Source: a bacterium (lineage in GTDB: Bacteria > Electryoneota > Electryoneia > Electryoneales > Electryoneaceae). Taken from it: a stretch of DNA of 64,000 bases. The position numbers were made by a program, and so were the translations under genes. The stretch covers positions 114,791 through 178,790 of the forward strand of contig CAXXKJ010000001.1 in the NCBI GenBank assembly GCA_963675295.2, given 5' to 3'. Below, piece by piece: positions 1 through 64,000 of this stretch. The notes beneath the pieces are model-generated. The model saw only the letters and a list, made by a program, of their open reading frames with translations. It searched no databases and was not told the origin of the DNA. Positions within the stretch are counted from its first letter, which is position 1. The number at the start of each line of letters is the position of its first letter.

Positions 1-1
1 C

Positions 2-646
2 CATGAGGGCGAGTTGGAGTACTTCGGGGACCGGTTCCACACAGTCTCACCGGATTTCCGGGGTACCGGCAGCTCGTCACGGCTGCAACAATGGCCCGGC
101 GACTGGTGGGAAATTTGCGCTGATGATGTCGTGGCGCTATTGGATCATCTCGGCCTCAAGCAGGCTGTCCTGATGGGCACCAGCGGCGGTGCGAACATCG
201 CCTTGTTGACCGCGATCCGGCACCCGGAACGTGTGCTCGCGGTTGTCGCGGACAGCTGCGTCGAAACCTACTCACCGGACAACCTGCGGCAGGAAGTCAA
301 GCAGCGTGAGTTACGCACCGACAATCAGGTGCAGTTCTGGACCTGGGCGAACGGGGACGAGTGGGAGGCGGTTGTAAATGCCGACAGCGGGCTGCTACTT
401 AACCTGGCGGAACAGGGCGGCGACATCTACCGGGGACGGTTGCCACAAATCAAGTGCCCCGTGCTGCTGACCGGATCGCTGCACGATTCATTCCTGCCGG
501 ATATCGAAGCGCAACAGCAACGGATAGCAGAGCAAATCCCGAATTGCCGTGTGGTTCAGCATTCTGACGGCGACCATCCGTTCATGTGGACCAGTCCGGA
601 CCGGTTCCGAGCCGCTGCGGATGAGTTCCTCGCCCGATTTGTCTGA
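2..646 (+). CDS. alpha/beta-fold hydrolase (5' end lies outside window)
   Basis: Reading frame is open from the window edge. Translation has a GTSGG nucleophile elbow and a C-terminal DGDH, the usual alpha/beta hydrolase layout. Confidence 0.8.
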   Translation, partial: HEGELEYFGDRFHTVSPDFRGTGSSSRLQQWPGDWWEICADDVVALLDHLGLKQAVLMGTSGGANIALLTAIRHPERVLAVVADSCVETYSPDNLRQEVKQRELRTDNQVQFWTWANGDEWEAVVNADSGLLLNLAEQGGDIYRGRLPQIKCPVLLTGSLHDSFLPDIEAQQQRIAEQIPNCRVVQHSDGDHPFMWTSPDRFRAAADEFLARFV

Positions 647-675
647 CACGGTGTGCGTCGAACAGTAGTCAGAAG

Positions 676-2058
676 CTACCCGGACCGTCCATCACCAACT
701 TCCAGGTCGATCTCCAGCGCCTGCATCTTGCGGTAGAGGGTGCTCGGGTCGATGCCGAGCTGGGCGGCCGTTTTGCCGCGGTGGCCGTTGAACCGGCGTA
801 ACGCGTTCTCGATCAAAGCGCGTTCCATCTCCCGCAACGACATCCCCTCCAGCGCGGTCAGGCGATCATCCGCCTCGCCGCGAAATTCCTCCGGCAGGTG
901 CATTGGTTCGATCACCCCGCCACGGCTCAACACGAACGCCTGTTCGAGGATATTCTCCAATTCACGCACATTGCCCGGATAGTCGTAGGCGATGAGACGC
1001 GCGAGGGTCGCTTCGCTGACACCGGAACTGTCACGATTCTGCAGCCGGGCGATCCGTGCCAGCAGGTGATTGACCAGCAATGGGATGTCGCCACGGCGTT
1101 CCCGCAACGGCGGCAGCTGCAGCTGAATCACCCGCACACGATAGTACAGATCCTCACGGAACGTACCACGCTTCACGTCGCGCTTGAGGTTGTGATGCGT
1201 CGCCGCGACCACGCGCACATCCACCGGAATTGTCTCGACAGAACCCAGCGGTTCGATCACCCGTTCCTGCAGCACCCGCAGCAGCCGCACCTGCATCGCG
1301 GGCGAAATGTCACCGATTTCGTCGAGGAAAATGGTGCCGCCCTGCGCGCGCTGGAACCGGCCCGGCTTGTCCTGGTGGGCGTCGGTGAACGCCCCTTTCA
1401 CATGCCCGAACAACTCGGATTCGAGCAACGTGTCCGGCAGTGACGCACAGTTCACCGCGACAAAAGGCTTGTCTTTACGCGGGGACAGGTTGTGAATTGC
1501 ACGCGCGAACAGCTCTTTCCCGGTGCCGCTCTCGCCAACCAGCAGCACCGTGCTCGCGCTCTCCGCGATCTGCGGCAGGATGTCGAACAACTCCCGCATC
1601 GGGGCTGAGCGGCCAACGATATCCTCGAACGTGTACCGCGCTTCCAGCTCCTTGCGCAATTGTTCGACACGGCTGAGATCCTGCATCGTCTCAACCCCGC
1701 CGATCACATCACCGGCCTCGTCACGCAGCAACGCCGTCGACAGTCGCACCGGCACACGATCCCCATCGTTGTTGACAATGTGCGCGACAGCGTTCATCAC
1801 CGGCTTGCTCGATTCCAGCGTACGCCTTAACGCGCAACGGGTTTCGCAGATATCGGTGTGGAAAATTTCCCAGCACGGCTGCCCGAGTGCGTCCTCACGC
1901 GTCACCCCGGTCAACTGCTCTGCGATGCGGTTGAAGGAGGTGATGCGCCAGTCCGGATCGACAGTAAACACCCCTTCGTTGATCGAATCCAGGATCGTCT
2001 GCTCACGGTTGATCCGTTGCGCTGTCATCGTCCCGTCCTCCGGCTTGCAGTCCGCCAT
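676..2058 (-). CDS. sigma-54-dependent transcriptional activator (PAS sensor + AAA+ + Fis-type HTH)
   Basis: [15 protein letters not shown] Walker A, GAFTDA, ESELFGH, C-terminal HTH ([15 protein letters not shown]). N-terminal PAS with a C-x8-C-x3-C motif. Start moved to MADCKP (2058) so that the 25-bp palindrome at 2071-2095 is intergenic; the ORF itself extends to 2121. Confidence 0.9.
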
Positions 2059-2070
2059 AATCTGCACGAA

Positions 2071-2095
2071 TGATTCTTGCAAAATGCAAGAATCA
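2071..2095. promoter_or_regulatory. perfect 25-bp palindrome TGATTCTTGCA-AAA-TGCAAGAATCA, candidate enhancer (UAS) / autoregulatory site
   Basis: Read directly: 11-bp arms with a 3-bp spacer. It lies 13 bp upstream of the activator start and about 115-140 bp upstream of the sigma-54 promoter at 2212. Confidence 0.5.
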
Positions 2096-2211
2096 TGTTT
2101 CACGACTCGTGCAAGATACAAAAATCATCTAATCAAGTACAACATGAAGCTCTCTTCGTAATAGCATTATAAATAGGTAAATACGGAGTTGCCAGTATGT
2201 GTACCAGGAAT

Positions 2212-2226
2212 TGGCCCGCTTTCTGC
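2212..2226 (+). promoter_or_regulatory. sigma-54 (-24/-12) promoter TGGCCCG-CTTT-CTGC
   Basis: Matches TGGCACG-N4-TTGC with correct GG-N10-GC spacing. Caveat: the -12 GC is only 13 nt before the ATG at 2239, implying a leaderless or very short-leader mRNA. Confidence 0.5.
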
Positions 2227-2238
2227 CCTGCATCAGGC

Positions 2239-2619
2239 ATGAAGGTGGCAATACCGCAATGGATGGGGCGAGTCTCCCCAGTGCTGGATGTGGCGAACCG
2301 GCTCGTGATCTGTGAACGGACCGAGCGTGGCGACATCATCCGGGAAGACATCCTGCTCGCGGACAACGATCCGTACACCCGCGCCGAAACGTTGCGTGCG
2401 CTGGGGATCACGGAGGTGGTCTGCGGAACCTTGTCGCGCGGTTTGCGGCGGGCGCTGCAGGCGGCCGGGATTGACATCTACCCGCATGTGCGGGGCGACA
2501 TCGAGCAGGTGGTGGACGCCTGTCTGAACGGATCCATCGCGAGTGACGACTTCCGCATGCCCGGCTGCGGGCATGGGCGGCGGCACGGCATGCGCCACCG
2601 TCGGGGACGACACCGGTAA
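2239..2619 (+). CDS. NifB/NifX/NafY-type (dinitrogenase FeMo-cofactor-binding fold) small protein
   Basis: N-terminus MKVAIPQ...RVSPVLDVA and length are typical of the family. The ORF-track start at 2197 is rejected in favour of MKVAIP. Confidence 0.75.
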   Translation: MKVAIPQWMGRVSPVLDVANRLVICERTERGDIIREDILLADNDPYTRAETLRALGITEVVCGTLSRGLRRALQAAGIDIYPHVRGDIEQVVDACLNGSIASDDFRMPGCGHGRRHGMRHRRGRHR

Positions 2620-2648
2620 CACAACAAGAAATACGAAGGAGCAGAACG

Positions 2649-3047
2649 ATGGCAAAGGGAAACAAGAAAGGCCCGTACAATCAGGGACCGATGACCGGCC
2701 GTGGAATGGGCTACTGCGCCGGTTTCCATGAACCGGGCTACATGAACCCCGGTTTCGGCGGTGGACGCGGCCGTGGGTTTGGTGGCGGCGGAGGCATGGG
2801 CTGGCGTCACGGTCAGGGCGGCGGCGGTGGACGTGGTCGCGGCTTTGGCTGGGGCGGCGGCATGGGACGCGGATTCCATCCCGGTATGGCAGTGCCGCCG
2901 TGGGCGGAACAGGGCTATCCGGGCTACGAGGACGAGGATGAACTCGAGTTCCTCAAAACGCAGGCGAAGTCGTACGAGAGCGACCTCAAGACGATTCGCA
3001 AGCGGATGGATTCGCTCGAACGCGACATGAAGCAGGACAAGGACTAA
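2649..3047 (+). CDS. DUF5320-type Gly/Arg-rich protein with C-terminal coiled coil
   Basis: GPMTGRGMGYCAGF motif, GGGRGRGFGGGGG tracts, and a C-terminal ELEFLKTQAKSYESDLKTIRKRMDSLE helix. Confidence 0.7.
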   Translation: MAKGNKKGPYNQGPMTGRGMGYCAGFHEPGYMNPGFGGGRGRGFGGGGGMGWRHGQGGGGGRGRGFGWGGGMGRGFHPGMAVPPWAEQGYPGYEDEDELEFLKTQAKSYESDLKTIRKRMDSLERDMKQDKD

Positions 3048-3087
3048 CCGCCGGACCGGTTCACACCGTTTCAGCGGAGGAGGCACT

Positions 3088-3519
3088 ATGAGCCCGCGAG
3101 GACGAGGATTCGGCCGAGGAATGGGCGGAGGAGGCCGTGGACACGGCGGGGGACGGGCACACCGTCTCCGGGATGGATCCTGCCGGGGTGGATCTGTCCT
3201 TTCACCGGGCAACGTGGAACGGAACGCCGCCGCGATCAAGGCGGCATCCACCGTCGCGCTACCGTTGCTGAAGCTGGCCGGACAAGCCTTGCTGCAGGCG
3301 ACGCGCGGCCTGCTGGAACGTGCGCGGCAACGCCCAGAAACCGCCCGGATTGAGACGACTGTTCGTTCGGCGAACCGTGAACTCGCGACACAGCAGGAAC
3401 CGGAGCAGATCGAGGTGATCGACGTGGAAGCGTTGCCTGTGGACGAGGACAACAAAGATGGCCGCTATCTGGATACGGCACCGCGGACATCTGTACGGGA
3501 TTCCGGTGCAACGGAGTGA
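3088..3519 (+). CDS. hypothetical RG-rich protein
   Basis: Strong RBS GGAGGAGG 6 nt upstream of the ATG. N-terminus PRGRGFGRGMGGGGRGHGGG followed by a helical region. No family recognised. Confidence 0.55.
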   Translation: MSPRGRGFGRGMGGGGRGHGGGRAHRLRDGSCRGGSVLSPGNVERNAAAIKAASTVALPLLKLAGQALLQATRGLLERARQRPETARIETTVRSANRELATQQEPEQIEVIDVEALPVDEDNKDGRYLDTAPRTSVRDSGATE

Positions 3520-3521
3520 GG

Positions 3522-3884
3522 ATGACCATGCGAATTGCATTCACAACATCCGGCGATTCGTTGCAGGCAGCATTCGAACCTCATGTCGCACGGGCGAGTC
3601 ACATCCTGCTGTACGACAGATCCAGTGGGATGTTCGAGGTCCTGCCGGGTTGCCAGCCCGCAAGCCGGGACCAGCAACCCGGGGTGCAGCTCGCGCACGC
3701 TTTGCAACGGATCGGCGTCGATACACTGGTGACCGGGCATGGTGACGCTCAAGACCTCCAACAGTTGAAGTCGGAAGGCATTGACGTTTGCGAACTGGAT
3801 GCGACAACCGTCGCGGATGCGTTCAACCAGTTCAACGCCTTGCACGCGAAAGCGCAAGGAACGGCGTCAGCTCCGCAACACTAA
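3522..3884 (+). CDS. NifB/NifX/NafY-type small protein
   Basis: M(T)MRIAFTTSGDSLQAAFEPHVARASHILLYD is a typical family N-terminus. The ATG lies 3 nt after the upstream stop; 3528 is an alternative start. Confidence 0.75.
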   Translation: MTMRIAFTTSGDSLQAAFEPHVARASHILLYDRSSGMFEVLPGCQPASRDQQPGVQLAHALQRIGVDTLVTGHGDAQDLQQLKSEGIDVCELDATTVADAFNQFNALHAKAQGTASAPQH

Positions 3885-3950
3885 TGTCGAGCCGCAGCCT
3901 TGTGAATCCGACTGGACCCGGACCTGTGCCGGGGTAAACCGAGGGGCAGC

Positions 3951-4394
3951 ATGACAAAGATCGCGGTCATCATCTGTGACCGGTACCGCAACTGCGGTGG
4001 GGGAAAGTGCTTCCGGGCGCTGCGGGAGCGGAAGGGCGGTTTTACACGCTATCCGGCGGATGAGGACGTCGAGATCGTCGGGTATTCCACCTGCGGCGGT
4101 TGTCCCGGCGGCAACATCGAGTATGTCCCCGCCGAGTTCAAGAAGAACGGCGCCGAGGTGGTGCATCTGGCGACCGGATTCGTGGTGGGGTACCCTCCGT
4201 GCCCGTACCTGGCCGGGTTCAAGACCTACATCGAGACGATTCATCACCTGCCGGTTGTGGTCGGGACGCACCCGATCCCGCTGAAATACCTGCAGGCACA
4301 TGAACAGCTTCCCTTCTGGAAAGATTCCGGCATGCGAGAGCTTGCGGGCGAGCTGATGGACGAGTCGGCAGATACGATGGAAGCCTACAACTGA
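3951..4394 (+). CDS. CGGC domain-containing protein
   Basis: MTKIAVIICDRYRNCGGGKC ... STCGGCPGGNIEY, the Cys pattern of the CGGC family. Confidence 0.8.
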   Translation: MTKIAVIICDRYRNCGGGKCFRALRERKGGFTRYPADEDVEIVGYSTCGGCPGGNIEYVPAEFKKNGAEVVHLATGFVVGYPPCPYLAGFKTYIETIHHLPVVVGTHPIPLKYLQAHEQLPFWKDSGMRELAGELMDESADTMEAYN

Positions 4395-4410
4395 TACGAG
4401 GACCAGCAAC

Positions 4411-4773
4411 GTGAAAATCGCGGTTACGACATCCGGTACCGATCTGAACGCTCCATTCGAAGCACGCTTCGGTCGTGCGGCCTGCTTTCTCATCTACGAT
4501 CTCGAGCAGTCGGCGTTTGAAATCATCGACAACCAGGCGAACGCGCAAGCCGCTCGTGGCGCGGGAATCCAGGCGGCGCAGTCGGTGTGCCAGCGTGGCG
4601 CTCAGGTGTTGTTGACCGGCCATTGCGGGCCGAAGGCGTGGGATGTACTTCAGGCGGCTGGGGTTGAGGTGTTCAACATCGAGGCGACCACGGTGGCGAA
4701 CGCGTTGGAACAGTACAACAACGGATCGCTTACGCCAGCCGGGGGCGCCAATGTCCAAGGACACTGGTCATGA
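4411..4773 (+). CDS. NifB/NifX/NafY-type small protein
   Basis: GTG start preceded by GAGGA. (M)KIAVTTSGTDLNAPFEARFGRAACFLIYDL. Confidence 0.8.
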   Translation: MKIAVTTSGTDLNAPFEARFGRAACFLIYDLEQSAFEIIDNQANAQAARGAGIQAAQSVCQRGAQVLLTGHCGPKAWDVLQAAGVEVFNIEATTVANALEQYNNGSLTPAGGANVQGHWS

Positions 4774-5297
4774 GCCAATCCCTCACCCTGCACCCGATCG
4801 GCGTCATCCGAAGCGTACACACCGAGCCGGAGAAGACACCGATCCAGCCGATGTTCGCGCAGGATTGCATCGGAACCGTCGTTGTGGACGAGAAATACCT
4901 CGACGCACTCGCCGATATCGACCGCTTCTCGCATCTTTACCTGATTTACTGGCTGCACAAGGCCGGACCGGTGAAGTTGAAGCTGAAGCCGTTCCTGAGT
5001 GACGACATTCGCGGGTTGTTCGCGACACGAGCACCGAGCCGCCCCAACCCGATCGGGATGAGCATCGTCGAGCTGATCAGCCGGGACGAAAACATCCTCG
5101 ATGTGCGCGGCGTGGACATCCTCGATGGGACCCCGTTGCTGGATATCAAGCCATACACCGAACGGTTTGACAATGTGCAGACCCGCCGCAACGGCTGGCA
5201 GGACAGGTTGGACGACGAAACCGCGGAACGGTTGGGAAGACGCAACTACCAGCCCGCTCCACCTGTACCCGAACATGAAAATAGACGGAAGGATTGA
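4770..5297 (+). CDS. TsaA/TrmO (YaeB, UPF0066) family SAM-dependent methyltransferase-fold protein
   Basis: HPIGVIRS..., RAPSRPNPIGMSIV, LDGTPLLDIKPY. ATGA start/stop overlap with the upstream gene. Confidence 0.85.
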   Translation: MSQSLTLHPIGVIRSVHTEPEKTPIQPMFAQDCIGTVVVDEKYLDALADIDRFSHLYLIYWLHKAGPVKLKLKPFLSDDIRGLFATRAPSRPNPIGMSIVELISRDENILDVRGVDILDGTPLLDIKPYTERFDNVQTRRNGWQDRLDDETAERLGRRNYQPAPPVPEHENRRKD

Positions 5298-5303
5298 CCC
5301 ACG

Positions 5304-6176
5304 ATGAAACTCGTGATCGCCAGCGGGAAAGGCGGCGCCGGTAAGACGATGGTCGCGACCAACCTGGCTTGGACTGCCGCGCAACAAGGCATCGACACGG
5401 CCTTTCTCGACTGCGATGTGGAAGAACCGAACGCCGCGCTGTTTCTCAAGCCGGAGATCGATAACGTTTTGCCGGTGCACGTACCGACGCCGGTGATCAA
5501 CCAGGACGCGTGTACGCACTGCGGGCTGTGTTCCGATATCTGCCGCTACAACGCGCTCGCCGTGCTCAGCGACAAGGTGCTGTTGTTCAACGAATTGTGC
5601 CACTCCTGCGGCGGATGCGTGCATGTCTGCCCGGAGCACGCGATCCACGAGGAACCGCGCCTTGTCGGACACATCGACGTTGGCCAGTCCGGCACGCTGA
5701 AGGTCCGTTCCGGTGTGCTCAAGGTGGGGGAGGCAATCGCTCCGCCGGTGGTGAAGGCGGTGAAACAGCAGGCTGGCGACGAAACCCTGACCATCCTCGA
5801 CTCCCCGCCCGGAACCGCCTGCCCGGCGGTGGAAACGGTGCGTGATGCCGACTTCGTGCTCTTCGTCGGCGAAGCGACACCGTTTGGACGGCACGATCTC
5901 GCGCTCGCGATCGACCTCGCGGAAGCGCTGAAACGACCGTTCGCCGTGATGCTGAACCGTGCCGATCTCGACCATGGCGAGACGAAACGCTGGTGCGAGG
6001 AGAAGGGATACAGCGTCCTTGCGGAAATCAACGAGGACCGGCGGATCGCTGAAACCTGCTCAAGCGGCGCGCTGGTCGTGGACACACTTCCCGACTACCA
6101 GGAGGTGTTCAGCAAACTGCTGGTGGATGTGAATGCGGCGGCGGGGATCACCACAAACGAACAGGTGCGCGGATGA
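5304..6176 (+). CDS. MinD/ParA/Mrp-type P-loop ATPase with inserted 2x[4Fe-4S] ferredoxin domain
   Basis: Deviant Walker A SGKGGAGKT. CTHCGLCSDIC and CHSCGGCVHVCP ferredoxin motifs. Confidence 0.85.
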   Translation: MKLVIASGKGGAGKTMVATNLAWTAAQQGIDTAFLDCDVEEPNAALFLKPEIDNVLPVHVPTPVINQDACTHCGLCSDICRYNALAVLSDKVLLFNELCHSCGGCVHVCPEHAIHEEPRLVGHIDVGQSGTLKVRSGVLKVGEAIAPPVVKAVKQQAGDETLTILDSPPGTACPAVETVRDADFVLFVGEATPFGRHDLALAIDLAEALKRPFAVMLNRADLDHGETKRWCEEKGYSVLAEINEDRRIAETCSSGALVVDTLPDYQEVFSKLLVDVNAAAGITTNEQVRG

Positions 6177-7072
6177 AACCGACGGAACTGGTTGTGATCA
6201 GCGGCAAGGGCGGAACCGGCAAAACGTCGCTGGTGGCGGCGTTCGCCACGCTGGCTGCTGAATGTGTCCTGGCGGATTGTGATGTGGACGCGTCCAACCT
6301 GCACCTGATCCACCACTCGGAGCTGGTGCTGCGCGAACCGTTCTCCGGACGCGTGCGTGCATCGATTGATCCGGATCGCTGCACCGACTGTGGCATCTGC
6401 GAAACCCTGTGCCGCTTCGACGCGATCCAGCCATCGGGTGGAAACGGATTCACGCCGGTTTTCCACCCGACGATCAACCCGCATCTGTGCGAGGGGTGCG
6501 GCGTGTGCGCGTGGTTCTGCCCGGAAAAGGCGATTGACCTCTACGACGGCGAGGACGGGCACGTGCTGCTGTCCAAAACCCGTTGCGGGCCGATGGCGCA
6601 CGCCCGGCTCGGCGTCGCCGGCGAAAATTCCGGTAAGCTGGTTGGCCTGGTCCGTGAACAGGCACGCGAGCTGGCCGTCATGCGCGAGCTGGACACCATC
6701 CTGATTGACGGGTCTCCCGGGATCGGCTGCCCGGTGATCGCGTCCCTGACCGGCGCGGACATGGCGCTGATCGTGACCGAGCCGAGCGTCAGCGGCGTGC
6801 ACGACATGAAGCGCATCGCCGAACTGGCCGCGGGTTTCGGCATTCCGACGCTGGTCGCCGTCAACCGCTGGGATGTCAACCCGCAGTTGACTGATGAGAT
6901 TGAATCGCTGGCGGTCAAACATGGCCTTGAGTTCGCGGGACGGGTTCGCTACGACACCGCGTTCAGCCGGGCGCAGCTCGAGGGCAAATCGGTGCTGGAT
7001 ATCGAAAGCAACGACCTCGCGGATGATATCAAGCAGGTGTGGTCGGTCGTGGAGGCGCGGCTCCACAATTGA
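6173..7072 (+). CDS. MinD/ParA/Mrp-type P-loop ATPase with inserted 2x[4Fe-4S] ferredoxin domain (paralog)
   Basis: SGKGGTGKT; CTDCGICETLC and CEGCGVCAWFCP. ATGA overlap with the upstream gene. Confidence 0.85.
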   Translation: MKPTELVVISGKGGTGKTSLVAAFATLAAECVLADCDVDASNLHLIHHSELVLREPFSGRVRASIDPDRCTDCGICETLCRFDAIQPSGGNGFTPVFHPTINPHLCEGCGVCAWFCPEKAIDLYDGEDGHVLLSKTRCGPMAHARLGVAGENSGKLVGLVREQARELAVMRELDTILIDGSPGIGCPVIASLTGADMALIVTEPSVSGVHDMKRIAELAAGFGIPTLVAVNRWDVNPQLTDEIESLAVKHGLEFAGRVRYDTAFSRAQLEGKSVLDIESNDLADDIKQVWSVVEARLHN

Positions 7073-7088
7073 CGGAGGAGCTTCAGCC

Positions 7089-8009
7089 ATGAAACATGTT
7101 TATGGGCCTGTGCCCTCTAGGCGGTTGGGCAGGTCACTGGGTATCGACCTGGTCCCATACAAAACATGCAGTTTCGACTGCATTTACTGCCAGTTGAAAC
7201 GTACGACTCTGCTGACGACTGAGCGCCGCGAATGGTATCCGCTGGACGACGTAGTGGAGGACGTTAAAAGCAGCCTGTCGCAAGAGTTCGATTACATCAC
7301 TCTGAGCGGGTCCGGCGATCCCACGCTCTACAGTCGGCTGGGAGAATTGATCGACCGGATTCATTCACTGACGGATCGTCCTGTCGCAGTGCTGACCAAC
7401 GGATCGCTGCTCTGGCGGGAGGATGTGCGGCAGGAGCTGAAGGAGGCTGACCTGTTGATCCCTTCGCTGGACGCCGGGGATGAAGAAACCTTCCAGTTGG
7501 TCAACCGGCCCACTGATGAGTTGAACCTGGGCTTGATCGTCGAGGGTTTGATCCAGACCCGGGAACAGTTCCGCGGCGAGCTGTGGCTCGAGATCATGTT
7601 GGTGAATGAATGGAACACGTCCGATGAGCAGGTCCAACGGATTGCCGACCAGATTCGTTGGATTCGACCGAACCACGTGCAGCTGAACACCGTGATCCGG
7701 CCTGCAACCGAAACGTATGCCGTGGCGGTCCCTCCCGGCCGTCTGGGGAAAATTGCGACTCACTTCTCAAACGCGGACGTGATCGCCGGGTTCTCCTCAG
7801 AAGAGCTGCAAGACGCAAAACTAATGTCCGGAACGGGTGAAGAATCGGTGATGGAAATGCTGATCCGGCGTCCGTGCACGTTGCAGGATTTGTCGGATGG
7901 ACTGCAATGCCACCCCAACGAGGCAGTCAAAGCACTGGACCGCTTGCAGGAAATGGGAAAGATCCGCACACGTGATGTGGATGACAAGATGTATTACCTG
8001 GCGTGCTGA
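7089..8009 (+). CDS. radical SAM protein
   Basis: MKHVYGPVPSRRLGRSLGIDL...CSFDCIYC (Cx3Cx2C). Start set at MKHVYG; the ORF-track start at 6894 overlaps the upstream gene. Confidence 0.85.
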   Translation: MKHVYGPVPSRRLGRSLGIDLVPYKTCSFDCIYCQLKRTTLLTTERREWYPLDDVVEDVKSSLSQEFDYITLSGSGDPTLYSRLGELIDRIHSLTDRPVAVLTNGSLLWREDVRQELKEADLLIPSLDAGDEETFQLVNRPTDELNLGLIVEGLIQTREQFRGELWLEIMLVNEWNTSDEQVQRIADQIRWIRPNHVQLNTVIRPATETYAVAVPPGRLGKIATHFSNADVIAGFSSEELQDAKLMSGTGEESVMEMLIRRPCTLQDLSDGLQCHPNEAVKALDRLQEMGKIRTRDVDDKMYYLAC

Positions 8010-8120
8010 ACCATTAAACAGTGTTGGGTTCGCATAGCCCGGATCAAGTTGAACAAGAACGAACCTGAGGTCACCCCTGACCCTCTCCAATGACACCTTG
8101 ATGCCCACTATAAGACCAAA

Positions 8121-8159
8121 CCGCCCGTGGCATGGACCTTCCCAGTCTGCCACGGGCGG
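8121..8159. terminator. 12-bp-stem hairpin between convergent genes (bidirectional terminator candidate)
   Basis: CCGCCCGTGGCA-N15-TGCCACGGGCGG followed by AATGATTTTG. Confidence 0.5.
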
Positions 8160-8188
8160 AATGATTTTGTCAGAATGGTTGGTTCGAA

Positions 8189-8539
8189 TCAGTCGAGGCC
8201 TTCCTTCTCAAACTGCTTCACAGCCTCATAGGCTTCGATGCCGTAAATCACGGACGGTCCGCCACCCATCAGAATCGCCACGCCGATCGTCTCAAGGATT
8301 TCCTCCCTGGATGCGCCGGCCTTGAGCGAATCGTGCACATGGAACGAGATACACCCGTTACAGCGAACGGTGATGGCGATGCTGAGCGCGATCAACTCCT
8401 TGGTTTTCTTGTCAAGCGCGCCTTTGCCGCCAGCCGCCTGATGAAGCTGGCCGAAGCCTTCCATTACGCCGGGCAGATCCTGATGCAGCCGCTTCATCAT
8501 CCCGACGGTGTGCTTGTAGGTCTCCGGATAGTTGTGCAT
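8189..8539 (-). CDS. carboxymuconolactone decarboxylase / AhpD-like family protein
   Basis: LDKKTKELIALSIAITVRCNGCISFHV (CxxC AhpD-like motif). 116 aa. Confidence 0.85.
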   Translation of the reverse strand: MHNYPETYKHTVGMMKRLHQDLPGVMEGFGQLHQAAGGKGALDKKTKELIALSIAITVRCNGCISFHVHDSLKAGASREEILETIGVAILMGGGPSVIYGIEAYEAVKQFEKEGLD

Positions 8540-8607
8540 CGTCTCCTCCTTTTACCAGTCAGGTAGCCATGCAAGAGTTTCAGCGAAATTCGTCCTGTTG
8601 AATCCAT

Positions 8608-10587
8608 CTACCTTGTGAACTCCTGCACATACACCATCTGTTCCGAGGAAAGCTTCGTTTCCTCTCGGAGGAGGGTCGGCGTCATCTCATGGCACGTGGT
8701 GCAGCGATCCAGCTCGGGACGGTTCTGCGACAATGCGTTTTTCGTGTGGCACGGGATGCACGTGTTGTGCATCGCGCTATGGTACGAGGTCGCCGCAAAC
8801 TGCGCCAGCCTGCCGGCCGCTGGTTCCACCGCGTGCATGTCTTCACGATGGCATTCCATGCACGCCTTCGCGGATGCGACCGAGCGTGCCTGCCCACTGT
8901 GGCATTCGACACAGGACTGGTTTTCCGGTATCCAGCCGCCCAGTTGCTTGTCGTCCGCGACCCACGCCAGGTGCTGCTCGTGGTTGAAGATCACCGTTTC
9001 CGTCTCCATCGCACGGTGACACTCGGAACACGGCGTCGCACGGTCGGCGGGCATGGAAAGGTGATGGCAGTTGACGCACGATTCCTCGCCACCCAACCGC
9101 TGCTTGTGTGCGGCGTGGGCGAAGACGGCGTCCAGACCGTCACGGTTGGCGTCGATACGAAGCGTATCCCGCGCCACATCCACCGCCAGCGGCGGACGTG
9201 TGTCCGGCGGAGTGGAACTGTGGAACGGTGGGTACAGCGCGATCCACGCCAGCGGCAATACGAGCAACGCAATCAGCGAGGCACGTTCAAGGCCGGTCAT
9301 CAGCCGGTGATTCCAGGCCCAGGTCAGCCGGTCGAACGAGGAGCTGAATTTCAGCTCGGAATCGGCGAGGCGTTTCCAACGCTCGTCAAACACACTGAAG
9401 TTTTCGATGATGAAGAAAAACGCCAGCCCGGCCATGGCGAGCACGCCGAACGTAATCACCCACTCAATCGCGGAGGGGAAGTAGGCTTCGCCGGCGTCAC
9501 GGAAGTAGCCGAAAATGCCGACATCGACACGGTTCAGCGCCAATCCGAACGCCGCCAGCCCGGCGGTGACCGCCAGGGCGTATGGCGAGCGGCGCACCGG
9601 CTTGAACAGCACGAGCAGCACCGGCAAAATCGCAGCCGCCAACAGTTCGACGACGTACAGCACGCTCTCCCACGTACCCGCCAGCAATGCCTGCCGTGCT
9701 TCCGGACGCAAGACGAGATCACCGATCTTCAGCAGCAGGTAAACACTCAGCACCCATGCGCCGGCCTTGACCAGCGCCCGCACCACGTGCAGGTCCGGTC
9801 CCTCCGGCGTGGCACCGTTTTCCGATTCTCCGCCGCAGGTCTTGCAGACGACGCCCTCACGAACCATCGTCCCGCCAAACACACGGCTCGGATCGTACCA
9901 CCACGAGTGCAGCGTCTTGATCAATGCCAGCAGCATCAGCCCGCCACCAATCGCCGAGATGATGAACAGCAGGGAGATGATCGGGCTGTACCACAATGCG
10001 TGCAGCCGCTGCGGCGTCACCAGGAACAACGATCCCAGCGAGGTGTGGTGCAGGCTGGAGAGGGTGATGCCGATGATGACGAACACGCCCGCCGCCTTGC
10101 TCAGCACGCCGCGCAGTTTCGCCAGCCCCAGCCGCTCGAGCAGCGTCGGGCTGAGTTCGAGGAAGGTGATCACGAAGTAGCAGGAGACACACCAGAAGAC
10201 CTCGAACAGGAACGAATGGATGTTCCAGTAGACAAACGGATGCCAGAAACGCCACGGCAGCCCGATGTCAAACAGCAACGCGAACAACGACGCGCCGTAG
10301 CCTAAAAACGCCACCAGGATCGCCGGTTTCACCATCCGGTCGAATGGTTTCAGGTGCAGTACATGGCCGAGGAAGCCGACGGTAAACCCGCAGGTCGCCA
10401 ACGCCGCGCCGCCAATCATGTTGAAGATCTTCCACAGTCCCCACGGGACACGGTCATCGAGGTTTGTCGTCACGCCCAGCCCGAACACGAACCGCAGCAG
10501 CATCGCCACCAGTCCGGCAAATGTCAGCGCCCAGAGGATGTCCTTGATCCGTCGCGTCCGGTCGGTTGTCAGTTCCAGCTCACTCAT
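8608..10587 (-). CDS. NrfD/PsrC/HmcC/DsrP-like integral membrane subunit fused to a C-terminal hexaheme cytochrome c3-like domain
   Basis: About 460 aa of polytopic membrane sequence typical of the NrfD family. The last ~190 aa carry six CxxCH motifs: CVNCH, CSECH, CVECH, CMECH, CIPCH, CTTCH. Confidence 0.85.
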   Translation of the reverse strand: MSELELTTDRTRRIKDILWALTFAGLVAMLLRFVFGLGVTTNLDDRVPWGLWKIFNMIGGAALATCGFTVGFLGHVLHLKPFDRMVKPAILVAFLGYGASLFALLFDIGLPWRFWHPFVYWNIHSFLFEVFWCVSCYFVITFLELSPTLLERLGLAKLRGVLSKAAGVFVIIGITLSSLHHTSLGSLFLVTPQRLHALWYSPIISLLFIISAIGGGLMLLALIKTLHSWWYDPSRVFGGTMVREGVVCKTCGGESENGATPEGPDLHVVRALVKAGAWVLSVYLLLKIGDLVLRPEARQALLAGTWESVLYVVELLAAAILPVLLVLFKPVRRSPYALAVTAGLAAFGLALNRVDVGIFGYFRDAGEAYFPSAIEWVITFGVLAMAGLAFFFIIENFSVFDERWKRLADSELKFSSSFDRLTWAWNHRLMTGLERASLIALLVLPLAWIALYPPFHSSTPPDTRPPLAVDVARDTLRIDANRDGLDAVFAHAAHKQRLGGEESCVNCHHLSMPADRATPCSECHRAMETETVIFNHEQHLAWVADDKQLGGWIPENQSCVECHSGQARSVASAKACMECHREDMHAVEPAAGRLAQFAATSYHSAMHNTCIPCHTKNALSQNRPELDRCTTCHEMTPTLLREETKLSSEQMVYVQEFTR

Positions 10588-11363
10588 TGTTCGCCACCCC
10601 CGTGCCCGTTGGTTGACGCGTCCGGTCCATGCATCTGCTGCATCCGCCGCCGCACGATCCAGTTCACTCCGGCCACGCTGGCGAGCACGCTACCGCCGAC
10701 AATCGGCGTCGCGTGCATCACCGGTTCGACCAGGTGCGGAATCGACCCGGTATCCGGGGAGGGCCAGCCCAGTTCGGCGAGGTCGGTGTTCGCGATGTAG
10801 AGCACGCCCGTACCGCCGAATTCATGCTCGCCCCAGACGTGGTCGATGTACCCGTTCGGATTCTCACCGATCCGCTGGTGCGCGAGACGCAGCAACTTCT
10901 CTCGCTCGCCAAACTCGATCGCGTTCTGCGGGCAGGCCTCCGCGCAGGCCGGGATTTCGCCCTCCGCGAGACGTTCCTCGCACAACTCGCATTTCTTCAT
11001 GAACGGCACCGTCGCCGACCACTCGTAGCGCGGTACGTGAAACGGGCACGCCAGCATGCAGTAACGGCAGCCGATGCACTTGTCAGGATCGTAGACCACC
11101 GCACCATTTTCGCTGCGGGTGATGCCGCCAACCAGGCACGCGCTGACGCAACTCGGCTCGAGGCAGTGCATGCACGCCTTCTTCGCGAACTGGTCCCAGC
11201 CAACCGGCTGCACCGTCGTCAACCGGTCCGCTGAAAGCCCGTCCGGGGTGGTCGCACGGTCACGGTCGGCGGCTGCCGGGTCGCAGCCGTTGGCCTTCAC
11301 GCAGGCCGCGACACATTTCTCGCAGCCGACGCATTTCGTCACATCAATCAGCATCCCGATCAT
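10584..11363 (-). CDS. 4x[4Fe-4S] ferredoxin-type subunit (HmcB/DsrO/NrfC-like) with C-terminal TM helix
   Basis: CVGCEKCVAAC, CMHCLEPSCVSAC, CIGCRYCMLACP, CELCEE...CAEACP. No N-terminal Tat or Sec signal is visible. Hydrophobic C-terminal segment IVGGSVLASVAGVNWIV. Confidence 0.85.
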   Translation of the reverse strand: MIGMLIDVTKCVGCEKCVAACVKANGCDPAAADRDRATTPDGLSADRLTTVQPVGWDQFAKKACMHCLEPSCVSACLVGGITRSENGAVVYDPDKCIGCRYCMLACPFHVPRYEWSATVPFMKKCELCEERLAEGEIPACAEACPQNAIEFGEREKLLRLAHQRIGENPNGYIDHVWGEHEFGGTGVLYIANTDLAELGWPSPDTGSIPHLVEPVMHATPIVGGSVLASVAGVNWIVRRRMQQMHGPDASTNGHGGGEQ

Positions 11364-12064
11364 ACCTTCGCCTCCTTGCCGAGCACCGTCTCCGCGACAC
11401 GATCGCCCGCGCCCGGACGCAACTGCCAGTGAATCTCCGAGATGCGGTCAAAGAAGATCAGCACGATGTGGCTCAGCTTGGTGAACGGCACCAGGATCAA
11501 CAACGCTTCCGCGCTGAGCAGGTGGATGAGGAACATCGTCTGCCACGGCAATGGATTAAACGCCGGATGCGCCGCGAGGAAGCCGCTGATGAACGGCAGC
11601 AGGATCAACACCAGCAGGCTGACGTCCGAATTGCGGCTGATCGCACGCAGGCGTGGCACCGCGATCCGGCTGACCAACAGCACCAGCACCGCAAGGATCG
11701 TGATCACGGTGAGCACATCCGCAAATCCGTTCCCGATCGACCACAGGTTGATCCCGAGCCACTGTTCCCAGAGCACGATGTGGCCGGCGTAAAACAGCGG
11801 CACGAGGATCGCACCGATGTGGAACACGAATGATGCGTTGGAGAAAGTCACGTTGCCCGATGTCAGGTGACGGACCGGCAGCGCCCACTCCAGCGAGTCG
11901 TGCAGCATCTTGTTCCACGGCATGTATTTGAGCCGGCTGCGTTTGCGCCGGAACAACGTGTCCAGTTGCAGCACCAGGTGCCGCAGCAGCCCGAGTGCCA
12001 TCACGCCCAGCGACAAGGCGAACAACGGCCCCATCGCGAAATCGATCCAGGCTTGCATTCCCAT
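11360..12064 (-). CDS. NarI/DsrM/HmcE-like membrane cytochrome b subunit
   Basis: About 5 TM helices with conserved His residues, layout of the nitrate reductase gamma family. Overlaps neighbours by 4 nt. Confidence 0.75.
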   Translation of the reverse strand: MGMQAWIDFAMGPLFALSLGVMALGLLRHLVLQLDTLFRRKRSRLKYMPWNKMLHDSLEWALPVRHLTSGNVTFSNASFVFHIGAILVPLFYAGHIVLWEQWLGINLWSIGNGFADVLTVITILAVLVLLVSRIAVPRLRAISRNSDVSLLVLILLPFISGFLAAHPAFNPLPWQTMFLIHLLSAEALLILVPFTKLSHIVLIFFDRISEIHWQLRPGAGDRVAETVLGKEAKV

Positions 12065-12071
12065 CCTCCAC

Positions 12072-13514
12072 TCACATGGCGTACAGTTCCGCCTCTTCCT
12101 TGCGTTCCTCCGCCGACTTGCCGCCGGGGATCTCGATCGCCTTCAGGATCAGGTCGTGCAGGCCCATCACCTCGCACGGGATCTCGTAAAACTCGACCAG
12201 TTCCTTGAGCTGCTTCTTGCAATTGGCGCAAGGGGCGATGCAGATCTGCGCGCCGGTCGCGACGATCTGGTCGGCCTTTGTCTTGCCGCCGACCTTCATC
12301 CGGAAGTCGTGGATCTCGTCAATCGACACCAGCCCGCCACCACCGCCACAGCAGTAATTGTTGCGGCCTCCCGGTGTCATCTCGACATAGTCCTTGACGA
12401 ACGACTTGAGGATTTCGCGGGGCTGGTTCACAATCCAGCCGCCACGCGCCATGTTGCACGGGTCGTGGTAGGTCACTTTCTCGGTGATGATGTCCGGGTT
12501 CAGCTTGATCTTGCCCCGGCGCAAACAATCCAGCGTGTATTCGATGAAGCTGACTACCGGACGGGTCTGTGCACCGCCGAAGACTGGCACGAAATCATGC
12601 GCCGACCGCGAGGCGTGCCCGCATTCGCCGATCAGGATGTTCTTCCCGTTCAATCGGTCGACTTCACCGACGAGCTGCTTGATGATCCGTTCGAGATGCC
12701 AGTCGCTGTAGAACAGGCCGTAGTTGATGCCGTCGAAATTGCCGGTGCCGATGGTCCAGCGATCCCAGTCGCCGGCGGCGTGCAACACCGCGAGGTTGCC
12801 GAGCAACGTGTCCGGCTCCATCAGGTAGTCGCTGACCGCGCAGAAGAAGACGTAATCCCGGTTCTTCTTGTCCACCGGCACGTCCAGATCGATGCCGAAC
12901 TGGTCGGAGAATTCCTCTTGCAGGAATTCGAGCGTGTGCAGCATCGCCGTCGCCGGAACCTTGGACGTGTTGTGCGTTTCACCTTCCAATTGTTCCCGCA
13001 CACTTACTTGCAGCGCCTTCGGTGCAATCCCCGTGAGGCTCAGGATATAGCGTCCGAGACGAGTGATCAGGCCGTGATCCATCCCCATTGGACATTCGAG
13101 TGTGCAACGGCGGCAGGCGGTGCAACGGTAGAACACCTCCGCCATCTCCGCGATGACCTCTTCCGTCAGCTCGAACCGGTTCGGCGTGAACCGTGCATTG
13201 AGCCATCCGCCGAGCGTGAAGTACCGCTGGTAAATCGAAAGCAGCAGCGTCGTCTTGTAGCACGGCACATCGCGCGGGTCGCCGGTCACCTGGTACACCG
13301 GACAAGTCACCGAACAGCGGTTGCACTTGTTCGTCGTGCGGCAGTACGAATCGAGCAGCGGCTTGTAGTCCGTGTGCTCGAGCACCGCCGCGAACGCATC
13401 GAGGAAACGTTCCACCCTTCCCCCCGAACCGTTGCCCTCGATGTGGTACGGCAGGCGGGCTTTCAGGTCGATCTCGGCTGACGTAGCCAGGCCGCCGTTC
13501 GTTGTTTCAGCCAT
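12072..13514 (-). CDS. HdrD/DsrK/HmcF-like (Fe-S)-binding CCG-domain oxidoreductase
   Basis: CNRCSVTCP, CTACRRCTLECP, NYCCGGGGG, CANCKKQ. Start set at MAETT (13514), preceded by GGAG; the ORF extends to 13526. Confidence 0.85.
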   Translation of the reverse strand: MAETTNGGLATSAEIDLKARLPYHIEGNGSGGRVERFLDAFAAVLEHTDYKPLLDSYCRTTNKCNRCSVTCPVYQVTGDPRDVPCYKTTLLLSIYQRYFTLGGWLNARFTPNRFELTEEVIAEMAEVFYRCTACRRCTLECPMGMDHGLITRLGRYILSLTGIAPKALQVSVREQLEGETHNTSKVPATAMLHTLEFLQEEFSDQFGIDLDVPVDKKNRDYVFFCAVSDYLMEPDTLLGNLAVLHAAGDWDRWTIGTGNFDGINYGLFYSDWHLERIIKQLVGEVDRLNGKNILIGECGHASRSAHDFVPVFGGAQTRPVVSFIEYTLDCLRRGKIKLNPDIITEKVTYHDPCNMARGGWIVNQPREILKSFVKDYVEMTPGGRNNYCCGGGGGLVSIDEIHDFRMKVGGKTKADQIVATGAQICIAPCANCKKQLKELVEFYEIPCEVMGLHDLILKAIEIPGGKSAEERKEEAELYAM

Positions 13515-13556
13515 GCAGAACTCCATTGGGTTGCAGTGTTGTCGCTGCCGGTGTCA

Positions 13557-13571
13557 GCAAAGGGCGGGCCG
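13557..13571 (-). promoter_or_regulatory. sigma-54 promoter candidate (minus strand CGGCCCG-CCCT-TTGC)
   Basis: Reverse complement of 13557-13571 fits GG-N10-GC with a TTGC -12 element, about 30-45 nt upstream of the HdrD-like start. Confidence 0.45.
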
Positions 13572-13721
13572 AACAAGAAGAGGCGGGCAAATCCGGCTGG
13601 AAAACGAGGCCGCTGTAACTCGTGTCACCGCTGCGAATTCACCAGCGGGGAGAGGCCGAGGTACCTGCGCCGCACGTGGTACGATTTCGCATTCCTGATT
13701 TTCCGTTTTTGCGCGAAAAGT

Positions 13722-13786
13722 GTTGCAGGCGTTGCAGCGAAACGTTGTGTTGCAACGACTCCTGCTACAGCTGCGACACTTGCAAC
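13722..13786. promoter_or_regulatory. cluster of four (G/C)TTGCA(G/A) boxes including the palindrome GTTGCAAC; candidate shared enhancer site
   Basis: GTTGCAG at 13722 and 13731, GTTGCAAC at 13749, CTTGCAAC at 13779. Located midway between the two divergent sigma-54 promoters. Confidence 0.3.
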
Positions 13787-13930
13787 TCACGACCCGGGCA
13801 CCTGACCGGAGACCGTCTTACACACGACGGAAGATTCACGTAACTCCCGTGCCTCAACCGCTCCGCGTGATTTCGTCCTGCTCATTCCGTCATCAAGGGG
13901 GGTACCGTTACGCGACGCTGATCCCTATCC

Positions 13931-13944
13931 GGCACAACGCTTGC
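13931..13944 (+). promoter_or_regulatory. sigma-54 (-24/-12) promoter GGCAC-AACGC-TTGC
   Basis: Near-consensus match. GGAGG RBS at 13964-13968 and ATG at 13975. Confidence 0.6.
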
Positions 13945-13974
13945 CGTTTGCTGCGATGAAACCGGAGGCGATCC

Positions 13975-15027
13975 ATGCGTATTTGTGTACCCCTGTTTGG
14001 CGATCGAGTGGCACCGCGTTGCACACACGCGGATAGCGTGCTGCTCTGTACGCTGAAACGCGGACGCATCGTTGAACAGGAACGGATCCGGCGCAGCATC
14101 GACAGCCTGCTCGACCTCGAGGATGTTCTCCGCAACCGCAAGGTCGACACGCTGGTCTGTGGCGGCATCAACCAGCATGACCGCTCCACCGTCGATCCAC
14201 TGCTGGAAGCGGTGGTGTCGAACGTCGCGGGCACGGTTGAGGACGTATTGCTCGGGGTGTCGTCCGGTCGGATCGGTCTGGACGAGGCGAACGGTGCAAC
14301 GCCGGAGACAGCAACGGTTGCAACACCGGCGAAACCGCAGCCCAAGCCCGCAGCTGGGAATCCGTCGATGACCGACTGCCTCACCTGCGACACCATGACG
14401 TGCCTCGAGGGCAAGGGATGTGTGCTGCAGGCGTCCGGCATTCTGCTCGGTGACCGCGACGACCGCATCATGCTCGAGGTCGCGCGCGATTTGAACTGCG
14501 AGGACGAACGACGCCTCTGCAGGCTGTCCGAGCTGATCTACTTCGGCCTCGAGATGGGCTACCGCACCGTCGGCATCGCCTACTGTAGCGATTTGTACCA
14601 GCCGGCGCGGGTGCTGGCGGGCGTGTTCAAGCGTTTCTTCGAGGTGCATGCCGTCTGTTGCAAGCTGCACGTCCCGAGCAACGGCCACACGTTCAACGCC
14701 GACATGCCGGACCCGTCCACCCGCTGCAACCCTCTCGCACAGGCTGAATTGCTGAACAAACTGGGCACCGACATGAATGTGATCGTCGGACTCTGCGTTG
14801 GCGCGGACTGCGTCTTCACCCACGCCAGCGACGCTCCGGTGACCACCCTGTTCGCCAAGGATCGCGCGCTCGCGAACAACCCCATCGGCGCGGTCTATTC
14901 GGAACGATATCTGCGCGAAGCGGCACAAACCCTGGCCGCCCCAAAAACCGATATCCGCAACCACCAGATAAGCGTCGAGCGTGAATCCATGGAACACGCC
15001 GGCGACACAGGAAGGGCAGACTCATGA
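13975..15027 (+). CDS. fusion protein: N-terminal NifX-like domain + Pro/Ala linker + C-terminal DUF1847 (Cys-rich metal-binding) domain
   Basis: MRICVPLFGDRVAPRCTHA... (NifX-like). C-terminal CNPLAQAELLNKLGTDMNVIVGLCVGADCVFTHASDAPVTTLFAKDRALANNP is the DUF1847 signature as I recall it. Confidence 0.75.
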   Translation: MRICVPLFGDRVAPRCTHADSVLLCTLKRGRIVEQERIRRSIDSLLDLEDVLRNRKVDTLVCGGINQHDRSTVDPLLEAVVSNVAGTVEDVLLGVSSGRIGLDEANGATPETATVATPAKPQPKPAAGNPSMTDCLTCDTMTCLEGKGCVLQASGILLGDRDDRIMLEVARDLNCEDERRLCRLSELIYFGLEMGYRTVGIAYCSDLYQPARVLAGVFKRFFEVHAVCCKLHVPSNGHTFNADMPDPSTRCNPLAQAELLNKLGTDMNVIVGLCVGADCVFTHASDAPVTTLFAKDRALANNPIGAVYSERYLREAAQTLAAPKTDIRNHQISVERESMEHAGDTGRADS

Positions 15028-15581
15028 CGATGGTGTCGATGAAGTCCATCGGGCTATGCGCCAACTATTCGGAAGCGGGAGACTGGGCGTTCGACTTCGC
15101 CCTCGGGCTCGCACGCAAGCACAACCTGCAGCTGAACATCTTCCACTTTCTCGCGGACCCGTTCGACCCCTCCGCCGATTCCCCGATGGCGATGCCGAAG
15201 GATCAACGGGACGCGATGTCGATCGAGATGGAACGCAATCTGCGCTTCTACTACGACGAACGTCTCGGCGATCACCTTAAGGCCGGATTCCGCGTCTGCG
15301 AAAGCAATGAGTGGACCGAGCTGCATCACTGCCTGATGCGCCGTGAATTTGAGCTGCTGGTGCTGCCGTACCCAAAGCGGAACGCCACCTTCGGCGGCAA
15401 GCCAATTGAAGATTTCGCGAAGAATTTCGTGTCGCCGGTGGCACTGGTCGGACCGGACACTCCCGACCAGATCCGGCTGAACAACCAGGCCGGCCTGGCG
15501 AACAAAATCGCCGATTTCGTCGGCGCGCAAGAGATCCTGGCGACGGCGCTTGCGCTGATCATGATGGCAGGCAGCATTTGA
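15024..15581 (+). CDS. universal stress protein (UspA)-like protein
   Basis: ATGA overlap with the upstream gene. USP-like alpha/beta layout (LQLNIFHF..., ELLVLPY...). Weak assignment. Confidence 0.6.
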   Translation: MTMVSMKSIGLCANYSEAGDWAFDFALGLARKHNLQLNIFHFLADPFDPSADSPMAMPKDQRDAMSIEMERNLRFYYDERLGDHLKAGFRVCESNEWTELHHCLMRREFELLVLPYPKRNATFGGKPIEDFAKNFVSPVALVGPDTPDQIRLNNQAGLANKIADFVGAQEILATALALIMMAGSI

Positions 15582-15704
15582 CCTGGATTTCAGATTACAA
15601 GGGGAGATCGGTGCCTTTTCCGGCAATTTCATTCGTACATTTAGGATACACTATCTCCTCCTGATCTTTTGTGACGGAAGTGCCCCCCGAAACACGATGG
15701 CGAG

Positions 15705-17012
15705 ATGGACGAAAGCCTCAGCAAAATCATTTTCGAAAGCATCCGTGACGGCGTGTTCACGGTCAACAAGCACTGCATCATCACCTCGTTCAACAAGGCT
15801 GCCGAAAGCATCACCGGCTTCAGCAGCGACGAGGCGATTGGCCGTCATTGTTTCGACGTTTTCCGCACCGAAGTGTGCCACAAGCGCTGCGCGCTGAAGG
15901 ACACACTGAAGAGCCAGGAAGCGGTCGAAAATGTGCGCGTCACGATCATCACCAAGGACGGCTGCGAGGTTCCGATCACCGTCTCGACCACCCTGCTGCG
16001 CGACCGCAAAGAAAACGTGATCGGTGCGGTGGAGTTCTTCCAGGACCTGTCCACGATCGAAAACCTGCGCAATCGCGTCCATCATGCCACCACGCTGGAC
16101 AATATCGTCAGTGTCAACGCACGCATGCAGGAATTGATCCACCTGCTGCCGGACGTTGCCACCGCCGAATGCAACGTGCTGATCGAAGGCCCGAGCGGGT
16201 CCGGCAAGGAGCTGTTCGCGCAGGCGATCCATTCGCTCAGCCCACGTAAGTACGGATCGTACATCCGCATCAACTGCGGTGCGCTGCCTGCAACGTTGCT
16301 CGAATCCGAACTGTTCGGCTACGAAAAAGGCGCGTTCACCGACGCCAAGCGCGACAAGCCGGGCATGTTCTGCCTCGCCAACGGCGGCACGCTGCTGCTC
16401 GATGAAATCGGTGAAATGGACGTGCAGCTGCAATCCAAGCTGCTGCGCGTGCTGAACAACGGCGAGTATCGTCCGCTCGGTTCCACCCGCACCATGCGCA
16501 CCGACGCCCGCATCATCGCCTCAACCAACATCGACCTGCAGGCAGCCATCGAACGGCGTGAGTTCCGCCAGGATCTCTACTTCCGTCTGAATGTCGTCAA
16601 CATCCACATTCCGCCGCTGTCCGACCGTCCCGAGGACATTCCGCTGCTGGTCGACTACTTCATCCGCAAGGTGAAGAAAAAGATCCGCAAGCCGATCGAA
16701 TCGGTGTCGCCCGACGTTTTGGCGCAACTGCGGCGCTACGACTTCCCCGGTAACGTTCGCGAACTGGAAAACGCGATCGAACACGCGTTCGTGATGTGCC
16801 ACGGCAGCGTGATCCAACCGAACCATCTGCCCGGCCACATCATGAATAACGTCAACGCCGACATCACCCGCCATCCGCACCCGAGGCACGAGAAGGACGA
16901 GATCGTCGAAGCGCTCAGCCGTCACCACGGCAACCGTACCCAGGCCGCACGCGACCTCGGCATGCACCGTACCACGCTGTGGCGCAAGCTCGTCGCCTAC
17001 CACCTCGACTGA
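15705..17012 (+). CDS. sigma-54-dependent transcriptional activator (PAS sensor + AAA+ + Fis-type HTH), paralog of 676-2058
   Basis: GPSGSGKELFAQAIH, GAFTDA, ESELFGY, C-terminal AARDLGMHRTTLWRKL. The PAS domain has the same C-x8-C-x3-C motif. Confidence 0.9.
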   Translation: MDESLSKIIFESIRDGVFTVNKHCIITSFNKAAESITGFSSDEAIGRHCFDVFRTEVCHKRCALKDTLKSQEAVENVRVTIITKDGCEVPITVSTTLLRDRKENVIGAVEFFQDLSTIENLRNRVHHATTLDNIVSVNARMQELIHLLPDVATAECNVLIEGPSGSGKELFAQAIHSLSPRKYGSYIRINCGALPATLLESELFGYEKGAFTDAKRDKPGMFCLANGGTLLLDEIGEMDVQLQSKLLRVLNNGEYRPLGSTRTMRTDARIIASTNIDLQAAIERREFRQDLYFRLNVVNIHIPPLSDRPEDIPLLVDYFIRKVKKKIRKPIESVSPDVLAQLRRYDFPGNVRELENAIEHAFVMCHGSVIQPNHLPGHIMNNVNADITRHPHPRHEKDEIVEALSRHHGNRTQAARDLGMHRTTLWRKLVAYHLD

Positions 17013-17140
17013 CAACGCTCCAGACAGTAGCAGTCGATGACATCCTGCAACCGCCTGCCATTCGAGGCGGAGACGCCCCGGTCTCTCGAGAAATTCGACT
17101 CTCTTCAGCTGAACCCTTGACAAGCACCATCGTTCAGAGT

Positions 17141-17165
17141 ACTTTGTTCGGTGTTCGTACAAAGT
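17141..17165. promoter_or_regulatory. operator candidate ACTTTGT-N11-ACAAAGT (site 1)
   Basis: Read directly: ACTTTGTTCGGTGTTCGTACAAAGT. Confidence 0.5.
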
Positions 17166-17228
17166 GAGCGGAAAGACCTTGCCGGGTTGTCGGCGGACCC
17201 CGGCGGGCTTACGCTCAACATTTTGTTC

Positions 17229-17253
17229 TCTTTGTACGGGTAACAAACAAAGT
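17229..17253. promoter_or_regulatory. operator candidate tCTTTGT-N11-ACAAAGT (site 2)
   Basis: Read directly: TCTTTGTACGGGTAACAAACAAAGT, 126 bp upstream of the 17379 start. Confidence 0.5.
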
Positions 17254-17378
17254 GGCGCGGCAACCCGGCGGAGACGTCAACTCAACGGGATCAGATGGTT
17301 GCCGGATAAACGCAATGATGCAGCCAGGAAAACTTTAGATACGCTGATCAAAGTACGTTTACGAAGGAGAGATGCGTC

Positions 17379-19199
17379 ATGAGTAAGAAATTGGTTTTGA
17401 CAACATTGTTGCTCGGTCTGCTCACCGTTTCGGCAATGGCTCAGCCGACAAACCCGGCCCCAACCCCGACGGAACCGGCGAATGAAGTGACCTCGCTGTT
17501 CAGCGACGTCTACACGAACGTTACGGTGGACACCTGGTCCGCGGTCTGGGATGCGGCGGATGTCGAAGATGTTCTGATTCAGGGCAACCCGACCAAGCTG
17601 TACACCAACCTCGTGTTTGCCGGCATCGAATTCACCTCGCAGCCGATCGATGCTTCCACTCACACCACGTTCCACATGGACATCTGGACCCCGGATCCGA
17701 CCTCGACTCCGAACGTTTTCAAGATCAAGCTGGTCGACTTCGGTGCCGATGGCCTCTTTGGTGGTGGCGATGACAGCGAACATGAACTCGTGTTTGACGA
17801 GTTCACAGATCCGCCGTTGGTGACCGGAGAGTGGATTCAGTTTGATATTCCGATGTCCGATTTCGCCGGCCTCGCGAGCAGTGAACACCTCGCGCAGCTG
17901 ATCATTCAGGCTGATCCGGGCCCGGACACGGTTTACATGGACAACGTCTACTTCAGCGGCGTTGCCGGAACGCAGGCCGAGCCGACCGAACCGGCTCCGA
18001 CCCCGACCGAGCCGGAAGCGGAAGTCATTTCCCTGTTCAGCAACGCGTACACCGATGAACCGGTCGACACCTGGTCTGCGGACTGGGATCAGGCCACGGT
18101 GACAGACATTCAGATCGACGGCAACGAGACCAAGCTGTACACCGGTCTTGTCTTCGCTGGCATCGAGTTCACCTCGCAGGTGATCGACGTGTCCAACATG
18201 GAATATTTCCACATGGACATCTGGACCCCGGATCCGACATCTTCCCCGGCGATCTTTGAGATCAAGCTGGTTGACTTCGGTGCGGACGGCGTCTGGAGTG
18301 GTGGGGACGACAGCGAAGCGGCCATCGTCTTCGACGAATTCAGCACCCCGCCGCTGGTGTCGGAACAGTGGATCAGCTTCGACATTCCGATGGCGGATTT
18401 CGTTGGCCTGACCAACCTGACCAGCATGGCGCAGTTGGTGATCACCAGCACGCCGAACACGGTGTACATCGACAACATCTACTGGCACACCTTCATTAAC
18501 CCGCCGGCAAACTACGTGTTGACGATGGACCCGGTGACCGATCCAGTGATCGTGCCGCAGGGTGGCATGTTCTCGTTCGACATTTCGGTGACTAACAACA
18601 CACCGAACACAGGCAGCGGCAACCTGTGGACCGAAGCCGTGCTGCCGAACGGCAACACCTTCGGCCCGATCATCAACGTGACTGGTCTGACCCTCCCGGC
18701 GCAGCAGTCGTTCTACTTCACCAACCTCGCTCAGGCGATCCCGGCGGTTGCTCCGGCAGGTAACTACATCTACAAGTGCAAGATCGGGTACCCGGGCTTT
18801 GTCGTCGCGATGGATGGCTTCGCGTTCGAGGTCGTAGCCAGCGCCGGTGGTGACGCCAGCAGCTGGAACGTAAGCGGCACCGAACAGATCGAAAAGGCGA
18901 TGGATCGCGCGATGGCGAGCACGGAAGTTCCGACCGAAGCCGCGTTGATGTCGGTCTATCCGAACCCGTTCAACCCGACGACGACCGTTCAGCTGACCCT
19001 GCCGAATGTGGCGAACGTCCAGGTCAACGTGTTCAACAGCCTCGGCCAGCAGGTCGCGACGCTTGCGTCCGGTTCGCTGACCGCGGGCACCCATGCGCTG
19101 CAGTTCAACGGTGCGAACCTCGCCTCCGGGCTGTATTTCGTCCGTGCGACGGTTGACAATCAGCCGCTGGACATGCAGAAGCTGATGCTGCTGAAGTAA
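17379..19199 (+). CDS. secreted T9SS cargo protein: 2 CBM-like beta-sandwich modules + Ig-like domain + T9SS C-terminal sorting domain
   Basis: Signal peptide (..SAMAQP). Two ~165-aa modules (SLFS..YT..VDTWSA.WD...FHMDIWTPD...IKLVDFGADG..GGGDDSE...VY.DN.YF). C-terminus VYPNPFNPTTT...SGLYFVRATV..QKLMLLK. Confidence 0.85.
   Translation: MSKKLVLTTLLLGLLTVSAMAQPTNPAPTPTEPANEVTSLFSDVYTNVTVDTWSAVWDAADVEDVLIQGNPTKLYTNLVFAGIEFTSQPIDASTHTTFHMDIWTPDPTSTPNVFKIKLVDFGADGLFGGGDDSEHELVFDEFTDPPLVTGEWIQFDIPMSDFAGLASSEHLAQLIIQADPGPDTVYMDNVYFSGVAGTQAEPTEPAPTPTEPEAEVISLFSNAYTDEPVDTWSADWDQATVTDIQIDGNETKLYTGLVFAGIEFTSQVIDVSNMEYFHMDIWTPDPTSSPAIFEIKLVDFGADGVWSGGDDSEAAIVFDEFSTPPLVSEQWISFDIPMADFVGLTNLTSMAQLVITSTPNTVYIDNIYWHTFINPPANYVLTMDPVTDPVIVPQGGMFSFDISVTNNTPNTGSGNLWTEAVLPNGNTFGPIINVTGLTLPAQQSFYFTNLAQAIPAVAPAGNYIYKCKIGYPGFVVAMDGFAFEVVASAGGDASSWNVSGTEQIEKAMDRAMASTEVPTEAALMSVYPNPFNPTTTVQLTLPNVANVQVNVFNSLGQQVATLASGSLTAGTHALQFNGANLASGLYFVRATVDNQPLDMQKLMLLK
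17454..18488 (+). repeat. two tandem CBM-like coding modules (A1 17454-17960, A2 17991-18488)
   Basis: Each starts with a PAPTPTEP linker and ends VY(M/I)DN(V/I)Y(F/W). Confidence 0.8.
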
Positions 19200-19230
19200 G
19201 ACCGGAAATGGTCTGGTACTTGCATACAAT

Positions 19231-19268
19231 CCTGCCGGTCACAATCTGGCCGGCAGGTGTTTCTTTTT
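19231..19268 (+). terminator. rho-independent terminator
   Basis: CCTGCCGG-N11-CCGGCAGG followed by TGTTTCTTTTT. Confidence 0.6.
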
Positions 19269-19305
19269 GTACCAACCATTTCGGGACTCAACTGAGGAAT
19301 TGACG

Positions 19306-20727
19306 ATGAACAGGATGTTCCTTTTTGCTTTCCTGATGCTGAGTGTCGCTGTCACGCCGGTGTTCGCACAGCCGTCCGAACCCGCGCCGACACCGACTGA
19401 ACCCGCAAACGAGGTGACGTCGCTGTTCAGCAACGCCTACACTGATCAGCCGGTTGATACGTGGTCGGCGGATTGGGACATGGCGGACGTCGAAGATGTC
19501 CAGATTCAGGGCAATGACACCAAGCTGTACACCAACCTCACGTTCGCGGGGATCGAGTTTACCTCCAATACGTTGGATGTGTCCGACCATTCGCACTTCC
19601 ACATGGACATCTGGACCCCGGATGCGACAGCTTCACCGGCGGTCTTCGCGATCAAACTGGTCGATTTCGGTGCGGACGGCCTCTACGGCGGCGGTGATGA
19701 CAGCGAATCTGAGATCCCGTTCAACGAGTTCAGCGATCCGCCGCTAGTCACCGAATCCTGGATCGAATTCGACATTCCGATGTCTGATTTCTCGGCACTG
19801 ACCAACCTGACCAACATGGCGCAGCTGGTCATCTCCGGCGATCCGAACACCGTCTACGTCGACAACATCTACTTCTACGGCACCGGCGGCAGCGTCCTGC
19901 CGGAACCGACCGTCGCAGCGCCGACTCCGACCGAACCGGCGGACGAAGTCGTCTCGCTGTTCAGCAACGCCTACGACGATGTTACCGTCGACACCTGGTC
20001 CGCGGGTTGGGATAACGCGAACGTGGAAGACGTGCAGATCGCGGGCGACGACGCAAAGAAGTATACCGGCCTCGTCTTCGCCGGCATCGAGTTCACCTCG
20101 AACCCGGTGGATGCGTCCGACAAAGCCTATTTCCACATGGACATCTGGACGCCGGATGATACCGGCGCCCCCGCCGTGTTCAAGATCAAGCTGGTCGATT
20201 TCGGCGCGGATGGCCTGTTCGGCGGCGGCGATGACAGCGAATCGGAGCTGACATTCAGCGCGACCAGCGATCCGCCGCTGGTGTCAGAATCCTGGATCAG
20301 CTTCCACATCCCGCTGACCGATTTCGCTGGCCTGACCAACCTGAGCAGTATGGCTCAGCTGGTGATCTCCGGCGACCCGAACACGGTCTACGTGGACAAC
20401 ATCTACTTCAGCGATTCCTTCATGAGCGTGTCCGAACCGAATGCGGATCCTTCGCGGCCGCTGGAGTTCGCGACGGTGAATGTGTATCCGAACCCGTTCA
20501 ACCCGGCGACGACCGTCGCGTTAACCCTGCCGTACGCGGCAGACGTGCAAGTCGCTGTTTACAACGGGCTCGGCCGTCAGGTCGCGACCCTCGCGCAGGG
20601 CCGCTATGCCGCCGGAACGCACAGCCTCGCGTTTGACGGTTCCACGCTCGCGTCCGGCGTGTACCTCGTCCGGGCGACCGTCGATCAACAGCCGCTGGCG
20701 ATGCGCAAGATGCTGCTGCTGAAGTAA
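19306..20727 (+). CDS. secreted T9SS cargo protein: 2 CBM-like modules + T9SS C-terminal sorting domain
   Basis: Start at MNRMFLF (RBS GAGGAA). Same module signature twice. C-terminus VYPNPFNPATT...SGVYLVRATV..RKMLLLK. Confidence 0.85.
   Translation: MNRMFLFAFLMLSVAVTPVFAQPSEPAPTPTEPANEVTSLFSNAYTDQPVDTWSADWDMADVEDVQIQGNDTKLYTNLTFAGIEFTSNTLDVSDHSHFHMDIWTPDATASPAVFAIKLVDFGADGLYGGGDDSESEIPFNEFSDPPLVTESWIEFDIPMSDFSALTNLTNMAQLVISGDPNTVYVDNIYFYGTGGSVLPEPTVAAPTPTEPADEVVSLFSNAYDDVTVDTWSAGWDNANVEDVQIAGDDAKKYTGLVFAGIEFTSNPVDASDKAYFHMDIWTPDDTGAPAVFKIKLVDFGADGLFGGGDDSESELTFSATSDPPLVSESWISFHIPLTDFAGLTNLSSMAQLVISGDPNTVYVDNIYFSDSFMSVSEPNADPSRPLEFATVNVYPNPFNPATTVALTLPYAADVQVAVYNGLGRQVATLAQGRYAAGTHSLAFDGSTLASGVYLVRATVDQQPLAMRKMLLLK
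19381..20415 (+). repeat. two tandem CBM-like coding modules (B1 19381-19881, B2 19915-20415)
   Basis: Same module signature, with PAPTPTEP / AAPTPTEP linkers. Confidence 0.8.
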
Positions 20728-20760
20728 GCACAGCCGGACTGTGATTTCTTGCTGCAATAC

Positions 20761-20800
20761 CCTGCCGGTCCCCACGTGAGACCGGCAGGTTCTGTTTTGT
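20761..20800 (+). terminator. rho-independent terminator
   Basis: CCTGCCGGTC-N9-GACCGGCAGG followed by TTCTGTTTTGT. Confidence 0.6.
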
Positions 20801-20844
20801 ACCTTACCGTTCCCAGCGTGGGACGATAACCCGGGATCAGACCG

Positions 20845-21948
20845 ATGAACCCCTTGCCGCTGTTTGCCTCGATCATGGTGATTGTTCAACTGGCGGCGAT
20901 GCTGCTCGCTGGGGGATGCTTCCAGGCAGACAGTGGCGTCAGTCCGAATGAACCGGCATTACCTGCAGTTGGCGACAGTGTCATCGGCGACCTGAGGCTG
21001 CCGCCCGAAGTCAGCATTACCAGCGCCACTCAGTCCAGCGTTGCGGGGACGGCGGAGAACGTTCACATCGGTCTGCACCGTATCGTGCTGTACGCGAAGA
21101 CCGACCGCTGGTATGTGCAGCCGCTGACCACCGATCCATACACACTGATCGACAGCGACGGAACCTGGTCAAACTCGACCAACAGCTGGAACCGGCTGGC
21201 CGCCGTACTTGTCGAGGAGGATTTCGTGCCGGAAGCCGTGCTCACGCTGCATCCGTCCACGGAACCAGGCGTGCTCGTGTGGGACGAGGTGCCCGATTCC
21301 TCCGCGCGGACGGTGACCTTTGCTGGACGCTCGTGGCACGTGAAAATGGCCGACGAAACACGCGTCGGACCAGGCCCGAACTATTTCTCGGGCAGCGAAA
21401 ACGCGGTCCATGTGGACGGGAACGGCCTGCATCTGCGGACCGAATACCGCGACGGCAACTGGTTCAGCGCGGAGGTGTTCAGCGTGGATCCGGCCGAGTA
21501 CGGCGAGTACACCTTCGAGCTCAACAGCCGGGTCGACAATCTCGATTACAACCTCATCTTCGCCTGCTTCATCTACCAGGGCGCGAACCAGGAGATCGAC
21601 TTCGAATTTTCTCAGTCGCTGATCCCCGCCCCGGACAACGCGCAGTATGTCACCCAGCCGTGGGACTACCCGGGCAACATCGAGCGGTATCAGCTACCCG
21701 CCGGGATCAACGTGTCCACCCACCAGCTCGACTGGCGTGCGGACGCGCTCACCTTCACCAGCTGGCGCGGCCGGATCGAGGACGAATCCCCCGACAGCCT
21801 GCTGCACAACTGGACCTATACCGGACCCTACATCCCTTTGCCAGACGGTGAACGCATCCACATCAACCTGTGGTTCATCAACGGCGAAGCGCCCGTCTCA
21901 AATGAGCCGGACGAAGTCGTCGTCTCCGCCTTCACCTACCAGCCCTGA
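20845..21948 (+). CDS. putative lipoprotein with GH16-like (concanavalin-fold beta-glucanase) domain
   Basis: N-terminal LLAGGC lipobox-like motif. QEIDFEFSQ resembles the GH16 ExDxE catalytic motif (lichenase-type EIDIEF). Confidence 0.65.
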   Translation: MNPLPLFASIMVIVQLAAMLLAGGCFQADSGVSPNEPALPAVGDSVIGDLRLPPEVSITSATQSSVAGTAENVHIGLHRIVLYAKTDRWYVQPLTTDPYTLIDSDGTWSNSTNSWNRLAAVLVEEDFVPEAVLTLHPSTEPGVLVWDEVPDSSARTVTFAGRSWHVKMADETRVGPGPNYFSGSENAVHVDGNGLHLRTEYRDGNWFSAEVFSVDPAEYGEYTFELNSRVDNLDYNLIFACFIYQGANQEIDFEFSQSLIPAPDNAQYVTQPWDYPGNIERYQLPAGINVSTHQLDWRADALTFTSWRGRIEDESPDSLLHNWTYTGPYIPLPDGERIHINLWFINGEAPVSNEPDEVVVSAFTYQP

Positions 21949-22041
21949 ACAGCTTGACAGCAACGCCGGATGGACTCTCTTAACCCGCGTTTCATCCCAC
22001 AACCAACGAGGTTGCAGTTGACTTTCCGGGTGGAATGGGTT

Positions 22042-22066
22042 ACTTTGTTCGTTAAGCGAACAAAGT
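22042..22066. promoter_or_regulatory. operator candidate ACTTTGT-N11-ACAAAGT (site 3)
   Basis: ACTTTGTTCGTTAAGCGAACAAAGT (10-bp arms), 115 bp upstream of the 22181 start. Confidence 0.5.
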
Positions 22067-22180
22067 TGAATCCGGGCCAATCCGCCACTACCGGTGGAAA
22101 CTGCTGCGGACAGGTCTTCAGGCAGCGCTCATGCCGTACAGACAAGAGCACGCCTTCAGGACAGGGTGTTGGAGGACAGC

Positions 22181-24646
22181 ATGCGGATCAGATTGACTTC
22201 TTCATGGATCATCGTCACGCTTGCAGCGCTGCTGCTGATCGTGGCCGGCTGCGAACGCGAAAGCGATGTGACCAATCCGGCAACCTCGCCGGACGACGCC
22301 GACGTTTTTCTCGACGAGTTCGGTGACAATGTAACCTTCCAGGCGTTCGCTGGCTCGAAGCTGGATGCGCTCGACACTGACGCCTCGGTCGTGCATAGCG
22401 GCACACAATCCCTGATTATCACTGTCCCCGATGAGGGCAACGCCGCCGGAACCTTCGCCGGCGGGGCGTTTACCACCTCGATCGCACGTGACTTGAGCGG
22501 TTATGACGCCGTCACCTTCTGGGCGAAAGCCAGCACTCCGGCGACGCTGAACGTAGTCGGTCTTGGCAACGACAACACCGGCACCTCGTTGTACATGGCG
22601 GAGATGTACAACCTTGAGTTGACGACCTCCTGGACCAAGTTCATCGTTCCGATTCCGTTGCCGGAGAAACTGGAGGCGGAACAGGGGCTGTTCTACTTCG
22701 CCGAAGGGCCGGAGGACGGCCAGGGCTACCAGTTCTGGATTGATGATCTGCAGTTCGAAGCGATAGAGCTCAACACTCCGCAGCCGGATATCGGCACCGA
22801 GACGGTCGAAGCCGAGATCGGCGAAGAAATTGTCGTCGATATGGCGACCGTGACCTACAACATCGGTGGGAACGACTACATCCTCTGGGCGCAGCAGAAC
22901 TACTTCAGCTTCGCCTCGTCCAACACGAACGCGGTGGAAGTCGCGGAGGACGGCACGATTACCGCCGTTGGCCTCGGCACGGCGACAATCACGGCGGAAC
23001 TGGGGTCCGTTGATGCGGACGGCCAGATCACGGTCACCGTCGGCGAAGGTCCGGACCTGCCGGGTGAACCGGCACCGACTCCGACGCAGGACGCCGGAGA
23101 TGTCATCTCCATCTTCAGCAACGCATACACCAACGCCAGTGTCGACTCCTGGTCGGCTGACTGGGATGTGGCGGAGTATGCCGACCTGCAGATCGATGGC
23201 GACGATGTCAAGCAATACACTGACCTGGTGTACGCCGGAATCGACTTCTCCTCGGTGCCGATCAACGCCAGCGGGATGACCCATTTCTACATGAACCTGT
23301 GGACGCCGGTTACGGTGGATGCGTCTACCCAGTTCAAGATCAAGCTGGTCGATTTCGGCGCGGATGGGGTGTATCAGGGCGGCGACGACGTCGAATCCGA
23401 ATTGACCTTCACCACTACCAGCAGCCCGGCGCTGGTGTCCGGATCGTGGATCAAGTTCGACATTCCGCTGGTCAACTTCAGCGGCCTGGCCACGACTGAA
23501 CACGTCGCTCAGCTGATCATCTCCGGCGGGAATCTGCCGACGGTGTACGTGGACAACATCTTCTTCTACGACAGCGGCCAGATCATCACCGATCCCGAGC
23601 CGACCACACCGGCGCCAACCCCGACGCACGATGCCGGCGACGTCATCTCCCTGTTCAGTAATGCGTATGACGACGTGACCGTCGATACCTGGTCGGCCGA
23701 CTGGGATGAAGCTGAGCTGGAAGACGTGCAGATCGCCGGAAATGACACGAAGAAGTACACCGGCCTGACCGTCGCCGGAATCGAGTTCACATCGGAAACG
23801 ATTGACGCGTCCGAAATGACATACTTCCACATGGATTTCTGGACGCCGGACGCGACCTCGGATCCTGCCGCGTTCAAGATCAAGCTGGTCGATTTCGGTG
23901 CGGACGGTGCCTGGGGCGGCGATGATGACGTCGAGCACGAACTCACCTTTACCGCGAACACCGACCCGGCGCTGGAAACCACCAACTGGGTCAGCTTCGA
24001 CATTCCGTTGCAGGATTTCGCCGGCCTCACCACCACTGGCCACCTGGCGCAGTTGATCCTCTCCGGTGACCCGAACACGGTATACATCGACAACGTCTAT
24101 TTCCACGGCGGCGAAGTGATTCCGGATCCGGAACCAACCGAGGCTGCACCGGCACCGACCTACCCGGCGGCAAACGTGATCTCGCTGTTCTGCGATGAAT
24201 ACACGAACGTGCCCGTTTCCACCTGGTCGGCGGAGTGGGATGAGGCGTTCTTCGAAGATGTCCAGATCGCCGGCAACGACACGAAGAAGTATTCGATTTC
24301 CGTCTACGCCGGGATCGAGTTCCTCGATCCGACGATCGACGCGTCCGGGATGACGCACTTCCGGATGGACATCTGGACGCCGGACGATACAGCGGACCCG
24401 GCGATATTCAAAATCAAGCTGGTCGATTTCGGCGCGAACGGCGTGTGGTCGGGCGGTGACGACGTCGAGCATGAGCTCACCTACACCGCGTCCACCACGC
24501 CTGGACTGGTCACGGGATCGTGGATCACCTTCGATATCCCGCTGTCGGAGTTTACCGGGCTCGTGACAAGCGAACACATGGCTCAATTGGTTATCTCTGG
24601 GGACCTGAGTACGGTGTATGTCGACAACGTCCTCTTCCACAACTAG
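22181..24646 (+). CDS. surface lipoprotein: N-terminal CBM-like domain + Big_2 Ig-like domain + 3 CBM-like modules (glycan-binding protein candidate)
   Basis: Start at MRIRLTSS (RBS GGAGG). Lipobox LIVAGC. Big_2-like AVEVAEDGTITAVGLGTATITAE. Three module copies, each ending VY.DN..F. No T9SS tail. Confidence 0.85.
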   Translation: MRIRLTSSWIIVTLAALLLIVAGCERESDVTNPATSPDDADVFLDEFGDNVTFQAFAGSKLDALDTDASVVHSGTQSLIITVPDEGNAAGTFAGGAFTTSIARDLSGYDAVTFWAKASTPATLNVVGLGNDNTGTSLYMAEMYNLELTTSWTKFIVPIPLPEKLEAEQGLFYFAEGPEDGQGYQFWIDDLQFEAIELNTPQPDIGTETVEAEIGEEIVVDMATVTYNIGGNDYILWAQQNYFSFASSNTNAVEVAEDGTITAVGLGTATITAELGSVDADGQITVTVGEGPDLPGEPAPTPTQDAGDVISIFSNAYTNASVDSWSADWDVAEYADLQIDGDDVKQYTDLVYAGIDFSSVPINASGMTHFYMNLWTPVTVDASTQFKIKLVDFGADGVYQGGDDVESELTFTTTSSPALVSGSWIKFDIPLVNFSGLATTEHVAQLIISGGNLPTVYVDNIFFYDSGQIITDPEPTTPAPTPTHDAGDVISLFSNAYDDVTVDTWSADWDEAELEDVQIAGNDTKKYTGLTVAGIEFTSETIDASEMTYFHMDFWTPDATSDPAAFKIKLVDFGADGAWGGDDDVEHELTFTANTDPALETTNWVSFDIPLQDFAGLTTTGHLAQLILSGDPNTVYIDNVYFHGGEVIPDPEPTEAAPAPTYPAANVISLFCDEYTNVPVSTWSAEWDEAFFEDVQIAGNDTKKYSISVYAGIEFLDPTIDASGMTHFRMDIWTPDDTADPAIFKIKLVDFGANGVWSGGDDVEHELTYTASTTPGLVTGSWITFDIPLSEFTGLVTSEHMAQLVISGDLSTVYVDNVLFHN
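23069..24643 (+). repeat. three tandem CBM-like coding modules (C1 23069-23572, C2 23609-24109, C3 24143-24643)
   Basis: Same module signature, with PAPTPTQD / PAPTPTHD / AAPAPTYP linkers. Confidence 0.8.
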
Positions 24647-24663
24647 CAGAGGTTGACCCGGTC

Positions 24664-25902
24664 ATGGCCAAGCCGACGAATGGAAACGGGAAACGGTCGC
24701 GTGATGTGCTGACGCGGAACCGTCCCCTCGCGGAATCGGTGCTGCGTTTCATCTGGAAGGAAAAGCAGACCACGCGGGCGTACATCGCGAAGACGATGGA
24801 GTTGTCACGCTCGACAGCGTCCGAGATCGTGGACATGCTGCTGAAAACAGGCCTGATTGCAGAGGTCGGCGCGGGACGGTCGTCCGGCGGACGGAGGCCG
24901 ATTGTGCTCGAGTTTCAGGACAACGCGTGCAGCCTGCTCGGTGTCGATGTCGGCGCGACACACGTGTCCGTTGCCATGACCAACCTGCGCGGCAAGGTGC
25001 TGAAGTGGAAGGAAAAGCGCCACCCGGTACGCACCGACCCGACGGGCACCCGCCAGCTGGTGATCGACATGTGCGACGATATCGTCGAGTCGATGAAAGG
25101 CGTCGCCAAACCAGTCGTGCGGATCGGTGTCGCGGTGCCGAGCCCGGTTGATCCGTTGAACCCGGAATGGATCTCCGAGACCGTTATCCCGGCGTGGCAG
25201 GGCGAGAGTGGTCTAGCGGAGCTGCGGGAACGGTACGCGGTTCCGGTGCACATCGATAACGACGCGAACCTTGGCGCACTGGCCGAGATGTGGTGGGGCG
25301 CGGGACGGAATGTCAGCGACTTCGTTTACATCAAGATCGCACACGGTATCGGTGCCGGGTACATCCTCAACGGTCAGATCTACCGTGGCGCACGCGGTGT
25401 CGCCGGCGAAATGGGCCACCTGCCGATCGACCCGAGCGGCAGAAAATGTGTCTGCGGAATGCATGGCTGCCTGGCGACGTTCGTCAGCGCGCCGTCACTG
25501 GCCGAACGTGTCGTCGAGCTGCTGCCGCAGTATCCGAACAGCCTGCTCGGCCAGGTCGAACGGCGGATCTCGACCATCGTTGATGCCGCCCTGCAGGACG
25601 ATCCGCTTGCAAACCAGGTCGTCGCAGAAGTCTCGGACTACCTCAGCATTGCGATCACCGGCCTGTTCAACATGATCAACCCGAAGCTGGTCATTCTCGG
25701 CGGCGGATTGGCACGGCTGGACGAAAAACTGCTCAAGCCGATGCGGGAGAAGGTGCACAGCAGCATCCTTGTCAGCTCAGCAGCCGCCGACATTCGCTCC
25801 GGCGAACTCGGGTCGCAGACCATCGCGCTCGGCGCGGCCACCTTCGCGCTGGAAGCACTGATTACCGACCCTGAACTGTACCGAAACGGAGAGCACGGCT
25901 GA
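24664..25902 (+). CDS. ROK-family transcriptional regulator (NagC/XylR type)
   Basis: N-terminal winged HTH (TRAYIAKTMELSRSTASEIVDMLLKTGLI). ROK sugar-kinase fold with the CxCGxxGC zinc motif (CVCGMHGC). Confidence 0.9.
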   Translation: MAKPTNGNGKRSRDVLTRNRPLAESVLRFIWKEKQTTRAYIAKTMELSRSTASEIVDMLLKTGLIAEVGAGRSSGGRRPIVLEFQDNACSLLGVDVGATHVSVAMTNLRGKVLKWKEKRHPVRTDPTGTRQLVIDMCDDIVESMKGVAKPVVRIGVAVPSPVDPLNPEWISETVIPAWQGESGLAELRERYAVPVHIDNDANLGALAEMWWGAGRNVSDFVYIKIAHGIGAGYILNGQIYRGARGVAGEMGHLPIDPSGRKCVCGMHGCLATFVSAPSLAERVVELLPQYPNSLLGQVERRISTIVDAALQDDPLANQVVAEVSDYLSIAITGLFNMINPKLVILGGGLARLDEKLLKPMREKVHSSILVSSAAADIRSGELGSQTIALGAATFALEALITDPELYRNGEHG

Positions 25903-26717
25903 TGATTTCACGCTACGAGCGGCTGACGTTAACCCTGCTGATTGTAATGCTGATGAATACTACCGGCTGCACCACACCGACCGGCACCGACGGCGACACG
26001 TGGGAACTCGCGTGGCAGGACGAATTCGACGGCGACGCGGGTCAACTCCCGGACGCGTCCAAGTGGGGCTACGATATCGGCACCGACTGGGGCAACGCCC
26101 AGCTCGAGTGGGATACCGACCGGCCGGAGAATGTTTCGCTGGACGGCAACGGCAACCTCGCCATCACCGCCCGGAAGGAAAGCTACGAGGGGCAGAACTA
26201 CACCTCGGCGCGGATCGTCACCCGTGGCCTGTTCACGATGAACACCGGCCGTATCGAAGCACGGATCAAGCTGCCGATCGGCGCGGGTATCTGGCCCGCT
26301 TTCTGGCTGCTTGGCGCAAACATCAACGAAGTCAGCTGGCCGCAGTGCGGCGAGATTGACATCATGGAATACCGAGGGCAGGAGCCGAACATCGTACACG
26401 GCAGCCTGCACGGCCCGGGCTATTCCGCCGGGGACGCGTTCACCAACCGCTACGTGCTGAACAGCGGTACCTTCAACGACGATTTCCACACCTTCCGCGT
26501 GGACTGGTCGGATGACTACATCCGCTGGTTCATCGACGACATCCTGTACCAGACGATTACCATCGATCAGGTACGCGCGAAAGGCGAGTGGGTGTTCGAT
26601 CATCCCTTCTACATCATCCTGAACATCGCTGTCGGCGGTGGGTTTGTGGGACCGCCGAATGCCAGCACCGAGTTTCCGCAGACGATGCTGATCGACTGGG
26701 TGAGGGTGTACCAGTAA
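25902..26717 (+). CDS. GH16 endo-beta-1,3-glucanase (laminarinase-type) lipoprotein
   Basis: Catalytic motif GEIDIMEY. WPAFWLLG. N-terminal MNTTGC lipobox-like motif. TGATG overlap with the ROK gene. Confidence 0.9.
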   Translation: MISRYERLTLTLLIVMLMNTTGCTTPTGTDGDTWELAWQDEFDGDAGQLPDASKWGYDIGTDWGNAQLEWDTDRPENVSLDGNGNLAITARKESYEGQNYTSARIVTRGLFTMNTGRIEARIKLPIGAGIWPAFWLLGANINEVSWPQCGEIDIMEYRGQEPNIVHGSLHGPGYSAGDAFTNRYVLNSGTFNDDFHTFRVDWSDDYIRWFIDDILYQTITIDQVRAKGEWVFDHPFYIILNIAVGGGFVGPPNASTEFPQTMLIDWVRVYQ

Positions 26718-26753
26718 TCCGACACTTGGATCAACCTGCTTCGTGAGCCGTGC

Positions 26754-28202
26754 ATGGCCGCTGCCCAGTACACAACCGCACCCGAAGACCGCATTTCGAT
26801 GGGTCACCGCCTGATCTACGGGCTCGGCGGGTTTGTCAACAACCTGCTCGCCGCGGCCAGTGGCGGGATGATGATCGTGCTCAACCTCGGGCTCGGGATG
26901 AATCCGGCGCTGGTCGGGCTGCTTGGCGCACTGCCACGTCTCACCGACGCGCTCACCGATCCGTTGATGGGCTACATCTCCGATAACACCAGCACACGTT
27001 GGGGACGGCGCCGGCCTTACATCTTCTGGGGTGCCATCGCGGCGGGTATTATCTTCGCCCTCCTGTGGCAATTGCCACACGACAAGAGCGAAACCTTCTA
27101 TTTCGTCTGGTTCCTCGTCGGTTCCATCCTGTTCTACATGGGTTACACCGTGTTCGCGACGCCGTGGGTCGCGCTCGGCTACGAACTGACCCCCGATTAC
27201 CACGAACGCACCCGGCTGATGGGCACGCAGAACTTCATCAGCCAACTCGCGTATGTCGTGTCGCCGTGGTTCCTCTGGATCATGACCTACGAAGGCTTTT
27301 TCGAGGACCAGGTTACCGGCGCGGCGGGACTGGCGATCATCATCGCGGTGTTCACCATCGGCGTCGGTATCCTCCCGGCGATCATCCTGCGTGAACGGTT
27401 CAAGGAAGCGTCACTGAACGGTGAGACCAACGCGATCGCACCGAAGTCGATCCTCGCGAACCTGGTGGAATTCTTCAAGGGATTCGGCACCACGCTGAAG
27501 TCCGGCCCGTTCCTCAAGCTCGGCCTCGCCACCTTCCTCGTGTTCAATGGCTTCATCCTGATCTCGGCGTTCGCGTCGTACGTGATCATCTACTACGTCG
27601 CGGGCGGCGATCAGAACCTCGGCGCGAAGTATGCCGGTTACGCCGGGACTGTCGGCGCGGCGGGCACGTTCCTGATCATTCCACTCATCACCTGGCTGGC
27701 GACGAAGATTGGCAAACGCCGGGCGTTCTTCGTCTCGACCGGCCTCTCGATCATCGGTTACGCGCTCAAGTGGGTATGCTACACCCCGGAGAATCCGTGG
27801 CTGACCCTCGTCCCGGCGCCGTTCCTGTCCTTCAGCCTCGGCGGGCTGTTCACGCTGATGCCGTCGATGGTGGCGGACGTGGTCGATCTGGACGAGCTGA
27901 AAACGCACAAACGCCGCGAAGGGATGTACGGCTCGATCTTCTGGTGGGTGGTCAAGCTCGGCATGGCGGCGGCGCTGGCCGGCGGTGGCTACCTGTTGAA
28001 CTGGACCGGATTCGACGTCGAACTCGGCGGCAATCAGTCCGACCGCGCGCTCACCCTGATGCGCCTCGCCGACATGCTGATCCCGATTGTCACTTCACTG
28101 ATCGCGATCTGGGCGGTGTGGACGTTCCCGATCACCGAGGAGAAGGCGCACGAGGTCCGGATGGAACTCGAACGCAGACGTGGAAAACCCGGCGAAGCTT
28201 GA
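26754..28202 (+). CDS. glycoside-pentoside-hexuronide (GPH)/MFS family sugar:cation symporter
   Basis: 12-TM layout and the DPLMGYISDNTSTRWGRRRPYI signature of MelB/GPH transporters. Confidence 0.9.
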   Translation: MAAAQYTTAPEDRISMGHRLIYGLGGFVNNLLAAASGGMMIVLNLGLGMNPALVGLLGALPRLTDALTDPLMGYISDNTSTRWGRRRPYIFWGAIAAGIIFALLWQLPHDKSETFYFVWFLVGSILFYMGYTVFATPWVALGYELTPDYHERTRLMGTQNFISQLAYVVSPWFLWIMTYEGFFEDQVTGAAGLAIIIAVFTIGVGILPAIILRERFKEASLNGETNAIAPKSILANLVEFFKGFGTTLKSGPFLKLGLATFLVFNGFILISAFASYVIIYYVAGGDQNLGAKYAGYAGTVGAAGTFLIIPLITWLATKIGKRRAFFVSTGLSIIGYALKWVCYTPENPWLTLVPAPFLSFSLGGLFTLMPSMVADVVDLDELKTHKRREGMYGSIFWWVVKLGMAAALAGGGYLLNWTGFDVELGGNQSDRALTLMRLADMLIPIVTSLIAIWAVWTFPITEEKAHEVRMELERRRGKPGEA

Positions 28203-28224
28203 TCGTTGGAATTCAAGCAGCAAC

Positions 28225-28260
28225 GCGAATGCCCACCATCCTCGGACAGTGGGCATTCGC
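28225..28260. terminator. 12-bp-stem hairpin between convergent genes
   Basis: GCGAATGCCCAC-N12-GTGGGCATTCGC. Confidence 0.5.
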
Positions 28261-28298
28261 TGTATGTGAAATGCTCCGCGCTTGTACCTTCAGAGCGA

Positions 28299-30515
28299 TT
28301 ACGCCATAAGCTCAAACTCCGCACCCAGATTCGCCGTCGAATCGCCACCGATCCAGACATCAAACCAGCCCGGTTCCGCTTTGAGCCGCATGTCGCGTCC
28401 GTAAAACGCGAGGTCTTCCCTACTCAACTCAAACCGCACCCGTTTCGTCTCGCCCGGCTGCAACCGGACACGCTGGAAACCCTTCAGCTCGCGCACCGGA
28501 CGTGTCACACTGCCGGCCCGATCCCGTACATACAACTGCACCACTTCGGTGCCTTCGCGGGTGCCGATGTTCGTCACCTCCGCCGATACTGCAACCGTCT
28601 CGCCCAGCATAATCTGATCCGACTCAACCCGGATCGCGTCATACCGGAAACGGGTATAGCTCAGCCCGTACCCGAATGGCCACATCGGTGACGGATCGAC
28701 ATCGAGATGGAACGACGTATTCCCGAACGAGTGCTGCGACGCACCCTGCTCGATCTCGTCAATGTGACGCACCGACTCCGGTGTCGCGGGACGGCCGGTG
28801 TTTTTCTGCGAATAATAGATCGGGATCTGGCCGGTGACGCGGGGGAACGTCACCGTCAGCTTCCCGACCGGTTCTTCGCGGCCAAACAGCAGGTCAACAA
28901 TCGCCGGGCCCGCCATCGTGCCCGGATGCCATGCGTACAGGATCGCATCCACCGACCCAGCGACATCTTGCAACGCCAATGGCCGGCCGGCCATCACGAC
29001 CAGCACCACCGGCGTGCCAACCTTCGCGAGCTCATGAATCAGCTCAGCCTGATTGCCCGGCAAGCCGATATCCGCACGTGAATGCGCTTCGCCGCTGAGG
29101 ATCGACTCTTCGCCGAGGAACAGCAGTACCACATCCGATTGCCGTGCAGCGGCAATCGCCTCGTCGAAGCCGTCCCGCGAACGGCTGCGAGTCGTCTCCA
29201 GCGCTCGAACATGGTTGATCGTGATCCGATCGCCCGCAACCTCGCGCAACGCCTGCAACGGGGTCTGGCTCAGCGCCGGGTCACCGTCAAAGACCCACGT
29301 GCCCAGCTGTTCGTAGCCATCGTCCGCGAGCGGACCAATCACCGCGACCGACTTGACCGCGTCGGGTGACAACGGCAGCAGCCAGTCCTGATTCTTCAGC
29401 AAGACACAGCTTTCCAGCGCTGCCTGTTTCGCCAGGCCCAACGCGTCCGGGCTGCCCGGCTTCGGCACATCAACCGGGATCGTAGTGCGTTCGTCGAACA
29501 GTCCGAGCGCAAATTTCACACGCAGGACATTGGCAACCATCGCGTCGATCTGGGCGATGGTCAATCGGCCTTCGTCAACCAGGTCCGCGAGATGGTCGGC
29601 GTAGGTCCGGCTCGCCATCTCCATGTCCACACCGGCGGACGCCGCCGCGAGGGCGGATGCCTTGTCGCCATCGGTCAGGCCGTGAACCGCCAACTGCGGG
29701 ATTGATTCCCAGTCGCTGACCACCATGCCGTTGTAGCCCCACTCCTCGCGCAGGATTTTGCGCAGCAGAAAATCGTTCGCACTGGCGGGGATACCGTCCA
29801 GGTCGCTGAACGAGGTCATGAAGGTTGCGACACCCGCGTCCGCCGCCGCCTTGAACGGTGGCAGGTGGACGTTGCGCAGCTCGTTTTCCGGGATGTTTGT
29901 CGTGTTGTAGTCGCGTCCGCTCTCGCTTGCACCATAGCCGGCGAAGTGCTTTGCGCACGCCGCGACTGAGGCCGGGTCAGACAGGTCATCACCCTGGAAG
30001 CCTTCGATCATCGCTTGTCCATACAACGCGGCCAGCCACGGGTCTTCACCGAACGTTTCGGCAACACGGCCCCAGCGTGGATCGCGGCCGATGTCCAGCA
30101 TCGGGGCGTAGGTCCAGTTGACACCGGCCGCGACCGCCTCGCGCGCGGCGATCCGCGCCGTGTCGCGCACGATGTCCGGGTTCCAGCTCGCCGCCAATCC
30201 GAGGGGGATTGGGAAGACGGTCTTGAAGCCGTGAATCACGTCGCGCCCGACCAGTAACGGAATCCCGAGCCGGCTGTCCTCACGCGCGATCCGTTGAAAC
30301 TCACGGATCTGTTCCGCGCCGACTTCGTTGAGAATGCCGCCGATTTCGCCCGCGGCAATCTGGCTGTTGAACACGTCCGCCTGCTCCGGTCCGGGCGTGT
30401 TCATCACGTTCAGCTGACCGATCTTCTCCGCCAGTGTCATCCGGCTGATCAGCTCCGCGATCCGTTGCTCCAGCGTGGGCGCGACTGGTGTAAGTGTATC
30501 TGGTTCCCGTGCCAC
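28299..30515 (-). CDS. bglX: GH3 beta-glucosidase (BglX-like)
   Basis: MTLAEKIGQLN, GRDVIHGF, VVSDW nucleophile region, C-terminal FnIII-like domain. Start set at the GTG (VAREPD) preceded by GGAG, which removes the overlap with the upstream gene. Confidence 0.9.
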   Translation of the reverse strand: MAREPDTLTPVAPTLEQRIAELISRMTLAEKIGQLNVMNTPGPEQADVFNSQIAAGEIGGILNEVGAEQIREFQRIAREDSRLGIPLLVGRDVIHGFKTVFPIPLGLAASWNPDIVRDTARIAAREAVAAGVNWTYAPMLDIGRDPRWGRVAETFGEDPWLAALYGQAMIEGFQGDDLSDPASVAACAKHFAGYGASESGRDYNTTNIPENELRNVHLPPFKAAADAGVATFMTSFSDLDGIPASANDFLLRKILREEWGYNGMVVSDWESIPQLAVHGLTDGDKASALAAASAGVDMEMASRTYADHLADLVDEGRLTIAQIDAMVANVLRVKFALGLFDERTTIPVDVPKPGSPDALGLAKQAALESCVLLKNQDWLLPLSPDAVKSVAVIGPLADDGYEQLGTWVFDGDPALSQTPLQALREVAGDRITINHVRALETTRSRSRDGFDEAIAAARQSDVVLLFLGEESILSGEAHSRADIGLPGNQAELIHELAKVGTPVVLVVMAGRPLALQDVAGSVDAILYAWHPGTMAGPAIVDLLFGREEPVGKLTVTFPRVTGQIPIYYSQKNTGRPATPESVRHIDEIEQGASQHSFGNTSFHLDVDPSPMWPFGYGLSYTRFRYDAIRVESDQIMLGETVAVSAEVTNIGTREGTEVVQLYVRDRAGSVTRPVRELKGFQRVRLQPGETKRVRFELSREDLAFYGRDMRLKAEPGWFDVWIGGDSTANLGAEFELMA

Positions 30516-30535
30516 AAATACTCCGTGCTGCTCGT

Positions 30536-33500
30536 CTAGTTTCCGATGGTGAGACTCAGGTACGTGCGAATCTCCCACTCGCTGCCCTGTGACAGGCCCG
30601 GTGTTTCGGTGTCGCAGGTTACATTGCCGCTGGCGTCAACGATCGTCGCCGGGCAATACCGCGGCGAATACTGGTCGAGTGACCGCCACGTAACCCGCAC
30701 GCCAAACCGTGTCTGCGGCTCGTCAAACCACTCCGGCATCCCGACGAACGTCGACACATCACCCACCAATTGCAGCGGATACGTCAGGTTGAAGTCCTTG
30801 TGGTAATCGTACGGACCCCAGTCATTCACTTTCGCGGACGCGATGAACTTGAACGAATCCAGAATCAACCGCACGTCGCCACCGTACCGTTCGACCAGCC
30901 GGGGATCATTGCCGTTCGGCTCGCCGGTGCCGACAAATACGTTGGTCACCAGTCCGAAGCCCGGCCACGCTTTCGACACCATCCGGGAATACACTTCCCA
31001 CAGGTCACGCGCGGGCGTGGCGCCCGGGAAGGCGAATGATGTAACTCCATCCTCAAGGATGCCGATCGCCGCGTCCTGCGTCGTCGGGTGATGCTTGAAG
31101 ACAAAGCCGAGGTTGCCGGCAAACGCGGCATCTTCGCGCAGGTCGTTGTCCCAGTCGTACATCCAGGTCGCCGGGGTTGGGTCATAGGTCAGCAGGATTT
31201 CGCCTGCGGTCGTCTCACGGTTGGCCCGCACCGCGAACGCGTCGTCGAGGATGTTGCGCGGACGTCCCGGAGTGGGCACATCGCCCGGGATCGGCCCGAC
31301 AATCGGCTTCTGCCAGAGGAAGTTCGGCGCGATGGTCCAGTTGCCGATCATGTAGGTGAAGCCGGTGATCACGTTGTTCTGGTTCCCGCTGCCGGAATCG
31401 GCCAGCCGCCAGCCGGTGAAGGTCTGCACCGCCGTCGGACCTCCATCTGCCACCAGCCCCATCGAGGCGGCCTGCAGGTACCAGTTCCAACGGCCATACG
31501 AGAACGTGAACTTGACCTTGCCGCCGAAAGTGTCTGTATCCTTGATCTCGTCCTGCAACACGGTGTAGTTGCCGGAAGACCCTTCGACGAACTGGAAGGA
31601 GTCGCCGATTCGTTCGCGCCCACCGACGATCCCACCGATCTGAATTCCGAACGGACCCTTTTCCGTCTCGAGCGCCAGGGTCACCTTCTCCGTCGAGGGG
31701 GACGGGATCGCGATGGAACTGACCGCCGCGTCACGCTGCTCGAGGTCGCGCTGGTATACTGCCGATGCCAGCACCGGGCCAATATCATACTGATACTTCG
31801 CCAGCACCGCCGGGTTCGCACCCCACCACAACTGCGGACCGAATGCCAACACCAGGTTGTTCAACGCACGCTTGCCAGCCACCTCGAAACCAACCGGCGC
31901 CTCACCGTTGTAGATGTCGATGTTCTCGCCGTAATTCGCCTCACGGTACAGGCCGAAGAAGTCGCCCTCATACCCCCAGTGATAATGCCCGGTGCGGTAG
32001 AACCCGTCCAGATTGAACCAGTGATCCTCCCAGTGGATGCTCGCCTGGTACAGTTTCACCCGCTCGACGTCGGTCAACTCTTTGGTGCCGGAGGTGGTTT
32101 GTACCGTCACCGGACGGCCGCGATTCTCGTAGAAGATCTCGTCGATCGGGTTGGTCGGCACGTTGCCGAGGATGTTAAGCGTCGCATATCCGGTTACGTT
32201 GTCCGCCGGAGTCGCCTCGAACGTGGTGTACACCGACTGCATGTGATCGAAGCCGAGGAACGCGGGGTAGGTATCGCTGGTCGACGACGGCTGGTCCGGT
32301 GTGCTGATGTTCGTCCCGCCGGTGCTGTACGTTTCCATATCGACCCGTAAGCCGCTCAACCGTACCCGGCGCAGGGTTTCCGTCTGTAGCGCGGCCTTGT
32401 CGGAACGCGCCTCGAGCGTCGCGCCGAGCGGATTGATATTCGCGAAATGCGCGTTGATCTCCGCCAGACCGACCTCCGGCGCGTACGGGTTCAGCTCATG
32501 CGCCTGCTTCAACGCATAGTACGCCGCGCGCGGATACAGCTGGTAAATCCCCGCGCTGTTCGGCATGCCCTTGGCGCAAATACCCCACCACTCCTCATTC
32601 ATGTTGTTTTCGCCCGGAATGAAGTCGTCGGGGTAGCCGTCGTTGGGCCAGGACGCGTTGATATCATGCACTTCCAGGTTGCTGGTCTGCTCGAATTTCC
32701 ACCAGCCGTCGCTGAACTGGAAAGTCATCCCGCCGATGGAGTTGTCCGCGAGGCCGTGCCCGGCGGCGTTCGCGTAAATCTCCCGCCACTGGCTGATCAG
32801 GTACCGTGCCTGCATCTGTTGATCTTCGCTCAACGTTTTCGCGTTGAACGCGTCCGAACCGAACTCGGTGAACACAATCGGCACACCCAGCTTCTCCTTG
32901 ACCACCTCAAATGCGTCACGGAAGGAATACCCGCGGTACATGTTGGTGCCGAAAATGTCGAGGTTGCCCGCCTCGGACGCGATCAGGTCGATGTACTGCA
33001 CGTCCCCGTTGGCGATGGCGACGGGACGCATGTCGTCGATGCCGTGAATCGCGTCGATGATCTCACCGTACAGGGAATAGAGGTAACGCGCGCGGGCGGT
33101 GTCACGTTCGCCTTCCGGCAACGCTTCGGTCTCGGCCGAGGACCACGTCAGCCCATAGTTGTTCTCGTTGCCGAGCAGCCACATCAGGATGCCGGGCGTG
33201 TCCCGATACTGTTCGACCAGGCCGGTGATCTCGTCCTTGAGCGAGGCACGGGTCAGCTCGTCCGAATAGTCTGTGCTCGGGATGTACAAGCCGTCAATCG
33301 TGACACCATACCGGCCCATCGGATGGTTCAGCACGGTGTAAATGCCGTAGGTCTCGTAAATGTACTGCACCCACTCGGGTGGGACACCGACATACTGCCG
33401 GATCACATTCACGCCCATGTTCTTCAGCAGCAGCATCTCACCGTGCAACGCCTCCCGGATCACCTCTTCCGGTTGATTCCACAAGGCGTAGTTGTAGTTG

Positions 33501-33718
33501 TCGCCGATCGGGATGTAGTCCCAGTTCATCCCGTTGATGATGAAGTCCTCACCGTTCACCTGCAGCCGTGACCCGCTGGCGTCATTCACCACCTGCACCC
33601 GGTCAACACCGGCCAGCGCCGGGAGGGCAACACCGAGGATCAGCAGTGCCAGCAACAGCAACAGGCTACGTCCACGCAATCCCGCTGCACGGTTCCGGTT
33701 CGCCGTAAGGATTCCCAT
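30536..33718 (-). CDS. secreted clan GH-A (TIM-barrel) glycosidase fused to a ~650-aa beta-strand-rich C-terminal domain of unknown function
   Basis: Signal peptide (LLLLLALLILGVALPALAG). WLLGNENNY (acid/base NE) and VFTEFGSD (nucleophile E). The remainder shows alternating aromatic/Gly-rich strand-like segments. Confidence 0.8.
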   Translation of the reverse strand: MGILTANRNRAAGLRGRSLLLLLALLILGVALPALAGVDRVQVVNDASGSRLQVNGEDFIINGMNWDYIPIGDNYNYALWNQPEEVIREALHGEMLLLKNMGVNVIRQYVGVPPEWVQYIYETYGIYTVLNHPMGRYGVTIDGLYIPSTDYSDELTRASLKDEITGLVEQYRDTPGILMWLLGNENNYGLTWSSAETEALPEGERDTARARYLYSLYGEIIDAIHGIDDMRPVAIANGDVQYIDLIASEAGNLDIFGTNMYRGYSFRDAFEVVKEKLGVPIVFTEFGSDAFNAKTLSEDQQMQARYLISQWREIYANAAGHGLADNSIGGMTFQFSDGWWKFEQTSNLEVHDINASWPNDGYPDDFIPGENNMNEEWWGICAKGMPNSAGIYQLYPRAAYYALKQAHELNPYAPEVGLAEINAHFANINPLGATLEARSDKAALQTETLRRVRLSGLRVDMETYSTGGTNISTPDQPSSTSDTYPAFLGFDHMQSVYTTFEATPADNVTGYATLNILGNVPTNPIDEIFYENRGRPVTVQTTSGTKELTDVERVKLYQASIHWEDHWFNLDGFYRTGHYHWGYEGDFFGLYREANYGENIDIYNGEAPVGFEVAGKRALNNLVLAFGPQLWWGANPAVLAKYQYDIGPVLASAVYQRDLEQRDAAVSSIAIPSPSTEKVTLALETEKGPFGIQIGGIVGGRERIGDSFQFVEGSSGNYTVLQDEIKDTDTFGGKVKFTFSYGRWNWYLQAASMGLVADGGPTAVQTFTGWRLADSGSGNQNNVITGFTYMIGNWTIAPNFLWQKPIVGPIPGDVPTPGRPRNILDDAFAVRANRETTAGEILLTYDPTPATWMYDWDNDLREDAAFAGNLGFVFKHHPTTQDAAIGILEDGVTSFAFPGATPARDLWEVYSRMVSKAWPGFGLVTNVFVGTGEPNGNDPRLVERYGGDVRLILDSFKFIASAKVNDWGPYDYHKDFNLTYPLQLVGDVSTFVGMPEWFDEPQTRFGVRVTWRSLDQYSPRYCPATIVDASGNVTCDTETPGLSQGSEWEIRTYLSLTIGN

Positions 33719-33817
33719 CGCATACTCCCAGCAAAATCGCCCACGAATCCCCGGCGCTGTTGACGCTTTCAACGTCACCTACCGCCCGGACTCGAGGCCG
33801 GCCACGTCCCCAACGGG

Positions 33818-33842
33818 ACTTTGTTTTCTTGCCGAACAAAGT
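33818..33842. promoter_or_regulatory. operator candidate ACTTTGT-N11-ACAAAGT (site 4)
   Basis: ACTTTGTTTTCTTGCCGAACAAAGT, about 100 bp upstream of the minus-strand start at 33718. Confidence 0.5.
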
Positions 33843-34000
33843 AAGCCCGTGAGCCCCGGGAGTCAAGAGCGGGACGGAACATTGAGACAAAACCTGACGG
33901 TTGCGGGCTCTGATTCTGTGGCTGTGAGGTCCAGAAGAAAACCCGGCATCGTGCGACACCGGGTTGTGTTTCACTGACAACTGAGTACTGACCACTGTCC

Positions 34001-37000
34001 TTACCGGACCAACATCACCTTCTGAGTCTGGTTGAGCTGACCGGGGACAGACGCGTGGATGAAGTACGCGCCACTGGCGAAATTCGTCGCGTCGAACGCC
34101 AGCTCGTGCGTCCCCGCCTGCGTATACCCATCCACCAGCCGCGCGACAGTCTGGCCGAGGGTGTTGACCACGGTGACCGTCAGGTCGGACGCTTCCGGCA
34201 GCGAGACACGCACCGTCGTCATCGCGTTGAACGGGTTCGGGTACGCTTCGTGCATCACAAAACCGGTCGGTACCGCGGCATCCGTCTGCTCATCCGCGAT
34301 CCAGCTGCCGCCACCTGCCGGCCAGTCAGCGTAGACCATGCCCGCGGCATCGGTCCCGTTGCTCAGCTTGGTGAAGCTGAAGGACTCGGTAAACAGCGGG
34401 TTGTTGACGTTCAGGCCGAGGTGGGCACGGAACTCGTGCGTTCCGGCGGGCGCGTTGCTGGGAATTTCCTGCGTCAGGCCGGTGACGGTCGCGTTGAAGA
34501 ACGGTGTCATCGTGAACGTCTGGTGGAACAATGGACCGAACACATTACCGTTTTGCAGCTCGACACTGGTCCAGAAGTCGACGCCCGGATAGCTCTGCGC
34601 GAGCGAACTCTGCAACGAGACCGTGTACACCAGCGTTCCGCCCGAGGCCGGGATCGTGGTCGAGGAGGTCGGGGTGACGTTAAACGTGACCGGCGAGGGA
34701 TTTCCGAGCGCGATGCTGTACATCGAGCGGCCGTGCGTGCCGGCAACCAGACGGCGCTCGCTGGCGATGAACTCGATGTCGAACACGGCGGACATTGGCA
34801 GGCCCTGGCCGAGCGCGGCCCAGGTGTCGCCTTCATTGGTGGTGAAGAAAACGCCGAAGTCGGTCCCGACGTAATACCGGCTCGGATCGTCCGGATCGAT
34901 GATGATATCGTTGACCGGACCTTCAGGAAGTTCACCGGCGCCGGTGCCGGAGACGGAGTACCAGGTCGCGCCGAGGTTGTCGCTGCGATAAACATGCGGC
35001 GTCGGGTCACTGACACGGTGTCCGGAGAAGGTGCAGAAAATCGTGTTCGGCTCGGTGGGGTGGAACGCCACGCGGCTGACCCACATCTCCGGCAGGGCGC
35101 TGTCGATCCGGGTCCAGTTGGAACCACCGTTCTGCGTGACCCAGACATTCGCGTCGTCCGTGCCGACCACGATGTAGTTTGGTTGTACCGCGCTGGCGGC
35201 AATGGTGGTGATGGTGCCGAAGGTCAGCGAGCCGGGATCATCGCCGTCGGTGAGATCGCCCGAGATCGTGTTCCAGTCGCTCCCCCGGTTGTTCGTGCGA
35301 TAAACGCGGTACGATCCGAAATACAGCCGGTCGTAATTGAACGGGTCGAAACAGAAAGGCGACATCCAGTTGCAGCGGTCGCTCCACCATTCGGAAATGC
35401 CGTAGAACGATGCGCCGCCGTTGGTGGACCGGGCCATGTTGCCGTTCTGCGATTCCGCGTAGGCATACCCGTTGTCACGTGGGTCGACAAGGCAGTAGAA
35501 CCCGTCCCCGCCGTAGATACGGTCCCAGTCACCTGTACCGCCGTTGACCGTCCGCATCGTGCCGTTGTCCTGCGTGCCGCCGAACAACCGTTCCGGGTGC
35601 GACGGGTCGTGGCAGATGGCGTAAAACTGTGTCGCGCCGAGGGAATTGAACTCGGTGGAGGTGCTCCCGCGATTCGTGGAACGGTCCAGACCGCCGTCGT
35701 GACCGGAGGTCACATGCGACGGGTTGTTCGGATCGATCCAGAAGGCGTGATGGTCGGCGTGGGCATTGTCAAACTCCGTCGACCAGGACGCGCCGCCGTC
35801 AAGGCTGCGAATGACGTCAACACCAGCGACGTAGATCACGTTCGGATTGCCCGGCTCGACAATGCTTTCGCCGAAGTACCAGCCGAAGGTCGAGTACAGG
35901 TTGTCGTCATAGCCGCCAATGTCGATGCTGGTCCACGTGTCGCCGCCGTTGTCGCTGCGCCAGCTGCCGTAGTACGGTGTGCTGCTGGAGCCGGGGTACG
36001 GTGTCCCCGAATGGAAGAGGTAGAGACGGTCCGGATTGTCCGGCGAGATGGCGAGCGCGCCACGACCGAGATTTGGATCGTTGCTCGGGATGCCGTTGGT
36101 CAGCTGCTGCCATGTGTCGCCGCCGTCCGTGCTGCGCCACACACCGCTGTCATCGCCGGCGACCTCGCGGGTCGAAGGCGTGCGGTAGCGTTCCCACATC
36201 ACCGCGTAGACGATATCCGGGTTCAGCTCGTTAATCTCGATGTCGATGCAGCCGGTGGTCTCGTTGATGTAATGAACCAGCTCCCACGTGTCGCCGCCAT
36301 CTTCCGTGCGGTACACGCCGCGCTCCGTGTTTGTCCCGAACAACTTTCCCGCGACCGCGACGAAGATCCGGTCGCTGTCAGTCGGGTCGACGACAATTCG
36401 CCCGATGTGATACGATTCCGGCAGACCCTTGTATGTCCAGGTGGCACCCGCATCTTCGGTCAGGTAAATGCCGACTCCCGGGTAGCTGTCGCCGGAAGCA
36501 TTCGCTTCGCCGGTCCCGAACCAGATCCGGTTGGGATCGTTGGGATCCATCGCCAACGCGCCCGCCGACTGAGCATAATCTTCGTCAAAGATTGGCGTGA
36601 AGTTCATCCCGTAGTCGTAGGACTTGAACACACCGCCGACCGCGCCGCCGGCGTACACGACGCCCGGGTTCGAGGGGTGCACCGCCAGAGCCGTGATGCG
36701 TCCGCCGATGTTCGTCGGACCTTCAAACAGCCAGGTTTCCTCCAACGGTGAGACCTGCTGCCGCATCACGTTGGCGCGCTCACGCCCCGCGCGCACGGCG
36801 TCCATGTTCAACGTGCCGTCCGGCCCGACACGCTGCGCCATGAACCAGTCGTTCGGTTCTTTCACCGGGCCGCGCAGCTCGGCTTTCATATCCTGCATCA
36901 GCGCCGGAGTCATCAGGTAGGGGGCTCGTTCTGTGGGCTGCGGCACAAACCAGATCAACAGCAGCAGTACCGAGGCCAGGAAAAATGCGGTGACGGGGTG

Positions 37001-37015
37001 GGTGAACGAGCGCAT
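34001..37015 (-). CDS. T9SS cargo: BNR/Asp-box repeat (sortilin/VPS10- or GH74-like) double beta-propeller + Ig-like domain + T9SS CTD
   Basis: At least 8 SxDxGxTW-type boxes (TEDAGATW, TEDGGDTW, STDGGDTW, SDNGGDTW, SLDGGASW, TQNGGSNW, SDNLGATW...). C-terminus AYPNPFNAMTT...SGAYFIHASV..QKVMLVR. Confidence 0.85.
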   Translation of the reverse strand: MRSFTHPVTAFFLASVLLLLIWFVPQPTERAPYLMTPALMQDMKAELRGPVKEPNDWFMAQRVGPDGTLNMDAVRAGRERANVMRQQVSPLEETWLFEGPTNIGGRITALAVHPSNPGVVYAGGAVGGVFKSYDYGMNFTPIFDEDYAQSAGALAMDPNDPNRIWFGTGEANASGDSYPGVGIYLTEDAGATWTYKGLPESYHIGRIVVDPTDSDRIFVAVAGKLFGTNTERGVYRTEDGGDTWELVHYINETTGCIDIEINELNPDIVYAVMWERYRTPSTREVAGDDSGVWRSTDGGDTWQQLTNGIPSNDPNLGRGALAISPDNPDRLYLFHSGTPYPGSSSTPYYGSWRSDNGGDTWTSIDIGGYDDNLYSTFGWYFGESIVEPGNPNVIYVAGVDVIRSLDGGASWSTEFDNAHADHHAFWIDPNNPSHVTSGHDGGLDRSTNRGSTSTEFNSLGATQFYAICHDPSHPERLFGGTQDNGTMRTVNGGTGDWDRIYGGDGFYCLVDPRDNGYAYAESQNGNMARSTNGGASFYGISEWWSDRCNWMSPFCFDPFNYDRLYFGSYRVYRTNNRGSDWNTISGDLTDGDDPGSLTFGTITTIAASAVQPNYIVVGTDDANVWVTQNGGSNWTRIDSALPEMWVSRVAFHPTEPNTIFCTFSGHRVSDPTPHVYRSDNLGATWYSVSGTGAGELPEGPVNDIIIDPDDPSRYYVGTDFGVFFTTNEGDTWAALGQGLPMSAVFDIEFIASERRLVAGTHGRSMYSIALGNPSPVTFNVTPTSSTTIPASGGTLVYTVSLQSSLAQSYPGVDFWTSVELQNGNVFGPLFHQTFTMTPFFNATVTGLTQEIPSNAPAGTHEFRAHLGLNVNNPLFTESFSFTKLSNGTDAAGMVYADWPAGGGSWIADEQTDAAVPTGFVMHEAYPNPFNAMTTVRVSLPEASDLTVTVVNTLGQTVARLVDGYTQAGTHELAFDATNFASGAYFIHASVPGQLNQTQKVMLVR

Positions 37016-37215
37016 GTGTCAGCTCCAACAGTTTGAGTTTCAGATCCAGGTGGCAGACGCACTCATGCCAATGTTTCAAGGTCATCTGGAATATAGGCGG
37101 CAGCATTCAGGGATTGTGCAGAATGGCTCAAGAAGTCGAAAAATCATCAAGGTGCGTGCCTCCACCTCTTCGCCCGTCATAGACTGACTGATTCCTGCCT
37201 CACTGTCCCAAGTCT

Positions 37216-38997
37216 TCATCTCACCAGCATCACTTTCTGCGTCTGGTCGAGCTGGCCGGGAACGCTTGCGTGAATGAAATACAGGCCGCTTGTCAAGGAC
37301 GATCCATCAAACACCATTGTGTGCCTGCCAGACTGGTGTAGACCGGACGAAAGCGCCGCAACCCGTTGGCCGGCAATGTTATACACTGTCACAGTCAGCT
37401 CGGCGGCTTCCGGCAACATGACGGTTAGCGTCGTCGTCGGATTGAACGGATTCGGCGAGGCGGGGCAGAAAGCGTAGTCCTGGACCTGATCCGCTGACTC
37501 GCCGGATTCCTGCTGCCCCGCAAGATCGTCACCAATCGCCCGGATGATGTTCTGTCCATCCGGGGAAACATGATTTCTCAGACGGAAGGTCGCGGATTCG
37601 ATCGCATGAATCGGGTAGGTGCCAGCCTGAACCGTGACATAGTACACCCCCGCCGGAGCGTCATCGGGAATCGTCCATGTGTCCGACACACTCGCCACGT
37701 GTTCGCCGGGAATCAGCTCCACTGAACGCAGGTTCACTGTGTCGATCTGAACCAGTCCCGGATAGCGGATCACGGTCCACAGATCAACGATGGTGTTGAA
37801 GTTCATTCGGTTGGATATGCTGGTGCGGTACTGGATGGTGCGCTCGAGATTGCCGGAAAAATAGGCTTCCTGTTGAACCCCCATCTCGATGGGATCTCCC
37901 TCGACCCATTCCCAGAAGACACACTCGCCCTCGGTGTTCCCGGCGACAAGGACATCCCAGTCGCCATCGCCGTCCATGTCCGTGGCGTCAACGTGCATCG
38001 GTCCCGGATACGCGCGGGCGATGTAGCGCTTGGTCCAGTTATTGTTGCCCAGATTCTCATACCAGCAGACGTAATCCTGCTGGAAGGAGTTGGCGACAAT
38101 GTCCATGTCGCCATCGAAATCCATATCCACCGCATCCAGGCTGCGTGGATAGATGATGTCACCATCGATCAGGTGCGGGTTCCAGCCGTTGCCCTGGCCG
38201 TCGTTTTCCCACCAGATAATCATGTCGGCGTAGCGCCCGGCGCTTACAATGTCGCAGTCGCCATCGTTGTCGATGTCGACACCGATTGCCGCACGCGACC
38301 CCTCCCAGTTTTCCGCGACGAGGTGTTCGACCCAGCCGTCCGCCGTCTGTTCGAACCAGCCGACCCTGTCAATCGAGCCGGATGAACCGATGAAATCAAG
38401 GTCGCCGTCGAGGTCGATGTCGGCGGGGTACACCCAACGCGCGCCGTTGATGGTGGCGACAATCTGGTTGTCGAAGTGTCCCGCGCCGTCGTTGATCGAA
38501 AGCGTGAACGCCTCGAGGCCGGCCGAGGCGCCAAGGACGTCGTTGTCGCCGTCTGCGTCGATGTCAACCGCATAAACACCCTTGGCGAGGGGCATGTCCA
38601 TCAGCAGGTGACGCGACCAGGGGTCGGTGCCACGATTTTCCCACCAGGCGAGTTGATTTGCGACAATCGCCGTCGCGAGGATGTCGCCGTCGCCGTCACC
38701 GTCAATATCGGCGGCATGAATCTGCCAGCCACCGGTAAAGCTGCTGTCGATAACGTGCATGGCGAAGGACGTTCCCAAGTTCTCGAACCAGGCCACCCTT
38801 CCGTCCAAACGGCTGACACACATCGCATCCATGTCGCCGTCAACGTCCAGGTCCATGGAATACACGCCGCGTACGCTATCGAATCCTTCGCCCAGCCGGT
38901 GAAAAATCCAGGCGGCATCAGCTGTCAACGTGGAGAGCACCAGGACAACGAGGAGAACAGCGATACGTAGCCCATCTGATTTCGATTCGTACTGCAT
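37216..38997 (-). CDS. T9SS cargo: FG-GAP/VCBS-type beta-propeller + Ig-like domain + T9SS CTD
   Basis: Seven D.D.DGD.D calcium-loop repeats (DLDVDGDMD, DIDGDGDGD, DIDADGDND...). C-terminus SPNPFNPTTT...SGLYFIHASV..QKVMLVR. Confidence 0.85.
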   Translation of the reverse strand: MQYESKSDGLRIAVLLVVLVLSTLTADAAWIFHRLGEGFDSVRGVYSMDLDVDGDMDAMCVSRLDGRVAWFENLGTSFAMHVIDSSFTGGWQIHAADIDGDGDGDILATAIVANQLAWWENRGTDPWSRHLLMDMPLAKGVYAVDIDADGDNDVLGASAGLEAFTLSINDGAGHFDNQIVATINGARWVYPADIDLDGDLDFIGSSGSIDRVGWFEQTADGWVEHLVAENWEGSRAAIGVDIDNDGDCDIVSAGRYADMIIWWENDGQGNGWNPHLIDGDIIYPRSLDAVDMDFDGDMDIVANSFQQDYVCWYENLGNNNWTKRYIARAYPGPMHVDATDMDGDGDWDVLVAGNTEGECVFWEWVEGDPIEMGVQQEAYFSGNLERTIQYRTSISNRMNFNTIVDLWTVIRYPGLVQIDTVNLRSVELIPGEHVASVSDTWTIPDDAPAGVYYVTVQAGTYPIHAIESATFRLRNHVSPDGQNIIRAIGDDLAGQQESGESADQVQDYAFCPASPNPFNPTTTLTVMLPEAAELTVTVYNIAGQRVAALSSGLHQSGRHTMVFDGSSLTSGLYFIHASVPGQLDQTQKVMLVR

Positions 38998-39367
38998 ACC
39001 AACCTCATTTCAAACGTGATACCATTCGATGCTTCAGACAAGCGTTCCGCAGCCGCATATGCCAGACCAGCAACCGCCGGAACCAGGCATCTGTAATCGT
39101 ACTTGCCGTGATTGGGGGAACGGCAACAATACGTTGCAATATCGGTTGATGTCATATGGAAAACGAGGACTGCCGGCGATTTTGTAAAATTTCTCAGAGC
39201 CCAACCGTCTCCACTATACTGCAAAAGGCGACGCCAAGACCGAAGTAATTTCTTTTCAAACATTTAGAATGTGTTTTGCCTCCGATCCATTGCATCGAAA
39301 CAGTTATGCTGACAGGATTCAGCGTGTTGGTTGACTCACATCCTCTTCACACAAATGCCCCATTCAC

Positions 39368-39442
39368 ACAGAAAACGGGAGCCAGCGTTTCGCTGACTCC
39401 CGTCTATTTCCGTACCCCCGACAGGACTTGAACCTGTTGCCT
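39368..39442 (-). repeat. direct repeat copy 1: truncated tRNA-Arg 3' part (variable loop, T-arm, acceptor 3' strand) plus downstream hairpin
   Basis: 72/75 identical to 44095-44169. Weaker similarity continues about 18 nt into a degenerate anticodon arm. No D-arm or 5' acceptor strand, so it is not a functional tRNA. Confidence 0.8.
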
Positions 39443-39595
39443 TCGGATCAGAAATCCTGAACAGCACAAAACACACAACAAGCAACAAGCGGTAACAGCA
39501 GGGATAATCGTTAGATAGCCGTTTTTCTCCAGCTCTGAGTTGTTGTGACTTGCAGGCCATTCTTGAGGACACTGCACCACGAGTGCCCCACAGGA

Positions 39596-41740
39596 TCACC
39601 TCACCAGCATCACCTTCTGCACCTGGTCCAGATGACCGGGGACAGTGGCGCGGATGAAGTACAAGCCGCTCGCAAGATTTGATGCTTGGAGAGTTATCCG
39701 GTGTTCCCCGGCAGAGTGCCGTCCATGTGCCAGAGTAGTCACTTCCCGCCCGAGCACGTTATAGACCGTAGCTGCGAGCTCTGCGGATTCGGGTAAGGTC
39801 ACCGTAAACGAGGTGCTGGCGTTGAACGGGTTTGGGTACGCGGAGGAGACGCTGAACTCAGTGGGGAGCGGTTCCTGAGTGGCTACCTGCGCACCGGTTG
39901 TTTCCCATGCTTCGTTGCGCCAGTCTTCTACGTTCCATTCGGACTGAGGGACGGAAACTGTGTTTGTTCCCGCCAGCTTTTCAAACTCGAAGCTGTCCGT
40001 GTCAACGATCAGAGTTGGGTACGTACCGACGTGGATCTCGAAATCATAGGTTCCCGCAGGTGCAAACGCCGGCACCCAGACCGGGTACGGATCGGCGGGC
40101 GCAATTGTGCTGAATGGAGTGAGGGTGAGTTGAATTTGATCCAGGGGTCCGTAGCTGTTGCCGTTCGGCAGGATGACCTGTGTCCAGACATCACCGGTGA
40201 CCGGGTAGGGTGTGGGATTGTTCAACTCGACGAAGAACCAGAAGCCGCCGCCATAGGACGGGATCACGATCGGTTCATGGTGCGGAGTCAGAGTGACCGT
40301 CGGCGTCGATGTGATGGTAAAGGCTGAGTCGCTGACATCCTGTTCGATACCGCTGAAGGCTGTGATCCGAACACGGTAATTGTCGCCGAGCTCGAAGTCT
40401 TCCGGGATTGTGAACACAAACTCACCGTCATTTTCGGTGCCGTCCGAAATAACCGCCGCGACAAACGCCCCATCCAGCAGTTCAAGCAGCATTTCTTCGT
40501 TCGGTCCGTTCTGCCATTCGATCGTGTGCGTGGTTCCGACACGCCAGGATTCGCCACCGTTTGGAGACTGGATATGCAAGTCGAGACGGTCGTATCGCGC
40601 GACGTAGAGATCGTCATTGTTCAAGCCAATACGGCCGGCAACGATGATGCCATTGTCATCCGTCTGGTCAATGCCATAGCCCGATCTCGCGGTTGGATCG
40701 ACCAGGCTCCACTCTTCCTCTCCCTGGTTGTCGGTTTTCACAAGCCAGATCTGGCCGTCAATGTTGCCAGTCATGATGAATCCGCCCTCACGCGCTGCCG
40801 TCATCGCGAAGAAATAGTTGTGTTCCGGGGCGGAAAATACGCGTTCCCATTCAAGCACTCCGGCGGAGTCCGTTTTAAACAGATACCCTTCCTGGCCGTA
40901 CCCGATCTCTTCATGAACACCTGCCACTACAAATCCACCATCCGCAACCTGTACCAGTGATTTGGCCGAGTCGTATTCCGGTCCTCCGTACACCTCATGC
41001 CAGAGCTCATTTCCATCGGAATCCGTTCGGAGGAGGAAGGCGTTGTAGTCGGCGTCTCCCAACGTGGTGTTCCCACAAATGGCAAATCCACCGTCCTCCG
41101 TCTGGATCACGCAATCGCCATAGTCTCGTGTGCTCAACTCATAATTCTGCTGCCAGAGCTCCATTCCGCTTTCATCAAACTTCTTCAGCCAAAGGTGGAC
41201 GGGATTTGTCCCAAACGGGAACGTTGACCCGACCACCGCATAGCCGCCGTCGTTTGTCTGGATGACCCATTCCCCGTTGTCGTAGTCAGATCCGCCCCGG
41301 TACACATTCCATTCTTCGTTGCCGTTGGCGTCCGTTTTGATCAGCCACATGTCGGCGTTTCCGGAACCGTAGGAGTACGTCGTTCCGGTGATGATGTAGC
41401 CGCCGTCCGAGGTGAGTTCAACGTTCTCCGGCCAGTCGTGATTGGGTCCGCCGAACGTGGTCTCCCATTCTTCTTCCCCGTCCGCATCCAGCTTCAGTAA
41501 CCAGATATCGCGGTCGCCCGCGCCGATAGATTCTGTTACGCCGACAACGATGTAGCCACCATCCGGCGTTTGCCGCACGCATTCTCCCTCATCGTCTTCA
41601 ATGCCCCCGTACGTTTGAGTCCAGAGCAGATCAGGGGGTTGCGCGGAGGACACCCCCGCCAGTATCAATAGCGCCAGACCAAACCCGAGATGCTGGGATA
41701 TCTTCGTCATCCGCTGGTGGCTGCGTGTATCTGTCGTCAT
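39596..41740 (-). CDS. T9SS cargo: DGGY/W-repeat beta-propeller (SBBP-like) + Kre9/KNH-like domain + Ig-like domain + T9SS CTD
   Basis: Repeats of DGGY..(V/T)G.T.S.G.G..D.WL.K.D..G.E.W. SPNGGESWRVGTTHTIEW. C-terminus AYPNPFNASTS...SGLYFIRATV..QKVMLVR. Confidence 0.85.
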   Translation of the reverse strand: MTTDTRSHQRMTKISQHLGFGLALLILAGVSSAQPPDLLWTQTYGGIEDDEGECVRQTPDGGYIVVGVTESIGAGDRDIWLLKLDADGEEEWETTFGGPNHDWPENVELTSDGGYIITGTTYSYGSGNADMWLIKTDANGNEEWNVYRGGSDYDNGEWVIQTNDGGYAVVGSTFPFGTNPVHLWLKKFDESGMELWQQNYELSTRDYGDCVIQTEDGGFAICGNTTLGDADYNAFLLRTDSDGNELWHEVYGGPEYDSAKSLVQVADGGFVVAGVHEEIGYGQEGYLFKTDSAGVLEWERVFSAPEHNYFFAMTAAREGGFIMTGNIDGQIWLVKTDNQGEEEWSLVDPTARSGYGIDQTDDNGIIVAGRIGLNNDDLYVARYDRLDLHIQSPNGGESWRVGTTHTIEWQNGPNEEMLLELLDGAFVAAVISDGTENDGEFVFTIPEDFELGDNYRVRITAFSGIEQDVSDSAFTITSTPTVTLTPHHEPIVIPSYGGGFWFFVELNNPTPYPVTGDVWTQVILPNGNSYGPLDQIQLTLTPFSTIAPADPYPVWVPAFAPAGTYDFEIHVGTYPTLIVDTDSFEFEKLAGTNTVSVPQSEWNVEDWRNEAWETTGAQVATQEPLPTEFSVSSAYPNPFNASTSFTVTLPESAELAATVYNVLGREVTTLAHGRHSAGEHRITLQASNLASGLYFIRATVPGHLDQVQKVMLVR

Positions 41741-41767
41741 TTGTCCATCTCCTCGTTCTGATAGCGA

Positions 41768-43882
41768 TTATCTCACCAGCATCAGCTTCTGAAACTGGTT
41801 TTCCCGGCCCGCGACTTGCGTGTGGAGGAAATACAAGCCACTGCTCAGCTGTGAACCGTCGAAGGTGAATCTGTGCGTCCCCGCACGGAAGCTTCCATCC
41901 GCGAGTGCCGCCACCTTCTGTCCCATCACGTTGTACATGACCATCGTCACCTCGCCCCCGTCCGGCAGGGTGAGCTCGATCGTCGTGGCTGAGTTGAATG
42001 GATTCGGGTTGATGTGAAGGAGTTCGTGGGGTGCATCCAGATCTACTTCCGCGCCTGGTTGCGTCGGATACTCACCGACCGGTTGCGACCAGTCGGAGAG
42101 ATTCCAGCTTTCCCGTGGTTTTACATCGATGTCATCAGCGTTGAGCTTTTCGAACGAGAAGCTGTCCGAGGCAAGGACCCTCGATGGAAAGATCCCGGCG
42201 TTGGCGATAAACTGGTAGGTCCCAGCCGGTGCATAGGACGGGACCCATTGCGCAAACGGCTGCACTGGTGACCACGTAGAATTTCCCGGAACCGTAATCG
42301 TGCTCAACGACAATGGACCGTACAGCGCACCATTGGGCAGCTCAACCTCTGTCCAGAATTGCCCGGTTGCGGAGGCGGATGATGGGTTGAACACCTCAGC
42401 CCAGTAAAAGAAACCATCACCGTCCGGAGTGATCGTGACAGGGGGATCATACGGTGTCAGGGTGAGGCTGGGCAGCGACGCGACGCTGAACGGGGCATCG
42501 CTGACATCCTGCTCACTCCCCGACAACAGGGTGAGACGTATCCGGTAATTGTCTCCGAGGGGAATGTCGTTGCTGATCGTCCAGTCATACTCACCATCGT
42601 TCTCAGTGCCGACGGAAATCACCTCGATGACGATTGGTCCCTCGATCAACTCGATGTACACCAGCTCCTGCGCACCCGGTACCCAACGAAGAGTCTGGGT
42701 CGTGTTACGGCGCCACGTTTCACCGCCATTGGGCGAAACGACACGCAATGGGAAAGGCTCGTCCAACCCCCACCAGACGATGTCGTCGCCAAAATATGCC
42801 CCGCTGAGGATGTCCTGCATACCGTCGCCGTCAATATCCGCGGGGACAACATACCAGGGATCATCGAAGGAATCGTCCACGATGTGTTCCACCCAGCTCA
42901 GCCCGTCACCGTCGCTGTTTTCCCACCAGGCGATAGTGTTTGCCTCGCGAGCGGCACCGAGGACGTCGATGTCGCCATCCAGATCCATATCCTGGCCATA
43001 CACGCAGTGCGCGCCGTAGAAATATCCGCTGAGTGGATGTTCGGCCCACTCGGTGCCGTTCCCATCCACATTTTCCCACCATAGCAGCAGATTGTCAACG
43101 CGGGCTGCGCCGAGTATGTCAAGATCGCCGTCCCCATCCACATCGGCGGCGTTCGCATTGATTGCGCCGTTGGCGTCGCCCACGACCAGGTGTTCTTCCC
43201 AGCTCGAGCCATCGCCGTTCACATTTTCCCACCAGGAAATGTCGTCAGCGTCGTAGGCCGCGCCAACGACATCCAGATCGCCGTCCTCGTCCATGTCGAC
43301 CGTGCTGACGTTAAACGCACCATCAAACTGGTCGTCGATGGCATGTTGCGTCCAGACAAGACCGGTACCCTCGGCATTCTCCCACCACGTGATGTCGTTG
43401 TCGTCCCGTGCAGCACCGAGCACGTCATCGTCGCCGTCACCGTCCACATCAGCAACGCAGACACAGGAGACGGCGTCAAATCCACTCGCTATCTGGTGTT
43501 CGTCCCATTGAGGAGGTCCGAAATCCAACGTTTCCCACCAGGAGATGGTGTTGGTGTCGTACGCGGATCCGACGACGTCCATATCCCCATCTCCATCCAG
43601 ATCCCCGCCATAGACACTTGACGCGCCCGGGAAATTGTTGTCCAGCACATATTCAGACCATGACGATCCAGCTCCGTTGTTGCGCCAGTACGTGATATGC
43701 CCTTCGTACCCGGGACGCGCGCCCGCAGCAAGAATGTCGATCTCACCATCGCCATTCATGTCCACGGCGCAGACCGATTTTGGGCCGCGGAACGTATTTG
43801 TCACCGGGTGCTCGACCCAGGTCTGGGCCACCGCAAAAGAAGGCAGCAGCACAACCACCAACGCGAATACAATGTTTTTCAT
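41768..43882 (-). CDS. T9SS cargo: FG-GAP/VCBS-type beta-propeller + Kre9/KNH-like domain + Ig-like domain + T9SS CTD
   Basis: Repeats DMNGDGEID, DLDGDGDMD, DVDGDGDDD, DMDEDGDLD, DVDGDGDLD, DMDLDGDID, DIDGDGMQD, each with WWEN. SPNGGETWRR. C-terminus NPNPFNSATT...SGLYFLHTQV..QKLMLVR. Confidence 0.85.
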   Translation of the reverse strand: MKNIVFALVVVLLPSFAVAQTWVEHPVTNTFRGPKSVCAVDMNGDGEIDILAAGARPGYEGHITYWRNNGAGSSWSEYVLDNNFPGASSVYGGDLDGDGDMDVVGSAYDTNTISWWETLDFGPPQWDEHQIASGFDAVSCVCVADVDGDGDDDVLGAARDDNDITWWENAEGTGLVWTQHAIDDQFDGAFNVSTVDMDEDGDLDVVGAAYDADDISWWENVNGDGSSWEEHLVVGDANGAINANAADVDGDGDLDILGAARVDNLLLWWENVDGNGTEWAEHPLSGYFYGAHCVYGQDMDLDGDIDVLGAAREANTIAWWENSDGDGLSWVEHIVDDSFDDPWYVVPADIDGDGMQDILSGAYFGDDIVWWGLDEPFPLRVVSPNGGETWRRNTTQTLRWVPGAQELVYIELIEGPIVIEVISVGTENDGEYDWTISNDIPLGDNYRIRLTLLSGSEQDVSDAPFSVASLPSLTLTPYDPPVTITPDGDGFFYWAEVFNPSSASATGQFWTEVELPNGALYGPLSLSTITVPGNSTWSPVQPFAQWVPSYAPAGTYQFIANAGIFPSRVLASDSFSFEKLNADDIDVKPRESWNLSDWSQPVGEYPTQPGAEVDLDAPHELLHINPNPFNSATTIELTLPDGGEVTMVMYNVMGQKVAALADGSFRAGTHRFTFDGSQLSSGLYFLHTQVAGRENQFQKLMLVR

Positions 43883-44094
43883 GGATTGAAACCCTCATTT
43901 TTGCTCAAACATAGATCTTCTGAACGCGAATATACGAAACGTTAGCAGATCGTGCCACGCGTTGACCACATTCGTCATCGTGTAATATCGCAGATTGCCG
44001 GCGGGCAGTTGACTTGCAGGGAGCCTGCCTTCGATTGAATCAGATTATCTGTGAGACAACGACAAAGCGGACCGGTCTGCATGTCCTGACCGTA

Positions 44095-44169
44095 ACAGAG
44101 AACGGGAGCCAGCGTTTCGCTGACTCCCGTCCATTTCCGTACCCCCGACAGGACTCGAACCTGTTGCCT
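44095..44169 (-). repeat. direct repeat copy 2 (3' 30 nt of tRNA-Arg plus 45 nt downstream hairpin region)
   Basis: 72/75 identical to 39368-39442. Confidence 0.8.
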
Positions 44170-44213
44170 CAAGATTAGGAATCTTGCGCTCTATCCTGAT
44201 GAGCTACGGGGGC
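44140..44213 (-). tRNA. tRNA-Arg (anticodon CCT)
   Basis: Manual cloverleaf of the 74-nt reverse complement: GCCCCCG/TA/GCTC-ATCAGGATA-GAGC/G/CAAGA-TTCCTAA-TCTTG/AGGCA/ACAGG-TTCGAGT-CCTGT/CGGGGGT/A. G1:U72 wobble. CCA is not encoded. Confidence 0.9.
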
Positions 44214-44495
44214 AAAGCATGACGCCGCCAAGATAACAACCCATGCGGCGAATCCGAACCCTGAGTCTCGTGGCGTTCTCCCCAAATACTGTCAGCAGGC
44301 AACACCCGTCACTGGACAGTCGGGTTTCGTCTCCCTGCATCCATGACTCAGCGCTGACAACATTTTGTCCATGAAACCACGTCAGTGATTCTGCGGCTGA
44401 GCCAGGGGCCGAGTTTTTACCTGTTCCTGTTGAACCTCTGAACGCGAAAATGAACGGAGAACGCCGAACAATTCGCTGTTTGGCACCACTACTTT

Positions 44496-45572
44496 TTGCG
44501 GCAAGCTACCACAATGATTCAGGCGAAAGCGTCAACTCCGATGATTCGACACGCCGTCAGCTTCGCCGCCCGGAAACGGGTGGACATCGTGGAAGAAGAA
44601 GTCGCTTCACCCGCTGCCGGCGAAGTCCTGGTCCAGACCCGTGCCAGTCTTGTCAGTCCGGGCACGGAAATGCTGGTCTATCGCGGACAAGCGCCGTCCG
44701 AAATGCCGGTGGACGCCAAGCTGCCGGCATTCAATGGCGAACGGTTCCGCTATCCGATCAAGTATGGGTACGCCTGTGTCGGAACCGTCGTCGAGATCGG
44801 CGAATCCGTGCCGGACCAGTGGCGTGACAAAACGGTATTCACGTTTCACCCGCATGAAACCGCGTTCCTCGCCAAACTGGAAGATCTGATTCCGCTGCCG
44901 GACGGAATATCAGTCGACGACGCGCTGTTTCTCCCGTTGATGGAAACGGCGGTCAACCTGGTGCAGGACGGTGCCCCGCGACTGGGGGAAACCGTTGCCG
45001 TGACGGGTGTCGGCGTTGTCGGCCTGTTGACCACGGCGATCCTCGCCCGGATGCCGTTGTCGGGTGTGTATGCGCTCGACCTGTACCCGAAACGCCGGGA
45101 GCTGGCGCTGACCCTTGGGGCGACAGCGGTTGCTGATCCGGCGGACGAAGGGGCCGTCAACGAATTGCAGACACAGCTCCAGTCGCACAGTCCCGGTGCA
45201 GATGTCACATTCGAACTGTCCGGCGATCCGGCCGGTTTTAACCGTGCGATCAGCTTGACGGCGGATTCGGGATGCGTTGTGATCGGCTCGTGGTATGGGA
45301 CCAAGCCGGGAGACTTCAATCTCGGCGGTCGTTTCCACCGAAGCCGCATCAGGTTACTTTCAAGCCAGGTGTCTTCAATTGATCCGAAATTGCAGGGCCG
45401 GTGGACGGTGCAGCGTCGCCAGCAGGTCGCGTGGTCGATGATTCGGCAGATCCGCCCGTCGCAAGTGCTGACCCACCGCTTGCCGATCCAGGATGCGGCG
45501 CAAGCCTATGAGATGCTTGACCATTCGCCGGAAACGACGCTGGCGATTGCATTTGATCATCAGGCCGGATGA
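44496..45572 (+). CDS. zinc-type medium-chain alcohol/threonine dehydrogenase family (MDR) oxidoreductase
   Basis: GroES-like N-terminus (GEVLVQTRASLVSPGTE) and Rossmann motif VTGVGVVGLL. The start codon is uncertain (several in-frame Met). Confidence 0.8.
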   Translation: MRQATTMIQAKASTPMIRHAVSFAARKRVDIVEEEVASPAAGEVLVQTRASLVSPGTEMLVYRGQAPSEMPVDAKLPAFNGERFRYPIKYGYACVGTVVEIGESVPDQWRDKTVFTFHPHETAFLAKLEDLIPLPDGISVDDALFLPLMETAVNLVQDGAPRLGETVAVTGVGVVGLLTTAILARMPLSGVYALDLYPKRRELALTLGATAVADPADEGAVNELQTQLQSHSPGADVTFELSGDPAGFNRAISLTADSGCVVIGSWYGTKPGDFNLGGRFHRSRIRLLSSQVSSIDPKLQGRWTVQRRQQVAWSMIRQIRPSQVLTHRLPIQDAAQAYEMLDHSPETTLAIAFDHQAG

Positions 45573-45598
45573 ACAACCCGTGGAAAGGGGACTGGAAC

Positions 45599-45991
45599 AT
45601 GTATACGATTACCGTGCGTGACCGCTTTACATCGTTCCTGCGGCTGGCGCCGCCGGAGGAGTTCGACGGCTACGACATCTACCACAACTATGCCATCGAA
45701 GTCGCGGTGTCCGGCGAAGAGGTTGACGAACAGGGCTATCTGCTCAATATCGACGACCTCAGCGAAAACCTCAGCGACCTCGTTTCGGAGTGGGATGGTT
45801 CCCTGCTGAACGATTTCGAGGAATTCGAGGATGTTAATCCGACGCTCGAAACCGTCGCCCGCATCGCCTGCGAAATTCTCGCGGAAACACTTGAAGATGA
45901 AGGACTGAACGGAATCCAGGTTACAGTCTGGGAAAGCGAAATCGACCCTGCCCCGGGTCCGAGTGCAAGTTATCGAATGGATCTTGAATGA
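45599..45991 (+). CDS. 6-pyruvoyl-tetrahydropterin synthase / QueD-family protein (divergent)
   Basis: Small T-fold-like pattern HNYAIEVAVSGEEVDEQGYLLNIDDL. The canonical CxxxHGH zinc motif is not obvious. Confidence 0.6.
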   Translation: MYTITVRDRFTSFLRLAPPEEFDGYDIYHNYAIEVAVSGEEVDEQGYLLNIDDLSENLSDLVSEWDGSLLNDFEEFEDVNPTLETVARIACEILAETLEDEGLNGIQVTVWESEIDPAPGPSASYRMDLE

Positions 45992-47073
45992 AAGTCACGT
46001 TTGTCATTTACGGCGACATCGAAACGCTGTCGGGTGGATACGTCTATGACCGTCACCTGCTTCGTCACCTGAAGAAATGCGGTGATGACGTGCGGGTGGT
46101 GTCGTTGTGGGAGGGACGGTACAGCCGGCACATGCTGGACAACCTCTCCGGCGCGACCGCTCGTGCGCTGACCGCCGGCGATCCGGATGTCATCGTGCAG
46201 GACGAACTGTGCCACGCGTCTCTGGCGCTGGTGAACCATCGCATCCGTCAGGCTGGCGCGCCGCCGATTGTGTCGCTGGTGCATCATCTGCTGACGGACG
46301 AAGAGGGGCCGCATTCGGCACGCCTGCTGTACAAGGCGATGGAACGGTTGTATTTCAGCGGGGTGGACGGCATCCTCGCGAATACACACATCACCCTCAG
46401 CCGGGTGCGTGAAGTGTCGCACCGCGATTTGCCGTCTGCGGTCGCCTGGCCGGGCGGCACGCTGCCGGGGCCGCCGATTCCGCGAACCCAATTGAATGAT
46501 CGCTTGCAGCAGCAACGTCCGTTGCATATCCTCTTTGTGGGCAATCTGATCGAACGGAAGCTGGTGCATGTGCTGCTGACATCGGTGTTCGATCTGCTGC
46601 GCCGGACCGACGTGCGATTGACCATCGTCGGCGGGGACGAGCTGGAACCCCGTTATGCCCGTCGGATCAAACGGATCGCCAAACCCCTGGTCGAAAAGGG
46701 GATTGTTACCTTTACCGGACCGAAACGTGACTTGGAACTGGCGGCGCTGTACACGAACGCCGATGTGCTCGCCGTTCCGTCCAGCTACGAAGGCTTTGGG
46801 ATTGTCTATCTGGAGGGTATGGCGTACGGGCTGCCCGCCATCGGAACGGCGGCGGGGGGGGCACGTGAGATCATTGCGGACAATGTGAACGGGTTCCTCG
46901 TGCATCCACACGACAGCTCCAGCCTGAGCCGCTACCTGCAGCAACTGGCGGAGGATCGTGGCCTGCTGGCTCGCATGAGCCACGCGGCCCGTGACCGGTT
47001 CGACCGGCACCCGACATGGACCCAAAGCATGGATACAGCGCGAAACTTCCTACTGCGGATGGCGAAACCGTGA
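45988..47073 (+). CDS. GT4-family (GT-B) glycosyltransferase
   Basis: VPSSYEGFGIVYLEGMAYGLPAIGT..GGAREII..NVNGFLV (E-x7-E region). ATGA overlap with the upstream gene. Confidence 0.85.
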   Translation: MKVTFVIYGDIETLSGGYVYDRHLLRHLKKCGDDVRVVSLWEGRYSRHMLDNLSGATARALTAGDPDVIVQDELCHASLALVNHRIRQAGAPPIVSLVHHLLTDEEGPHSARLLYKAMERLYFSGVDGILANTHITLSRVREVSHRDLPSAVAWPGGTLPGPPIPRTQLNDRLQQQRPLHILFVGNLIERKLVHVLLTSVFDLLRRTDVRLTIVGGDELEPRYARRIKRIAKPLVEKGIVTFTGPKRDLELAALYTNADVLAVPSSYEGFGIVYLEGMAYGLPAIGTAAGGAREIIADNVNGFLVHPHDSSSLSRYLQQLAEDRGLLARMSHAARDRFDRHPTWTQSMDTARNFLLRMAKP

Positions 47074-47945
47074 TCAAAAAAAGCGGCAACGACCTCATCG
47101 CCTACCTTGATGCCAAGGAGGCCATCGATCAACGCTCCCGGAATCCGCAAATCTGGGCGACCCTGCTCGAACAACTGGCGAAACGCAGCCAGTACGCATC
47201 CGGCCTGCACCTGAACGTCACCGAAATCGGTGGCGGCCTCGGAGGGTTGGCGAAAGCCCTGCTCGAGGCGTGCAGCAACATTCCGCTCAACTACACGCTG
47301 TTCGACATCGATCCGACCGTTGTCGCGGAAGCTGAAAAACGCCTCGATTCCACCGCCGCCGCGCCGCATAAGGTTTCCGTGATCGAAGGGGATCTACTCG
47401 ATTACGAGCTGGGCGACAAAATCGAACCGGCCGACCTGGTTGTCGTGCAATCCGCGCTGGATCTGTTTGACCTGCGGGATGCGCTGCCACGGGTCAAGTC
47501 CTTCGCCAAACCGAACGCGCTGCTGTATGCGCCGGTTACTTTCAACGGCTTCACCGAATTTCGCCCGCCATACCAGGATTCGCAATTCGAGTACCGCCTG
47601 CTGGCGGAATACCATCGCACGATGGACGAACGCACCGGAATTCATCCGGATGCCGGCGGCAGTCGCGCGGGCTGGGTGCTGGAACGCAGCATGCGCCGCA
47701 TGGGCAGTGACTTCATCGAGACAAATTCGTCCGACTGGCTGGTTTCTTCGGACCCGAAGGAAGGGGCGAACCGCACCTTCCTTGAACACATCCTCCAGTT
47801 CTTCGAAAGCTCGCTGTCTGCCCGGTTGGAACTGGATCAGGAGAAGCTGGGCCTATGGCTGGAGCTACGGCGTCGTCAGCTCGCGGACGGCCACCTGCTG
47901 CTTCACATTCACAACCTCGACCTGCTGGCGGCATTCCCCGGTTGA
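47070..47945 (+). CDS. class I SAM-dependent methyltransferase
   Basis: Motif I VTEIGGGLGGL, then LFDID. Start set at the GTG overlapping the upstream stop (GTGA); the ORF extends to 47016. Confidence 0.65.
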   Translation: MIKKSGNDLIAYLDAKEAIDQRSRNPQIWATLLEQLAKRSQYASGLHLNVTEIGGGLGGLAKALLEACSNIPLNYTLFDIDPTVVAEAEKRLDSTAAAPHKVSVIEGDLLDYELGDKIEPADLVVVQSALDLFDLRDALPRVKSFAKPNALLYAPVTFNGFTEFRPPYQDSQFEYRLLAEYHRTMDERTGIHPDAGGSRAGWVLERSMRRMGSDFIETNSSDWLVSSDPKEGANRTFLEHILQFFESSLSARLELDQEKLGLWLELRRRQLADGHLLLHIHNLDLLAAFPG

Positions 47946-48779
47946 TGCCCGGATCAGCCCGATCATTCCCGCTCGTACCGCCGCCAACACCGAGTCGCCG
48001 GGATCGATGATCTTACCGGCTCGAACCTGCACGGCAACGCCTCGATACCGTTTCAGCAGCAACTGCAGGTACACCGCAACCTGTTCACGGCCCCGGCGAT
48101 CCCGGCGAATCCGGGTCAGCCAGTGCCGCTGAACCTCCGGATGGATTACCCCACTGACCAGCAACGGCACCACCCGAACTCCCGGCACAGTCCGTGTCAG
48201 CACCGTCAGACTCTCCGACCAGTCGCTCAGAGCCGCGACTGCCTCTTCCGGGTACAGCCGTGGATCCGGCTCGATTTGTCCCGATGGGAAGGTCAGTAAC
48301 GCGCCGCCCTGTTTCAGATGACGCACGGCCGTACGCAGCGGGAACCCTTTCCCGGTTTGACCATCCGGCAACAGAATCAGCTGCTTGCGCACGCTGGCCA
48401 ACGCCTCAAGGAACGGGTTGGCGTCAGCGATGATCATGAGATCCTCGCGCTCAATCGCGCTGAACAGGGCAAGGGTATCGCTGATCCCGGGATGATTCGC
48501 GACAATCAGCAACGGTCCGTCCGGCGGTATTCCGTCAAGATCGTGTAGCTCAAGCGTTGCGCCGAGGCGGGACAGGTACCGGCGCGACGCAGCGTGCAGA
48601 CCTTGTTCGCTCACGCACGACTCGAACTCCGCCGCCTGATGCACAACGCCACGCGTCAGCCAGGTCACCGGACGGCGCAGAAGTGCAGACAACAGGGGGC
48701 GATTTGCCACGCCGAGGGCGCGCAGCAAGTCATCGGTTGTCGCCCGTTGCAGGGCGGATGTCACATCGTGTTCGTTCAT
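47865..48779 (-). CDS. lysophospholipid / 1-acyl-sn-glycerol-3-phosphate acyltransferase family (PlsC-like)
   Basis: H-x4-D motif (ANHPGISD) and FPSG motif. Confidence 0.8.
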   Translation of the reverse strand: MNEHDVTSALQRATTDDLLRALGVANRPLLSALLRRPVTWLTRGVVHQAAEFESCVSEQGLHAASRRYLSRLGATLELHDLDGIPPDGPLLIVANHPGISDTLALFSAIEREDLMIIADANPFLEALASVRKQLILLPDGQTGKGFPLRTAVRHLKQGGALLTFPSGQIEPDPRLYPEEAVAALSDWSESLTVLTRTVPGVRVVPLLVSGVIHPEVQRHWLTRIRRDRRGREQVAVYLQLLLKRYRGVAVQVRAGKIIDPGDSVLAAVRAGMIGLIRASTGECRQQVEVVNVKQQVAVRELTTP

Positions 48780-48882
48780 GAGCGGCGAAATTAAGTCTGT
48801 TTCCGGGATCTTTCTTCAATCTAACGCATGAACGCTGGTAGCTGAGCCCCTATCTTGCCGCGACGTCAATCACAGGTTCCCG

Positions 48883-49851
48883 ATGTCATTCCTGATACCG
48901 ATCATTGCCGCACTCTTCGCCGCCGGCGGACTGCACCTCGCCACCGACCGGGAAGAACAGCTGGCGCTGGCCGCCTACCCCGACTACGGGTCGATCATCA
49001 ATGTGGAGGGGGTCCCGACGCATGTCGTGGATGAGGGCGAGGGCGATCCGGTCGTCCTGATCCACGGTCTCGGTGGCACGGCGCTGGTCTTCCGGCACGG
49101 GTTGTACGATCCGTTACGCGAGACCAACCGGGTGATCGTGATCGATCGTCCTGGGCACGGCCTGTCCCAACGGCCGCAAGGCATGAGTGGCGATCCTCGT
49201 GAACAGGCTGCGTTCCTGCATGAAACCCTGCAGCAGCTGGATTTGCCCACAAAACCGGTACTCGTCGCCCAGTCGTGGGGCGGGATGGTGGGGACGGCCT
49301 ACGCCGTGATGTACCCGGACGAAATCCGCGGGCTTGTCCTGCTCGCGCCGTATCTCACCGCCGGCCACCGCTATTTCGAGCCCCTCTTCACCCTCGCTCA
49401 GACACCCGTTGTCAGCGACCTCGCGCTCGAGACGATTGTCGTGCCGATCAGTATCCCGGGCCGTGAAATCTTCGCCGAACGCCATTTTTACCCGCATCCG
49501 GTCCCGGACGACTGGATCGGGAAAACCATCCTGCTGTCGCAAACACCGGAAGGGTTGCGTCACTCGGCGGCGGATATGCTGACCGTTCCCCGCGCAACCC
49601 GCGAGCTTGCCGAGCGATACGCCGAGATCACAGCGCCGGTGACGGTCGTCGTCGGCCTGCAGGATCAGATCGTGGACCCACTGCCGACCATCGGACTCGC
49701 CACCCGGCACGGCTGGACTCTGGTCGAATTGCCAGACGACGGACACGGGCTGCAGGTGATCAACACAGACCGCGTCCTTGCGGTCATCCGGCAGATGCTG
49801 CACGACACCGCGGTGGCTTCCCCCTCGGAGATTGACGGCGCTGGAAACTGA
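48883..49851 (+). CDS. alpha/beta-fold hydrolase
   Basis: VVLIHGLGG oxyanion region, AQSWGG nucleophile elbow, C-terminal DDGHG. Confidence 0.85.
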   Translation: MSFLIPIIAALFAAGGLHLATDREEQLALAAYPDYGSIINVEGVPTHVVDEGEGDPVVLIHGLGGTALVFRHGLYDPLRETNRVIVIDRPGHGLSQRPQGMSGDPREQAAFLHETLQQLDLPTKPVLVAQSWGGMVGTAYAVMYPDEIRGLVLLAPYLTAGHRYFEPLFTLAQTPVVSDLALETIVVPISIPGREIFAERHFYPHPVPDDWIGKTILLSQTPEGLRHSAADMLTVPRATRELAERYAEITAPVTVVVGLQDQIVDPLPTIGLATRHGWTLVELPDDGHGLQVINTDRVLAVIRQMLHDTAVASPSEIDGAGN

Positions 49852-49917
49852 ACCCCCGCCGTACTCTCATGTTATCTTCTGACCATCAAACCAGAACCAG
49901 CAGAGGACAGGATCAGT

Positions 49918-50907
49918 ATGGCAGGAAACGCAAAAGTCATCATCATCGGCGGCGGGATCGCCGGACTGTCAGCCGCGAAAGAACTCAAACAAGCCGGAAT
50001 CGACGCACTGGTTCTCGAACGGCGAATTGTGCTCGGCGGACGCATGTCCACGCGCGAGTTCGGCGGCGCGGTTTTCGATGATGGCGCACAGTTCTTCACC
50101 GTCAAGGACAAGCGGTTCGGTCCGCTGGTCGACGAGATGATCCACGCAGGCGTGATCACCGATTGGTTCCACTCGCAGATGATTCGCGGCGGGGCGAGCA
50201 ATCCGGACGGTTTTCCCCGGTACTGCGGCGCAAAAGGCATGCGCAGCATCCTTGATTACATGCACGGGCAGGGATTGTCCGTTCAGCTGAACGCCGACGT
50301 TACCGGCTTCGAGCCACAGAACAAAGCGTACACCGTCTCGCTCAAGGATGGCAGTGAACTCACCGCCGATGCAGTTCTGCTCGCGCATCCGGTGCCGGAT
50401 GCTGTTCGCATGCTGCACAACGCTGGACTGAAGCTGCATCAGGATGACGCCGAAGCATTGGAAAACGTGATCTACACGCCGTGCATCGCGGTGATGGCAA
50501 CCCTTGAGAAACCGTCCGCACTGACCGAATGGGGTGGCCTGCGGATCAACGGTGAATATGTCGACTGGATCGCCGACAACCAGCGCAAAGGTATTTCCTC
50601 AACACCGAGTGTCACCATCCAGGCGATGCCGGACTTCAGCACCGAACACTGGTATGAAGACGACGATGACATCGCCGAGATGCTGATCGGAAGCACGATG
50701 CCGCTGCTCCGCAGCGAACCGGTGGAAGCACGGGTTGTCCGCTACGAACTCGGCAAACCGATCTCGACGCACCCGAAGGAGTGGGTTGCCGCCGAAAAGC
50801 ACCCACGCGTATTACTCGCCGGGGACGGGTTCAAGGGCTATCGTGTGGAAGGTGCCGCGGTTTCGGGGATGGAAGCCGCGAAGGAACTGATCCGTCAGTT
50901 TGCCTGA
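49918..50907 (+). CDS. NAD(P)/FAD-dependent oxidoreductase (amine-oxidase/renalase-like)
   Basis: VIIIGGGIAGLSAA dinucleotide-binding motif and ERR...GGRM. Confidence 0.85.
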   Translation: MAGNAKVIIIGGGIAGLSAAKELKQAGIDALVLERRIVLGGRMSTREFGGAVFDDGAQFFTVKDKRFGPLVDEMIHAGVITDWFHSQMIRGGASNPDGFPRYCGAKGMRSILDYMHGQGLSVQLNADVTGFEPQNKAYTVSLKDGSELTADAVLLAHPVPDAVRMLHNAGLKLHQDDAEALENVIYTPCIAVMATLEKPSALTEWGGLRINGEYVDWIADNQRKGISSTPSVTIQAMPDFSTEHWYEDDDDIAEMLIGSTMPLLRSEPVEARVVRYELGKPISTHPKEWVAAEKHPRVLLAGDGFKGYRVEGAAVSGMEAAKELIRQFA

Positions 50908-51656
50908 TTGCGACAAAGGGTCATCTGGCCGGGCTGATCGTCATCTGGATGACTTCTTGTTGCAAGGAAGTAAAATTGCAAATAGACATCAGCTCGTGAG
51001 TTTGCGAAATAGAACGGGGATTCAGCCATGCTGAGTCCCCGTTTGCTCAGGGCGTTTGAGGCTTATCAGGATTGACAAAATCACGCCCCGACCCCGTATT
51101 GAAATCCCAGTGAAAGAGTCTACTTCGAGAAAATAGTGTTCTTGTTGCTTCTCGTGAGGAAAAATCGCAACTACTGCGAAATCAAGTAAATGAAAACCAG
51201 GCCTGATTTGTAATGAATGTCCCCTTGAACAAACGGCTGGGCTGGCATCCAAGGTGTAAACCGGTCAGCGTATCATTGCAGAAAGGAGAGTCGAGGAGAA
51301 CATCGCGGAGACACCACAGCGGTCGTTCGTGATGAGATGCGAATCGTCGTTAATAATCATAACCCTCGAAGTAGACGAAACGATAACAAGAGGTTAGTAG
51401 GACGATCCGCATCCTCTTGCACAGCGGAGCCGGCATTTTTGTATACTTTATGCAACTTCTTGCCTGAACCGGTATTTATTCGTAGAGATATCTTTAGATC
51501 AACAGGACCCTGCTCCCACCAGTTCAACCAGAATCGTCCGTCGGTAAACGTGTGGTAAAGCCTTGTAACTGTCATTCTTGCAGGAAACAGGCTATTCTAT
51601 CGATCCTCTACTCAACCGCCACGACTTACTCATTGCTCATACAAGAAAAATACGAG

Positions 51657-51685
51657 TTGCCTTTGCAAAACGGGAGTTGTATACT
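51657..51685 (+). promoter_or_regulatory. sigma-70-like promoter (TTGCCT-N17-TATACT)
   Basis: Read directly, about 78 nt upstream of the OMP start codon. Confidence 0.4.
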
Positions 51686-51762
51686 TTGGCATCCCGGAAT
51701 TGGGAGAATTACGGCAAATCGAGTTCTTGTTGCCGTCTTCAAAAAGGCAAAAGGGAGGAGTC

Positions 51763-52317
51763 ATGCGAGTTCGTGCATTTGCGGTAGTCATGGTTTTGAT
51801 GTTTGCGGCCACCTCGGCGTTCGCCGGTGGGTTCTGGGCTGGTGTCGGTGCGGATTTCTTCATGTACAGCGACACTGACGCGTTGGATGCTGGCGGATTC
51901 TCGACCACCGGTATCGGATTCACCCCGAAGGTTGGGTACCAGATCAACGACATGTGGGCTGTTACCGCTGGTTACAAGTACTTCCTGACCAACTCAGGTG
52001 ACAACGGTGACTGGACTCAGACCGCGATCCACATTGCTGGTAACTTCGCTCCGTTCAAGGACGGCGGCATGAAGCCGTTGTACTTCATCGCAGGTGTGGA
52101 CCTGGTTACGTGGGAATTTGAAGTCCCGGGTGTCAATGTTCCTGGTTTCGGAACCGTTGGCGGTGGCACCTTTGATGACAGCGAAACCGGTATCCTCTTC
52201 GGCGCTGGCTACGGCTGGATGATGGGCGACAAGTTCAGCTTGAATCCGGAAATCACCTACGTTACGGGTGACGTCGGCGGCATCAACATCGAAGTCGGTG
52301 TCCGCTATCGCTTCTAA
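51763..52317 (+). CDS. small outer-membrane beta-barrel protein (OmpW/OmpA-barrel-like porin family)
   Basis: Start at MRVRAF (RBS GGAGG). Signal peptide ending SAFA. Alternating strand pattern and terminal VRYRF. Confidence 0.75.
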   Translation: MRVRAFAVVMVLMFAATSAFAGGFWAGVGADFFMYSDTDALDAGGFSTTGIGFTPKVGYQINDMWAVTAGYKYFLTNSGDNGDWTQTAIHIAGNFAPFKDGGMKPLYFIAGVDLVTWEFEVPGVNVPGFGTVGGGTFDDSETGILFGAGYGWMMGDKFSLNPEITYVTGDVGGINIEVGVRYRF

Positions 52318-52349
52318 GCTCCGAAGCACCTGAAGTAGACTGTTCAAAG

Positions 52350-52376
52350 GCCGTCCCGATCCGGGACGGCTTTTTT
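52350..52376 (+). terminator. rho-independent terminator
   Basis: GCCGTCCCG-ATC-CGGGACGGC followed by TTTTTT. Confidence 0.75.
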
Positions 52377-52494
52377 GCATCCGGCTCCAGTTCTCCAATT
52401 CACTCCCTCTTCGCTCCTGTCGTCCGGCACCGTTTTGGCATCTTCCTCATCTTGGAGACAAAACACGTATCACGATGAACCAGGAGGAGAAACC

Positions 52495-52965
52495 ATGCTC
52501 AACCCAGGCGATAAGGCACCAGATTTCACGCTCAAGAACGCGGACGATCAGGACGTGTCGCTCAACGACCTGAAGGGCAAGTGGACGGTGCTGTATTTCT
52601 ACCCGAAGGACAACACGTCCGGCTGCACCAAGGAAGCCTGCGGGTTTACCGAAGCGTTGCCGCAGTTCCAGGGTCTGGACGCGCAGATTTTCGGCGTCAG
52701 CCCCGACTCGACCAAGTCACACCGCAACTTCCGTGAGAAGTATGACCTGACGATCGGCTTGTTGTCCGACCCGGAAAAGGACGTGATCCAGGCGTTCGGC
52801 GCGTGGGGCGAAAAGAAGAACTACGGCAAGACCTACATGGGCCTGATCCGTTCGACCTTCCTGATCGATCCGGACGGTGTCGTGCAACATGTCTGGCCGA
52901 ATGTGCGCGTCGCGGGTCACGTCGAAAAGGTAGCCGAGAAGCTCGAGGAACTGAAGAACGCTTAA
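52495..52965 (+). CDS. bcp: thioredoxin-dependent peroxiredoxin (Bcp-type)
   Basis: APDFTL...VLYFYPKDNTSGCTKEAC, the peroxidatic Cys motif of Bcp/PrxQ. RBS GGAGGAG. Confidence 0.9.
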   Translation: MLNPGDKAPDFTLKNADDQDVSLNDLKGKWTVLYFYPKDNTSGCTKEACGFTEALPQFQGLDAQIFGVSPDSTKSHRNFREKYDLTIGLLSDPEKDVIQAFGAWGEKKNYGKTYMGLIRSTFLIDPDGVVQHVWPNVRVAGHVEKVAEKLEELKNA

Positions 52966-53131
52966 TCATGAGCCAACAGTACTCGACAAGTTTGCCAGCC
53001 CGGTGTGAAAACGCCGGGCTGACGTGTCTCCACCTTTTCCGTCGAACCGCACCGCCTTTCATCTTTTACGCTGTTTTCCTGCGTACGTTTGAAATAACAA
53101 GCCGAGTGGATCCTCATCCGGGGAGAGTGAG

Positions 53132-54142
53132 ATGGAAAGGCGCAATCTGGACCTCGAGCTGTTCCGTGACGAATCCGCGATCAACCGGGGCGAACCCGGA
53201 CTTGTTCATTCCTACATGAAATGCCTCGCCACCGCGATGCAGGCCGTCGGGGACGGCAACGGGCCGGCGTGGTGGATGGGCGCCAGCGGGTTCGCGTTCC
53301 GTATCTGGACCAGCGACACCCTCTGTCCCAGCGCCATGAGCATGTTCGATTTCAACACCATCCTTCCCCAGGCGATCGAACAACTGGGCTACCAACCGAT
53401 CTACATCAACCGTCCCGGGAACGAGCAGAAGCAGGAAGCCCGGAAACGGATGGAAGCGCATAAGCACATCGTCGCCGCCGTGGATCGCGGGGTGCCGTCG
53501 ATTGTGTGGGACCTGCACGAAGCCGAGTGGGGCCTGATCACCGGCTATGACGACGGCCGCGACGCGTACTTCACCATCACCCATGACGGCCACACGTCCA
53601 CCATGCCGTACGAGAATCTCGGCCAGAACGGGATCGACATCCTCGCCGTCTCCATCCCAGGCGACGCGAACGATCTGTCCCGTGAAGAAGCGATCGATAA
53701 ATCCATCCGCATCGCCGTCAACCACGCCACCCAGAACGAGTGGGCCGACCGTCCCGACTACCAGAACGGGTTCGCCGGGTACGACCAGTGGGCGCTGGTC
53801 TATGAACGCTGGGGACTGCTGATCGACGGCGGGCAGATCGATACCATCGGCGTGCCGATCCACGAGTACGCGAAGTACTACGCCGCCCACTACTACTCCG
53901 CCCGCAGCTATGCGCGCGAATACCTTAACCTGATCAGTAACCACGATCCCGATCTCGCGAACGCCGCGATGAAATATGCCCAGGTCGCCGACCAGTTGCG
54001 CTACCTGTGGACCGAAGCCCCCGATTCGCCGACGCCGAACCGGCAACTGCTGGACGATTTCGTCGCACGTCTGCACAACGCGAAACGCCTCGAAGCCGAA
54101 GCCGTCGAAGCGCTGAAGATGTACCTCGGGGTGAAGGTGTAG
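53132..54142 (+). CDS. hypothetical protein
   Basis: 336-aa ORF with RBS GGGGAG and coding-like composition. No family confidently recognised. Confidence 0.6.
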   Translation: MERRNLDLELFRDESAINRGEPGLVHSYMKCLATAMQAVGDGNGPAWWMGASGFAFRIWTSDTLCPSAMSMFDFNTILPQAIEQLGYQPIYINRPGNEQKQEARKRMEAHKHIVAAVDRGVPSIVWDLHEAEWGLITGYDDGRDAYFTITHDGHTSTMPYENLGQNGIDILAVSIPGDANDLSREEAIDKSIRIAVNHATQNEWADRPDYQNGFAGYDQWALVYERWGLLIDGGQIDTIGVPIHEYAKYYAAHYYSARSYAREYLNLISNHDPDLANAAMKYAQVADQLRYLWTEAPDSPTPNRQLLDDFVARLHNAKRLEAEAVEALKMYLGVKV

Positions 54143-54222
54143 CGTCGCCGGAAACGGCGTCCAGACAAAGGACTCCGTCAGGTTTCTGAAGCTTTGCTGC
54201 TGCTGTGCTATTGGGGTCTACT

Positions 54223-55782
54223 ATGAATCGCGGATCGTATCCCTCAGGGCTGCTTGCCCTCTTCGCGCTTGCTTTCCTCGCCTGTCCAGCGCTGGTCCAT
54301 GCTCAACCTCACGTGATCTGGCAACGGGAGATTGGTATCTCGCGTCAGGACTATGCCCTTGGTCTGGAAATCTGTGAGAATGGCGACTATCTGTTTATTT
54401 CATCTATGGATTACCAGAATCACGTTGTTGATAGAGTATCACCCGACGGAATTATTGTCGGATCTACAGATATTTTGGATAGTCAAAGTGGATACGAACT
54501 TGAAATGATAGAATCGGGCTATTTTCTGGCTCAAACATACCTCCATGATCCAGACTCTTCATACACTATGATCTATAACTCAATGTTTGAGCCAATCATG
54601 ACATCGGATACGTATCCAGGGAGTGGAGGATCGGCACACAGATGCAGAACTGGTGGTTTTATCGCGTGCGGTGACAGTTACACTACTCATACAGCATATA
54701 CAACAAAGTTGAGCCCCAGCGGCGAGGTTGTCTGGTCTCTCGCGTGGCCAAACCTGTACAGTGGGGTGTCGTCATTTGATGTTGCATCTGATCACTTGGG
54801 AAATATCTACGATCCGCTGAACTATTACTACGGCGGCAGCGAGACGGTCATCAGGCTCGTCAAACTGTCAAGTGATGGGAGTATTCTCTGGATAACAGAG
54901 TATCCGGAATCAAACAACCCGTATATCCATTATGTCGGCGAGGTCAGTGTGCGGCCTGATGGCAATATCCATATGTGTGGTGTGCTGGACATCGAACCCG
55001 ACACGCTCTACTCGGTGATGAATGTGACACCAGATGGAGATGTCGTTGACTATTTCGGAGCTATCGATGACCTCGACGATATTTGCCAGATGCATGATGG
55101 CGGATACCTTGCGATCAACATTTCCTACCCGAACTTCCTGATCTTCACCCGTTACACCGCTTCCGGTGATCCGCTGTATTCCTGGACTCACGAGGTATCG
55201 ACGAATCCAGACATAGAGTGGATTGAACGTATTTTCGCGAAAACCACCCCAGATGACGAAGTGATCGTGTTTGGCTGCTATTACTACAACCTTGGAGGGG
55301 GTGACTACGATTACAACCCATTCGCGGTGAAGATGGATCTCGGTCCGACCGATCTGCAACTCGAAGTACAGCCACTCACCAATACTTCGGTAATCTCAGC
55401 TCCAGGACAGTTTTTCTGGAGTGGTACGCTGACCAACACCACAAACGCCAACATCACCACCGATGTCTGGGTGCTGGTACGCGGTCCTGCTGGATATCCA
55501 AGCGAACCGCTGTGGGTCTGGCAGGATATCAATATCCCTGTTCCGGCAAACGGCAGAGTCAGTGCGATCCTGCAACAGGACGTTCCCGCCGACGCCGAAA
55601 CCGGACAATACAACTACATCGTACGGGTTGGCGATTACGACGCCCCCGGCGGTCCACGCCATACGATCCAGGCGTATTTCCCGCTACGGGTTGTTGATGG
55701 CGCCGAGGTTGATCTTGATCCGCCACGGGTCCACGGTGTCGTTGCCGCGCCGCTTGCTGCCCCAACGCTTCGAAAACGATAG
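54223..55782 (+). CDS. secreted hypothetical protein (beta-propeller-like N-terminal part + Ig-like domain; no T9SS tail)
   Basis: Signal peptide (LALFALAFLACPALVHAQ). The C-terminal third carries the same Ig-like module seen ahead of the T9SS tails elsewhere in the window. Visibly lower GC. Confidence 0.65.
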   Translation: MNRGSYPSGLLALFALAFLACPALVHAQPHVIWQREIGISRQDYALGLEICENGDYLFISSMDYQNHVVDRVSPDGIIVGSTDILDSQSGYELEMIESGYFLAQTYLHDPDSSYTMIYNSMFEPIMTSDTYPGSGGSAHRCRTGGFIACGDSYTTHTAYTTKLSPSGEVVWSLAWPNLYSGVSSFDVASDHLGNIYDPLNYYYGGSETVIRLVKLSSDGSILWITEYPESNNPYIHYVGEVSVRPDGNIHMCGVLDIEPDTLYSVMNVTPDGDVVDYFGAIDDLDDICQMHDGGYLAINISYPNFLIFTRYTASGDPLYSWTHEVSTNPDIEWIERIFAKTTPDDEVIVFGCYYYNLGGGDYDYNPFAVKMDLGPTDLQLEVQPLTNTSVISAPGQFFWSGTLTNTTNANITTDVWVLVRGPAGYPSEPLWVWQDINIPVPANGRVSAILQQDVPADAETGQYNYIVRVGDYDAPGGPRHTIQAYFPLRVVDGAEVDLDPPRVHGVVAAPLAAPTLRKR

Positions 55783-55863
55783 TTCCTGACACATGAAGAC
55801 CCGGGCTGCGTGGCAACCCGGGTTCAGTTTGCTGATTCGTTTTTAACTGCTGCCGGACCGGGC

Positions 55864-56259
55864 TCAGTCCTCAGGCAGCTTGCAGAAGCAGTGGGTGCCC
55901 ATGCCTGCGATGTAATTCTGCGAATATCCGCCGACATAGACATACATGGTGTAGTCGCCTTCAACGGCATATGCCGGAATCTGAATGCCGCAGCCCGGGA
56001 TAATGTTTCCCATCGGATACAGCCAGAAGCACTGCAACATGTACGGGCCGCCGGTGCAGTCCGGACCCTCCACCATCAACCAGATTTCCCCGGCATGACC
56101 AAAGCCAAGGTTGTTGTGCAGGTTCACATTGAAGCAGAGTTCTCCGCCTGCCGCCGGGATCTCGGTGCAGGAGCAGTTGACGGTCACATCCACCTGATCC
56201 GCCACCGCCATGCTGGCCATGAGCATCACGCCCAGCAGGATCACCAGAATTTTCTTCAT
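55864..56259 (-). CDS. small secreted Cys-rich protein (stand-alone Ig-like module), paralog 1
   Basis: Start MKKILVILLG with RBS GGAAGGGGG. Signal peptide. About 110-aa mature part, roughly 60% identical by eye to 56739-57134. Confidence 0.7.
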   Translation of the reverse strand: MKKILVILLGVMLMASMAVADQVDVTVNCSCTEIPAAGGELCFNVNLHNNLGFGHAGEIWLMVEGPDCTGGPYMLQCFWLYPMGNIIPGCGIQIPAYAVEGDYTMYVYVGGYSQNYIAGMGTHCFCKLPED

Positions 56260-56738
56260 CTTGTCCCCCTTCCAAGGTGTACTGCGCCTTCCATCCATTT
56301 CAGCACAACGCTGATACGGATGCCAAATATCATTAATATGCTAAATATGCCTATAGACTTTCTCTTCTTTAAGTTTATGGATACTAATCTCTATTACAAC
56401 TCCTATTATTGTATCAGCGAGCCTGTACTAGTATGATCTATTAATGATACATAGCTTTCAGCTATGTATCATACCTTTCTAGTTTTCACGAGCTTAGCGG
56501 GGACGGGCGGTGAGTAAGTGTTGCCGGGGTGCGAGAAATCAGGAGAGGACTCGGACGCACGAAAACGGGACCTCGTTCAAATGAGCGCGAGGGAGCCGTC
56601 GAACTCTGTTCAAAGAAACGAGATCGGTGCTGTTGGGATAGCGATAAACCGAAGTGACTCAGCGTTTATCTGGACTCAAAATAAATACCCGGGCTGCGAT
56701 GCAACCCGGGCGGTAAGCTTGCGTGATGAGGCCTGGTG

Positions 56739-57134
56739 TCACTGGGCGGGTAGCTTGGTAAACGTGTCGGTTCCCATCCCCGCGATGTAATTCAGGTAGT
56801 ATCCGCCGACGTATACGTGCAGCATGAATTCACCCGGGAGCAGGTAGGCCGGCATCGGAACCACGCAGTCGGTGAACACGTTTCCCGACGGATTCAACCA
56901 GAAGCACTGCAAGCAGTAGGGGCCACTGGTGCAGCCCTGCCCTTCCACCATCAGCCAGATTTCGCCGGCGTGACTGAAACCGAGGTTGTTCTGTAACGTC
57001 ACATCAAATGTGAGATCACCGCCTTCCGCAGGGATTTCCGTGGTCACACAGGTGACGGTCACATCCACATCATCCGCAAAGACCGCCCCGGTCACGAAGA
57101 TCACTCCCATCAGGATTACCAGGAATCTCTTCAT
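56739..57134 (-). CDS. small secreted Cys-rich protein (stand-alone Ig-like module), paralog 2
   Basis: Start MKRFLVILMG with the same RBS and 5' leader (GCAGTACACCTTGGAAGGGGGA) as paralog 1. Confidence 0.7.
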   Translation of the reverse strand: MKRFLVILMGVIFVTGAVFADDVDVTVTCVTTEIPAEGGDLTFDVTLQNNLGFSHAGEIWLMVEGQGCTSGPYCLQCFWLNPSGNVFTDCVVPMPAYLLPGEFMLHVYVGGYYLNYIAGMGTDTFTKLPAQ

Positions 57135-57551
57135 CTCTTCCCCCTTCCAAGGTGTACTGCAGAAACTATCCACTCCAACTGTGAGCTGATGTGGATACCA
57201 AATATCATAAAGCAACGGAAATCAATTTGTGAACGGCTTTATATAAGAACGTATCCCAAGAACCACCGTAACAACTCCTATTATTGTATCAATGAGCCTG
57301 AAGACTCATTATTCAATCTCATAAATGAGACAGTACTCTTGTTAATATGCCATTCATTTCCAATGAGTTAGATATGGGGGATCCTTGCAATGAGTCAGCA
57401 ATCTGATGAGTGCCGCTGAGAGACAATGGTGGGGAAAAACCGTACCGAGTCGAAACGAAAGGGTTAGAAACATCTAACTTTTGTCTATGAAATGAGTTCG
57501 GGGAGGAAGGGGTACAATCCGTAGGCGGAGTGATGAACTGTGAGCTACGCG

Positions 57552-57923
57552 TCAGCCGCGGACACATGCCCAGGCTTCTTCTTCGTCGTAGAACAACTTC
57601 ACCTTCAATCCACGGTTGTAGGCGACATTTTCGTAAAACCTCGCGTTTTCTGCTTCGGCAGGAACGGTCAGAATCGCAAAGCGTTCCAATGGATTGGCAC
57701 GATGCGCTAAAGCGTCCGCGGATGCAGCACGGTACACCTCAATCGTATCGAAATCGGTTTGTATCTCACGGCTGTCAATCAACAAGCGATTGCAACCCGT
57801 TTCCCTTATTTTCTCATGCATACTTGAAAAATAGCGCTTGTACTCCTGCTGATTACCGATGTGACCGGAAGAACGCACGATCAATATCGATCCCTCTACG
57901 GTGTAGGAAACCTCAAACGACAT
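57552..57923 (-). CDS. STAS/SpoIIAA-like domain protein (tentative), paralog 1
   Basis: 123 aa. C-terminal FYENVAYNRGLKVKLFYDEEEAWACV resembles the ...F.deeeAl.Wl end of SpoIIAA-like (DUF3478-type) proteins. Confidence 0.55.
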   Translation of the reverse strand: MSFEVSYTVEGSILIVRSSGHIGNQQEYKRYFSSMHEKIRETGCNRLLIDSREIQTDFDTIEVYRAASADALAHRANPLERFAILTVPAEAENARFYENVAYNRGLKVKLFYDEEEAWACVRG

Positions 57924-58003
57924 AGATTTCTCAGAATCTCTGTTCAGAACAGTCCAATCGGGACTGGATCCAGGTCAATCAGCACGCGCAGTTTCGACGA
58001 AAG

Positions 58004-58375
58004 TCACTCCTTGATCCAGTTGCGTGCTTCTTCCTCATCAAAGAAGAACCGGATTTTGAAACCACGGTTGTGTGCCACGTTTTCGTAGAACTGAGCATCC
58101 GACAATAATTCCGGAGGCAGAATCACGCCGAACTTCTCCGCGGGAAATCTACGGATCGCCTGCGCGTCTGTCGTCGCGGCGCTGAATATGTCCAACGTGT
58201 TCAAATTCACTTGTAGATTGCGATCATCCGCCAGTATTCTCGTGCAACCCGCGCTGAGCATGTGTTGCAGAATTAGCGCTGTGTTCTGTTCAAGCTCCTC
58301 GTCGGAATTCACCGTGCCAGTTACATGGACAAACAGAACCGTTCCGTCAACGGAAAACTCATTTGCGACAGGCAT
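58004..58375 (-). CDS. STAS/SpoIIAA-like domain protein (tentative), paralog 2
   Basis: Start set at MPVANEF (58375). Colinear with the downstream paralog (FYENVAHNRGFKIRFFFDEEEARNWI). Confidence 0.55.
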   Translation of the reverse strand: MPVANEFSVDGTVLFVHVTGTVNSDEELEQNTALILQHMLSAGCTRILADDRNLQVNLNTLDIFSAATTDAQAIRRFPAEKFGVILPPELLSDAQFYENVAHNRGFKIRFFFDEEEARNWIKE

Positions 58376-58627
58376 CGCGCAATCCAAGTAATGATCGGGG
58401 GACTGGACAGCAATGGAAGTATAGATCCGGGGCTGGTTTCTGCGCAAGATAAACCTGTAAAACCACAAGAGTTCGGGTATACGTTGAAAGCACACAGTTG
58501 CGACAAATACATGAATCCCGGACCAAAGGCCCGGGATTCGCAGTCTTCCTGGATGTGGACCGTTCAGGGCGGAACCACTCAGGAGGACCCCCACTTTATG
58601 TATTTGATGCACAACCTCTGCTTTGGT

Positions 58628-60505
58628 TTAGTCAAGTAGAGTCGTGTACATCTCCACCTCGTCCTCTGTATACCCCAGATGAGCCCAGTCAAGCACACCG
58701 TCCGCCGTGTGGCACTGGTTGCAGGTGAGGGCGCCATCACGACGGATCGCATGGCTGACTTCCATCGCGGCGTCCATCGGCAGCCAGCGCGGTTCCATCA
58801 TCTCGCCTTCCTTGAGTGCTTCGTACTCGGAGGTGTTCCACTCGTCCACGTTCATGAACGCCATGAATTTGTCCATCAGGTAGTACTTGAACATCGCGCC
58901 GTACATCATCCCCATCATGCTTTTGTCAAGTTCCACCATCGCCGCCTGCTTCGGGTCGCCGGTGGTGTAATACGTCGGCAAATTGTAGGGGACATACATC
59001 CCGCCGAACGGCCCGATGTTGCTCAAGTCGATGTGCTGGCGACCGTTGAAGCGCTTCATCACGTACAGTTTGGACGGTTTCATCTTGGCAATTGGACGCA
59101 TGGTTTCTTCGTACCACTTGTCGTAGTCGAAGTTGGCAAACTCCGGCCACACATTGTCCGGATCGTAGAATTTGTAGAGGTTCTCCCCGTTCGGGTTGTC
59201 GCCGATCGGGTTGCCGAGGAAGCTGGCGTCACCGTTCCACCAGACGTACGTGAGGCCGTTATCCGCAGCGGTCGTTGCTTTCTCTTCGTCCGTGTACACG
59301 TAGATCCCCGGATGTTCTTCGAACTCCGGATGGTCGAAGTCACGGCGGGTCGCGTTATCCTCCTGCAACGTCGGGATATGGCAGGTCTGGCAGGCGACGA
59401 TGTCCGTGTGCTCGTTGTAGAAGTCGGCGTTTTCATAATCGCCCACATGCGGCGCGTCACCGTGGCAGTTGGTGCAGCTGACATCAATCGCCGGCAGGTC
59501 ATTGGTCATCATCGTCGTCGTGTGCTGTCCCTTGGCGATCAGGTGGCCTTCCGTCGTGTGGCAATCGATGCAATCGACACCCGCCGCAGCGTGGACATCC
59601 CAGGACGGCGAATACGGCGTCCCACGCTTCGAGCCCGGGTGCGCGATACGCGGCTTATCGTGACCGAGATTGCCCTGCGACTGCATGAAATGGGCGTCCA
59701 GTTCATCGATGTAGATGTCGCCGCCGAAATTGTGCTGGTGGCAACGCAGGCAGGTGGACGACGTCGGCGTGACAATCGACATTGCCGCGAGCATCGACCG
59801 GTCCTGCGTCCAGTAGCCGAGGCCGTCATCCGTGTACGCAACTTGCTTTTCGTTCATGTCGTAGGCTGCCGCGTGGCAGATCAGGCAGTCGATCGCGTCC
59901 TTCTCCGCCTGCGTCGTGCGGTACCCTGGCATAATCTCGCCCAACGGGGCCTGCACCTGGCCGCCAATGTGGCACTGGCCGCAGCCTTCCGACAGTACCG
60001 TACCGTCATCCAGTTTCACCTGTTCCGCCCACGCGGTGAACGCGAACGATCCCGGCTTCGGGCAGGGACGGTCGATCTTGCCCATCGGGAAATCGTCCGC
60101 GAGCTCGCCGTTGAAGCCCCAGACGTTATCGTGATCGGTGGTGAAGAACTTGTAGTGCGCGGACCCGAGCAGGTTCTCCATCAGGTCGACAGTGATCGTT
60201 TCGCCAGTCTCTGCGTCCTCGATCTGCGCGGTGGCATGACACTCAAGGCAGGTCTGCGGGCCTTCATAGGTGCGGATGCCGGCTTTCCGGAAACGGTCGA
60301 TGTGATCAAAACGGTCCGGATATGCCCCGAGCAGCTCGCTGGCGAGATCGTCGAACTCATCATCTGAAATCGTTTCACTGGCGAAGGTTATTTCCACCGG
60401 ACGGCTGTCCGCAGGCAACATCGAATTGATGATTGCCGGCCAGAACGAATAGCCAACGACAGCCAACACGGCGACAACAACAACCGCAATCATCACACCA
60501 CGCAT
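58628..60505 (-). CDS. membrane-anchored octaheme c-type cytochrome
   Basis: N-terminal TM helix. Eight CxxCH motifs (CLECH, CGQCH, CLICH, CLRCH, CIDCH, CTNCH, CQTCH, CNQCH), the last about 210 residues after the seventh. Confidence 0.85.
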   Translation of the reverse strand: MRGVMIAVVVVAVLAVVGYSFWPAIINSMLPADSRPVEITFASETISDDEFDDLASELLGAYPDRFDHIDRFRKAGIRTYEGPQTCLECHATAQIEDAETGETITVDLMENLLGSAHYKFFTTDHDNVWGFNGELADDFPMGKIDRPCPKPGSFAFTAWAEQVKLDDGTVLSEGCGQCHIGGQVQAPLGEIMPGYRTTQAEKDAIDCLICHAAAYDMNEKQVAYTDDGLGYWTQDRSMLAAMSIVTPTSSTCLRCHQHNFGGDIYIDELDAHFMQSQGNLGHDKPRIAHPGSKRGTPYSPSWDVHAAAGVDCIDCHTTEGHLIAKGQHTTTMMTNDLPAIDVSCTNCHGDAPHVGDYENADFYNEHTDIVACQTCHIPTLQEDNATRRDFDHPEFEEHPGIYVYTDEEKATTAADNGLTYVWWNGDASFLGNPIGDNPNGENLYKFYDPDNVWPEFANFDYDKWYEETMRPIAKMKPSKLYVMKRFNGRQHIDLSNIGPFGGMYVPYNLPTYYTTGDPKQAAMVELDKSMMGMMYGAMFKYYLMDKFMAFMNVDEWNTSEYEALKEGEMMEPRWLPMDAAMEVSHAIRRDGALTCNQCHTADGVLDWAHLGYTEDEVEMYTTLLD

Positions 60506-60661
60506 CTTGCACCTCTCTTCACAAAGCTTGGATTGGGGGTTCAGTTTCGGGTTTGATGCGGAGTGGGAGAGGAGGTTGTGTCGTTTGGGGAGTCTAACTT
60601 TTAGTATGGAAAAGAGTTAGCATAGACTACGTCGCAAAGCTCGGGGTAGGGGCGAATCAAC

Positions 60662-60691
60662 AAAAAACGCCCGGTTCAGCGATTGAACCGG
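60662..60691 (-). terminator. rho-independent terminator (minus strand)
   Basis: Minus strand reads CCGGTTCA-ATCGC-TGAACCGG GCG TTTTTT. Confidence 0.65.
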
Positions 60692-60721
60692 ACGTTCACA
60701 GTGGATCGAGGGGCGTTGGCA

Positions 60722-60916
60722 TTACGCGTCCGCCTGTCCCGCCTCTTCCATGCGCGCCAACAACGCGCGACCTTCCGGCGACAGATGCACCTTGTCCTGA
60801 ATCTCGATCAGCGAGGTGTTCGACCGCTGTTCGTCCGTGCGAGCCGCTACTTCCGGCTTCGTCACCTGCTGTGCCTGCTGCGCTGTGGCTGCGTGAACAC
60901 TCATGTCAGTCGACAT
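60722..60916 (-). CDS. hypothetical small protein (64 aa)
   Basis: Strong RBS GGAGGAG 7 nt upstream and a terminator downstream. Confidence 0.5.
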   Translation of the reverse strand: MSTDMSVHAATAQQAQQVTKPEVAARTDEQRSNTSLIEIQDKVHLSPEGRALLARMEEAGQADA

Positions 60917-61157
60917 CGTTCACTCCTCCGTTTACCAGGTTCTACTTATCCAATCGGCAGATTCAAGAAAAACTGAACCCCTGGCACGGAAAAATCTTTC
61001 AGCGGGCGAATCATAAACGTTCACCACTCACTTTAACCTTGCGTGAGTGCAGTAGCATCAACAGGTTAGCAGTATTTAGCGATCCGTGAATCCAGAGAGG
61101 CAAGGAGAGGCCTGTTCGCGCCCTGCGATGCCCCGGGCCGAGACGATCACACGCGCT

Positions 61158-61994
61158 TCAATCGTTGGATTGAACCAGCATCGTCAGGTTGTACACAGTG
61201 TGGAATCCGGCTCGCTCGGCATTCCGCTGCGAATCGCTGCCGGGATCGGTGAGGAAGATGACGACCTCGCACCCCTCAGCGCGAGCATCGGACAACCGCC
61301 GCCGAATGAAGGCGGACTGGATGCCATGACGCCGAAACTGCGGCAATGTTGCGGAAGTCATCAGGCAGGCCATCGGGGGGATCACGTTGAGGCACGCAGC
61401 CGCGGCGGGTTCTCCGTTCCAGCGGGCCAAATAACCGATACCCTCCGGGATGTGCACCATCGGCAGATGAAACATCGGATCCATCAGGTAATCGTGACCG
61501 AGCGTCTTAAACCCTTCCGCTATCAGCTCAGCCCACTCCCGATCCCGGTCGGCGGGCAGGCGCTCGATGCTCAATCCCGAATCAGGCGCGGCATTGTCTG
61601 CTGTGGCAGAGTTGTTCGGACTGATCAAATCGGCGTCACTGAGTTCACGCACCAGCACCTGCATCCAGTACTCGATGTTATACCCACGGCGGCCAAGCTC
61701 GGCGGCGAACGCCTTGTCACTGAATGGATTGAGCGCAAACCGGCTGGGCAGGTCATTTGAACGAAACAACGCTTCTACGGTTTCAAGCGTCTCCGGGTCG
61801 ACCGGTCCATTCATCCCGAAGCCGGTCGCACGACCCCAACGTCCCGGGATCAAACGAACCGATCCACTCGGGAATTCCTGGGTCAGTTGGGGTGTGTCCG
61901 GGGAGAGTGTCTGGCGCACTTCTCCGGTCGAAACCGCGAGGCGATGCATGAAACGGTCGATATCCAGCGCGAACTCACGAGTGATATGTAGCAT
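61158..61994 (-). CDS. GNAT-family N-acetyltransferase
   Basis: C-terminal acetyl-CoA-binding region LPQFRRHGIQSAFIRRRL..A..GC.......GS.SQRNAERAGF. Confidence 0.8.
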   Translation of the reverse strand: MLHITREFALDIDRFMHRLAVSTGEVRQTLSPDTPQLTQEFPSGSVRLIPGRWGRATGFGMNGPVDPETLETVEALFRSNDLPSRFALNPFSDKAFAAELGRRGYNIEYWMQVLVRELSDADLISPNNSATADNAAPDSGLSIERLPADRDREWAELIAEGFKTLGHDYLMDPMFHLPMVHIPEGIGYLARWNGEPAAAACLNVIPPMACLMTSATLPQFRRHGIQSAFIRRRLSDARAEGCEVVIFLTDPGSDSQRNAERAGFHTVYNLTMLVQSND

Positions 61995-62163
61995 CGAAGC
62001 GACTCACAGTTTGATCCCCACCGGCCGTGAACATGTGAAAGTAGTTCATTCCGGCCTGAATGAAAACATGGACACGTCATCGTTCGCACGCACCGGAAAG
62101 CTGTAACTTGCGGAAAGGTCGTCCGTCTCATCGTAGAGCCCCGGATTACCACCAGAGGACGCC

Positions 62164-64000
62164 ATGCATTTCGTGGAACTGCGCCTTGCCCTGCGCACGT
62201 TGTTGCGTAACCGTTTCTACAACCTGCTCAATCTCGCCGGACTGTCGATCAGTTTGGCGATTGTCATTCTGGTCGCAGGGTCGATCCGGGATGAACTCAA
62301 CTGGGATACGTGGTCAAGCAACCGCGACTCGATCTACCGCCTGACCATGCAGATGAAATCCCAGGATGGGAAGCCGTGCTCGGCGTTCTCAATGCCCGGG
62401 ATTGCGCCGGAACTGAAGGCCGCGGTTCCGTCCGTTGAATCGTTTACGCGGATCACGTGGCCGTTCGAAATGCGGGTGCGACGGGACAATGAACCGATGG
62501 AGATGCTCAGCACCATCCGCCTGGTCGACCCGGAATTTCTCACCATCTTCGAGATTCCGCTCGAGTTCGGTGATCCCGCAAAGGCACTCAACGAGCCCAA
62601 CTCCTGCGTCCTGTCGCACGAAACCGCTGTCGCCTGGTTCGGTACCGCCAATCCCATCGGTCAGCCGGTGCTGGTGGATGAAGAGAACGAGATGGTGGTC
62701 ACCGGCGTCGCTGCCCCGCTGCCGGGAAACACGCACCTGCCGTTCAACATGCTGCTGCCGATCAGCCTGTTCGGCGAAGAGACTCTGGCGTCGTGGGGAT
62801 GGATGAATTTCGGCACCTACCTGCTGATTCCCGGCGGTGCCGACACCATCACGGACACCTTGCCCTGGAATGAGTTCTTCTACCCCCGGGTAGATCGCAC
62901 ACGGCTCGAATTCGCGCTGCAGCCACTGAGTGAGATCCACTTCGCCGGGGATACCGTAGACGGCATCCACGCTGGCGTCACGACACCGAACAAAGTCTAT
63001 GGGCTGGCCAGCATCGCGCTGCTGGTGTTGATCATCGCGACCATCAATTTCATGAATTTGAACGCGTCCCTCGCCAGCCGCCGGGTGCGTGAGGTGTCGA
63101 TGTTGAAGATCATCGGTGCCCGGCGCGGCAACCTGATCGTACAACAGTTGGCGGAATCGTTGCTCATTGCCTTTGTCGCCGGAGCCGCCGCCTTGCTGAT
63201 CGCGGAACTGGTGTTGCCGCACTATGCCAACCTGCTGGCGCAACCGAACCTGGCCAAGCCGCTTGCCGATCCGGCGATGCTCGCGTTGCACACCGGCATC
63301 ACCCTGCTCGCCGGTTTATTCGCGGGTTTGTATGCGGCGTTGCTGTTTTCCGCCCACCGACCTTCCGCCGCGCTGAAAGGTGAGCTCGCTGGTGGGATCA
63401 AGATCTCACGCGTACGCCGAACCCTGGTCGTGGTGCAGATTGCGATTTCAATCGTCTTCGTCGCCGGGACGATCGTGATTCAGCAGCAACTGGCCTTCGT
63501 CTCCCGGATGAGCCTCGGCTTTGACCGGGAAAACGTGATGCTGATACGTGGAAACAATGAATTCAGAGCGCATTACGACGATTATCTCAACCGTTTTCGA
63601 ACCCACCCAGAGGTCCTGGCTGCGACCTACGCATCCGGTATTCCCGGCAACACCATCGGCCAGACCAGCGTCCTGCCGGAAGGCCAGACCGACCAGATCG
63701 CCTTGCGTTACTTCACCGTCGAGGAACAGGCGCTGGAAACCTTTGGCCTCGAGATGGCTGAAGGCCGCTTCTTCTCCACGGACTATCCGTTCGACCGGCT
63801 GAGCGACAGTACAGGGAACGTGATCCTTAACGAAGCAGCCGTGCGTAGCCTCGGACTGGAAGAACCGGTGGTCGGACGCACGATGCGCATCGGCAGCCGT
63901 GAGTTCAACAGCACCATCGTCGGCGTCGTCAAGGATTTCAACCAGAACAGCCTGCACAGTCAGATCGAGCCGATGATGTTGCTCGTCTACCCGAACTGGT
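62164..64000 (+). CDS. FtsX/MacB-type ABC transporter permease (3' end outside window)
   Basis: Translated by hand: MHFVELRLALRTLLRNRFYNLLNLAGLSISLA..., a periplasmic MacB-like domain, then FtsX TM segments (IGARRGNLIVQQLAESLLIAF). The frame is open to the window end and is absent from the ORF track because no stop is reached. Confidence 0.85.
   Translation, partial: MHFVELRLALRTLLRNRFYNLLNLAGLSISLAIVILVAGSIRDELNWDTWSSNRDSIYRLTMQMKSQDGKPCSAFSMPGIAPELKAAVPSVESFTRITWPFEMRVRRDNEPMEMLSTIRLVDPEFLTIFEIPLEFGDPAKALNEPNSCVLSHETAVAWFGTANPIGQPVLVDEENEMVVTGVAAPLPGNTHLPFNMLLPISLFGEETLASWGWMNFGTYLLIPGGADTITDTLPWNEFFYPRVDRTRLEFALQPLSEIHFAGDTVDGIHAGVTTPNKVYGLASIALLVLIIATINFMNLNASLASRRVREVSMLKIIGARRGNLIVQQLAESLLIAFVAGAAALLIAELVLPHYANLLAQPNLAKPLADPAMLALHTGITLLAGLFAGLYAALLFSAHRPSAALKGELAGGIKISRVRRTLVVVQIAISIVFVAGTIVIQQQLAFVSRMSLGFDRENVMLIRGNNEFRAHYDDYLNRFRTHPEVLAATYASGIPGNTIGQTSVLPEGQTDQIALRYFTVEEQALETFGLEMAEGRFFSTDYPFDRLSDSTGNVILNEAAVRSLGLEEPVVGRTMRIGSREFNSTIVGVVKDFNQNSLHSQIEPMMLLVYPNW

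Follow-up and report, generated by a model that had tools for sequence, protein, structure and literature searches.

In the window, that is, the whole 64,000-nucleotide stretch of DNA that was analysed, two PAS/AAA+/HTH paralogues (45% identical) bracket a 16-kb stretch holding all of the genes named in the first-pass annotation. This stretch is a copy of the ORP ("orange protein") metal-cluster operon together with an adjoining membrane electron-transfer module. The ORP system is already known, its function being unsolved, and the right-hand membrane module is undescribed: a literature search found no account of its seven-gene unit. Each half has its own sigma-54 activator of the iron-sulfur, redox-sensing type, and the halves usually travel together. 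The genome (4.8 Mb, 92.8% complete) contains rpoN; its dsrAB and dsrC genes lie elsewhere, in a locus apart that has a DsrK-like gene of its own.

The ORP-like operon

The features of the left-hand part are as follows.

676 to 2058, minus strand: activator 1, an OrpR-type sigma-54 enhancer-binding protein (PAS with C-x8-C-x3-C, AAA+ with GAFTDA, HTH_8)
2070 to 2096, no strand: perfect 27-bp palindrome ATGATTCTTGCA-AAA-TGCAAGAATCAT, candidate binding site of activator 1
2166 to 2195, minus strand: putative sigma-70-like promoter CTGGCA-18-TATAAT, directed toward activator 1, upstream of the palindrome
2212 to 2227, plus strand: sigma-54 promoter of the ORP-like operon, TGGCCCGCTTTCTGCC (TGGCCC-GCTTT-CTGC), from sequence and conservation
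2239 to 8009, plus strand: ORP-like operon of 11 genes (Pfam, PDB 2WFB match, TIGR00104), including the next ten entries
2239 to 2619, plus strand: NifX-like protein (Nitro_FeMo-Co, Pfam 25.2 bits, slightly below the cut-off of 26.3)
2649 to 3047, plus strand: DUF5320 protein (Pfam)
3088 to 3519, plus strand: RG-rich protein without a family match
3516 to 3884, plus strand: NifX-like protein (Pfam Nitro_FeMo-Co)
3951 to 4394, plus strand: CGGC protein (Pfam)
4411 to 4773, plus strand: ORP homologue (Nitro_FeMo-Co; match to ORP, PDB 2WFB, E 1.6e-23)
4770 to 5297, plus strand: TsaA/TrmO-like protein (TrmO_N; TrmO model TIGR00104, 125 bits, above the cut-off of 93)
5304 to 6176, plus strand: MinD-type 2x[4Fe-4S] ATPase (Pfam CbiA/MinD, two Fer4 motifs)
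6173 to 7072, plus strand: MinD-type 2x[4Fe-4S] ATPase (Pfam CbiA/MinD, two Fer4 motifs)
7089 to 8009, plus strand: radical SAM protein (Pfam)
8121 to 8159, no strand: G+C-rich hairpin CCGCCCGTGGCA...TGCCACGGGCGG followed by a T run (sequence, terminator scan)

Judged by its genes, the left unit is an ORP operon, in the single-operon form of this system of strict anaerobes. The tie to Orp/OrpR of Desulfovibrio vulgaris is drawn from the published signature, the PDB match to ORP and the domain architecture. Compared with the orp locus of D. vulgaris Hildenborough (DVU2103-DVU2109; Fievet 2011, 2014, 2021; Pardoux 2019), the likenesses include an ORP (Orp8) homologue, an anaerobic host carrying dsr genes, and a paralogous pair of MinD-type ATPases with two [4Fe-4S] motifs; Orp3 and Orp4 have been described as just such a pair of MinD-Fer4 paralogues (PMC6345978). 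There are differences as well: D. vulgaris has two divergent three-gene operons whereas here there is a single one of 11 genes, with CGGC, TsaA-like, DUF5320, RG-rich and radical SAM genes as extras, and the host belongs to an uncultured lineage rather than to the Desulfobacterota. The island lacks MrpORP (Orp9), the Mrp/NBP35-NifX fusion that is one of the defining members of the complex in D. vulgaris, and the genome as a whole gave no match at or above its cut-off. The radical SAM protein falls far under the cut-off of every NCBIfam model that it matched, the best being TYW1, MoaA and viperin at about 40 bits. After its gene, which converges with the AhpD-like gene, the hairpin at 8121 to 8159 is likely a bidirectional terminator.

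The membrane-complex unit

The features to the right of the hairpin are the following.

8189 to 8539, minus strand: AhpD/CMD-family CxxC protein (Pfam CMD; AhpD core domain, 52 bits, above the cut-off of 27.8)
8608 to 13526, minus strand: Hmc-like membrane complex operon (Pfam, best NCBIfam models), made up of the next four entries
8608 to 10587, minus strand: NrfD/HmcC-like membrane protein with a C-terminal hexahaem cytochrome c (six CxxCH, about 10 hydrophobic segments)
10584 to 11363, minus strand: HmcB-like 4x Fe-S protein (Pfam Fer4_11)
11360 to 12064, minus strand: TmcC/HmcE-like membrane protein (Nitrate_red_gam-like)
12072 to 13526, minus strand: DsrK/HmcF-like CCG (HdrD-like) protein (Pfam CCG)
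13556 to 13571, minus strand: sigma-54 promoter of the Hmc-like operon, CGGCCCGCCCTTTGCT (CGGCCC-GCCCT-TTGC), 29 nt ahead of the ORF start
13720 to 13790, no strand: cluster of TGTYGCA / TGCRACA / GTTGCAAC boxes between the divergent promoters, candidate binding sites of activator 2
13930 to 13945, plus strand: sigma-54 promoter of the NifX-DUF1847 operon, CGGCACAACGCTTGCC (CGGCAC-AACGC-TTGC), 29 nt ahead of ATG 13975
13975 to 15027, plus strand: NifX-DUF1847 protein (Pfam DUF1847; NifX-like domain in residues 1-100)
15024 to 15581, plus strand: USP-like protein of 185 aa (weak Pfam Usp, E 0.0056, under cut-off)
15705 to 17012, plus strand: activator 2, an OrpR-type sigma-54 enhancer-binding protein (C-x8-C-x3-C, D at C+2, GAFTDA)

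The right unit is rigid, with the identical seven genes in identical order at 18 related loci: one arm encodes the DsrK/HmcF-like, TmcC/HmcE-like, HmcB-like and NrfD::hexahaem cytochrome proteins, and the divergent arm the NifX-DUF1847 protein, the USP-like protein and activator 2. Its complex shares with Hmc (HmcABCDEF), Tmc (TmcABCD) and DsrMKJOP of sulfate reducers a multihaem cytochrome c and four kinds of subunit, namely an HdrD/DsrK-like CCG protein, a membrane subunit matching TmcC/HmcE (NarI-type), a four-cluster Fe-S protein and an NrfD-type protein. The best NCBIfam models are DsrK, HmcF, TmcC, HmcE, HmcB and HmcC, but for every subunit the scores against the Hmc, Tmc and Dsr models stay below the curated cut-offs (score/cut-off: DsrK 275/400, HmcF 220/750, HmcB 224/420, HmcC 225/550, TmcC 147/240). 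The unit also departs from these complexes in its gene order, F-E-B-C::A; in its cytochrome, which forms one polypeptide with the NrfD subunit and carries six haems, whereas HmcA is a separate 16-haem protein and DsrJ has 3 haems; in its Fe-S subunit, in which no signal peptide is recognisable; and in its constant association with sigma-54 control and a divergent NifX-DUF1847/USP-like/OrpR-type operon. The AhpD/CMD gene lies 68 nt downstream of the NrfD::cytochrome gene, a gap scan found no promoter of its own, and in G009 and L036 it follows the activator. The first-pass annotation counted both this gene and the radical SAM gene, and both are present here, but they are missing from the island in G001, a genome of the same genus.

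In the NifX-DUF1847 protein a cysteine-rich linker, C-x2-C-x4-C-x5-C, joins the two domains, and the protein has cysteines that are invariant across 48 homologues. The N-terminus is 28% identical to a NifX-like protein; residues 1-100 have an AlphaFold pLDDT of 89-98, and their Foldseek matches are PH0822, TM1816, MJ0327 and ORP (TM 0.66-0.80). The cysteine-rich DUF1847 domain has no solved relative, and no paper on it was found in the literature searched. The USP-like gene stands directly 3' of this gene in all related loci.

Does the locus then serve nitrogenase? The fold of the NifX/NafY/NifB C-terminal family (Nitro_FeMo-Co; D. gigas ORP, PDB 2WFB) is common to the three small carriers of the left unit and to residues 1-100 of the DUF1847 protein. 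With this NifX/NifB-C fold in four proteins, MinD/NifH-class ATPases and a radical SAM enzyme, one could take the Pfam name "Dinitrogenase iron-molybdenum cofactor" literally and see a locus for FeMo-co biosynthesis or an accessory of nitrogen fixation. Such a role is highly improbable: the genome has no nitrogenase, as no Oxidored_nitro (NifD/K/E/N) match occurs in its 92.8%-complete assembly, the radical SAM protein is far below all the models cited above, and among solved structures ORP, rather than NifX, comes closest to the carrier.

Activators and control regions

Pfam finds PAS, Sigma54_activat, AAA_lid_14 and HTH_8 in both activators, whose alignment spans 432 residues at 45% identity (E 6e-134). 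The open reading frame of activator 1 extends to TTG 2121, and its likely start is ATG 2058. Both proteins have C-x8-C-x3-C in the PAS core (CFDVFRTEVCHKRC in activator 2), E or D at C+2, and GAFTDA. They thus match the features reported for DVU2106 (C52/C61/C65, D/E54 and the GAFTDA variant), the OrpR of D. vulgaris, which is a [4Fe-4S] redox-sensing sigma-54 activator (PMC8359166; PMC4641369). The cysteine triad is retained in 9/9 activator-2 orthologues and in 3/3 activator-1 orthologues. Most likely, the PAS domain of each activator holds a redox-sensitive [4Fe-4S] cluster, and it is the OrpR signature that suggests a response to a redox signal. That one sensor type flanks the island on both sides, as first proposed, is confirmed by domains, identity and cysteine triad.

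Activator 1 groups with its orthologues from G001 and G011, and activator 2 with those of a clade of nine genomes, each adjoining the Hmc-like unit; both clades have support of 100/100. The island pair belongs to a set of six C-x8-C-x3-C PAS activators in the genome, and the paralogue closest to activator 2, at 51% identity, lies outside the island (C2:4132247-4133701).

The left control region resembles that of orp in D. vulgaris. The palindrome is kept as TTCnTGCA-AAA-(T/A)GCAnGAA in G001 and G011, an extra conserved half-site CTCGTGCAAGATAC lies beside it at 2106-2119, and the OrpR site of D. vulgaris, GGGCGYRTTTTGCGCCC, has the same GCA-AAA-TGC core (PMC8359166), likewise upstream of a -24/-12 promoter. 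CTGGCA-18-TATAAT is the sole sigma-70-type match in 600-17400; it would parallel the promoter of D. vulgaris orpR, which is sigma-70-driven and autorepressed (PMC3897727). G001 and G011 also have the sigma-54 promoter at 2212, equally far from the start codon; here it ends 12 nt before ATG 2239, which leaves little or no leader.

On the right, the HmcF-side promoter is found as YGGYAY-N5-TTTGC in 18/18 related loci, and the DUF1847-side promoter as strict GG-N10-GC in 16/18; in the remaining 2 it differs by one base. Boxes of the forms TGTCGCA-N4-5-TGCAACA and TGTCGCA-N-TGCGACA lie mid-intergenic in the 10/10 loci that were read by eye, and each of the 18 intergenic regions has 2-7 boxes. Promoters and box clusters are kept though the GC content of these regions ranges from 21 to 67%. 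The bare TGGC-N8-TGC pattern is not enriched in the window (15 observed, 11.5 expected), so the promoter claim rests on position and on conservation in the 18 related loci, not on counts. The proposal of a -24/-12 promoter at each transcription unit thus stands for all three multi-gene operons, and the gap scan found no sigma-54-type sites in the internal gaps of the units.

The half-sites and their spacing differ between the two control regions, and the left palindrome has no second copy across the 4.8-Mb genome. As the sites upstream of the two activators are different, there are two regulons, not one; in D. vulgaris orp there is no counterpart of the second OrpR paralogue with its different site and its membrane complex.

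Linkage and association of the two units

Co-occurrence was assessed in 79 genomes of the phylum. The ORP core is present in 15/16 genomes with the right unit, versus 14/63 without it (Fisher p 2e-7 by genome; by genus 13/14 versus 12/41, p 7e-5, with relatives not being independent). The exception is G006, 96% complete, in which the right unit is present and the ORP core was not found anywhere. In 6/9 resolvable genomes the units lie within 11 kb (G000, G001, G008, G009, G011, G049), and on 3/7 other contigs (L025, L034, L035) Orp-type core genes adjoin the right unit. The layouts are at least three: the ORP genes are at the cytochrome end (G000, G001, G011, G049), after the activator (G008, G009, L034, L035), or on one strand with the complex operon (L025). 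Conversely, the right unit has no ORP core genes nearby in G012 and G052, where the units are clearly unlinked, and stands alone on L024, L026 and L037. The expectation that the two loci co-occur and stay linked therefore mostly holds.

Are the 16 kb one dedicated module, with the ORP-like operon as the cluster assembly line of this membrane complex and a single signal for both? The near-absence of right units from genomes without an ORP core and the adjacency in several layouts would fit this idea. So would the Orp-type core genes that directly follow activator 2 in G008, L034 and L035, with no activator-1 orthologue between, and the radical SAM, CGGC and AhpD-like genes that shift between the units in different genomes. 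It is nevertheless unlikely, given the different sites, the genome-unique palindrome, the unlinked units of G012 and G052, and the Orp-type core genes of L034 and L035, which retain a sigma-54 promoter and a palindrome of their own even where they follow activator 2. Moreover, 14/79 genomes have an ORP core but no right unit, and in Desulfovibrio the ORP system occurs without it as well; therefore it is not dedicated to the right unit. The earlier reading as a single functional module is, overall, partly supported: co-occurrence and linkage mostly hold, and control is separate. Its left half is the orp/OrpR system, described before, which had gone unrecognised.

Our preferred reading, which we regard as probable, though well short of certain, is that of two adjacent sigma-54 regulons, separately controlled by their own OrpR-type activators and functionally associated. 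Activator 1 would bind the unique palindrome and, at low redox potential, open the promoter at 2212, giving NifX-fold metal-sulfide carriers, the ORP homologue among them, and the two Orp3/Orp4-like ATPases. Activator 2 would bind the TGTYGCA boxes at about 13720-13790 and fire both divergent promoters. From the HmcF side would come an Hmc/Dsr-type transmembrane electron-transfer complex, with an NrfD quinone-type subunit that carries a hexahaem domain in the periplasm, an Fe-S subunit, a membrane subunit from the family of TmcC and HmcE, which are b-type cytochromes, and, on the cytoplasmic side, a DsrK/HdrD-like subunit; from the DUF1847 side, the cysteine-rich NifX-DUF1847 and USP-like proteins, its likeliest cytoplasmic partners. 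The two units would be tuned to the same kind of signal. The ORP system would be the more general partner, which probably serves complexes of the HdrD type such as this one by supplying or handling metal-sulfur clusters or low-potential electrons; here we infer which way electrons flow and how the two units are connected.

The units might also be mere neighbours, sharing a sensor type from one duplicated activator gene and adjoining by descent or through clustering of low-potential genes, with no interaction. The six OrpR-type activators do lie beside varied genes (NifX-like, HdrD::REC, multihaem cytochrome, histidine kinases), activator paralogues that are not activator-1 orthologues adjoin the right unit in G006, G009 and G012, and the solitary right units on three contigs agree with this. 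We find it rather improbable, as the adjacency outlasts rearrangement into all the layouts above and a drift of the intergenic GC content from 32 to 59%, and the 15/16 nesting is hard to account for by descent alone. In addition, the module has a paralogous counterpart in this genome (activator, NifX-like, HmcF-E-B-NrfD::cytochrome) at C2:4126223-4133701, and in G005 and G011 a copy of this kind, too, adjoins ORP genes.

Layout of the island and its two activators

The island at 676-17012 of the window consists of two gene sets with a sigma-54 activator at each outer edge, and it lies between an alpha/beta hydrolase gene to the left and, to the right, what the first-pass annotation described as a glycan-use locus. 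The gene content given in that annotation was borne out by an ORF listing and Pfam scans, and the features are as follows.

676-2121, minus strand: activator 1, likely start ATG 2058 (Pfam PAS, Sigma54_activat, AAA_lid_14, HTH_8)
2070-2096: perfect 27-bp palindrome in the sequence, ATGATTCTTGCA-AAA-TGCAAGAATCAT
2106-2119: extra half-site in the sequence, conserved
2212-2227: -24/-12 element TGGCCC-GCTTT-CTGC, ending 12 nt before the ATG at 2239
2239-8009, plus strand: ORP ("orange protein") operon, eleven genes with small gaps or none; order NifX-like (Nitro_FeMo-Co), DUF5320, an Arg/Gly-rich protein without family, NifX-like, CGGC, then NifX-like, TrmO_N (TsaA-like), two CbiA/MinD-type ATPases (two 4Fe-4S ferredoxin motifs each), radical SAM
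8121-8159: G+C-rich hairpin with a T run, between the ORP operon and the converging minus-strand genes
8189-13526, minus strand: AhpD/CMD, NrfD::cytochrome, Fer4_11, NarI-like membrane and CCG/HdrD-like genes (Pfam)
Plus strand, divergent from the genes at 8189-13526: DUF1847 protein and a weakly USP-like protein (Pfam)
15705-17012, plus strand: activator 2 (Pfam PAS, Sigma54_activat, AAA_lid_14, HTH_8)

Both activators are single-component proteins that combine a PAS sensor, a sigma-54 AAA+ domain and a Fis-type HTH (HTH_8), and along their entire length they share 45% identity. In each PAS core there is a C-x8-C-x3-C motif (the segment in activator 2 is CFDVFRTEVCHKRC), with Glu or Asp two residues past the first cysteine, and the cysteine triad is present in all orthologues of both proteins. 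For OrpR (DVU2106), the sigma-54 activator of Desulfovibrio vulgaris Hildenborough, the published criterion is C52/C61/C65 of the PAS domain together with D/E54; the [4Fe-4S]2+ cluster in this domain is converted to [3Fe-4S]1+ by mild oxidation, and OrpR with the three cysteines changed is blind to redox potential (PMC8359166). The AAA+ loop of both activators reads KGAFTDA, a variant of GAFTGA, and a sigma-54 regulome paper lists DVU2106 with GAFTDA (PMC4641369). By the published signature both activators are OrpR-type, and cluster binding and a response to redox are predicted for them.

This pair is not unique. Besides rpoN, the genome contains 21 sigma-54 activators, six of which show the C-x8-C-x3-C pattern, and three PAS activators adjoin further NifX-like genes, two of these having the Cys pattern. 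The Fe-S PAS sensor is not a one-off orp regulator: it belongs to a family of six in this genome, of which at least two are predicted to control Hmc-like complexes, a third lies near a gene for an HdrD-like::receiver fusion, and another adjoins a multihaem cytochrome gene. This suggests that the OrpR-type family is a general low-redox-potential switch for electron-transport-chain parts in uncultured dsr-carrying bacteria. The orthologues of activator 2 form one clade with a support of 100/100.

The activator near the HdrD-like::receiver protein (locus L003, G000:C2:2564001-2582000, region 6639-12366) is ~600 aa long, with an extra N-terminal region, and the same locus encodes a PAS histidine kinase, a receiver and a MerR regulator. 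In another genome, G035 (locus L016), its orthologue has an HdrD-like gene as well as ORP genes for neighbours.

The ORP operon and its control region

The ORP complex, with its Mo-Cu or Fe-S carriers, was described in 2011 and has been studied in Desulfovibrio for more than 10 years; to our knowledge it has no settled cellular function, the link to cell division being only putative. The left half of the island is an ORP operon and a new member of this described system. The carrier at 4411-4773 matches the D. gigas orange protein 2WFB over its full length (E 1.6e-23) and is the equivalent of ORP (Orp8) of the D. vulgaris orp genes, with a single NifX-fold domain. The ATPases at 5304-6176 and 6173-7072, 31% identical to each other, each carry a CbiA/ParA P-loop and two Fer4 motifs; compared by description, they fit Orp3/Orp4 (DVU2103/2104), which are reported as paralogous MinD-like ATPases with two [4Fe-4S] ferredoxin motifs each (PMC6345978).

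Other parts of the D. vulgaris system differ. MrpORP (Orp9; Mrp/NBP35 plus a NifX-like part) is not in the island, where its NCBIfam model gives 43 bits against a cut-off of 450, and none exceeds the cut-off genome-wide, the best copy (282 bits) covering model positions 3-252 only, without the NifX-like part. In D. vulgaris two divergent sigma-54 operons flank the regulator, whereas here there is one operon, divergent from activator 1, and the other side of activator 1 is occupied by the alpha/beta hydrolase gene. The CGGC, TsaA-like, DUF5320, RG-rich and radical SAM genes are extra to the D. vulgaris set. A nitrogenase reading, with the NifX-like proteins as NifX/NafY cofactor carriers, was rejected: the genome (92.8% complete) contains no match to the nitrogenase-type protein family PF00148.

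With regard to control, the palindrome, the half-site and the -24/-12 element upstream of the operon are all present in G001, of the same genus, and in G011, of another genus, and the palindrome occurs a single time in the 4.8-Mb genome. Known OrpR sites are 17-bp palindromes of the type GGGCGCA-AAA-YRCGCCC, placed upstream of the target sigma-54 promoters (PMC8359166). The left palindrome has the GCA-AAA-TGC core in common with the OrpR site GGGCGYRTTTTGCGCCC; the sequence in the activator 1 region, TTCTTGCA-AAA-TGCAAGAA, is alike in core and spacing but differs in its outer bases, and is taken as a candidate site. The only sigma-70-like promoter of the region lies upstream of the palindrome and is directed at the activator 1 gene, an arrangement that recalls the sigma-70 promoter of orpR in D. 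vulgaris, which is autorepressed (PMC3897727). Since the -12 element stands only 12 nt before the start codon here, and 13 nt in G011, the first gene of the ORP operon would be leaderless or nearly so. An in-frame ATG, preceded by GGAG 8 nt to its 5' side, occurs at 2197, upstream of this sigma-54 promoter.

The Hmc-like unit on the right

The right half is a unit of seven genes: those for HmcF-, HmcE- and HmcB-like proteins and an NrfD::cytochrome fusion and, divergently, those for a NifX-DUF1847 protein, a USP-like protein and activator 2. Their order and orientation are unchanged in 18 intact loci, 12 of them in genomes of the phylum, counting the present one, and six on metagenome or MAG contigs; a seventh contig (L026) has a frameshifted copy.

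What kind of complex is this? The identity of the four subunits was judged by NCBIfam models against their curated cut-offs, and the scores (bits/cut-off) were DsrK 275/400, HmcF 220/750, TmcB 200/735, TmcC 147/240, HmcE 128/275, HmcB 224/420, HmcC 225/550 and HmcA 28/400. No subunit reaches the curated cut-off of any Hmc, Tmc or Dsr model, so the complex resembles Hmc in composition without being orthologous to any of the three. The NrfD protein has 659 residues, with ~10 hydrophobic segments and a C-terminal domain bearing six CxxCH motifs (residues 504-629); Hmc, in contrast, has a separate periplasmic HmcA with 16 haems. The unit also departs from DsrMKJOP, in that it has no trihaem DsrJ-like gene, its DsrK score is below the cut-off, and it stands apart from dsrAB/dsrC. 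Of these last, dsrA and dsrB are adjacent NIR_SIR genes; together with dsrC they occupy C2:1134184-1138634, and a few kb further on there is another DsrK-like gene (C2:1142830), with a Fer4_11 gene near it (G000:C2:1134184-1145316); the organism therefore has a Dsr-type sulfur metabolism. In the HmcB-like Fe-S subunit (10584-11363) the first cluster motif, MIGMLIDVTKCVGCEKC, comes right at the start, without a Tat or Sec signal, and the C-terminal end has a hydrophobic segment followed by RRR; the subunit may face either side of the membrane.

The DUF1847 protein is a fusion. Over residues 1-100 it shares 28% identity with a NifX-like protein, and the predicted model of this part (pLDDT 89-98) matches the folds of PH0822, TM1816, MJ0327 and ORP with TM 0.66-0.80; a linker with C-x2-C-x4-C-x5-C follows and then the DUF1847 domain. 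There are invariant cysteines across 48 homologues, and at E <= 1e-10 the fusion has 668 homologues, some of them labelled Zixibacteria or Longimicrobiales. For the fold of the DUF1847 domain there were only weak Rossmann-like matches (transcarbamylases, Dph2; TM ~0.2, E > 1e-3), which were discarded. No paper mentioning the term DUF1847 was found, the words "fused", "fusion" and "HmcC" are absent from a review of NrfD (PMC8076601), and we found neither the right unit nor its predicted control by an OrpR paralogue described in the literature.

The candidate control sites of the unit are conserved too in the 18 loci, whose intergenic GC spans 21 to 67%. YGGYAY-N5-TTTGC precedes the HmcF-like gene in 18/18 loci; in 16 the NifX-DUF1847 gene is preceded at ~30 nt by CGGCAC-N5-TTGC, the other two having one-base variants. 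Between the two promoters every locus has TGTYGCA/TGCRACA boxes, arranged as TGTCGCA-N4-5-TGCAACA and TGTCGCA-N-TGCGACA. Compared with the OrpR site, these candidate sites in the activator 2 region, with spacers of 1 or 5 nt, have another architecture. They differ from the left palindrome in half-site and in spacing, and we therefore read the island as two regulons that are switched by separate activators; the pairing of activators with sites is inferred. An exact-pattern count of TGGC-N8-TGC over the window (15 found, 11.5 expected) was dropped as evidence; as such counts are uninformative, the promoters were judged by position and conservation.

Association of the two units across the phylum

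Co-occurrence was followed in 79 genomes of the phylum, with the NifX-DUF1847 fusion marking the right unit, and the ORP core marked by the first MinD-Fer4 ATPase; genes in relatives were located by tblastn with the island proteins and by contig gene tables. A GC3-based gene caller was discarded, since it miscalled the radical SAM region and that at 2.1-3.5 kb and failed on low-GC relatives.

The right unit is present in 16 genomes and the ORP core in 29. Fifteen of the 16 have both markers, the exception being G006 (96% complete), which has the right unit alone, and the ORP core occurs by itself in 14. Fisher tests give p = 2e-7 by genome and 7e-5 by genus, values that overstate the case because relatives are not independent. 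The units are within 11 kb of each other in six genomes (G000, G001, G008, G009, G011, G049) and clearly unlinked in three (G012, G052, G029), and in six more the contigs are too short to judge linkage. Where they are close, the ORP genes may lie at the cytochrome end (G000, G001, G011, G049) or after the activator (G008, G009). Among the metagenome loci, L025 and L035 have a MinD-type ORP core beside the right unit, and L034 has a reduced set made up of DUF5320, a NifX-like gene and one for an Mrp-like ATPase. L036 has just the CGGC, radical SAM and AhpD-like genes, and L024, L026 and L037 have none.

The first-pass annotation had read the island as a single module under one control, whose halves should co-occur and stay linked. 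The expectation holds for the most part, with 15 of the 16 right units nested within ORP-core genomes and six pairs within 11 kb; against it are the 14 genomes with the ORP core alone and the three unlinked cases. The single control, by which both halves would be one unit, fails on the separate sites and on the ORP operons that stand alone. The opposite reading, that the halves are mere neighbours, fails as well: the adjacency outlasts rearrangement, and the right unit is nested within the genomes with an ORP core. The data fit two separately switched units that would respond to the same kind of signal, and an association that is real but asymmetric: the right unit is nearly always accompanied by the ORP core in the genome, and the ORP core is often without the right unit.

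The link may consist in a supply of clusters or of electrons, or only in shared timing. The right unit is hardly ever present in a genome that lacks the ORP core and is repeatedly adjacent to it, which suggests a testable client or partner of the ORP system. As a tentative proposal, which we hold to be less likely than not, the right unit may be a complex for respiration or redox homeostasis that has not been described before and that depends on the ORP system. ORP proteins would then provide DsrK/HdrD-type membrane complexes, and the NifX-DUF1847 protein that goes with them, with a metal-sulfur cofactor or its repair, or with low-potential electrons from an ATP-driven process. If true, the orange protein complex would have its first concrete client, and the OrpR-type activators would be a family of switches for low potential, every one of them coupled with a gene of the NifX fold. 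If there is only neighbourhood, the island is a new example of a known operon with one more uncharacterised Hmc-type complex.

In G008, L034 and L035, where ORP genes follow activator 2, no boxes of the activator 2 type were found before these genes. In L034 (13050-13280) and L035 (13020-13300) the Orp-type core genes directly after activator 2 keep a sigma-54 promoter and a palindrome of their own (GGGTGCA-ACG-TGCACCC in L034, AAGTCGCGA-TT-CGCGACTT in L035); in L034 there is no orthologue of activator 1 within view.

The segment at 7089-8539 (GC 0.57 vs 0.60-0.64), with the radical SAM gene, the hairpin and the AhpD-like gene, is missing from the island of G001, which is otherwise collinear. 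Elsewhere both genes vary in position, the radical SAM gene being placed between the two MinD genes (G009, G049, G036) or directly after the NrfD::cytochrome gene (G052, L025).

This genome also contains a paralogous module, on one strand at C2:4126223-4133701 (locus L001, 6145-13683). It comprises a Cys-PAS activator (51% identity to activator 2), a NifX-like protein of 269 aa, and HmcF-like (53%), HmcE-like (36%), HmcB-like (48%) and NrfD::cytochrome (36%) proteins, and is followed by a PAS histidine kinase and two receiver proteins. Modules of this type occur in most genomes of the phylum sample, and in G005 such a copy is beside ORP genes. In G011 (locus L010, C11:655001-675000) 20 kb hold the paralogous complex, the right unit and, between these two, the ORP operon together with its activator.

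Follow-up and report, generated by a model that had tools for sequence, protein, structure and literature searches.

Background

Orange-protein (ORP) clusters have been described in Desulfovibrio vulgaris and D. gigas. Publications on this system cover the orp operons, the regulator OrpR and the ORP complex, and the role proposed there is cell division (PMC8359166, PMC6345978, PMC3897727, PMC4641369). The OrpR of D. vulgaris holds a redox-sensitive [4Fe-4S] cluster on three cysteines of its PAS domain, and MrpORP passes Fe-S clusters to Orp3/Orp4 (PMC6345978). IssA combines a NifX-type domain with a cationic Gly/Arg/aromatic tail and binds thioferrate (PMC5524996).

Operon organization and identity

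The operon at 2239-8009 was analysed within a window of 64,000 nucleotides, the whole stretch of DNA under study. Gene calling resulted in ten genes for the operon (Table 1) and not the eleven claimed by a sequence-only reading, whose own listing also totals ten. Otherwise, the coordinates, strand and spacing were as claimed, and both ATGA overlaps (4770 and 6173) were confirmed. The intergenic gaps from g1 to g10 are 29, 40, 8, 66, 16, -4, 6, -4 and 16 nt. Of the nine downstream genes, g2, g3, g4, g5, g7, g8 and g10 are preceded by a clear GA-rich Shine-Dalgarno-like stretch and g6 and g9 by a weak one, while no Shine-Dalgarno sequence was found upstream of g1. No terminator-like site was detected on the + strand inside the operon, whereas the scan placed one at 8146-8160, after g10. 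The hairpin with a T-run after g10 falls in a 107-nt block shared with L088, the closest relative (genome about 88 % identical), in which 8061-8167 matches 10939-11045 of L088 with 96 % identity.

Table 1. Predicted features of the operon and its surroundings, with positions counted in the window
Feature	Position	Strand	Assignment or basis
OrpR-type sigma-54 activator	676-2028 (alternative start 2058)	-	PAS, Sigma54_activat, HTH_8 (Fis-type HTH) (Pfam)
Candidate activator-binding palindrome 1, ATGATTCTTGCAAAATGCAAGAATCAT	2070-2096		repeat finder
Candidate activator-binding palindrome 2, degenerate copy	2104-2128		repeat finder
Sigma-70-like promoter CTGGCA-18-TATAAT, towards orpR	2166-2195	-	consensus scan, 10/12 matches
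Sigma-54-type -24/-12 element, TGGCCCGCTTTCTGCC	2212-2227	+	sequence, conservation
g1	2239-2619	+	NifX-fold, Orp7 position
g2	2649-3047	+	DUF5320
g3	3088-3519	+	RG-rich, lineage-restricted
g4	3528-3884 (alternative GTG start 3516)	+	second ORP-like NifX-fold protein, more divergent
g5	3951-4394	+	CGGC-domain, cysteine-rich
g6	4411-4773	+	ORP (Orp8) orthologue
g7	4770-5297	+	single-domain TsaA/TrmO-like
g8	5304-6176	+	MinD/ParA-class ATPase, inserted 2x[4Fe-4S] ferredoxin domain (Orp3/Orp4 type)
g9	6173-7072	+	paralogous MinD/ParA-class ATPase, inserted 2x[4Fe-4S] ferredoxin domain (Orp3/Orp4 type)
g10	7089-8009	+	small radical SAM enzyme
Terminator-like hairpin with T-run after g10	8146-8170	+	terminator scan
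Hmc-like membrane complex	8608-13526	-	
NifX-DUF1847 protein	13975-15027		

Profile-HMM searches of each product against Pfam and NCBIfam confirmed all claimed protein families. The sequence-only reading knew of no assigned function for the ensemble. Judged from its sequence, however, the operon is an expanded, unusually gene-rich ORP system of strict anaerobes, because of the match of g6, the architecture of g8 and g9, the regulator signatures and the backbone that it shares with the cultured Desulfovibrio sp. X2. This backbone comprises an activator, a g1-type gene as the first gene of the cluster, a GR-rich gene, ORP, two ATPases and a NifX-fold gene, with identities of 38-53 % to the window proteins (activator 53 %, g6 44 %, g8 to the first ATPase 38.5 %, g9 to the second 47 %).

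The Nitro_FeMo-Co model of Pfam matches g6 with 79 bits, g4 with 30.5 bits and g1 with 25.6 bits, the last being slightly below the cut-off of 26.3 bits; the L030 homologue of g1 (about 39 % identical) reaches 37.3 bits. The best PDB match of g6 is 2WFB, the ORP of D. gigas, over its full length (E 1.6e-23), and g4 matches 1RDU and 2WFB. In g1, an MPGC motif is followed by a cationic tail, GHGRRHGMRHRRGRHR, of 26 residues and pI 12. This motif is present in 20 of 27 g1-type proteins, nearly all of which have an Arg/Lys/His/Gly-rich tail. The DUF5320 protein g2 (69 bits, Pfam) consists of a Gly/Arg/aromatic-rich N-terminal half with one cysteine (GRGMGYCAG; pI 11.3 for residues 1-80) and a C-terminal half that is an acidic coiled coil. 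In g3, the RG-rich N-terminus extends up to a conserved G-x-CRG and is followed by a hydrophobic helix and an acidic tail. No Pfam or NCBIfam match was found for g3, only 2 relatives were found among 1.84 billion representatives searched, and it can be aligned with its L030 counterpart and weakly with the GR/GQ-rich protein of the Desulfovibrio sp. X2 cluster. The cationic stretches of these three proteins have a pI of 11-12 and one conserved cysteine each. The CGGC domain of g5 was detected with 92.5 bits (Pfam).

Regulation

The neighbouring activator carries the OrpR signatures (PMC8359166, PMC4641369), namely cysteines 52, 61 and 65 of the PAS domain (Cx8Cx3C; numbered from the ATG at 2028) and a GAFTDA motif. 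Among the activators neighbouring ORP-type loci, 24 of 27 share the Cx8Cx3C pattern. The geometry of the predicted orpR promoter fits the sigma-70-driven orpR of DvH (PMC3897727), with the qualification that the count of sigma-70-like matches in the region is not above shuffle expectation. Two candidate activator-binding palindromes are located between this promoter and the orpR start, 110-170 nt upstream of g1, and both are kept in L088 and L030 while the surrounding sequence has diverged. They have the arms-plus-A/T-tract layout of the DvH OrpR site GGGCGYRTTTTGCGCCC, and L007, L009 and L076 have TTGCA-N3/4-TGCAA-like palindromes at an upstream distance of 117-173 nt.

With three mismatches to the sigma-54 consensus, the -24/-12 element of the operon is a chance-level match if taken alone. 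It is kept, however, in L088 (TGGCCTGCTTTCTGCC) and L030 (TGGCATGCCTTTTGAC), and strong TGGCAC-N5-TTGC elements are found 12-54 nt before the g1-type gene in about 20 other loci. Within an intergenic region that has diverged elsewhere, this element and the palindromes stand out as conserved. This conservation and the Cx8Cx3C activators lend comparative support to the claimed sigma-54 control via the neighbouring activator. Since the GC of the element lies 13 nt before the ATG of g1, the predicted transcript would have no leader or almost none.

Conserved core and accessory genes

The gene set recurs in many other genomes, as the synteny comparison of 82 loci from many phyla showed. What recurs across these loci is an ORP-like protein and the ATPase pair. 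The comparison shows a conserved core of g6 and the g8/g9 pair, to which the g1-type NifX-fold protein with MPGC motif and cationic tail is also counted. The accessory modules g2, g3, g4, g5, g7 and g10, on the other hand, are variable, with rapid gain and loss. Their types recur in other phyla, except for the lineage-restricted g3; DUF5320 is present in 43 of the 82 loci and CGGC in 10. At the same chromosomal site, there are six genes in L030, nine in L088 and ten in the window. L030 lacks g4, g7 and g10, while L088 has g4 and lacks g10.

Hence, the "dedicated pathway" that had been suggested does not exist as a fixed unit, but as a core with accessory genes that vary even between close relatives. 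The metal-cluster theme of the same suggestion is supported, as it fits the recurring neighbour genes for NifU_N scaffolds (20 loci) and FUR (6 loci). Family searches of the operon products found no cysteine desulfurase, scaffold or MrpORP in the operon itself, an observation that counts against a metal-sulfide function.

The sequence-only reading also proposed one of the neighbours as a client, for which the operon would build a cofactor or into which it would insert it. In the window as well as in L088 and L030, the genes that come after the ORP operon encode the Hmc-like complex, the NifX-DUF1847 protein and another paralogue of OrpR, and in Desulfovibrio sp. X2 a DsrMK/HmcEF-like unit and cytochrome c3 adjoin the ORP cluster. 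However, the Hmc-like genes are encoded on the other strand, almost all of the other 80 loci have the ORP core but no HmcF-like gene, and the OrpR targets found by ChIP-seq in D. vulgaris are orp operons only. The Hmc-like complex is not supported as a client, as its adjacency is confined to the window lineage and, loosely, Desulfovibrio sp. X2. The DUF1847 protein, with its g1-type NifX-like domain at the N-terminus and its own sigma-54-like element, is a suggestive but weak candidate. Six other loci, spread over different phyla, have DUF1847 matches close to their ORP-like clusters, but this amounts to just 7 of 82 loci. Maturation of either neighbour is considered rather improbable.

The ATPase pair

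Both g8 and g9 match CbiA/ParA and Fer4 (Pfam) and have a deviant Walker A motif and two CxxCxxCxxxC motifs each. More than 8000 homologues were found for g9, in which Cys186 is invariant within a PGIGCPVIA motif. The AF2 model of g9 (pLDDT 85) matches MinD, FlhG/FleN and the nitrogenase Fe protein about equally well, and a helix is predicted at its C-terminus (residues 281-298). MinD ranks first by a small margin, which speaks against a metal-sulfide function.

According to the published hypothesis for ORP, which is one of septum positioning, the two ATPases would place the septum, or some other structure, at the membrane or pole, with the small proteins as adaptors. Besides the structural matches and the predicted terminal helix of g9, several published observations fit this. 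MrpORP is located at one pole, a MinD-like C-terminal amphipathic helix has been reported for Orp3/Orp4, inactivation of OrpR in D. vulgaris leads to morphological defects, and the ORP proteins were termed 'putatively involved in cell division'. This cell-shape defect is the only published phenotype of the ORP system and likewise speaks against a metal-sulfide function. Nevertheless, the NCBIfam MinD scores are far under the cut-offs (54 vs 202), a scan of the operon and, up to 17 kb, of ten flanking genes found neither MinC nor MinE, and both ATPases carry an inserted double-cluster ferredoxin, with a nitrogenase Fe protein match that almost equals the MinD match. Furthermore, the recurring neighbours are NifX-fold, NifU_N, FUR, radical SAM and CGGC genes and not division genes, and the same ATPase pair occurs in the archaeal loci L047, L069, L071 and L074. 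A positioning function is therefore regarded as unlikely.

The SAM-related genes

The ATGA overlap at 4770 couples g7 translationally to g6, as predicted from the sequence, and a TsaA-like gene is located directly 3' of the ORP gene in L027, L044, L045, L066 and L076. The protein matches TrmO_N (128.6 bits) and TIGR00104 (TsaA; 125 bits, cut-off 93), its best PDB match is AF_0241, and no TrmO_C was found with Pfam. In the small radical SAM protein g10 (Radical_SAM, Pfam), the only cluster is of the CX3CX2C type and the C-terminal domain is winged-helix-like. No specific NCBIfam match was found for g10, and its homologues are labelled COG0731-like at JGI. About 1 kb including g10 (7063-8060) has no counterpart in L088, and the GC content of the g10 segment is about 0.56, compared with 0.60-0.64. 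The gene was either gained recently in the window lineage or lost in its closest relative.

One reading assigns both proteins to ordinary tRNA modification, with g7 as a TrmO m6t6A methyltransferase and g10 as a TYW1-like enzyme, and sees their genes as merely sharing the operon. The score of g7 above the TrmO equivalog cut-off of NCBIfam and its matches to TrmO structures fit this, as do the wyosine synthetase-like annotation of g10 homologues at JGI and TYW1 as the best NCBIfam match of g10. However, the TYW1 match of g10 reaches 42 bits where the cut-off is 318, and g7 lacks the C-terminal domain of TrmO. The adjacency of g7-type and ORP genes here and in five other loci, a TrmO_N-CGGC fusion in L050 and the co-occurrence of g7-type and g10-type genes in ORP-type clusters across phyla make this reading highly improbable.

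A radical SAM gene is present in 9 of 13 TsaA loci (Fisher p 4e-4), and 13 of 22 loci combine radical SAM with TsaA-like or methyltransferase genes (p 8e-5), although these p-values are only indicative since loci were treated as independent and many contigs are incomplete. A metallo-beta-lactamase-fold gene co-occurs with the TsaA-like and radical SAM genes, and in L014 (Desulfohalobiaceae) the CGGC gene is located between the two ATPase genes. A further reading, which the 13 of 22 loci would fit, is NifB-like chemistry split over separate proteins and leading to a complex cofactor unrelated to nitrogenase. A SAM-dependent methyl donor, which would be g7 here and a class I methyltransferase elsewhere, would act with g10 to modify a metal-sulfur cluster on NifX-fold carriers, and the Fe-S ATPases would process it afterwards. 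The parts indeed parallel NifB, NifX and NifH (radical SAM, NifX-fold carriers and SIMIBI Fe-S ATPases), and g10-type genes directly adjoin ATPase genes in bacteria and archaea, also inside OrpR-controlled operons (L085). However, g10 has no auxiliary-cluster cysteines besides its CX3CX2C cluster and no match to the NifB model, and its fold is closest to PFL-activase and viperin, with NifB appearing from rank 28 only. A NifEN-like scaffold is absent, and the module is optional, as shown by L088 and L030. This makes NifB-like chemistry quite improbable.

Discussion

The best explanation is an expanded ORP system for the redox-gated, ATP-driven handling of anionic metal-sulfide species, to which a probability of roughly 55 % is assigned. 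Under this explanation, a low redox potential would cause OrpR to turn the operon on. Its products would assemble into a redox-active complex, driven by ATP, in which anionic inorganic metal-sulfide species are captured, held and passed on. The cargo may consist of Fe-S fragments, of chains resembling thioferrate, or of thiometallate clusters, as exemplified by the Mo-Cu sulfide of the D. gigas ORP. The NifX-fold domains would be the carriers, while the ATPase pair would provide nucleotide-gated transfer with electrons supplied via the ferredoxin domains. The SAM module of g7, g10 and probably g5 would modify the cargo or a partner protein; the co-occurrence of TsaA-like, radical SAM and metallo-beta-lactamase-fold genes and the TrmO_N-CGGC fusion of L050 speak for such a module.

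The cysteine-plus-Arg/Gly-rich stretches of g1, g2 and g3 would be electrostatic binders, as proposed for the tail of IssA. Although the 26 residues of the g1 tail are far fewer than the 70 residues of the IssA tail, all three proteins resemble this thioferrate-binding protein in having a cysteine beside an Arg/Gly-rich cationic stretch.

Gene content and assignment

Four lines of sequence evidence identify the ten-gene operon (g1 to g10) as an orange protein (ORP) system, namely the match of g6, the architecture of g8 and g9, the adjacent OrpR-type regulator and the gene backbone of a Desulfovibrio sp. X2 locus. The best solved-structure match of g6 is the D. gigas orange protein (2WFB; E 1.6e-23, residues 2-114 of 120). 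Orp3 and Orp4 are ATPase paralogues that each contain two [4Fe-4S] ferredoxin motifs and form a complex with the orange protein Orp8 (PMC6345978). Their architecture is shared by g8 and g9, in which profile and motif searches found CbiA/ParA and Fer4 domains, a deviant Walker A motif and two CxxCxxCxxxC motifs. The divergent regulator contains PAS, sigma-54-interaction and Fis-type HTH domains (Pfam). Numbered from the ATG at 2028, its PAS cysteines lie at exactly positions 52, 61 and 65 (Cx8Cx3C), and in D. vulgaris OrpR, C52, C61 and C65 are needed for the [4Fe-4S] cluster that senses redox (PMC8359166). It also has GAFTDA instead of GAFTGA, matching the listing of DVU2106, where GAFTDA stands in place of GAFTGA (PMC4641369).

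For the canonical ORP comparison, two references were used, namely the D. gigas sequence from the ORP structure and a locus of Desulfovibrio sp. X2. The latter was reached by searching with the D. gigas ORP sequence and then inspecting one match. At this single locus, the ORP gene is accompanied by two PAS-type sigma-54 activators, a g1-type gene, a GR/GQ-rich gene, two ferredoxin-ATPases and one more NifX-fold gene. The activator and ORP are 53 % and 44 % identical to their counterparts in the window, and g8 and g9 are 38.5 % and 47 % identical to the ATPase pair. The sequence-only reading had proposed an uncharacterised metallocofactor assembly system; its metal-cluster theme was right, but it missed that the system is a named and partly characterised one.

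Of the D. vulgaris components examined, only MrpORP (Orp9; an Mrp/NBP35 domain fused to a Di-Nase domain) is missing from the window as judged by these searches: g8 and g9 are the sole deviant Walker A ORFs in the 64 kb, and the NCBIfam MrpORP model reached 20-43 bits on NifX-fold parts of g1 and g6 or on P-loops, at a cut-off of 450. Another component, Orp5, is a small cysteine-rich [2Fe-2S] protein. The CGGC protein g5 may be its equivalent in the window, because in one Desulfohalobiaceae locus the two ATPase genes flank a CGGC gene.

The operon consists of ten consecutive ORFs rather than the eleven counted initially, with intergenic gaps of 29, 40, 8, 66, 16, -4, 6, -4 and 16 nt; the two ATGA overlaps are real, and profile searches (Pfam, NCBIfam) confirmed all family calls. 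Nitro_FeMo-Co (NifX fold) scores in Pfam were 79 bits for g6, 30.5 bits for g4 and 25.6 bits for g1, the last being slightly below the 26.3-bit cut-off; the g1 homologue in L030, a more distant relative, is about 39 % identical and scores 37.3. Pfam assigned g2 to DUF5320, g5 to CGGC, g7 to TrmO_N (128.6 bits; also above the NCBIfam TsaA cut-off, with 125.3 bits against 93.25 for TIGR00104) and g10 to Radical_SAM, with a single CX3CX2C motif. The RG-rich g3 had no family match in Pfam or NCBIfam. That it is a low-complexity artefact was rejected because of its strong ribosome-binding site and conserved relatives. A GA-rich ribosome-binding stretch is clear in seven of the nine downstream genes, weak for g6 and g9, and absent from g1. 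A terminator scan of the plus strand found no terminator-like hairpin within the operon and one after g10. Literature searches on DUF5320, the CGGC domain and COG1149 returned nothing relevant. Rfam indicated no riboswitch, such as a Moco riboswitch, across the 64-kb window, where a tRNA gene was the sole Rfam or ARAGORN match.

Features of the operon and its surroundings in the window
Feature	Position	Strand	Remark
OrpR-type activator gene	676-2028	-	divergent from the operon
Conserved palindromes	2070-2096; 2104-2128		predicted elements
Sigma-70-like promoter	2195 to 2166	-	predicted; faces orpR
-24/-12 element	2212-2227		predicted; TGGCCCGCTTTCTGCC
Operon g1 to g10	2239-8009	+	ten genes
ATGA overlaps	4770; 6173	+
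Insertion relative to L088	7063-8060		g10
Terminator-like hairpin	8146-8160		after g10
Insertion relative to L088	8168-8685		carboxymuconolactone-decarboxylase-family gene, minus strand
Hmc/Dsr-like unit	8608-13526	-	four genes
Second OrpR-type unit	13723-17012
TTGCAAC/GTTGCA repeat cluster	13723-13790		upstream of the NifX-DUF1847 gene
CGGCACAACGCTTGCC	13930-13945		29 nt ahead of the NifX-DUF1847 ATG
NifX-DUF1847 gene	13975-15027		350 aa
OrpR paralogue gene	15705-17012		after the NifX-DUF1847 gene
Genes of secreted proteins	17379-19199; 19267-20727		probable paralogues
tRNA-Arg(CCT)	44139-44213	-

Regulation

The sigma-54 consensus scan of the window was uninformative, with 30 matches against 30.6 expected, and the element ahead of g1 is a poor sigma-54 match by itself. 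Only the comparative footprint carried weight. For this, the regions between activator and g1 were aligned for the window, L088 (a relative that is about 88 % identical) and the more distant L030. The alignment contains three conserved blocks, namely the two palindromes and the -24/-12 element, so that a sigma-54 element and palindromes precede g1 as conserved predicted elements. Some 20 further loci that have a g1-type gene contain a strong, positionally equivalent TGGCAC-N5-TTGC element 12-54 nt ahead of the start codon, and several loci have TTGCA-N3/4-TGCAA palindromes 117-173 nt upstream. The OrpR site of D. vulgaris, GGGCGYRTTTTGCGCCC, has the same layout as the window palindromes, with arms around an A/T tract. 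For IHF, only matches with two mismatches to WATCARNNNNTTR were found.

As the GC of the -12 element is only 13 nt from the ATG of g1, which has no Shine-Dalgarno sequence, the g1 mRNA is predicted to be leaderless. A spacing of 12-15 nt between the -12 element and the start codon was also observed in L001, L005, L030, L064 and L076, and leaderless sigma-54 transcripts seem to recur in these clusters. The predicted sigma-70-like promoter faces orpR with the palindromes located between the two, a geometry that fits the sigma-70-driven orpR of D. vulgaris (PMC3897727).

Among 27 activators located beside ORP-type clusters, 24 have Cx8Cx3C at the same position, and 18 combine it with GAFTDA. The set covers MAGs labelled Planctomycetota, Lentisphaeria, Verrucomicrobiota, Acidobacteriota, Myxococcales and Spirochaetes in addition to deltaproteobacteria. 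In loci L001, L004, L005, L007, L009, L020, L064, L066, L075 and L076, which come from MAGs with these six labels, the activators carry Cx8Cx3C, mostly together with GAFTDA. According to the OrpR paper, the regulator is confined to deltaproteobacteria, and these predicted activators extend its range beyond that.

Distribution and variation of the gene set

An alignment of g9-type proteins was scanned against one genome per species, which yielded 80 loci; these represent many phyla of bacteria and four lineages of archaea. The loci were scored both by tblastn with the window proteins and by de novo clustering of same-strand ORFs, with key cluster representatives annotated by Pfam. Together with L001 and the window, 82 loci were counted. 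The gene set had been expected to recur in other anaerobes, and its core does co-occur across these loci of many phyla. The invariant core is an ORP-like carrier with the ferredoxin-ATPase pair.

Gene families in the neighbourhood survey (82 loci)
Family	Loci	Remark
Ferredoxin-ATPase	79	by clustering; in all loci as search anchor; usually paired
NifX-fold genes	69
DUF5320	43
OrpR-like activator	24
Metallo-beta-lactamase fold	22
ARMT1/DUF89	21
Zn_ribbon_8	21
g10-type radical SAM	21
NifU_N	20
Short DUF5320 + zinc ribbon	17
TsaA-like	13
DUF134	12
Class I methyltransferase	11
CGGC	10
FUR	6

None of the DUF134 loci contains an OrpR-type gene (0 of 12), which suggests that DUF134 and OrpR are alternative regulators of the same core. 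A radical SAM gene is also present in 9 of the 13 TsaA-like loci (Fisher p 4e-4), where p-values are indicative only, since the loci are phylogenetically non-independent and many contigs are truncated. The metallo-beta-lactamase-fold gene associates with both the TsaA-like and the radical SAM genes. The families of g7 and g5 are linked by a single ORF in L050 (13589-14527), which encodes a TrmO_N-CGGC fusion (Pfam 128 and 95 bits). The full gene set of the window is most nearly matched by L045 (Smithella), L066 (Acidobacteriota), L044 and L032. With g10 as the anchor, the search found one OrpR-controlled operon whose last gene is the radical SAM gene, one pair of DUF5320 and radical SAM genes, and a single unrelated context.

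Three related genomes carry different versions of the operon at one site. Downstream, they share the opposite-strand Hmc-like complex, the NifX-DUF1847 gene and the second OrpR paralogue. L030 has six genes (g1, g2, a g3-like gene, g6, g8 and g9), L088 has nine (g1 to g9), and the window has all ten. L088, which was found through protein-cluster membership, is 83-96 % identical to the window in its proteins and 87-90 % in its DNA. Relative to L088, the window contains two insertions separated by a common 107-nt block that bears the terminator. The GC content at the insertion stretch is about 0.56, compared to 0.60-0.64 elsewhere in the operon. Both segments look like a recent insertion around the conserved block. 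Based on its absence from L088 and the GC trough, the radical SAM gene g10 was either gained recently or lost recently in L088. The three versions indicate an operon made up of a conserved core to which exchangeable modules are added.

Properties of the encoded proteins

The AF2 model of g9 (pLDDT 85) has similar scores to MinD, FlhG/FleN and the nitrogenase or DPOR Fe proteins, and Foldseek with g9 did not separate MinD-like from NifH-like relatives. None of the solved structures has the inserted-ferredoxin ATPase architecture. The cysteine in PGIGCPVIA of g9 is invariant across 25 homologues. These results bear on the published hypothesis that ORP proteins position the septum. It is favoured by a morphological defect, which is the only published ORP phenotype, and by MinD being marginally the best structural match of g9. 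The MinD equivalog models, in turn, scored 54 bits (TIGR01969, cut-off 202) and 47 bits (TIGR01968, cut-off 213), and neither MinC nor MinE was found in the operon and the ten flanking genes scanned.

Three proteins combine cysteine with arginine- and glycine-rich stretches. The C-terminus of g1 ends in MPGCGHGRRHGMRHRRGRHR; the g1 tail has about 26 residues and a pI of 12, is poor in aromatic residues and comes with a conserved MPGC motif. This motif occurs in 20 of 27 g1-type proteins, and an Arg/Lys/His/Gly-rich tail in nearly all. Residues 1-80 of g2 have a pI of 11.3 and an overall glycine content of 28 %, and they include one cysteine, in GRGMGYCAG. The N-terminus of g3 begins with RGRGFGRGMGGGGRGHGGGRAHRLRDGSCRGG, and its RG run ending in G-x-CRG can be aligned with the counterpart in L030 and, loosely, with the GR/GQ-rich X2 protein, whose gene has the same position in the Desulfovibrio sp. 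X2 cluster; for the non-repetitive part, only two relatives were found in 1.84 billion representatives. In the X2 locus (L086, 8002-8900), two genes ahead of ORP have no recorded Pfam family and gave no credible match on scanning. They encode a g1-type NifX-like protein with MPGC and a GR-rich tail, and a GR/GQ-rich protein with a conserved cysteine. Cationic, cysteine-bearing proteins therefore belong to a Desulfovibrio ORP cluster too.

The radical SAM protein g10 is a member of a very large family, labelled COG0731-like by JGI. It has the CX3CX2C motif only, without auxiliary-cluster cysteines, and no NifB hit in NCBIfam. In its AF2 model (pLDDT 79), the nearest Foldseek matches are pyruvate formate-lyase activase and viperin, with NifB from rank 28. 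The subfamily had only generic matches in the PDB sequence search, in NCBIfam and with AF2 and Foldseek. An assignment of g10 as a split NifB was rejected. Nor is g10 a TYW1 (wyosine radical SAM) member, as TIGR03972 scored 42 bits against a cut-off of 318. In g7, TrmO_N spans residues 23-134 of 175, no TrmO C-terminal domain was detected (Pfam, E <= 0.01), and the nearest structure is the single-domain AF_0241. A profile scan of the operon genes and ten flanking genes up to position 17012 found no NifEN, NifDK or NifH, in line with the earlier statement that nifHDK and nifEN are absent.

Flanking genes

In the Hmc/Dsr-like unit, an NrfD-like membrane protein of 659 aa has a multihaem cytochrome c domain fused at its C-terminus. 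The other three genes encode a four-cluster ferredoxin, a NarI-like protein and an HmcF/DsrK-like protein with a CCG domain. For this HmcF-like protein, the identity is 81 % with L030 and 97.5 % with L088. In the second OrpR-type unit, the NifX-DUF1847 protein begins with a NifX-like domain of the g1 type, which shares 24 % identity with g1, and DUF1847 follows; the OrpR paralogue is 45 % identical to the first OrpR and has Cx8Cx3C and GAFTDA. The two secreted proteins, encoded next to each other, are probably paralogues, as the motif PAPTPTEPANEV follows the signal peptide at the N-terminus of both. In relatives of the lineage, Por_Secre_tail (type IX secretion) proteins are encoded nearby.

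The Hmc-like complex and the DUF1847 protein had both been considered as clients of the operon. The adjacency of the Hmc-like complex is lineage-specific and thus lends weak support to such a role. The DUF1847 protein is slightly better placed, since it begins with a g1-type domain and occurs in 7 of the 82 loci.

Discussion

Knowledge of the orange protein and its Mo-Cu sulfide cluster goes back many years, and the orp operons and OrpR have been genetically dissected. At the level of sequence, the locus is established as an ORP-type system: it has an OrpR-type activator, its regulatory elements and its core are conserved, and its accessory modules are mobile. The ORP system and its predicted redox-sensing activator are not confined to deltaproteobacteria.

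By analogy with D. vulgaris OrpR, the operon would be expressed at low redox potential. Its products may assemble into a redox-active complex that is driven by ATP and handles anionic metal-sulfide species. These species could be held by the NifX-fold carriers and the Cys/Arg-rich binders, and the SAM module may modify the cargo or a partner protein. The metal-sulfide reading is based on the recurrent NifU_N and FUR neighbours, on the Fe-S transfer from MrpORP to Orp3/Orp4 (PMC6345978) and on the parallel with IssA. Against it stand the morphological phenotype with the published septum hypothesis, and the marginal lead of MinD among the structural matches of g9. In P. furiosus IssA, a Nitro_FeMo-Co domain is followed by a 70-residue cationic Gly/Arg/aromatic tail with a single cysteine, which was proposed to wrap anionic thioferrate; a mesophilic uncharacterised 'IssX' clade has been described as well (PMC5524996). 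The Cys-plus-Arg/Gly-rich proteins are a regular ORP component that has been overlooked and that resembles the thioferrate-binding IssA tail.

A SAM-using module (radical SAM, TsaA-like, CGGC and metallo-beta-lactamase-fold proteins) is associated with the core and was gained or lost within one lineage. It is unlikely that the optional g7 and g10, probably with g5, modify an inorganic metal-sulfur cluster on ORP-type NifX-fold carriers, with NifB-like methyl-transfer and radical chemistry divided between separate proteins and leading to a nitrogenase-unrelated cofactor or a detoxified thiometallate. If this were true, the 6-, 9- and 10-gene versions in the three genomes would be a natural set of pathway intermediates.

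Taken together, the wider range, the core, the Cys/Arg/Gly-rich proteins and the SAM module shift the hypothesis from cell division towards the handling of anionic metal sulfides under sulfidic, low-potential conditions. The locus and its relatives point to specific proteins for testing.

Comparison with known systems

The operon resembles Nif cofactor assembly in its NifX-fold carriers, in having a radical SAM gene in the same operon, and in g8 and g9, which belong to the same SIMIBI class as NifH and carry Fe-S clusters. It differs in lacking NifB-type auxiliary clusters as well as, up to position 17012, NifEN, NifDK and NifH, its radical SAM gene is optional, and the Fe-S clusters of g8 and g9 would be located in an inserted ferredoxin domain instead of a NifH-like dimer interface. 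E. coli TrmO has a C-terminal domain, whereas g7 does not. With the Mrp/NBP35/ApbC carriers, g8 and g9 share the deviant Walker A P-loop ATPase tied to Fe-S proteins and the genomic link with NifX-fold domains. However, they lack the CXXC motif of these carriers, have the invariant cysteine in PGIGCP and the inserted ferredoxin instead, and score 31-43 bits with the NCBIfam MrpORP model at a cut-off of 450.

IssA and g1 have the same globular domain (IPR003731, Nitro_FeMo-Co), and the tail of g1 partly resembles that of IssA in being cationic, glycine-rich and presumably disordered and in containing a cysteine; the same tail chemistry occurs in g2 and g3 as separate proteins. Unlike in IssA, the cationic stretches of the window are mostly on separate polypeptides, the g1 tail has about 26 residues instead of 70, and g1 has no proline-rich segment. 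Expression in the window is predicted to respond to redox through OrpR, while that of IssA responds to elemental sulfur. Particle formation is not known for the window proteins.

The closest known system is that of D. vulgaris Hildenborough and D. gigas, in which Orp3-4-5-8-9 form a physical complex and ORP carries a Mo-Cu sulfide cluster; the gene order in D. vulgaris Hildenborough is orp3-orp4-orp5, orpR, orp7-orp8-orp9 (PMC8359166; PMC6345978). Common to both are a NifX-fold protein of the ORP type, a pair of paralogous MinD-like ATPases that each have two [4Fe-4S] motifs, and an adjoining PAS-type sigma-54 activator with C52/C61/C65 and GAFTDA. They also share palindromic activator sites with arms around an A/T tract and a -24/-12 element; in both, the first gene is of the g1/Orp7 type, and both are restricted to anaerobes. 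In contrast to the two divergent three-gene operons of D. vulgaris, the window has a single ten-gene operon without MrpORP (Orp9), with DUF5320, the RG-rich g3, a second ORP paralogue, CGGC, TsaA-like and radical SAM proteins as additions. The activator site is TTGCA-AAA-TGCAA in the window and differs from that of D. vulgaris, the promoter is so near the start codon that a leaderless mRNA is predicted, and the host belongs to a non-deltaproteobacterial lineage. The window locus is thus an expanded variant of the ORP system that lacks MrpORP and belongs to a host outside the group in which ORP has been studied.

Follow-up and report, generated by a model that had tools for sequence, protein, structure and literature searches.

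Where do the electrons go that enter a membrane complex in which an NrfD-type subunit and a six-haem cytochrome c are a single polypeptide? The question is raised by four minus-strand genes (12072-13526, 11360-12064, 10584-11363 and 8608-10587, i.e., CCG protein, cytochrome b, ferredoxin and NrfD-cytochrome) in the window, which is the whole 64,000-nucleotide stretch of DNA analysed. The answer favoured here, with a probability of about 0.6, is that they encode a compact four-polypeptide form of the Hmc/Tmc/DsrMKJOP kind of membrane-spanning complex, which under reducing conditions would pass electrons to a thiol/disulfide reaction of DsrC type in the cytoplasm. The parts, and the gene that follows them, are:

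12072..13526, minus strand: HdrD/DsrK/HmcF-like cytoplasmic CCG iron-sulfur protein, 484 aa (Pfam CCG and Fer4_8)
11360..12064, minus strand: NarI/HmcE/TmcC-like cytochrome b, 234 aa, five predicted helices (Pfam Nitrate_red_gam; hydropathy)
10584..11363, minus strand: four-cluster ferredoxin (HmcB/HybA/FdnH-like), 259 aa, C-terminal helix then RRR (Fer4_11)
9400..10587, minus strand: NrfD/HmcC/HybB-like 10-helix membrane domain, residues 1-396 of the fusion (Pfam NrfD)
9223..9294, minus strand: eleventh membrane helix, residues 432-455 (hydropathy and loop charges; model helix H432-451)
8611..9180, minus strand: six-haem class III (c3/Hmc-type) cytochrome c domain, residues 470-659 (Pfam Cytochrom_CIII and Cytochrom_c3_2)
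8189..8539, minus strand: AhpD/CMD-like CxxC protein (Pfam CMD; TIGR00778)

The sequence-only reading had described four overlapping or abutting genes of Hmc/Dsr-like family. All four open reading frames are present as claimed, the first junction (CCG to cytochrome b) being a 7-nt gap and the other two 4-nt ATGA overlaps, and profile and fold searches assign each of the four subunits to the Hmc/Tmc/Dsr superfamily. None of them is a strict equivalog of an Hmc, Tmc or Dsr subunit, all scoring below the NCBIfam cut-offs, and so the substrate is not transferable by orthology. The CCG protein scores 275 bits against DsrK, 220 against HmcF and 200 against TmcB, every one below cut-off; it conserves C68/C71/C75 and C135/C138/C141/C145, and its CCG motif is complete (C357, C392, C393, C433, C436). 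It is the predicted catalytic subunit. As GGAG lies 6 nt ahead of its second ATG (13514), its gene may begin there, as the sequence-only reading assumed, in which case the product has 480 aa. The cytochrome b (TmcC 147, HmcE 128, DsrM 15 bits) is of the two-haem type, judging by the His pairs H82/H95 and H181/H199 conserved in 73 sequences.

On which side of the membrane does the ferredoxin lie? That it has a C-terminal helix and neither a Tat nor a Sec signal had been noticed from this one sequence, and the other loci agree: in 81/81 of those examined there is a C-terminal helix and no room for a signal peptide. Here the start is 10 residues before the first Cys motif, there is an in-frame stop 29 codons upstream with no signal-like sequence between the two, and the match begins only at position 38 of the HmcB profile, so that the signal part is missing. 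The protein scores 224 bits against HmcB and 209 against HybA, its closest solved relative is FdnH (1KQF_B) and 16 Cys are conserved. Its ferredoxin domain is most likely on the periplasmic side, since Lys and Arg average 4.3 after the tail helix vs 0.9 before it, a pattern seen in 79/81 loci, and since the proteins closest to it, HmcB, HybA and FdnH, reside in the periplasm and have this tail anchor too. A possible, though distinctly less probable, architecture would have the signal-less ferredoxin in the cytoplasm, wiring cytochrome b to the CCG subunit in NarH-like fashion, with the six-haem domain standing in for the usual Fe-S partner at NrfD's periplasmic face. Such an arrangement would suit not just the missing signal but also the lack of any Tat signal or Tat partner among the conserved module genes, the twin-arginine signal that DsrO of the same genome does carry, the weak hydrophobicity of the tail helix (Kyte-Doolittle 1.3-1.9) and the existence of cytoplasmic Fer4_11 members, e.g., NarH; the strongly conserved periplasmic NrfD loops are equally compatible with docking of the haem domain. 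It sits badly with the positive-inside rule, the tails of 17-50 residues would be hard to translocate, and DsrK-type proteins bind cytochrome b directly. There is also a precedent for a signal-less, tail-anchored ferredoxin of HybA/HmcB-like type with an adjoining NrfD/HybB-like gene, linked to [FeFe]-hydrogenase and having kept its hydrophobic C-tail, whose export is thought to be partner-borne (bioRxiv 10.1101/2023.11.02.564894). Unlike the present case, both genes of that pair directly follow the gene of a periplasmic hydrogenase, which leaves an export partner at hand, whereas the module here offers none that is Tat-signalled.

What surrounds the complex bears on its substrate. Upstream of the CCG gene, and divergent from it, are:

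13556..13571, minus strand: sigma-54 type -24/-12 element CGGCCCGCCCTTTGCT, with a GC dinucleotide located 31 nt upstream of the ATG (13526)
13718..13790, no strand assigned: TTGCA/TGCAA boxes with inverted repeats I1-I3 and I6, midway between both promoters
13930..13945, plus strand: sigma-54 type -24/-12 element CGGCACAACGCTTGCC, with a GC dinucleotide located 31 nt upstream of where NifX-DUF1847 starts
13975..15027, plus strand: NifX/ORP-fold and Cys-rich DUF1847 protein, 350 aa (Pfam DUF1847)
15024..15581, plus strand: Usp-like protein, 185 aa (weak Pfam Usp, E 0.0056)
15705..17012, plus strand: OrpR-type sigma-54 activator with a Cys-triad PAS, AAA+ and HTH_8 (Pfam)

The four-gene unit originally proposed thus stands as to its genes and falls short as to its extent, for the conserved unit is a module of seven: the complex together with NifX-DUF1847, the Usp-like protein and the activator, the last three being fixed neighbours wherever the flank is long enough. 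Its synteny is kept in 80 loci, which represent at least eight phylum-level groups; NifX-DUF1847, the first gene of the divergent operon, is present in the same orientation in 65/82 loci, and the Usp-like gene is conserved in 62/82. No other protein of the module is as well conserved as the CCG subunit (66-84% identity across phyla), whose gene always comes first in its operon. The AhpD-like gene is indeed 68 nt downstream, as had been noted, but it is a local addition outside the conserved module, being near it in 2/82 loci only and absent at this place in a 94%-identical relative (L003). Among known systems HmcABCDEF, the high-molecular-weight cytochrome complex of Desulfovibrio vulgaris, is close: HmcB and HmcC are the top NCBIfam matches of their counterparts, with HmcE second to TmcC and HmcF second to DsrK. 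It differs in that here the haems number six rather than sixteen and are fused to the NrfD C-terminus via an added helix, HmcD is missing, the genes run in the order F-E-B-C(A), the ferredoxin lacks a signal peptide, the scores are far below equivalog cut-offs, and the complex has an OrpR-type activator and a NifX-DUF1847 gene linked to it. Its range takes in Gemmatimonadota, Ignavibacteria, Acidobacteriota, Zixibacteria and further groups.

The suggestion of sigma-54 control, first made from the sequence, has gained support from position-conserved -24/-12 boxes on both strands (57 loci), the conserved adjacent activator and the presence of rpoN in the genome. In about 45/57 loci the CCG gene match is preceded, at a distance of 46-170 nt, by a GG-N10-GC element (mostly TGGTAY-N5-TTGC), and YGGCAY-N5-TTGC lies 39-65 nt upstream of the NifX-DUF1847 gene in 50/57; the box on the latter side scores 19 or more in 75% of loci vs 6% of background segments. 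The TTGCA/TGCAA cluster is a candidate activator-binding region, and TTGCA-N6-TTGCA elements are found in the corresponding intergenic region of other loci. The C49-x8-C58-x3-C62 triad of the activator, with D51, has the spacing of OrpR C52/C61/C65 with D/E54 (PMC8359166), and the triad is present in 53/56 module-linked activators. As in the orp operons of D. vulgaris Hildenborough, two divergent sigma-54 operons lie next to such an activator, with its PAS C-x8-C-x3-C triad and acidic residue at C+2, and NifX/ORP-fold proteins are among the regulated genes. The D. vulgaris OrpR regulon, by contrast, is just the two orp operons, without a membrane redox complex, whereas here an OrpR-type paralogue adjoins an Hmc-like one, and the candidate site motif is TTGCA boxes vs GGGCGYRTTTTGCGCCC there (PMC8359166).

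Is the module, then, connected with sulfite reduction? The window holds no dsr, apr or sat genes, as had been stated, and in 82 loci no dsr gene comes closer to the module than 8 kb. Elsewhere in the genome are sat, aprA, dsrAB, a dsrL-like gene, dsrC, dsrN and dsrMKJOP, so that the search for a DsrC-like thiol carrier, which had been recommended, found one. At genome level only, and with the proviso that related genomes are not independent samples, dsrA is present in 49/50 module-bearing genomes vs 6/151 Gemmatimonadota (4%), both Gemmatimonadota module carriers being dsrA-positive. Within the organism's own phylum an orthologue is present in 16/37 dsrA-positive and 0/42 dsrA-negative genomes, and any NrfD-cytochrome fusion in 31/37 vs 2/42. 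The module occurs almost only in bacteria with sulfite-reduction genes. The physiological partner, previously called unknown, is less open now that dsrAB, dsrC, dsrMKJOP, aprA and sat are known in the genome and the module is seen to track dsrA; to our knowledge, CCG proteins of the DsrK/HmcF-like clade with a known substrate act on DsrC. DsrMKJOP itself is a DsrC-trisulfide reductase complex (PMC10861901). Encoded separately in this genome, it passes all cut-offs; it shares with the present complex five functional modules of the same kinds, a CCG subunit scoring best against DsrK and a genome-level distribution tracking dsrAB, and differs in its three-haem DsrJ (here six c3-type haems), in its cytochrome b (here of HmcE/TmcC type) and in DsrO with its twin-arginine signal (here a signal-less HmcB/HybA type). 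The completeness of that DsrMKJOP also counts against the favoured reading, as does a ferredoxin with neither a Tat signal nor a Tat partner from the module genes.

Since the strictly conserved neighbours are ORP-type and not sulfur proteins, there is room for an ORP-related substrate. Could the complex serve the ORP (orange protein) metal-sulfur system instead of DsrC, its CCG subunit reducing or re-reducing either the Cys-rich NifX-DUF1847 protein or a cluster bound by ORP, as a membrane-driven supply of reductant under OrpR-type control? This is rather unlikely. The N-domain of NifX-DUF1847 has the NifX/ORP fold (AlphaFold pLDDT >90, matching PH0822, TM1816 and the D. gigas orange protein 2WFB) and the protein has 10 invariant Cys in 24 sequences; the Usp-like protein has a hydrophobic, tail-anchoring C-terminal helix (165-183) and conserved C12, C92, H101 and C103. 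ORP-type genes adjoin the module in about 15/82 loci and in this window, an ORP ATPase is encoded by 15/16 orthologue-bearing genomes of the phylum, and a second, diverged fused complex in the same genome likewise lies beside a NifX-like gene and an OrpR-type activator. Against this, ORP ATPase genes are present in 7 dsrA-negative genomes of the phylum that have no orthologue, so ORP alone fails to predict the module, while dsrA nearly always accompanies it, and the substrates known for the clade, as given above, point to DsrC. ORP, moreover, has no known role of its own (PMC8359166).

The membrane fold of the fusion bears on a further reading. In the 659-aa protein, whose stop codon is 8608-8610, Pfam finds NrfD at residues 42-223 and class III cytochrome c at 486-580 and 603-644. 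The AlphaFold model has 11 helices, and the top Foldseek matches of the NrfD fold are ActC subunits of alternative complex III (TM-score 0.62-0.65), with PsrC next. Both termini of ActC are cytoplasmic (PMC5928083), and the eleventh helix here is predicted to take the chain from cytoplasm to periplasm, with 27 Lys/Arg on predicted inside loops vs 8 outside (manual count); the six-haem domain is assigned to the periplasmic side. The sequence-only reading of a hexahaem cytochrome with F.H..H spacing holds: the CxxCH motifs (residues 504, 520, 559, 576, 610 and 629) and the F489/H491/H494 and F534/H536/H539 patterns are invariant in 30 homologues. Six further His (H491, H494, H509, H536, H539 and H607) are invariant, and the conserved His would fit two-His ligation of each of the six haems. 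The domain weakly matches nine-haem cytochrome c and HmcA. Might the complex be mainly a quinol:periplasmic-acceptor oxidoreductase, with cytochrome b and CCG protein a side branch? Alternative complex III too joins a 10-helix NrfD-type subunit, the closest solved fold, to a periplasmic four-cluster domain and a multihaem cytochrome held by a single helix (PMC5928083), and NrfCD-multihaem modules proposed for metal reduction have been suggested as quinol oxidases in MBNT15 and Melioribacter (PMC9386147). Yet this is quite improbable: profile scores favour HmcC (225 bits) and HybB (205), not ActC; the supposed side branch contains the most conserved, invariably first-encoded subunit; an ActB-like molybdopterin domain, ActD, ActE and ActF are absent; and the distribution tracks dsrA. 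In alternative complex III, moreover, the ActA cytochrome is a separate polypeptide, the Fe-S domain forms a fusion with a molybdopterin-like one that is exported by Tat, there is neither cytochrome b nor CCG protein, and the function is that of a quinol:cytochrome c oxidoreductase of aerobic or phototrophic chains. That an assembly or frameshift error joined two separate genes is refuted for practical purposes, as the best 120 matches are of 626-709 aa with 94-99% query coverage and, save three exceptions, both domains, the fusion is represented by at least 599 protein clusters and encoded by no fewer than 172 species genomes of several phyla from independent assemblies, linker helix and haem motifs are conserved, and the second complex in the same genome has a 36%-identity paralogue of identical architecture.

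No published description of a cytochrome-fused, NrfD-containing Hmc-like complex was found, and this relative of the membrane complexes that transfer electrons in sulfate reducers is unstudied. In the favoured DsrC reading, electrons from periplasmic donors or the menaquinone pool would enter it and reach the CCG subunit by way of the haems, Fe-S clusters, NrfD quinone site and cytochrome b. This subunit would reduce a disulfide or trisulfide in the cytoplasm, DsrC being its most likely carrier. The OrpR-like Fe-S PAS sensor would turn the module on only at low redox potential, and the complex would then be a second route alongside the organism's true DsrMKJOP.

Closely packed on the minus strand at 8608-13526 are four open reading frames whose products, judged by sequence, form a membrane complex that is like Hmc and DsrMKJOP in its working; no subunit passes an Hmc, Tmc or Dsr equivalog test. 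The open reading frames and profile searches bear out every element of what the sequence-only reading had described there, namely the four-subunit composition, the joining of an NrfD-type subunit to a cytochrome and the AhpD-like neighbour, and the NrfD, class III cytochrome c and CCG families were all assigned above Pfam cut-offs. The genes are:

12072-13526, minus strand: HdrD/DsrK-type CCG protein, 484 aa, with two ferredoxin-type motifs and a CCG domain
11360-12064, minus strand: cytochrome b, 234 aa, with five hydrophobic helices; resembles TmcC, HmcE and NarI
10584-11363, minus strand: ferredoxin, 259 aa, Fer4_11; resembles HmcB, HybA and FdnH (solved structures)
8608-10587, minus strand: NrfD-cytochrome fusion, 659 aa, its N-terminal half NrfD/HmcC/HybB-like, its last 190 residues class III cytochrome c
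68 nt 3' of the fusion gene: AhpD/CMD-like CxxC protein

How near do these proteins come to their named relatives? The CCG protein, at 66-84% identity across phyla the most conserved member of the module, scores 275 bits with the NCBIfam profile for DsrK (cut-off 400), 220 with HmcF (750) and 200 with TmcB (735), each under the curated cut-off, and its Pfam matches are CCG (42.2 bits, cut-off 20.6) and Fer4_8. It has the two [4Fe-4S] motifs and, for a predicted catalytic cluster, the CXnCCGXmCXXC sequence of the HdrD/DsrK type, with C357, C392, C393, C433 and C436 conserved together with the two cluster motifs. For the cytochrome b, with its conserved His pairs H82/H95 and H181/H199, the scores are 147 with TmcC (240) and 128 with HmcE (275); for the ferredoxin, with all 16 cluster cysteines, they are 224 with HmcB (NF045715, cut-off 420), the alignment beginning at profile position 38, and 209 with HybA. 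The fusion scores 225 with HmcC (550), 46.8 with Pfam NrfD (PF03916, cut-off 25.8) and 42.5 with class III cytochrome c (PF02085, cut-off 22.9). It has the membrane part and adjoining four-cluster ferredoxin gene of the NrfD/PsrC family, whose members are cofactor-less subunits of 8-10 helices with two four-helix bundles and which predicts quinone binding, and several CxxCH haem motifs, each with a second conserved His as putative distal ligand, as in class III cytochromes c. The other Dsr profiles give on window proteins 15 bits for DsrM (300), 17.5 for DsrJ (100), 97 for DsrO (200) and no match for DsrP, while the true DsrK, DsrM, DsrJ, DsrO and DsrP of the same genome reach 716, 487, 154, 296 and 450 bits.

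In HmcABCDEF, HmcA is a separate periplasmic 16-haem cytochrome, whereas the window has no separate gene and instead a six-haem domain fused to NrfD (27.8 bits with the HmcA profile NF045713, cut-off 400). The Tat-exported, tail-anchored, four-cluster HmcB has its 16 Cys and tail helix in common with the window ferredoxin, but in the latter's family the signal peptide is absent in 81 of 81 loci, and the operon has no HmcD-like small membrane ORF. TmcABCD is without an NrfD/Fe-S pair, whereas the window complex has both an NrfD subunit and a ferredoxin. With alternative complex III an ActC-like fold is held in common and nothing else: ActB with its molybdopterin-like domain, ActD, ActE and ActF have no counterpart in the window operon. 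From Hmc, Tmc and Dsr the complex is set apart by the fusion, the absent signal, its gene order and its regulatory and orange protein (ORP)-type neighbours, and no description of it turned up in the papers searched, which covered NrfD fusions, the occurrence of Hmc in these phyla and modules of the NrfCD type.

Is the fusion 'real'? That it is an assembly artefact is untenable, as it comes from independent assemblies from many phyla. A protein-collection search with it gave at least 599 relatives, of which the best 120, examined for length and domains, are all 626-709 aa with 94-99% query coverage and, in precomputed annotation, have both Pfam domains in all but three cases. With each species represented by one genome, a scan showed at least 172 genomes to encode a relative, those listed being all metagenome-assembled, and the hosts are Gemmatimonadota, Ignavibacteria, Acidobacteriota, Zixibacteria, LCP-89, Fibrobacteraceae, Polyangia and unclassified bacteria; public records label the protein polysulfide reductase NrfD or Ni/Fe-hydrogenase HybB-like protein. 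When 30 sequences of 47-93% identity are aligned, none of the six CxxCH motifs varies, nor do six more histidines, H491, H494, H509, H536, H539 and H607. In cytochromes c3 each haem is ligated by two His, and as six is the count required for such ligation of every haem, cytochrome c3-like ligation fits. With these invariant motifs, the many species genomes and a diverged second copy likewise fused, the joined protein, for which the sequence-only reading had wanted a frameshift excluded, holds up.

Topology prediction, which that reading had also called for, gives eleven membrane helices (hydropathy and AlphaFold model) and a periplasmic haem domain, with 27 Lys/Arg in the predicted inside loops versus 8 outside; the haem domain of the AlphaFold model is of low confidence. 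In structure comparison the model comes closest to the 10-helix ActC of alternative complex III (TM-score 0.62-0.65), with ActF and PsrC next, and it is from this fold search that the NrfD relatives came, phmmer with the fusion having found no NrfD-type chain among PDB sequences. ActC has the two ends of its chain in the cytoplasm, and the pentahaem ActA is anchored by its own N-terminal helix (PMC5928083). On hydropathy, model, loop charges, the ActC matches and the topology of ActC, the fusion reads as a 10-helix NrfD core followed by a cytoplasmic linker with an amphipathic helix, an 11th helix, which would take the role of the cytochrome's signal-anchor, and a periplasmic haem domain. By loop side, ~36 invariant residues of the 30-sequence alignment are periplasmic and ~7 cytoplasmic, a concentration that fits a putative quinone site and redox partner on the periplasmic side.

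The earlier observation that the ferredoxin has a C-terminal helix and no signal holds family-wide. In all 81 loci its start is ~10 residues ahead of the first Cys motif, so that there is no space for a signal peptide; the longer open frames of high-GC genomes share DNA with the cytochrome b gene, read in a different frame, and have the conserved internal start inside. On which side of the membrane, then, are its clusters? Lys/Arg around the C-terminal helix average 4.3 after it versus 0.9 before, with more after than before in 79 of 81 loci, from which the tail is predicted to be cytoplasmic and the Fe-S domain periplasmic, as in HmcB, HybA and FdnH, and we regard a periplasmic location as probable despite there being no Tat signal of its own. 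The genome has tatC, and its DsrO has a clear twin-arginine signal; among the seven module proteins there is neither such a signal nor a Tat-bearing ferredoxin partner. Less likely is that the ferredoxin stays cytoplasmic and the fused cytochrome occupies its place at the NrfD subunit. A signal-less tail-anchored ferredoxin with an NrfD protein is known elsewhere, with genes directly downstream of a periplasmic hydrogenase gene (bioRxiv 10.1101/2023.11.02.564894); there, with that gene immediately upstream, an export partner is at hand, whereas the window module has no such neighbour. The genome's sole gene for a [NiFe] hydrogenase large subunit lies with an unfused NrfD-type gene, same strand and ~3 kb apart, at 78092-83195 of its contig C1 and is probably for a Hyb-type periplasmic enzyme with its own membrane anchor. 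Being 35 kb from the window and having its own NrfD-type gene so near, it is not an obvious export partner for the ferredoxin. Joining of cytochrome b and ferredoxin by read-through or frameshifting can be dismissed, as the gap or overlap differs among loci and the joined domain would be cytoplasmic.

The complex does not travel alone. It belongs to a seven-gene unit that keeps its order in 80 loci: activator, Usp-like and NifX-DUF1847 genes share one strand, and the opposite strand has those for the CCG protein, cytochrome b, ferredoxin and NrfD-cytochrome, members absent from these loci being accounted for by contig ends. The N-domain of the NifX-DUF1847 protein has the NifX/orange-protein fold (AlphaFold pLDDT >90; matches to PH0822, TM1816 and ORP 2WFB). 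In the DUF1847 domain ten cysteines are invariant; a structure search gave this domain no convincing relative and a literature search no paper. The Usp-like protein (15024-15581, plus strand), for which there is no confident family match, has conserved C12, C92, H101 and C103 and, at its C-terminus, a hydrophobic helix with 2 residues between it and the stop, and may be tail-anchored. The activator has a C49-x8-C58-x3-C62 triad with D51, Sigma54_activat (216 bits) and HTH_8. In OrpR, the redox-sensing sigma-54 activator of D. vulgaris orp operons, three cysteines and an acidic residue at the same spacing are required for the redox-sensing [4Fe-4S] PAS domain (PMC8359166). With its PAS Cys triad, acidic residue at Cys+2, sigma-54 AAA+ domain and HTH, the window activator is of OrpR type and is predicted to sense redox; the triad is in 53 of 56 module-linked activators, the three exceptions being over-extended ORF calls.

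A strict search for TGGCAC-N5-TTGCW with one mismatch had a chance site within a gene as its sole match. The actual boxes, two mismatches away, were found by comparative scoring:

13556-13571, minus strand: -24/-12 element CGGCCCGCCCTTTGCT, its GC dinucleotide 31 nt ahead of the operon's first ATG
13930-13945, plus strand: -24/-12 element CGGCACAACGCTTGCC, its GC dinucleotide 31 nt ahead of the divergent operon's first ATG

In 50 of 57 loci the NifX-DUF1847 gene has YGGCAY-N5-TTGC 39-65 nt upstream (score of at least 19 out of 22 in 75%, versus 6% of control segments), and in ~45 of the 57 the CCG gene match has a GG-N10-GC element, mostly TGGTAY-N5-TTGC, 46-170 nt upstream. Conserved boxes on both strands and rpoN in the genome support the sigma-54 control proposed from sequence alone. 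Midway between the two promoters, at 13718-13790, are TTGCA boxes and inverted repeats, in the window TTGCA-N4-TTGCA and the palindrome GTTGCAAC, and TTGCA-N6-TTGCA in the same intergenic region of other loci (compared in L002, L010, L039 and L074); they may be where the activator binds, and they differ from the published OrpR site.

ORP-type genes adjoin the module in the window and in ~15 of 82 loci. The window has at 2197-8009 (plus strand) and 676-2121 (minus strand) an expanded ORP-type operon, with three NifX-like proteins, DUF5320, CGGC, TrmO-like, two MinD-ferredoxin ATPases and a radical SAM protein, and a further OrpR-type activator with the same Cys triad. The AhpD-like gene can be set aside as a component: just 2 of 82 loci have it in the module's vicinity, and at this place it is missing from a 94%-identical relative (MAG87, locus L003). 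Both the radical SAM and the AhpD-like gene that separate ORP operon and complex at window 7092-8539 are absent from L003:9941-10145, a difference that seems to stem from a local insertion or deletion of recent date; in L003 a MinD gene follows ~200 nt past the fusion gene.

What else does the genome (4.8 Mb, 2 contigs, estimated completeness 93%) encode? The search for a DsrC-like substrate found dsrC, above its equivalog cut-off, as are dsrA, dsrB and the five DsrMKJOP subunits. The dsr locus, at 1133725-1146626 of contig C2 (L083:3726-16627), is complete, in the order dsrA, dsrB, a DsrL-like NAD(P)-binding Fe-S flavoprotein, dsrC, a dsrN-like amidase, a TPR protein, a 194-aa ORF and dsrM, K, J, O and P; aprA and sat are at C2:4336250-4340017. 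The organism appears from these genes to be either a full sulfate reducer or a sulfur disproportionator, and since it has true DsrMKJOP, the window complex adds to that complex and does not replace it. On C2 there is also a second, diverged complex (4126146-4133684, minus strand; L084:7146-14684), its four subunit genes at 4126146-4131216 and its identities to the first 53% for CCG, 36% for cytochrome b, 48% for the signal-less ferredoxin and 36% for the NrfD-six-haem fusion. It too has an OrpR-type activator, the genome's third, and a 269-aa NifX-like protein, with a histidine kinase and response regulator following on the same strand, and this second type is the commoner one in the organism's phylum, Electryoneota. 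Clusters of very large ORFs (532-1185 aa) at C2:4437118-4444855 and C2:2804042-2808876, with several class III cytochrome c matches, are presumably for big multihaem cytochromes.

In 50 genomes picked solely for carrying the module, dsrA is present in 49 (47 over cut-off, two split by contig breaks or a frame break). Among a sample of 151 Gemmatimonadota genomes dsrA is in 6 and the module in 2, both dsrA-positive. Within Electryoneota (79 genomes) an orthologue of the fusion occurs in 16 of 37 dsrA-positive versus none of 42 dsrA-negative genomes, and any NrfD-cytochrome fusion in 31 of 37 versus 2 of 42; the counts include related, non-independent genomes, which makes the small P values look better than they are, and the pattern recurs in unrelated phyla. 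The phylum's only exceptions, G202 (96% complete) and G275 (77%), are dsrA-negative and carry the second-type fusion. ORP ATPase is in 28 of the 79 genomes, 7 of these dsrA-negative and without the orthologue, and in 15 of the 16 with it; by the two sets of counts the orthologue occurs where dsr and ORP genes meet. None of 82 loci has a dsr gene within 8 kb of the module.

With the CCG protein nearest to DsrK and the module tracking dsrA, DsrC is the best candidate substrate. The main rival is that the NifX-DUF1847 protein or the ORP system serves instead, the former being encoded within the module itself. With DsrC or another partner, electrons from periplasmic donors or menaquinol would pass by the haems, Fe-S clusters and NrfD quinone site to the cytochrome b and the CCG subunit, there to reduce a cytoplasmic disulfide or trisulfide, and the OrpR-type sensor suggests that expression would be limited to low redox potential. 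The fuller reading, to which we give a probability of roughly one in four, is that the module is a so far unrecognised core part of dissimilatory sulfite/sulfate reduction in non-classical dsrAB lineages (Gemmatimonadota, Ignavibacteria, Acidobacteriota, Zixibacteria and Electryoneota), and that, controlled by an Fe-S redox switch, it links the metal-sulfur system of orange protein with the chemistry of DsrC. It would also break an NrfD-family rule: either a four-cluster ferredoxin gets to the periplasm in folded form with neither a Tat signal nor an encoded Tat partner, or it is kept in the cytoplasm and the Fe-S partner's place at the quinone site is taken by the fused cytochrome.

Genome surveys assign dissimilatory sulfur metabolism to many uncultured soil and sediment lineages, where energy conservation is inferred from Desulfovibrio-type complexes that are mostly absent from them. 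We know of no function for the orange-protein system after years of study. The complex is a strong candidate for the missing membrane link in such lineages, and it raises the puzzles of the route by which a cofactor-loaded ferredoxin lacking a Tat signal acquires its topology and of how the orange-protein system relates to membrane electron transfer.
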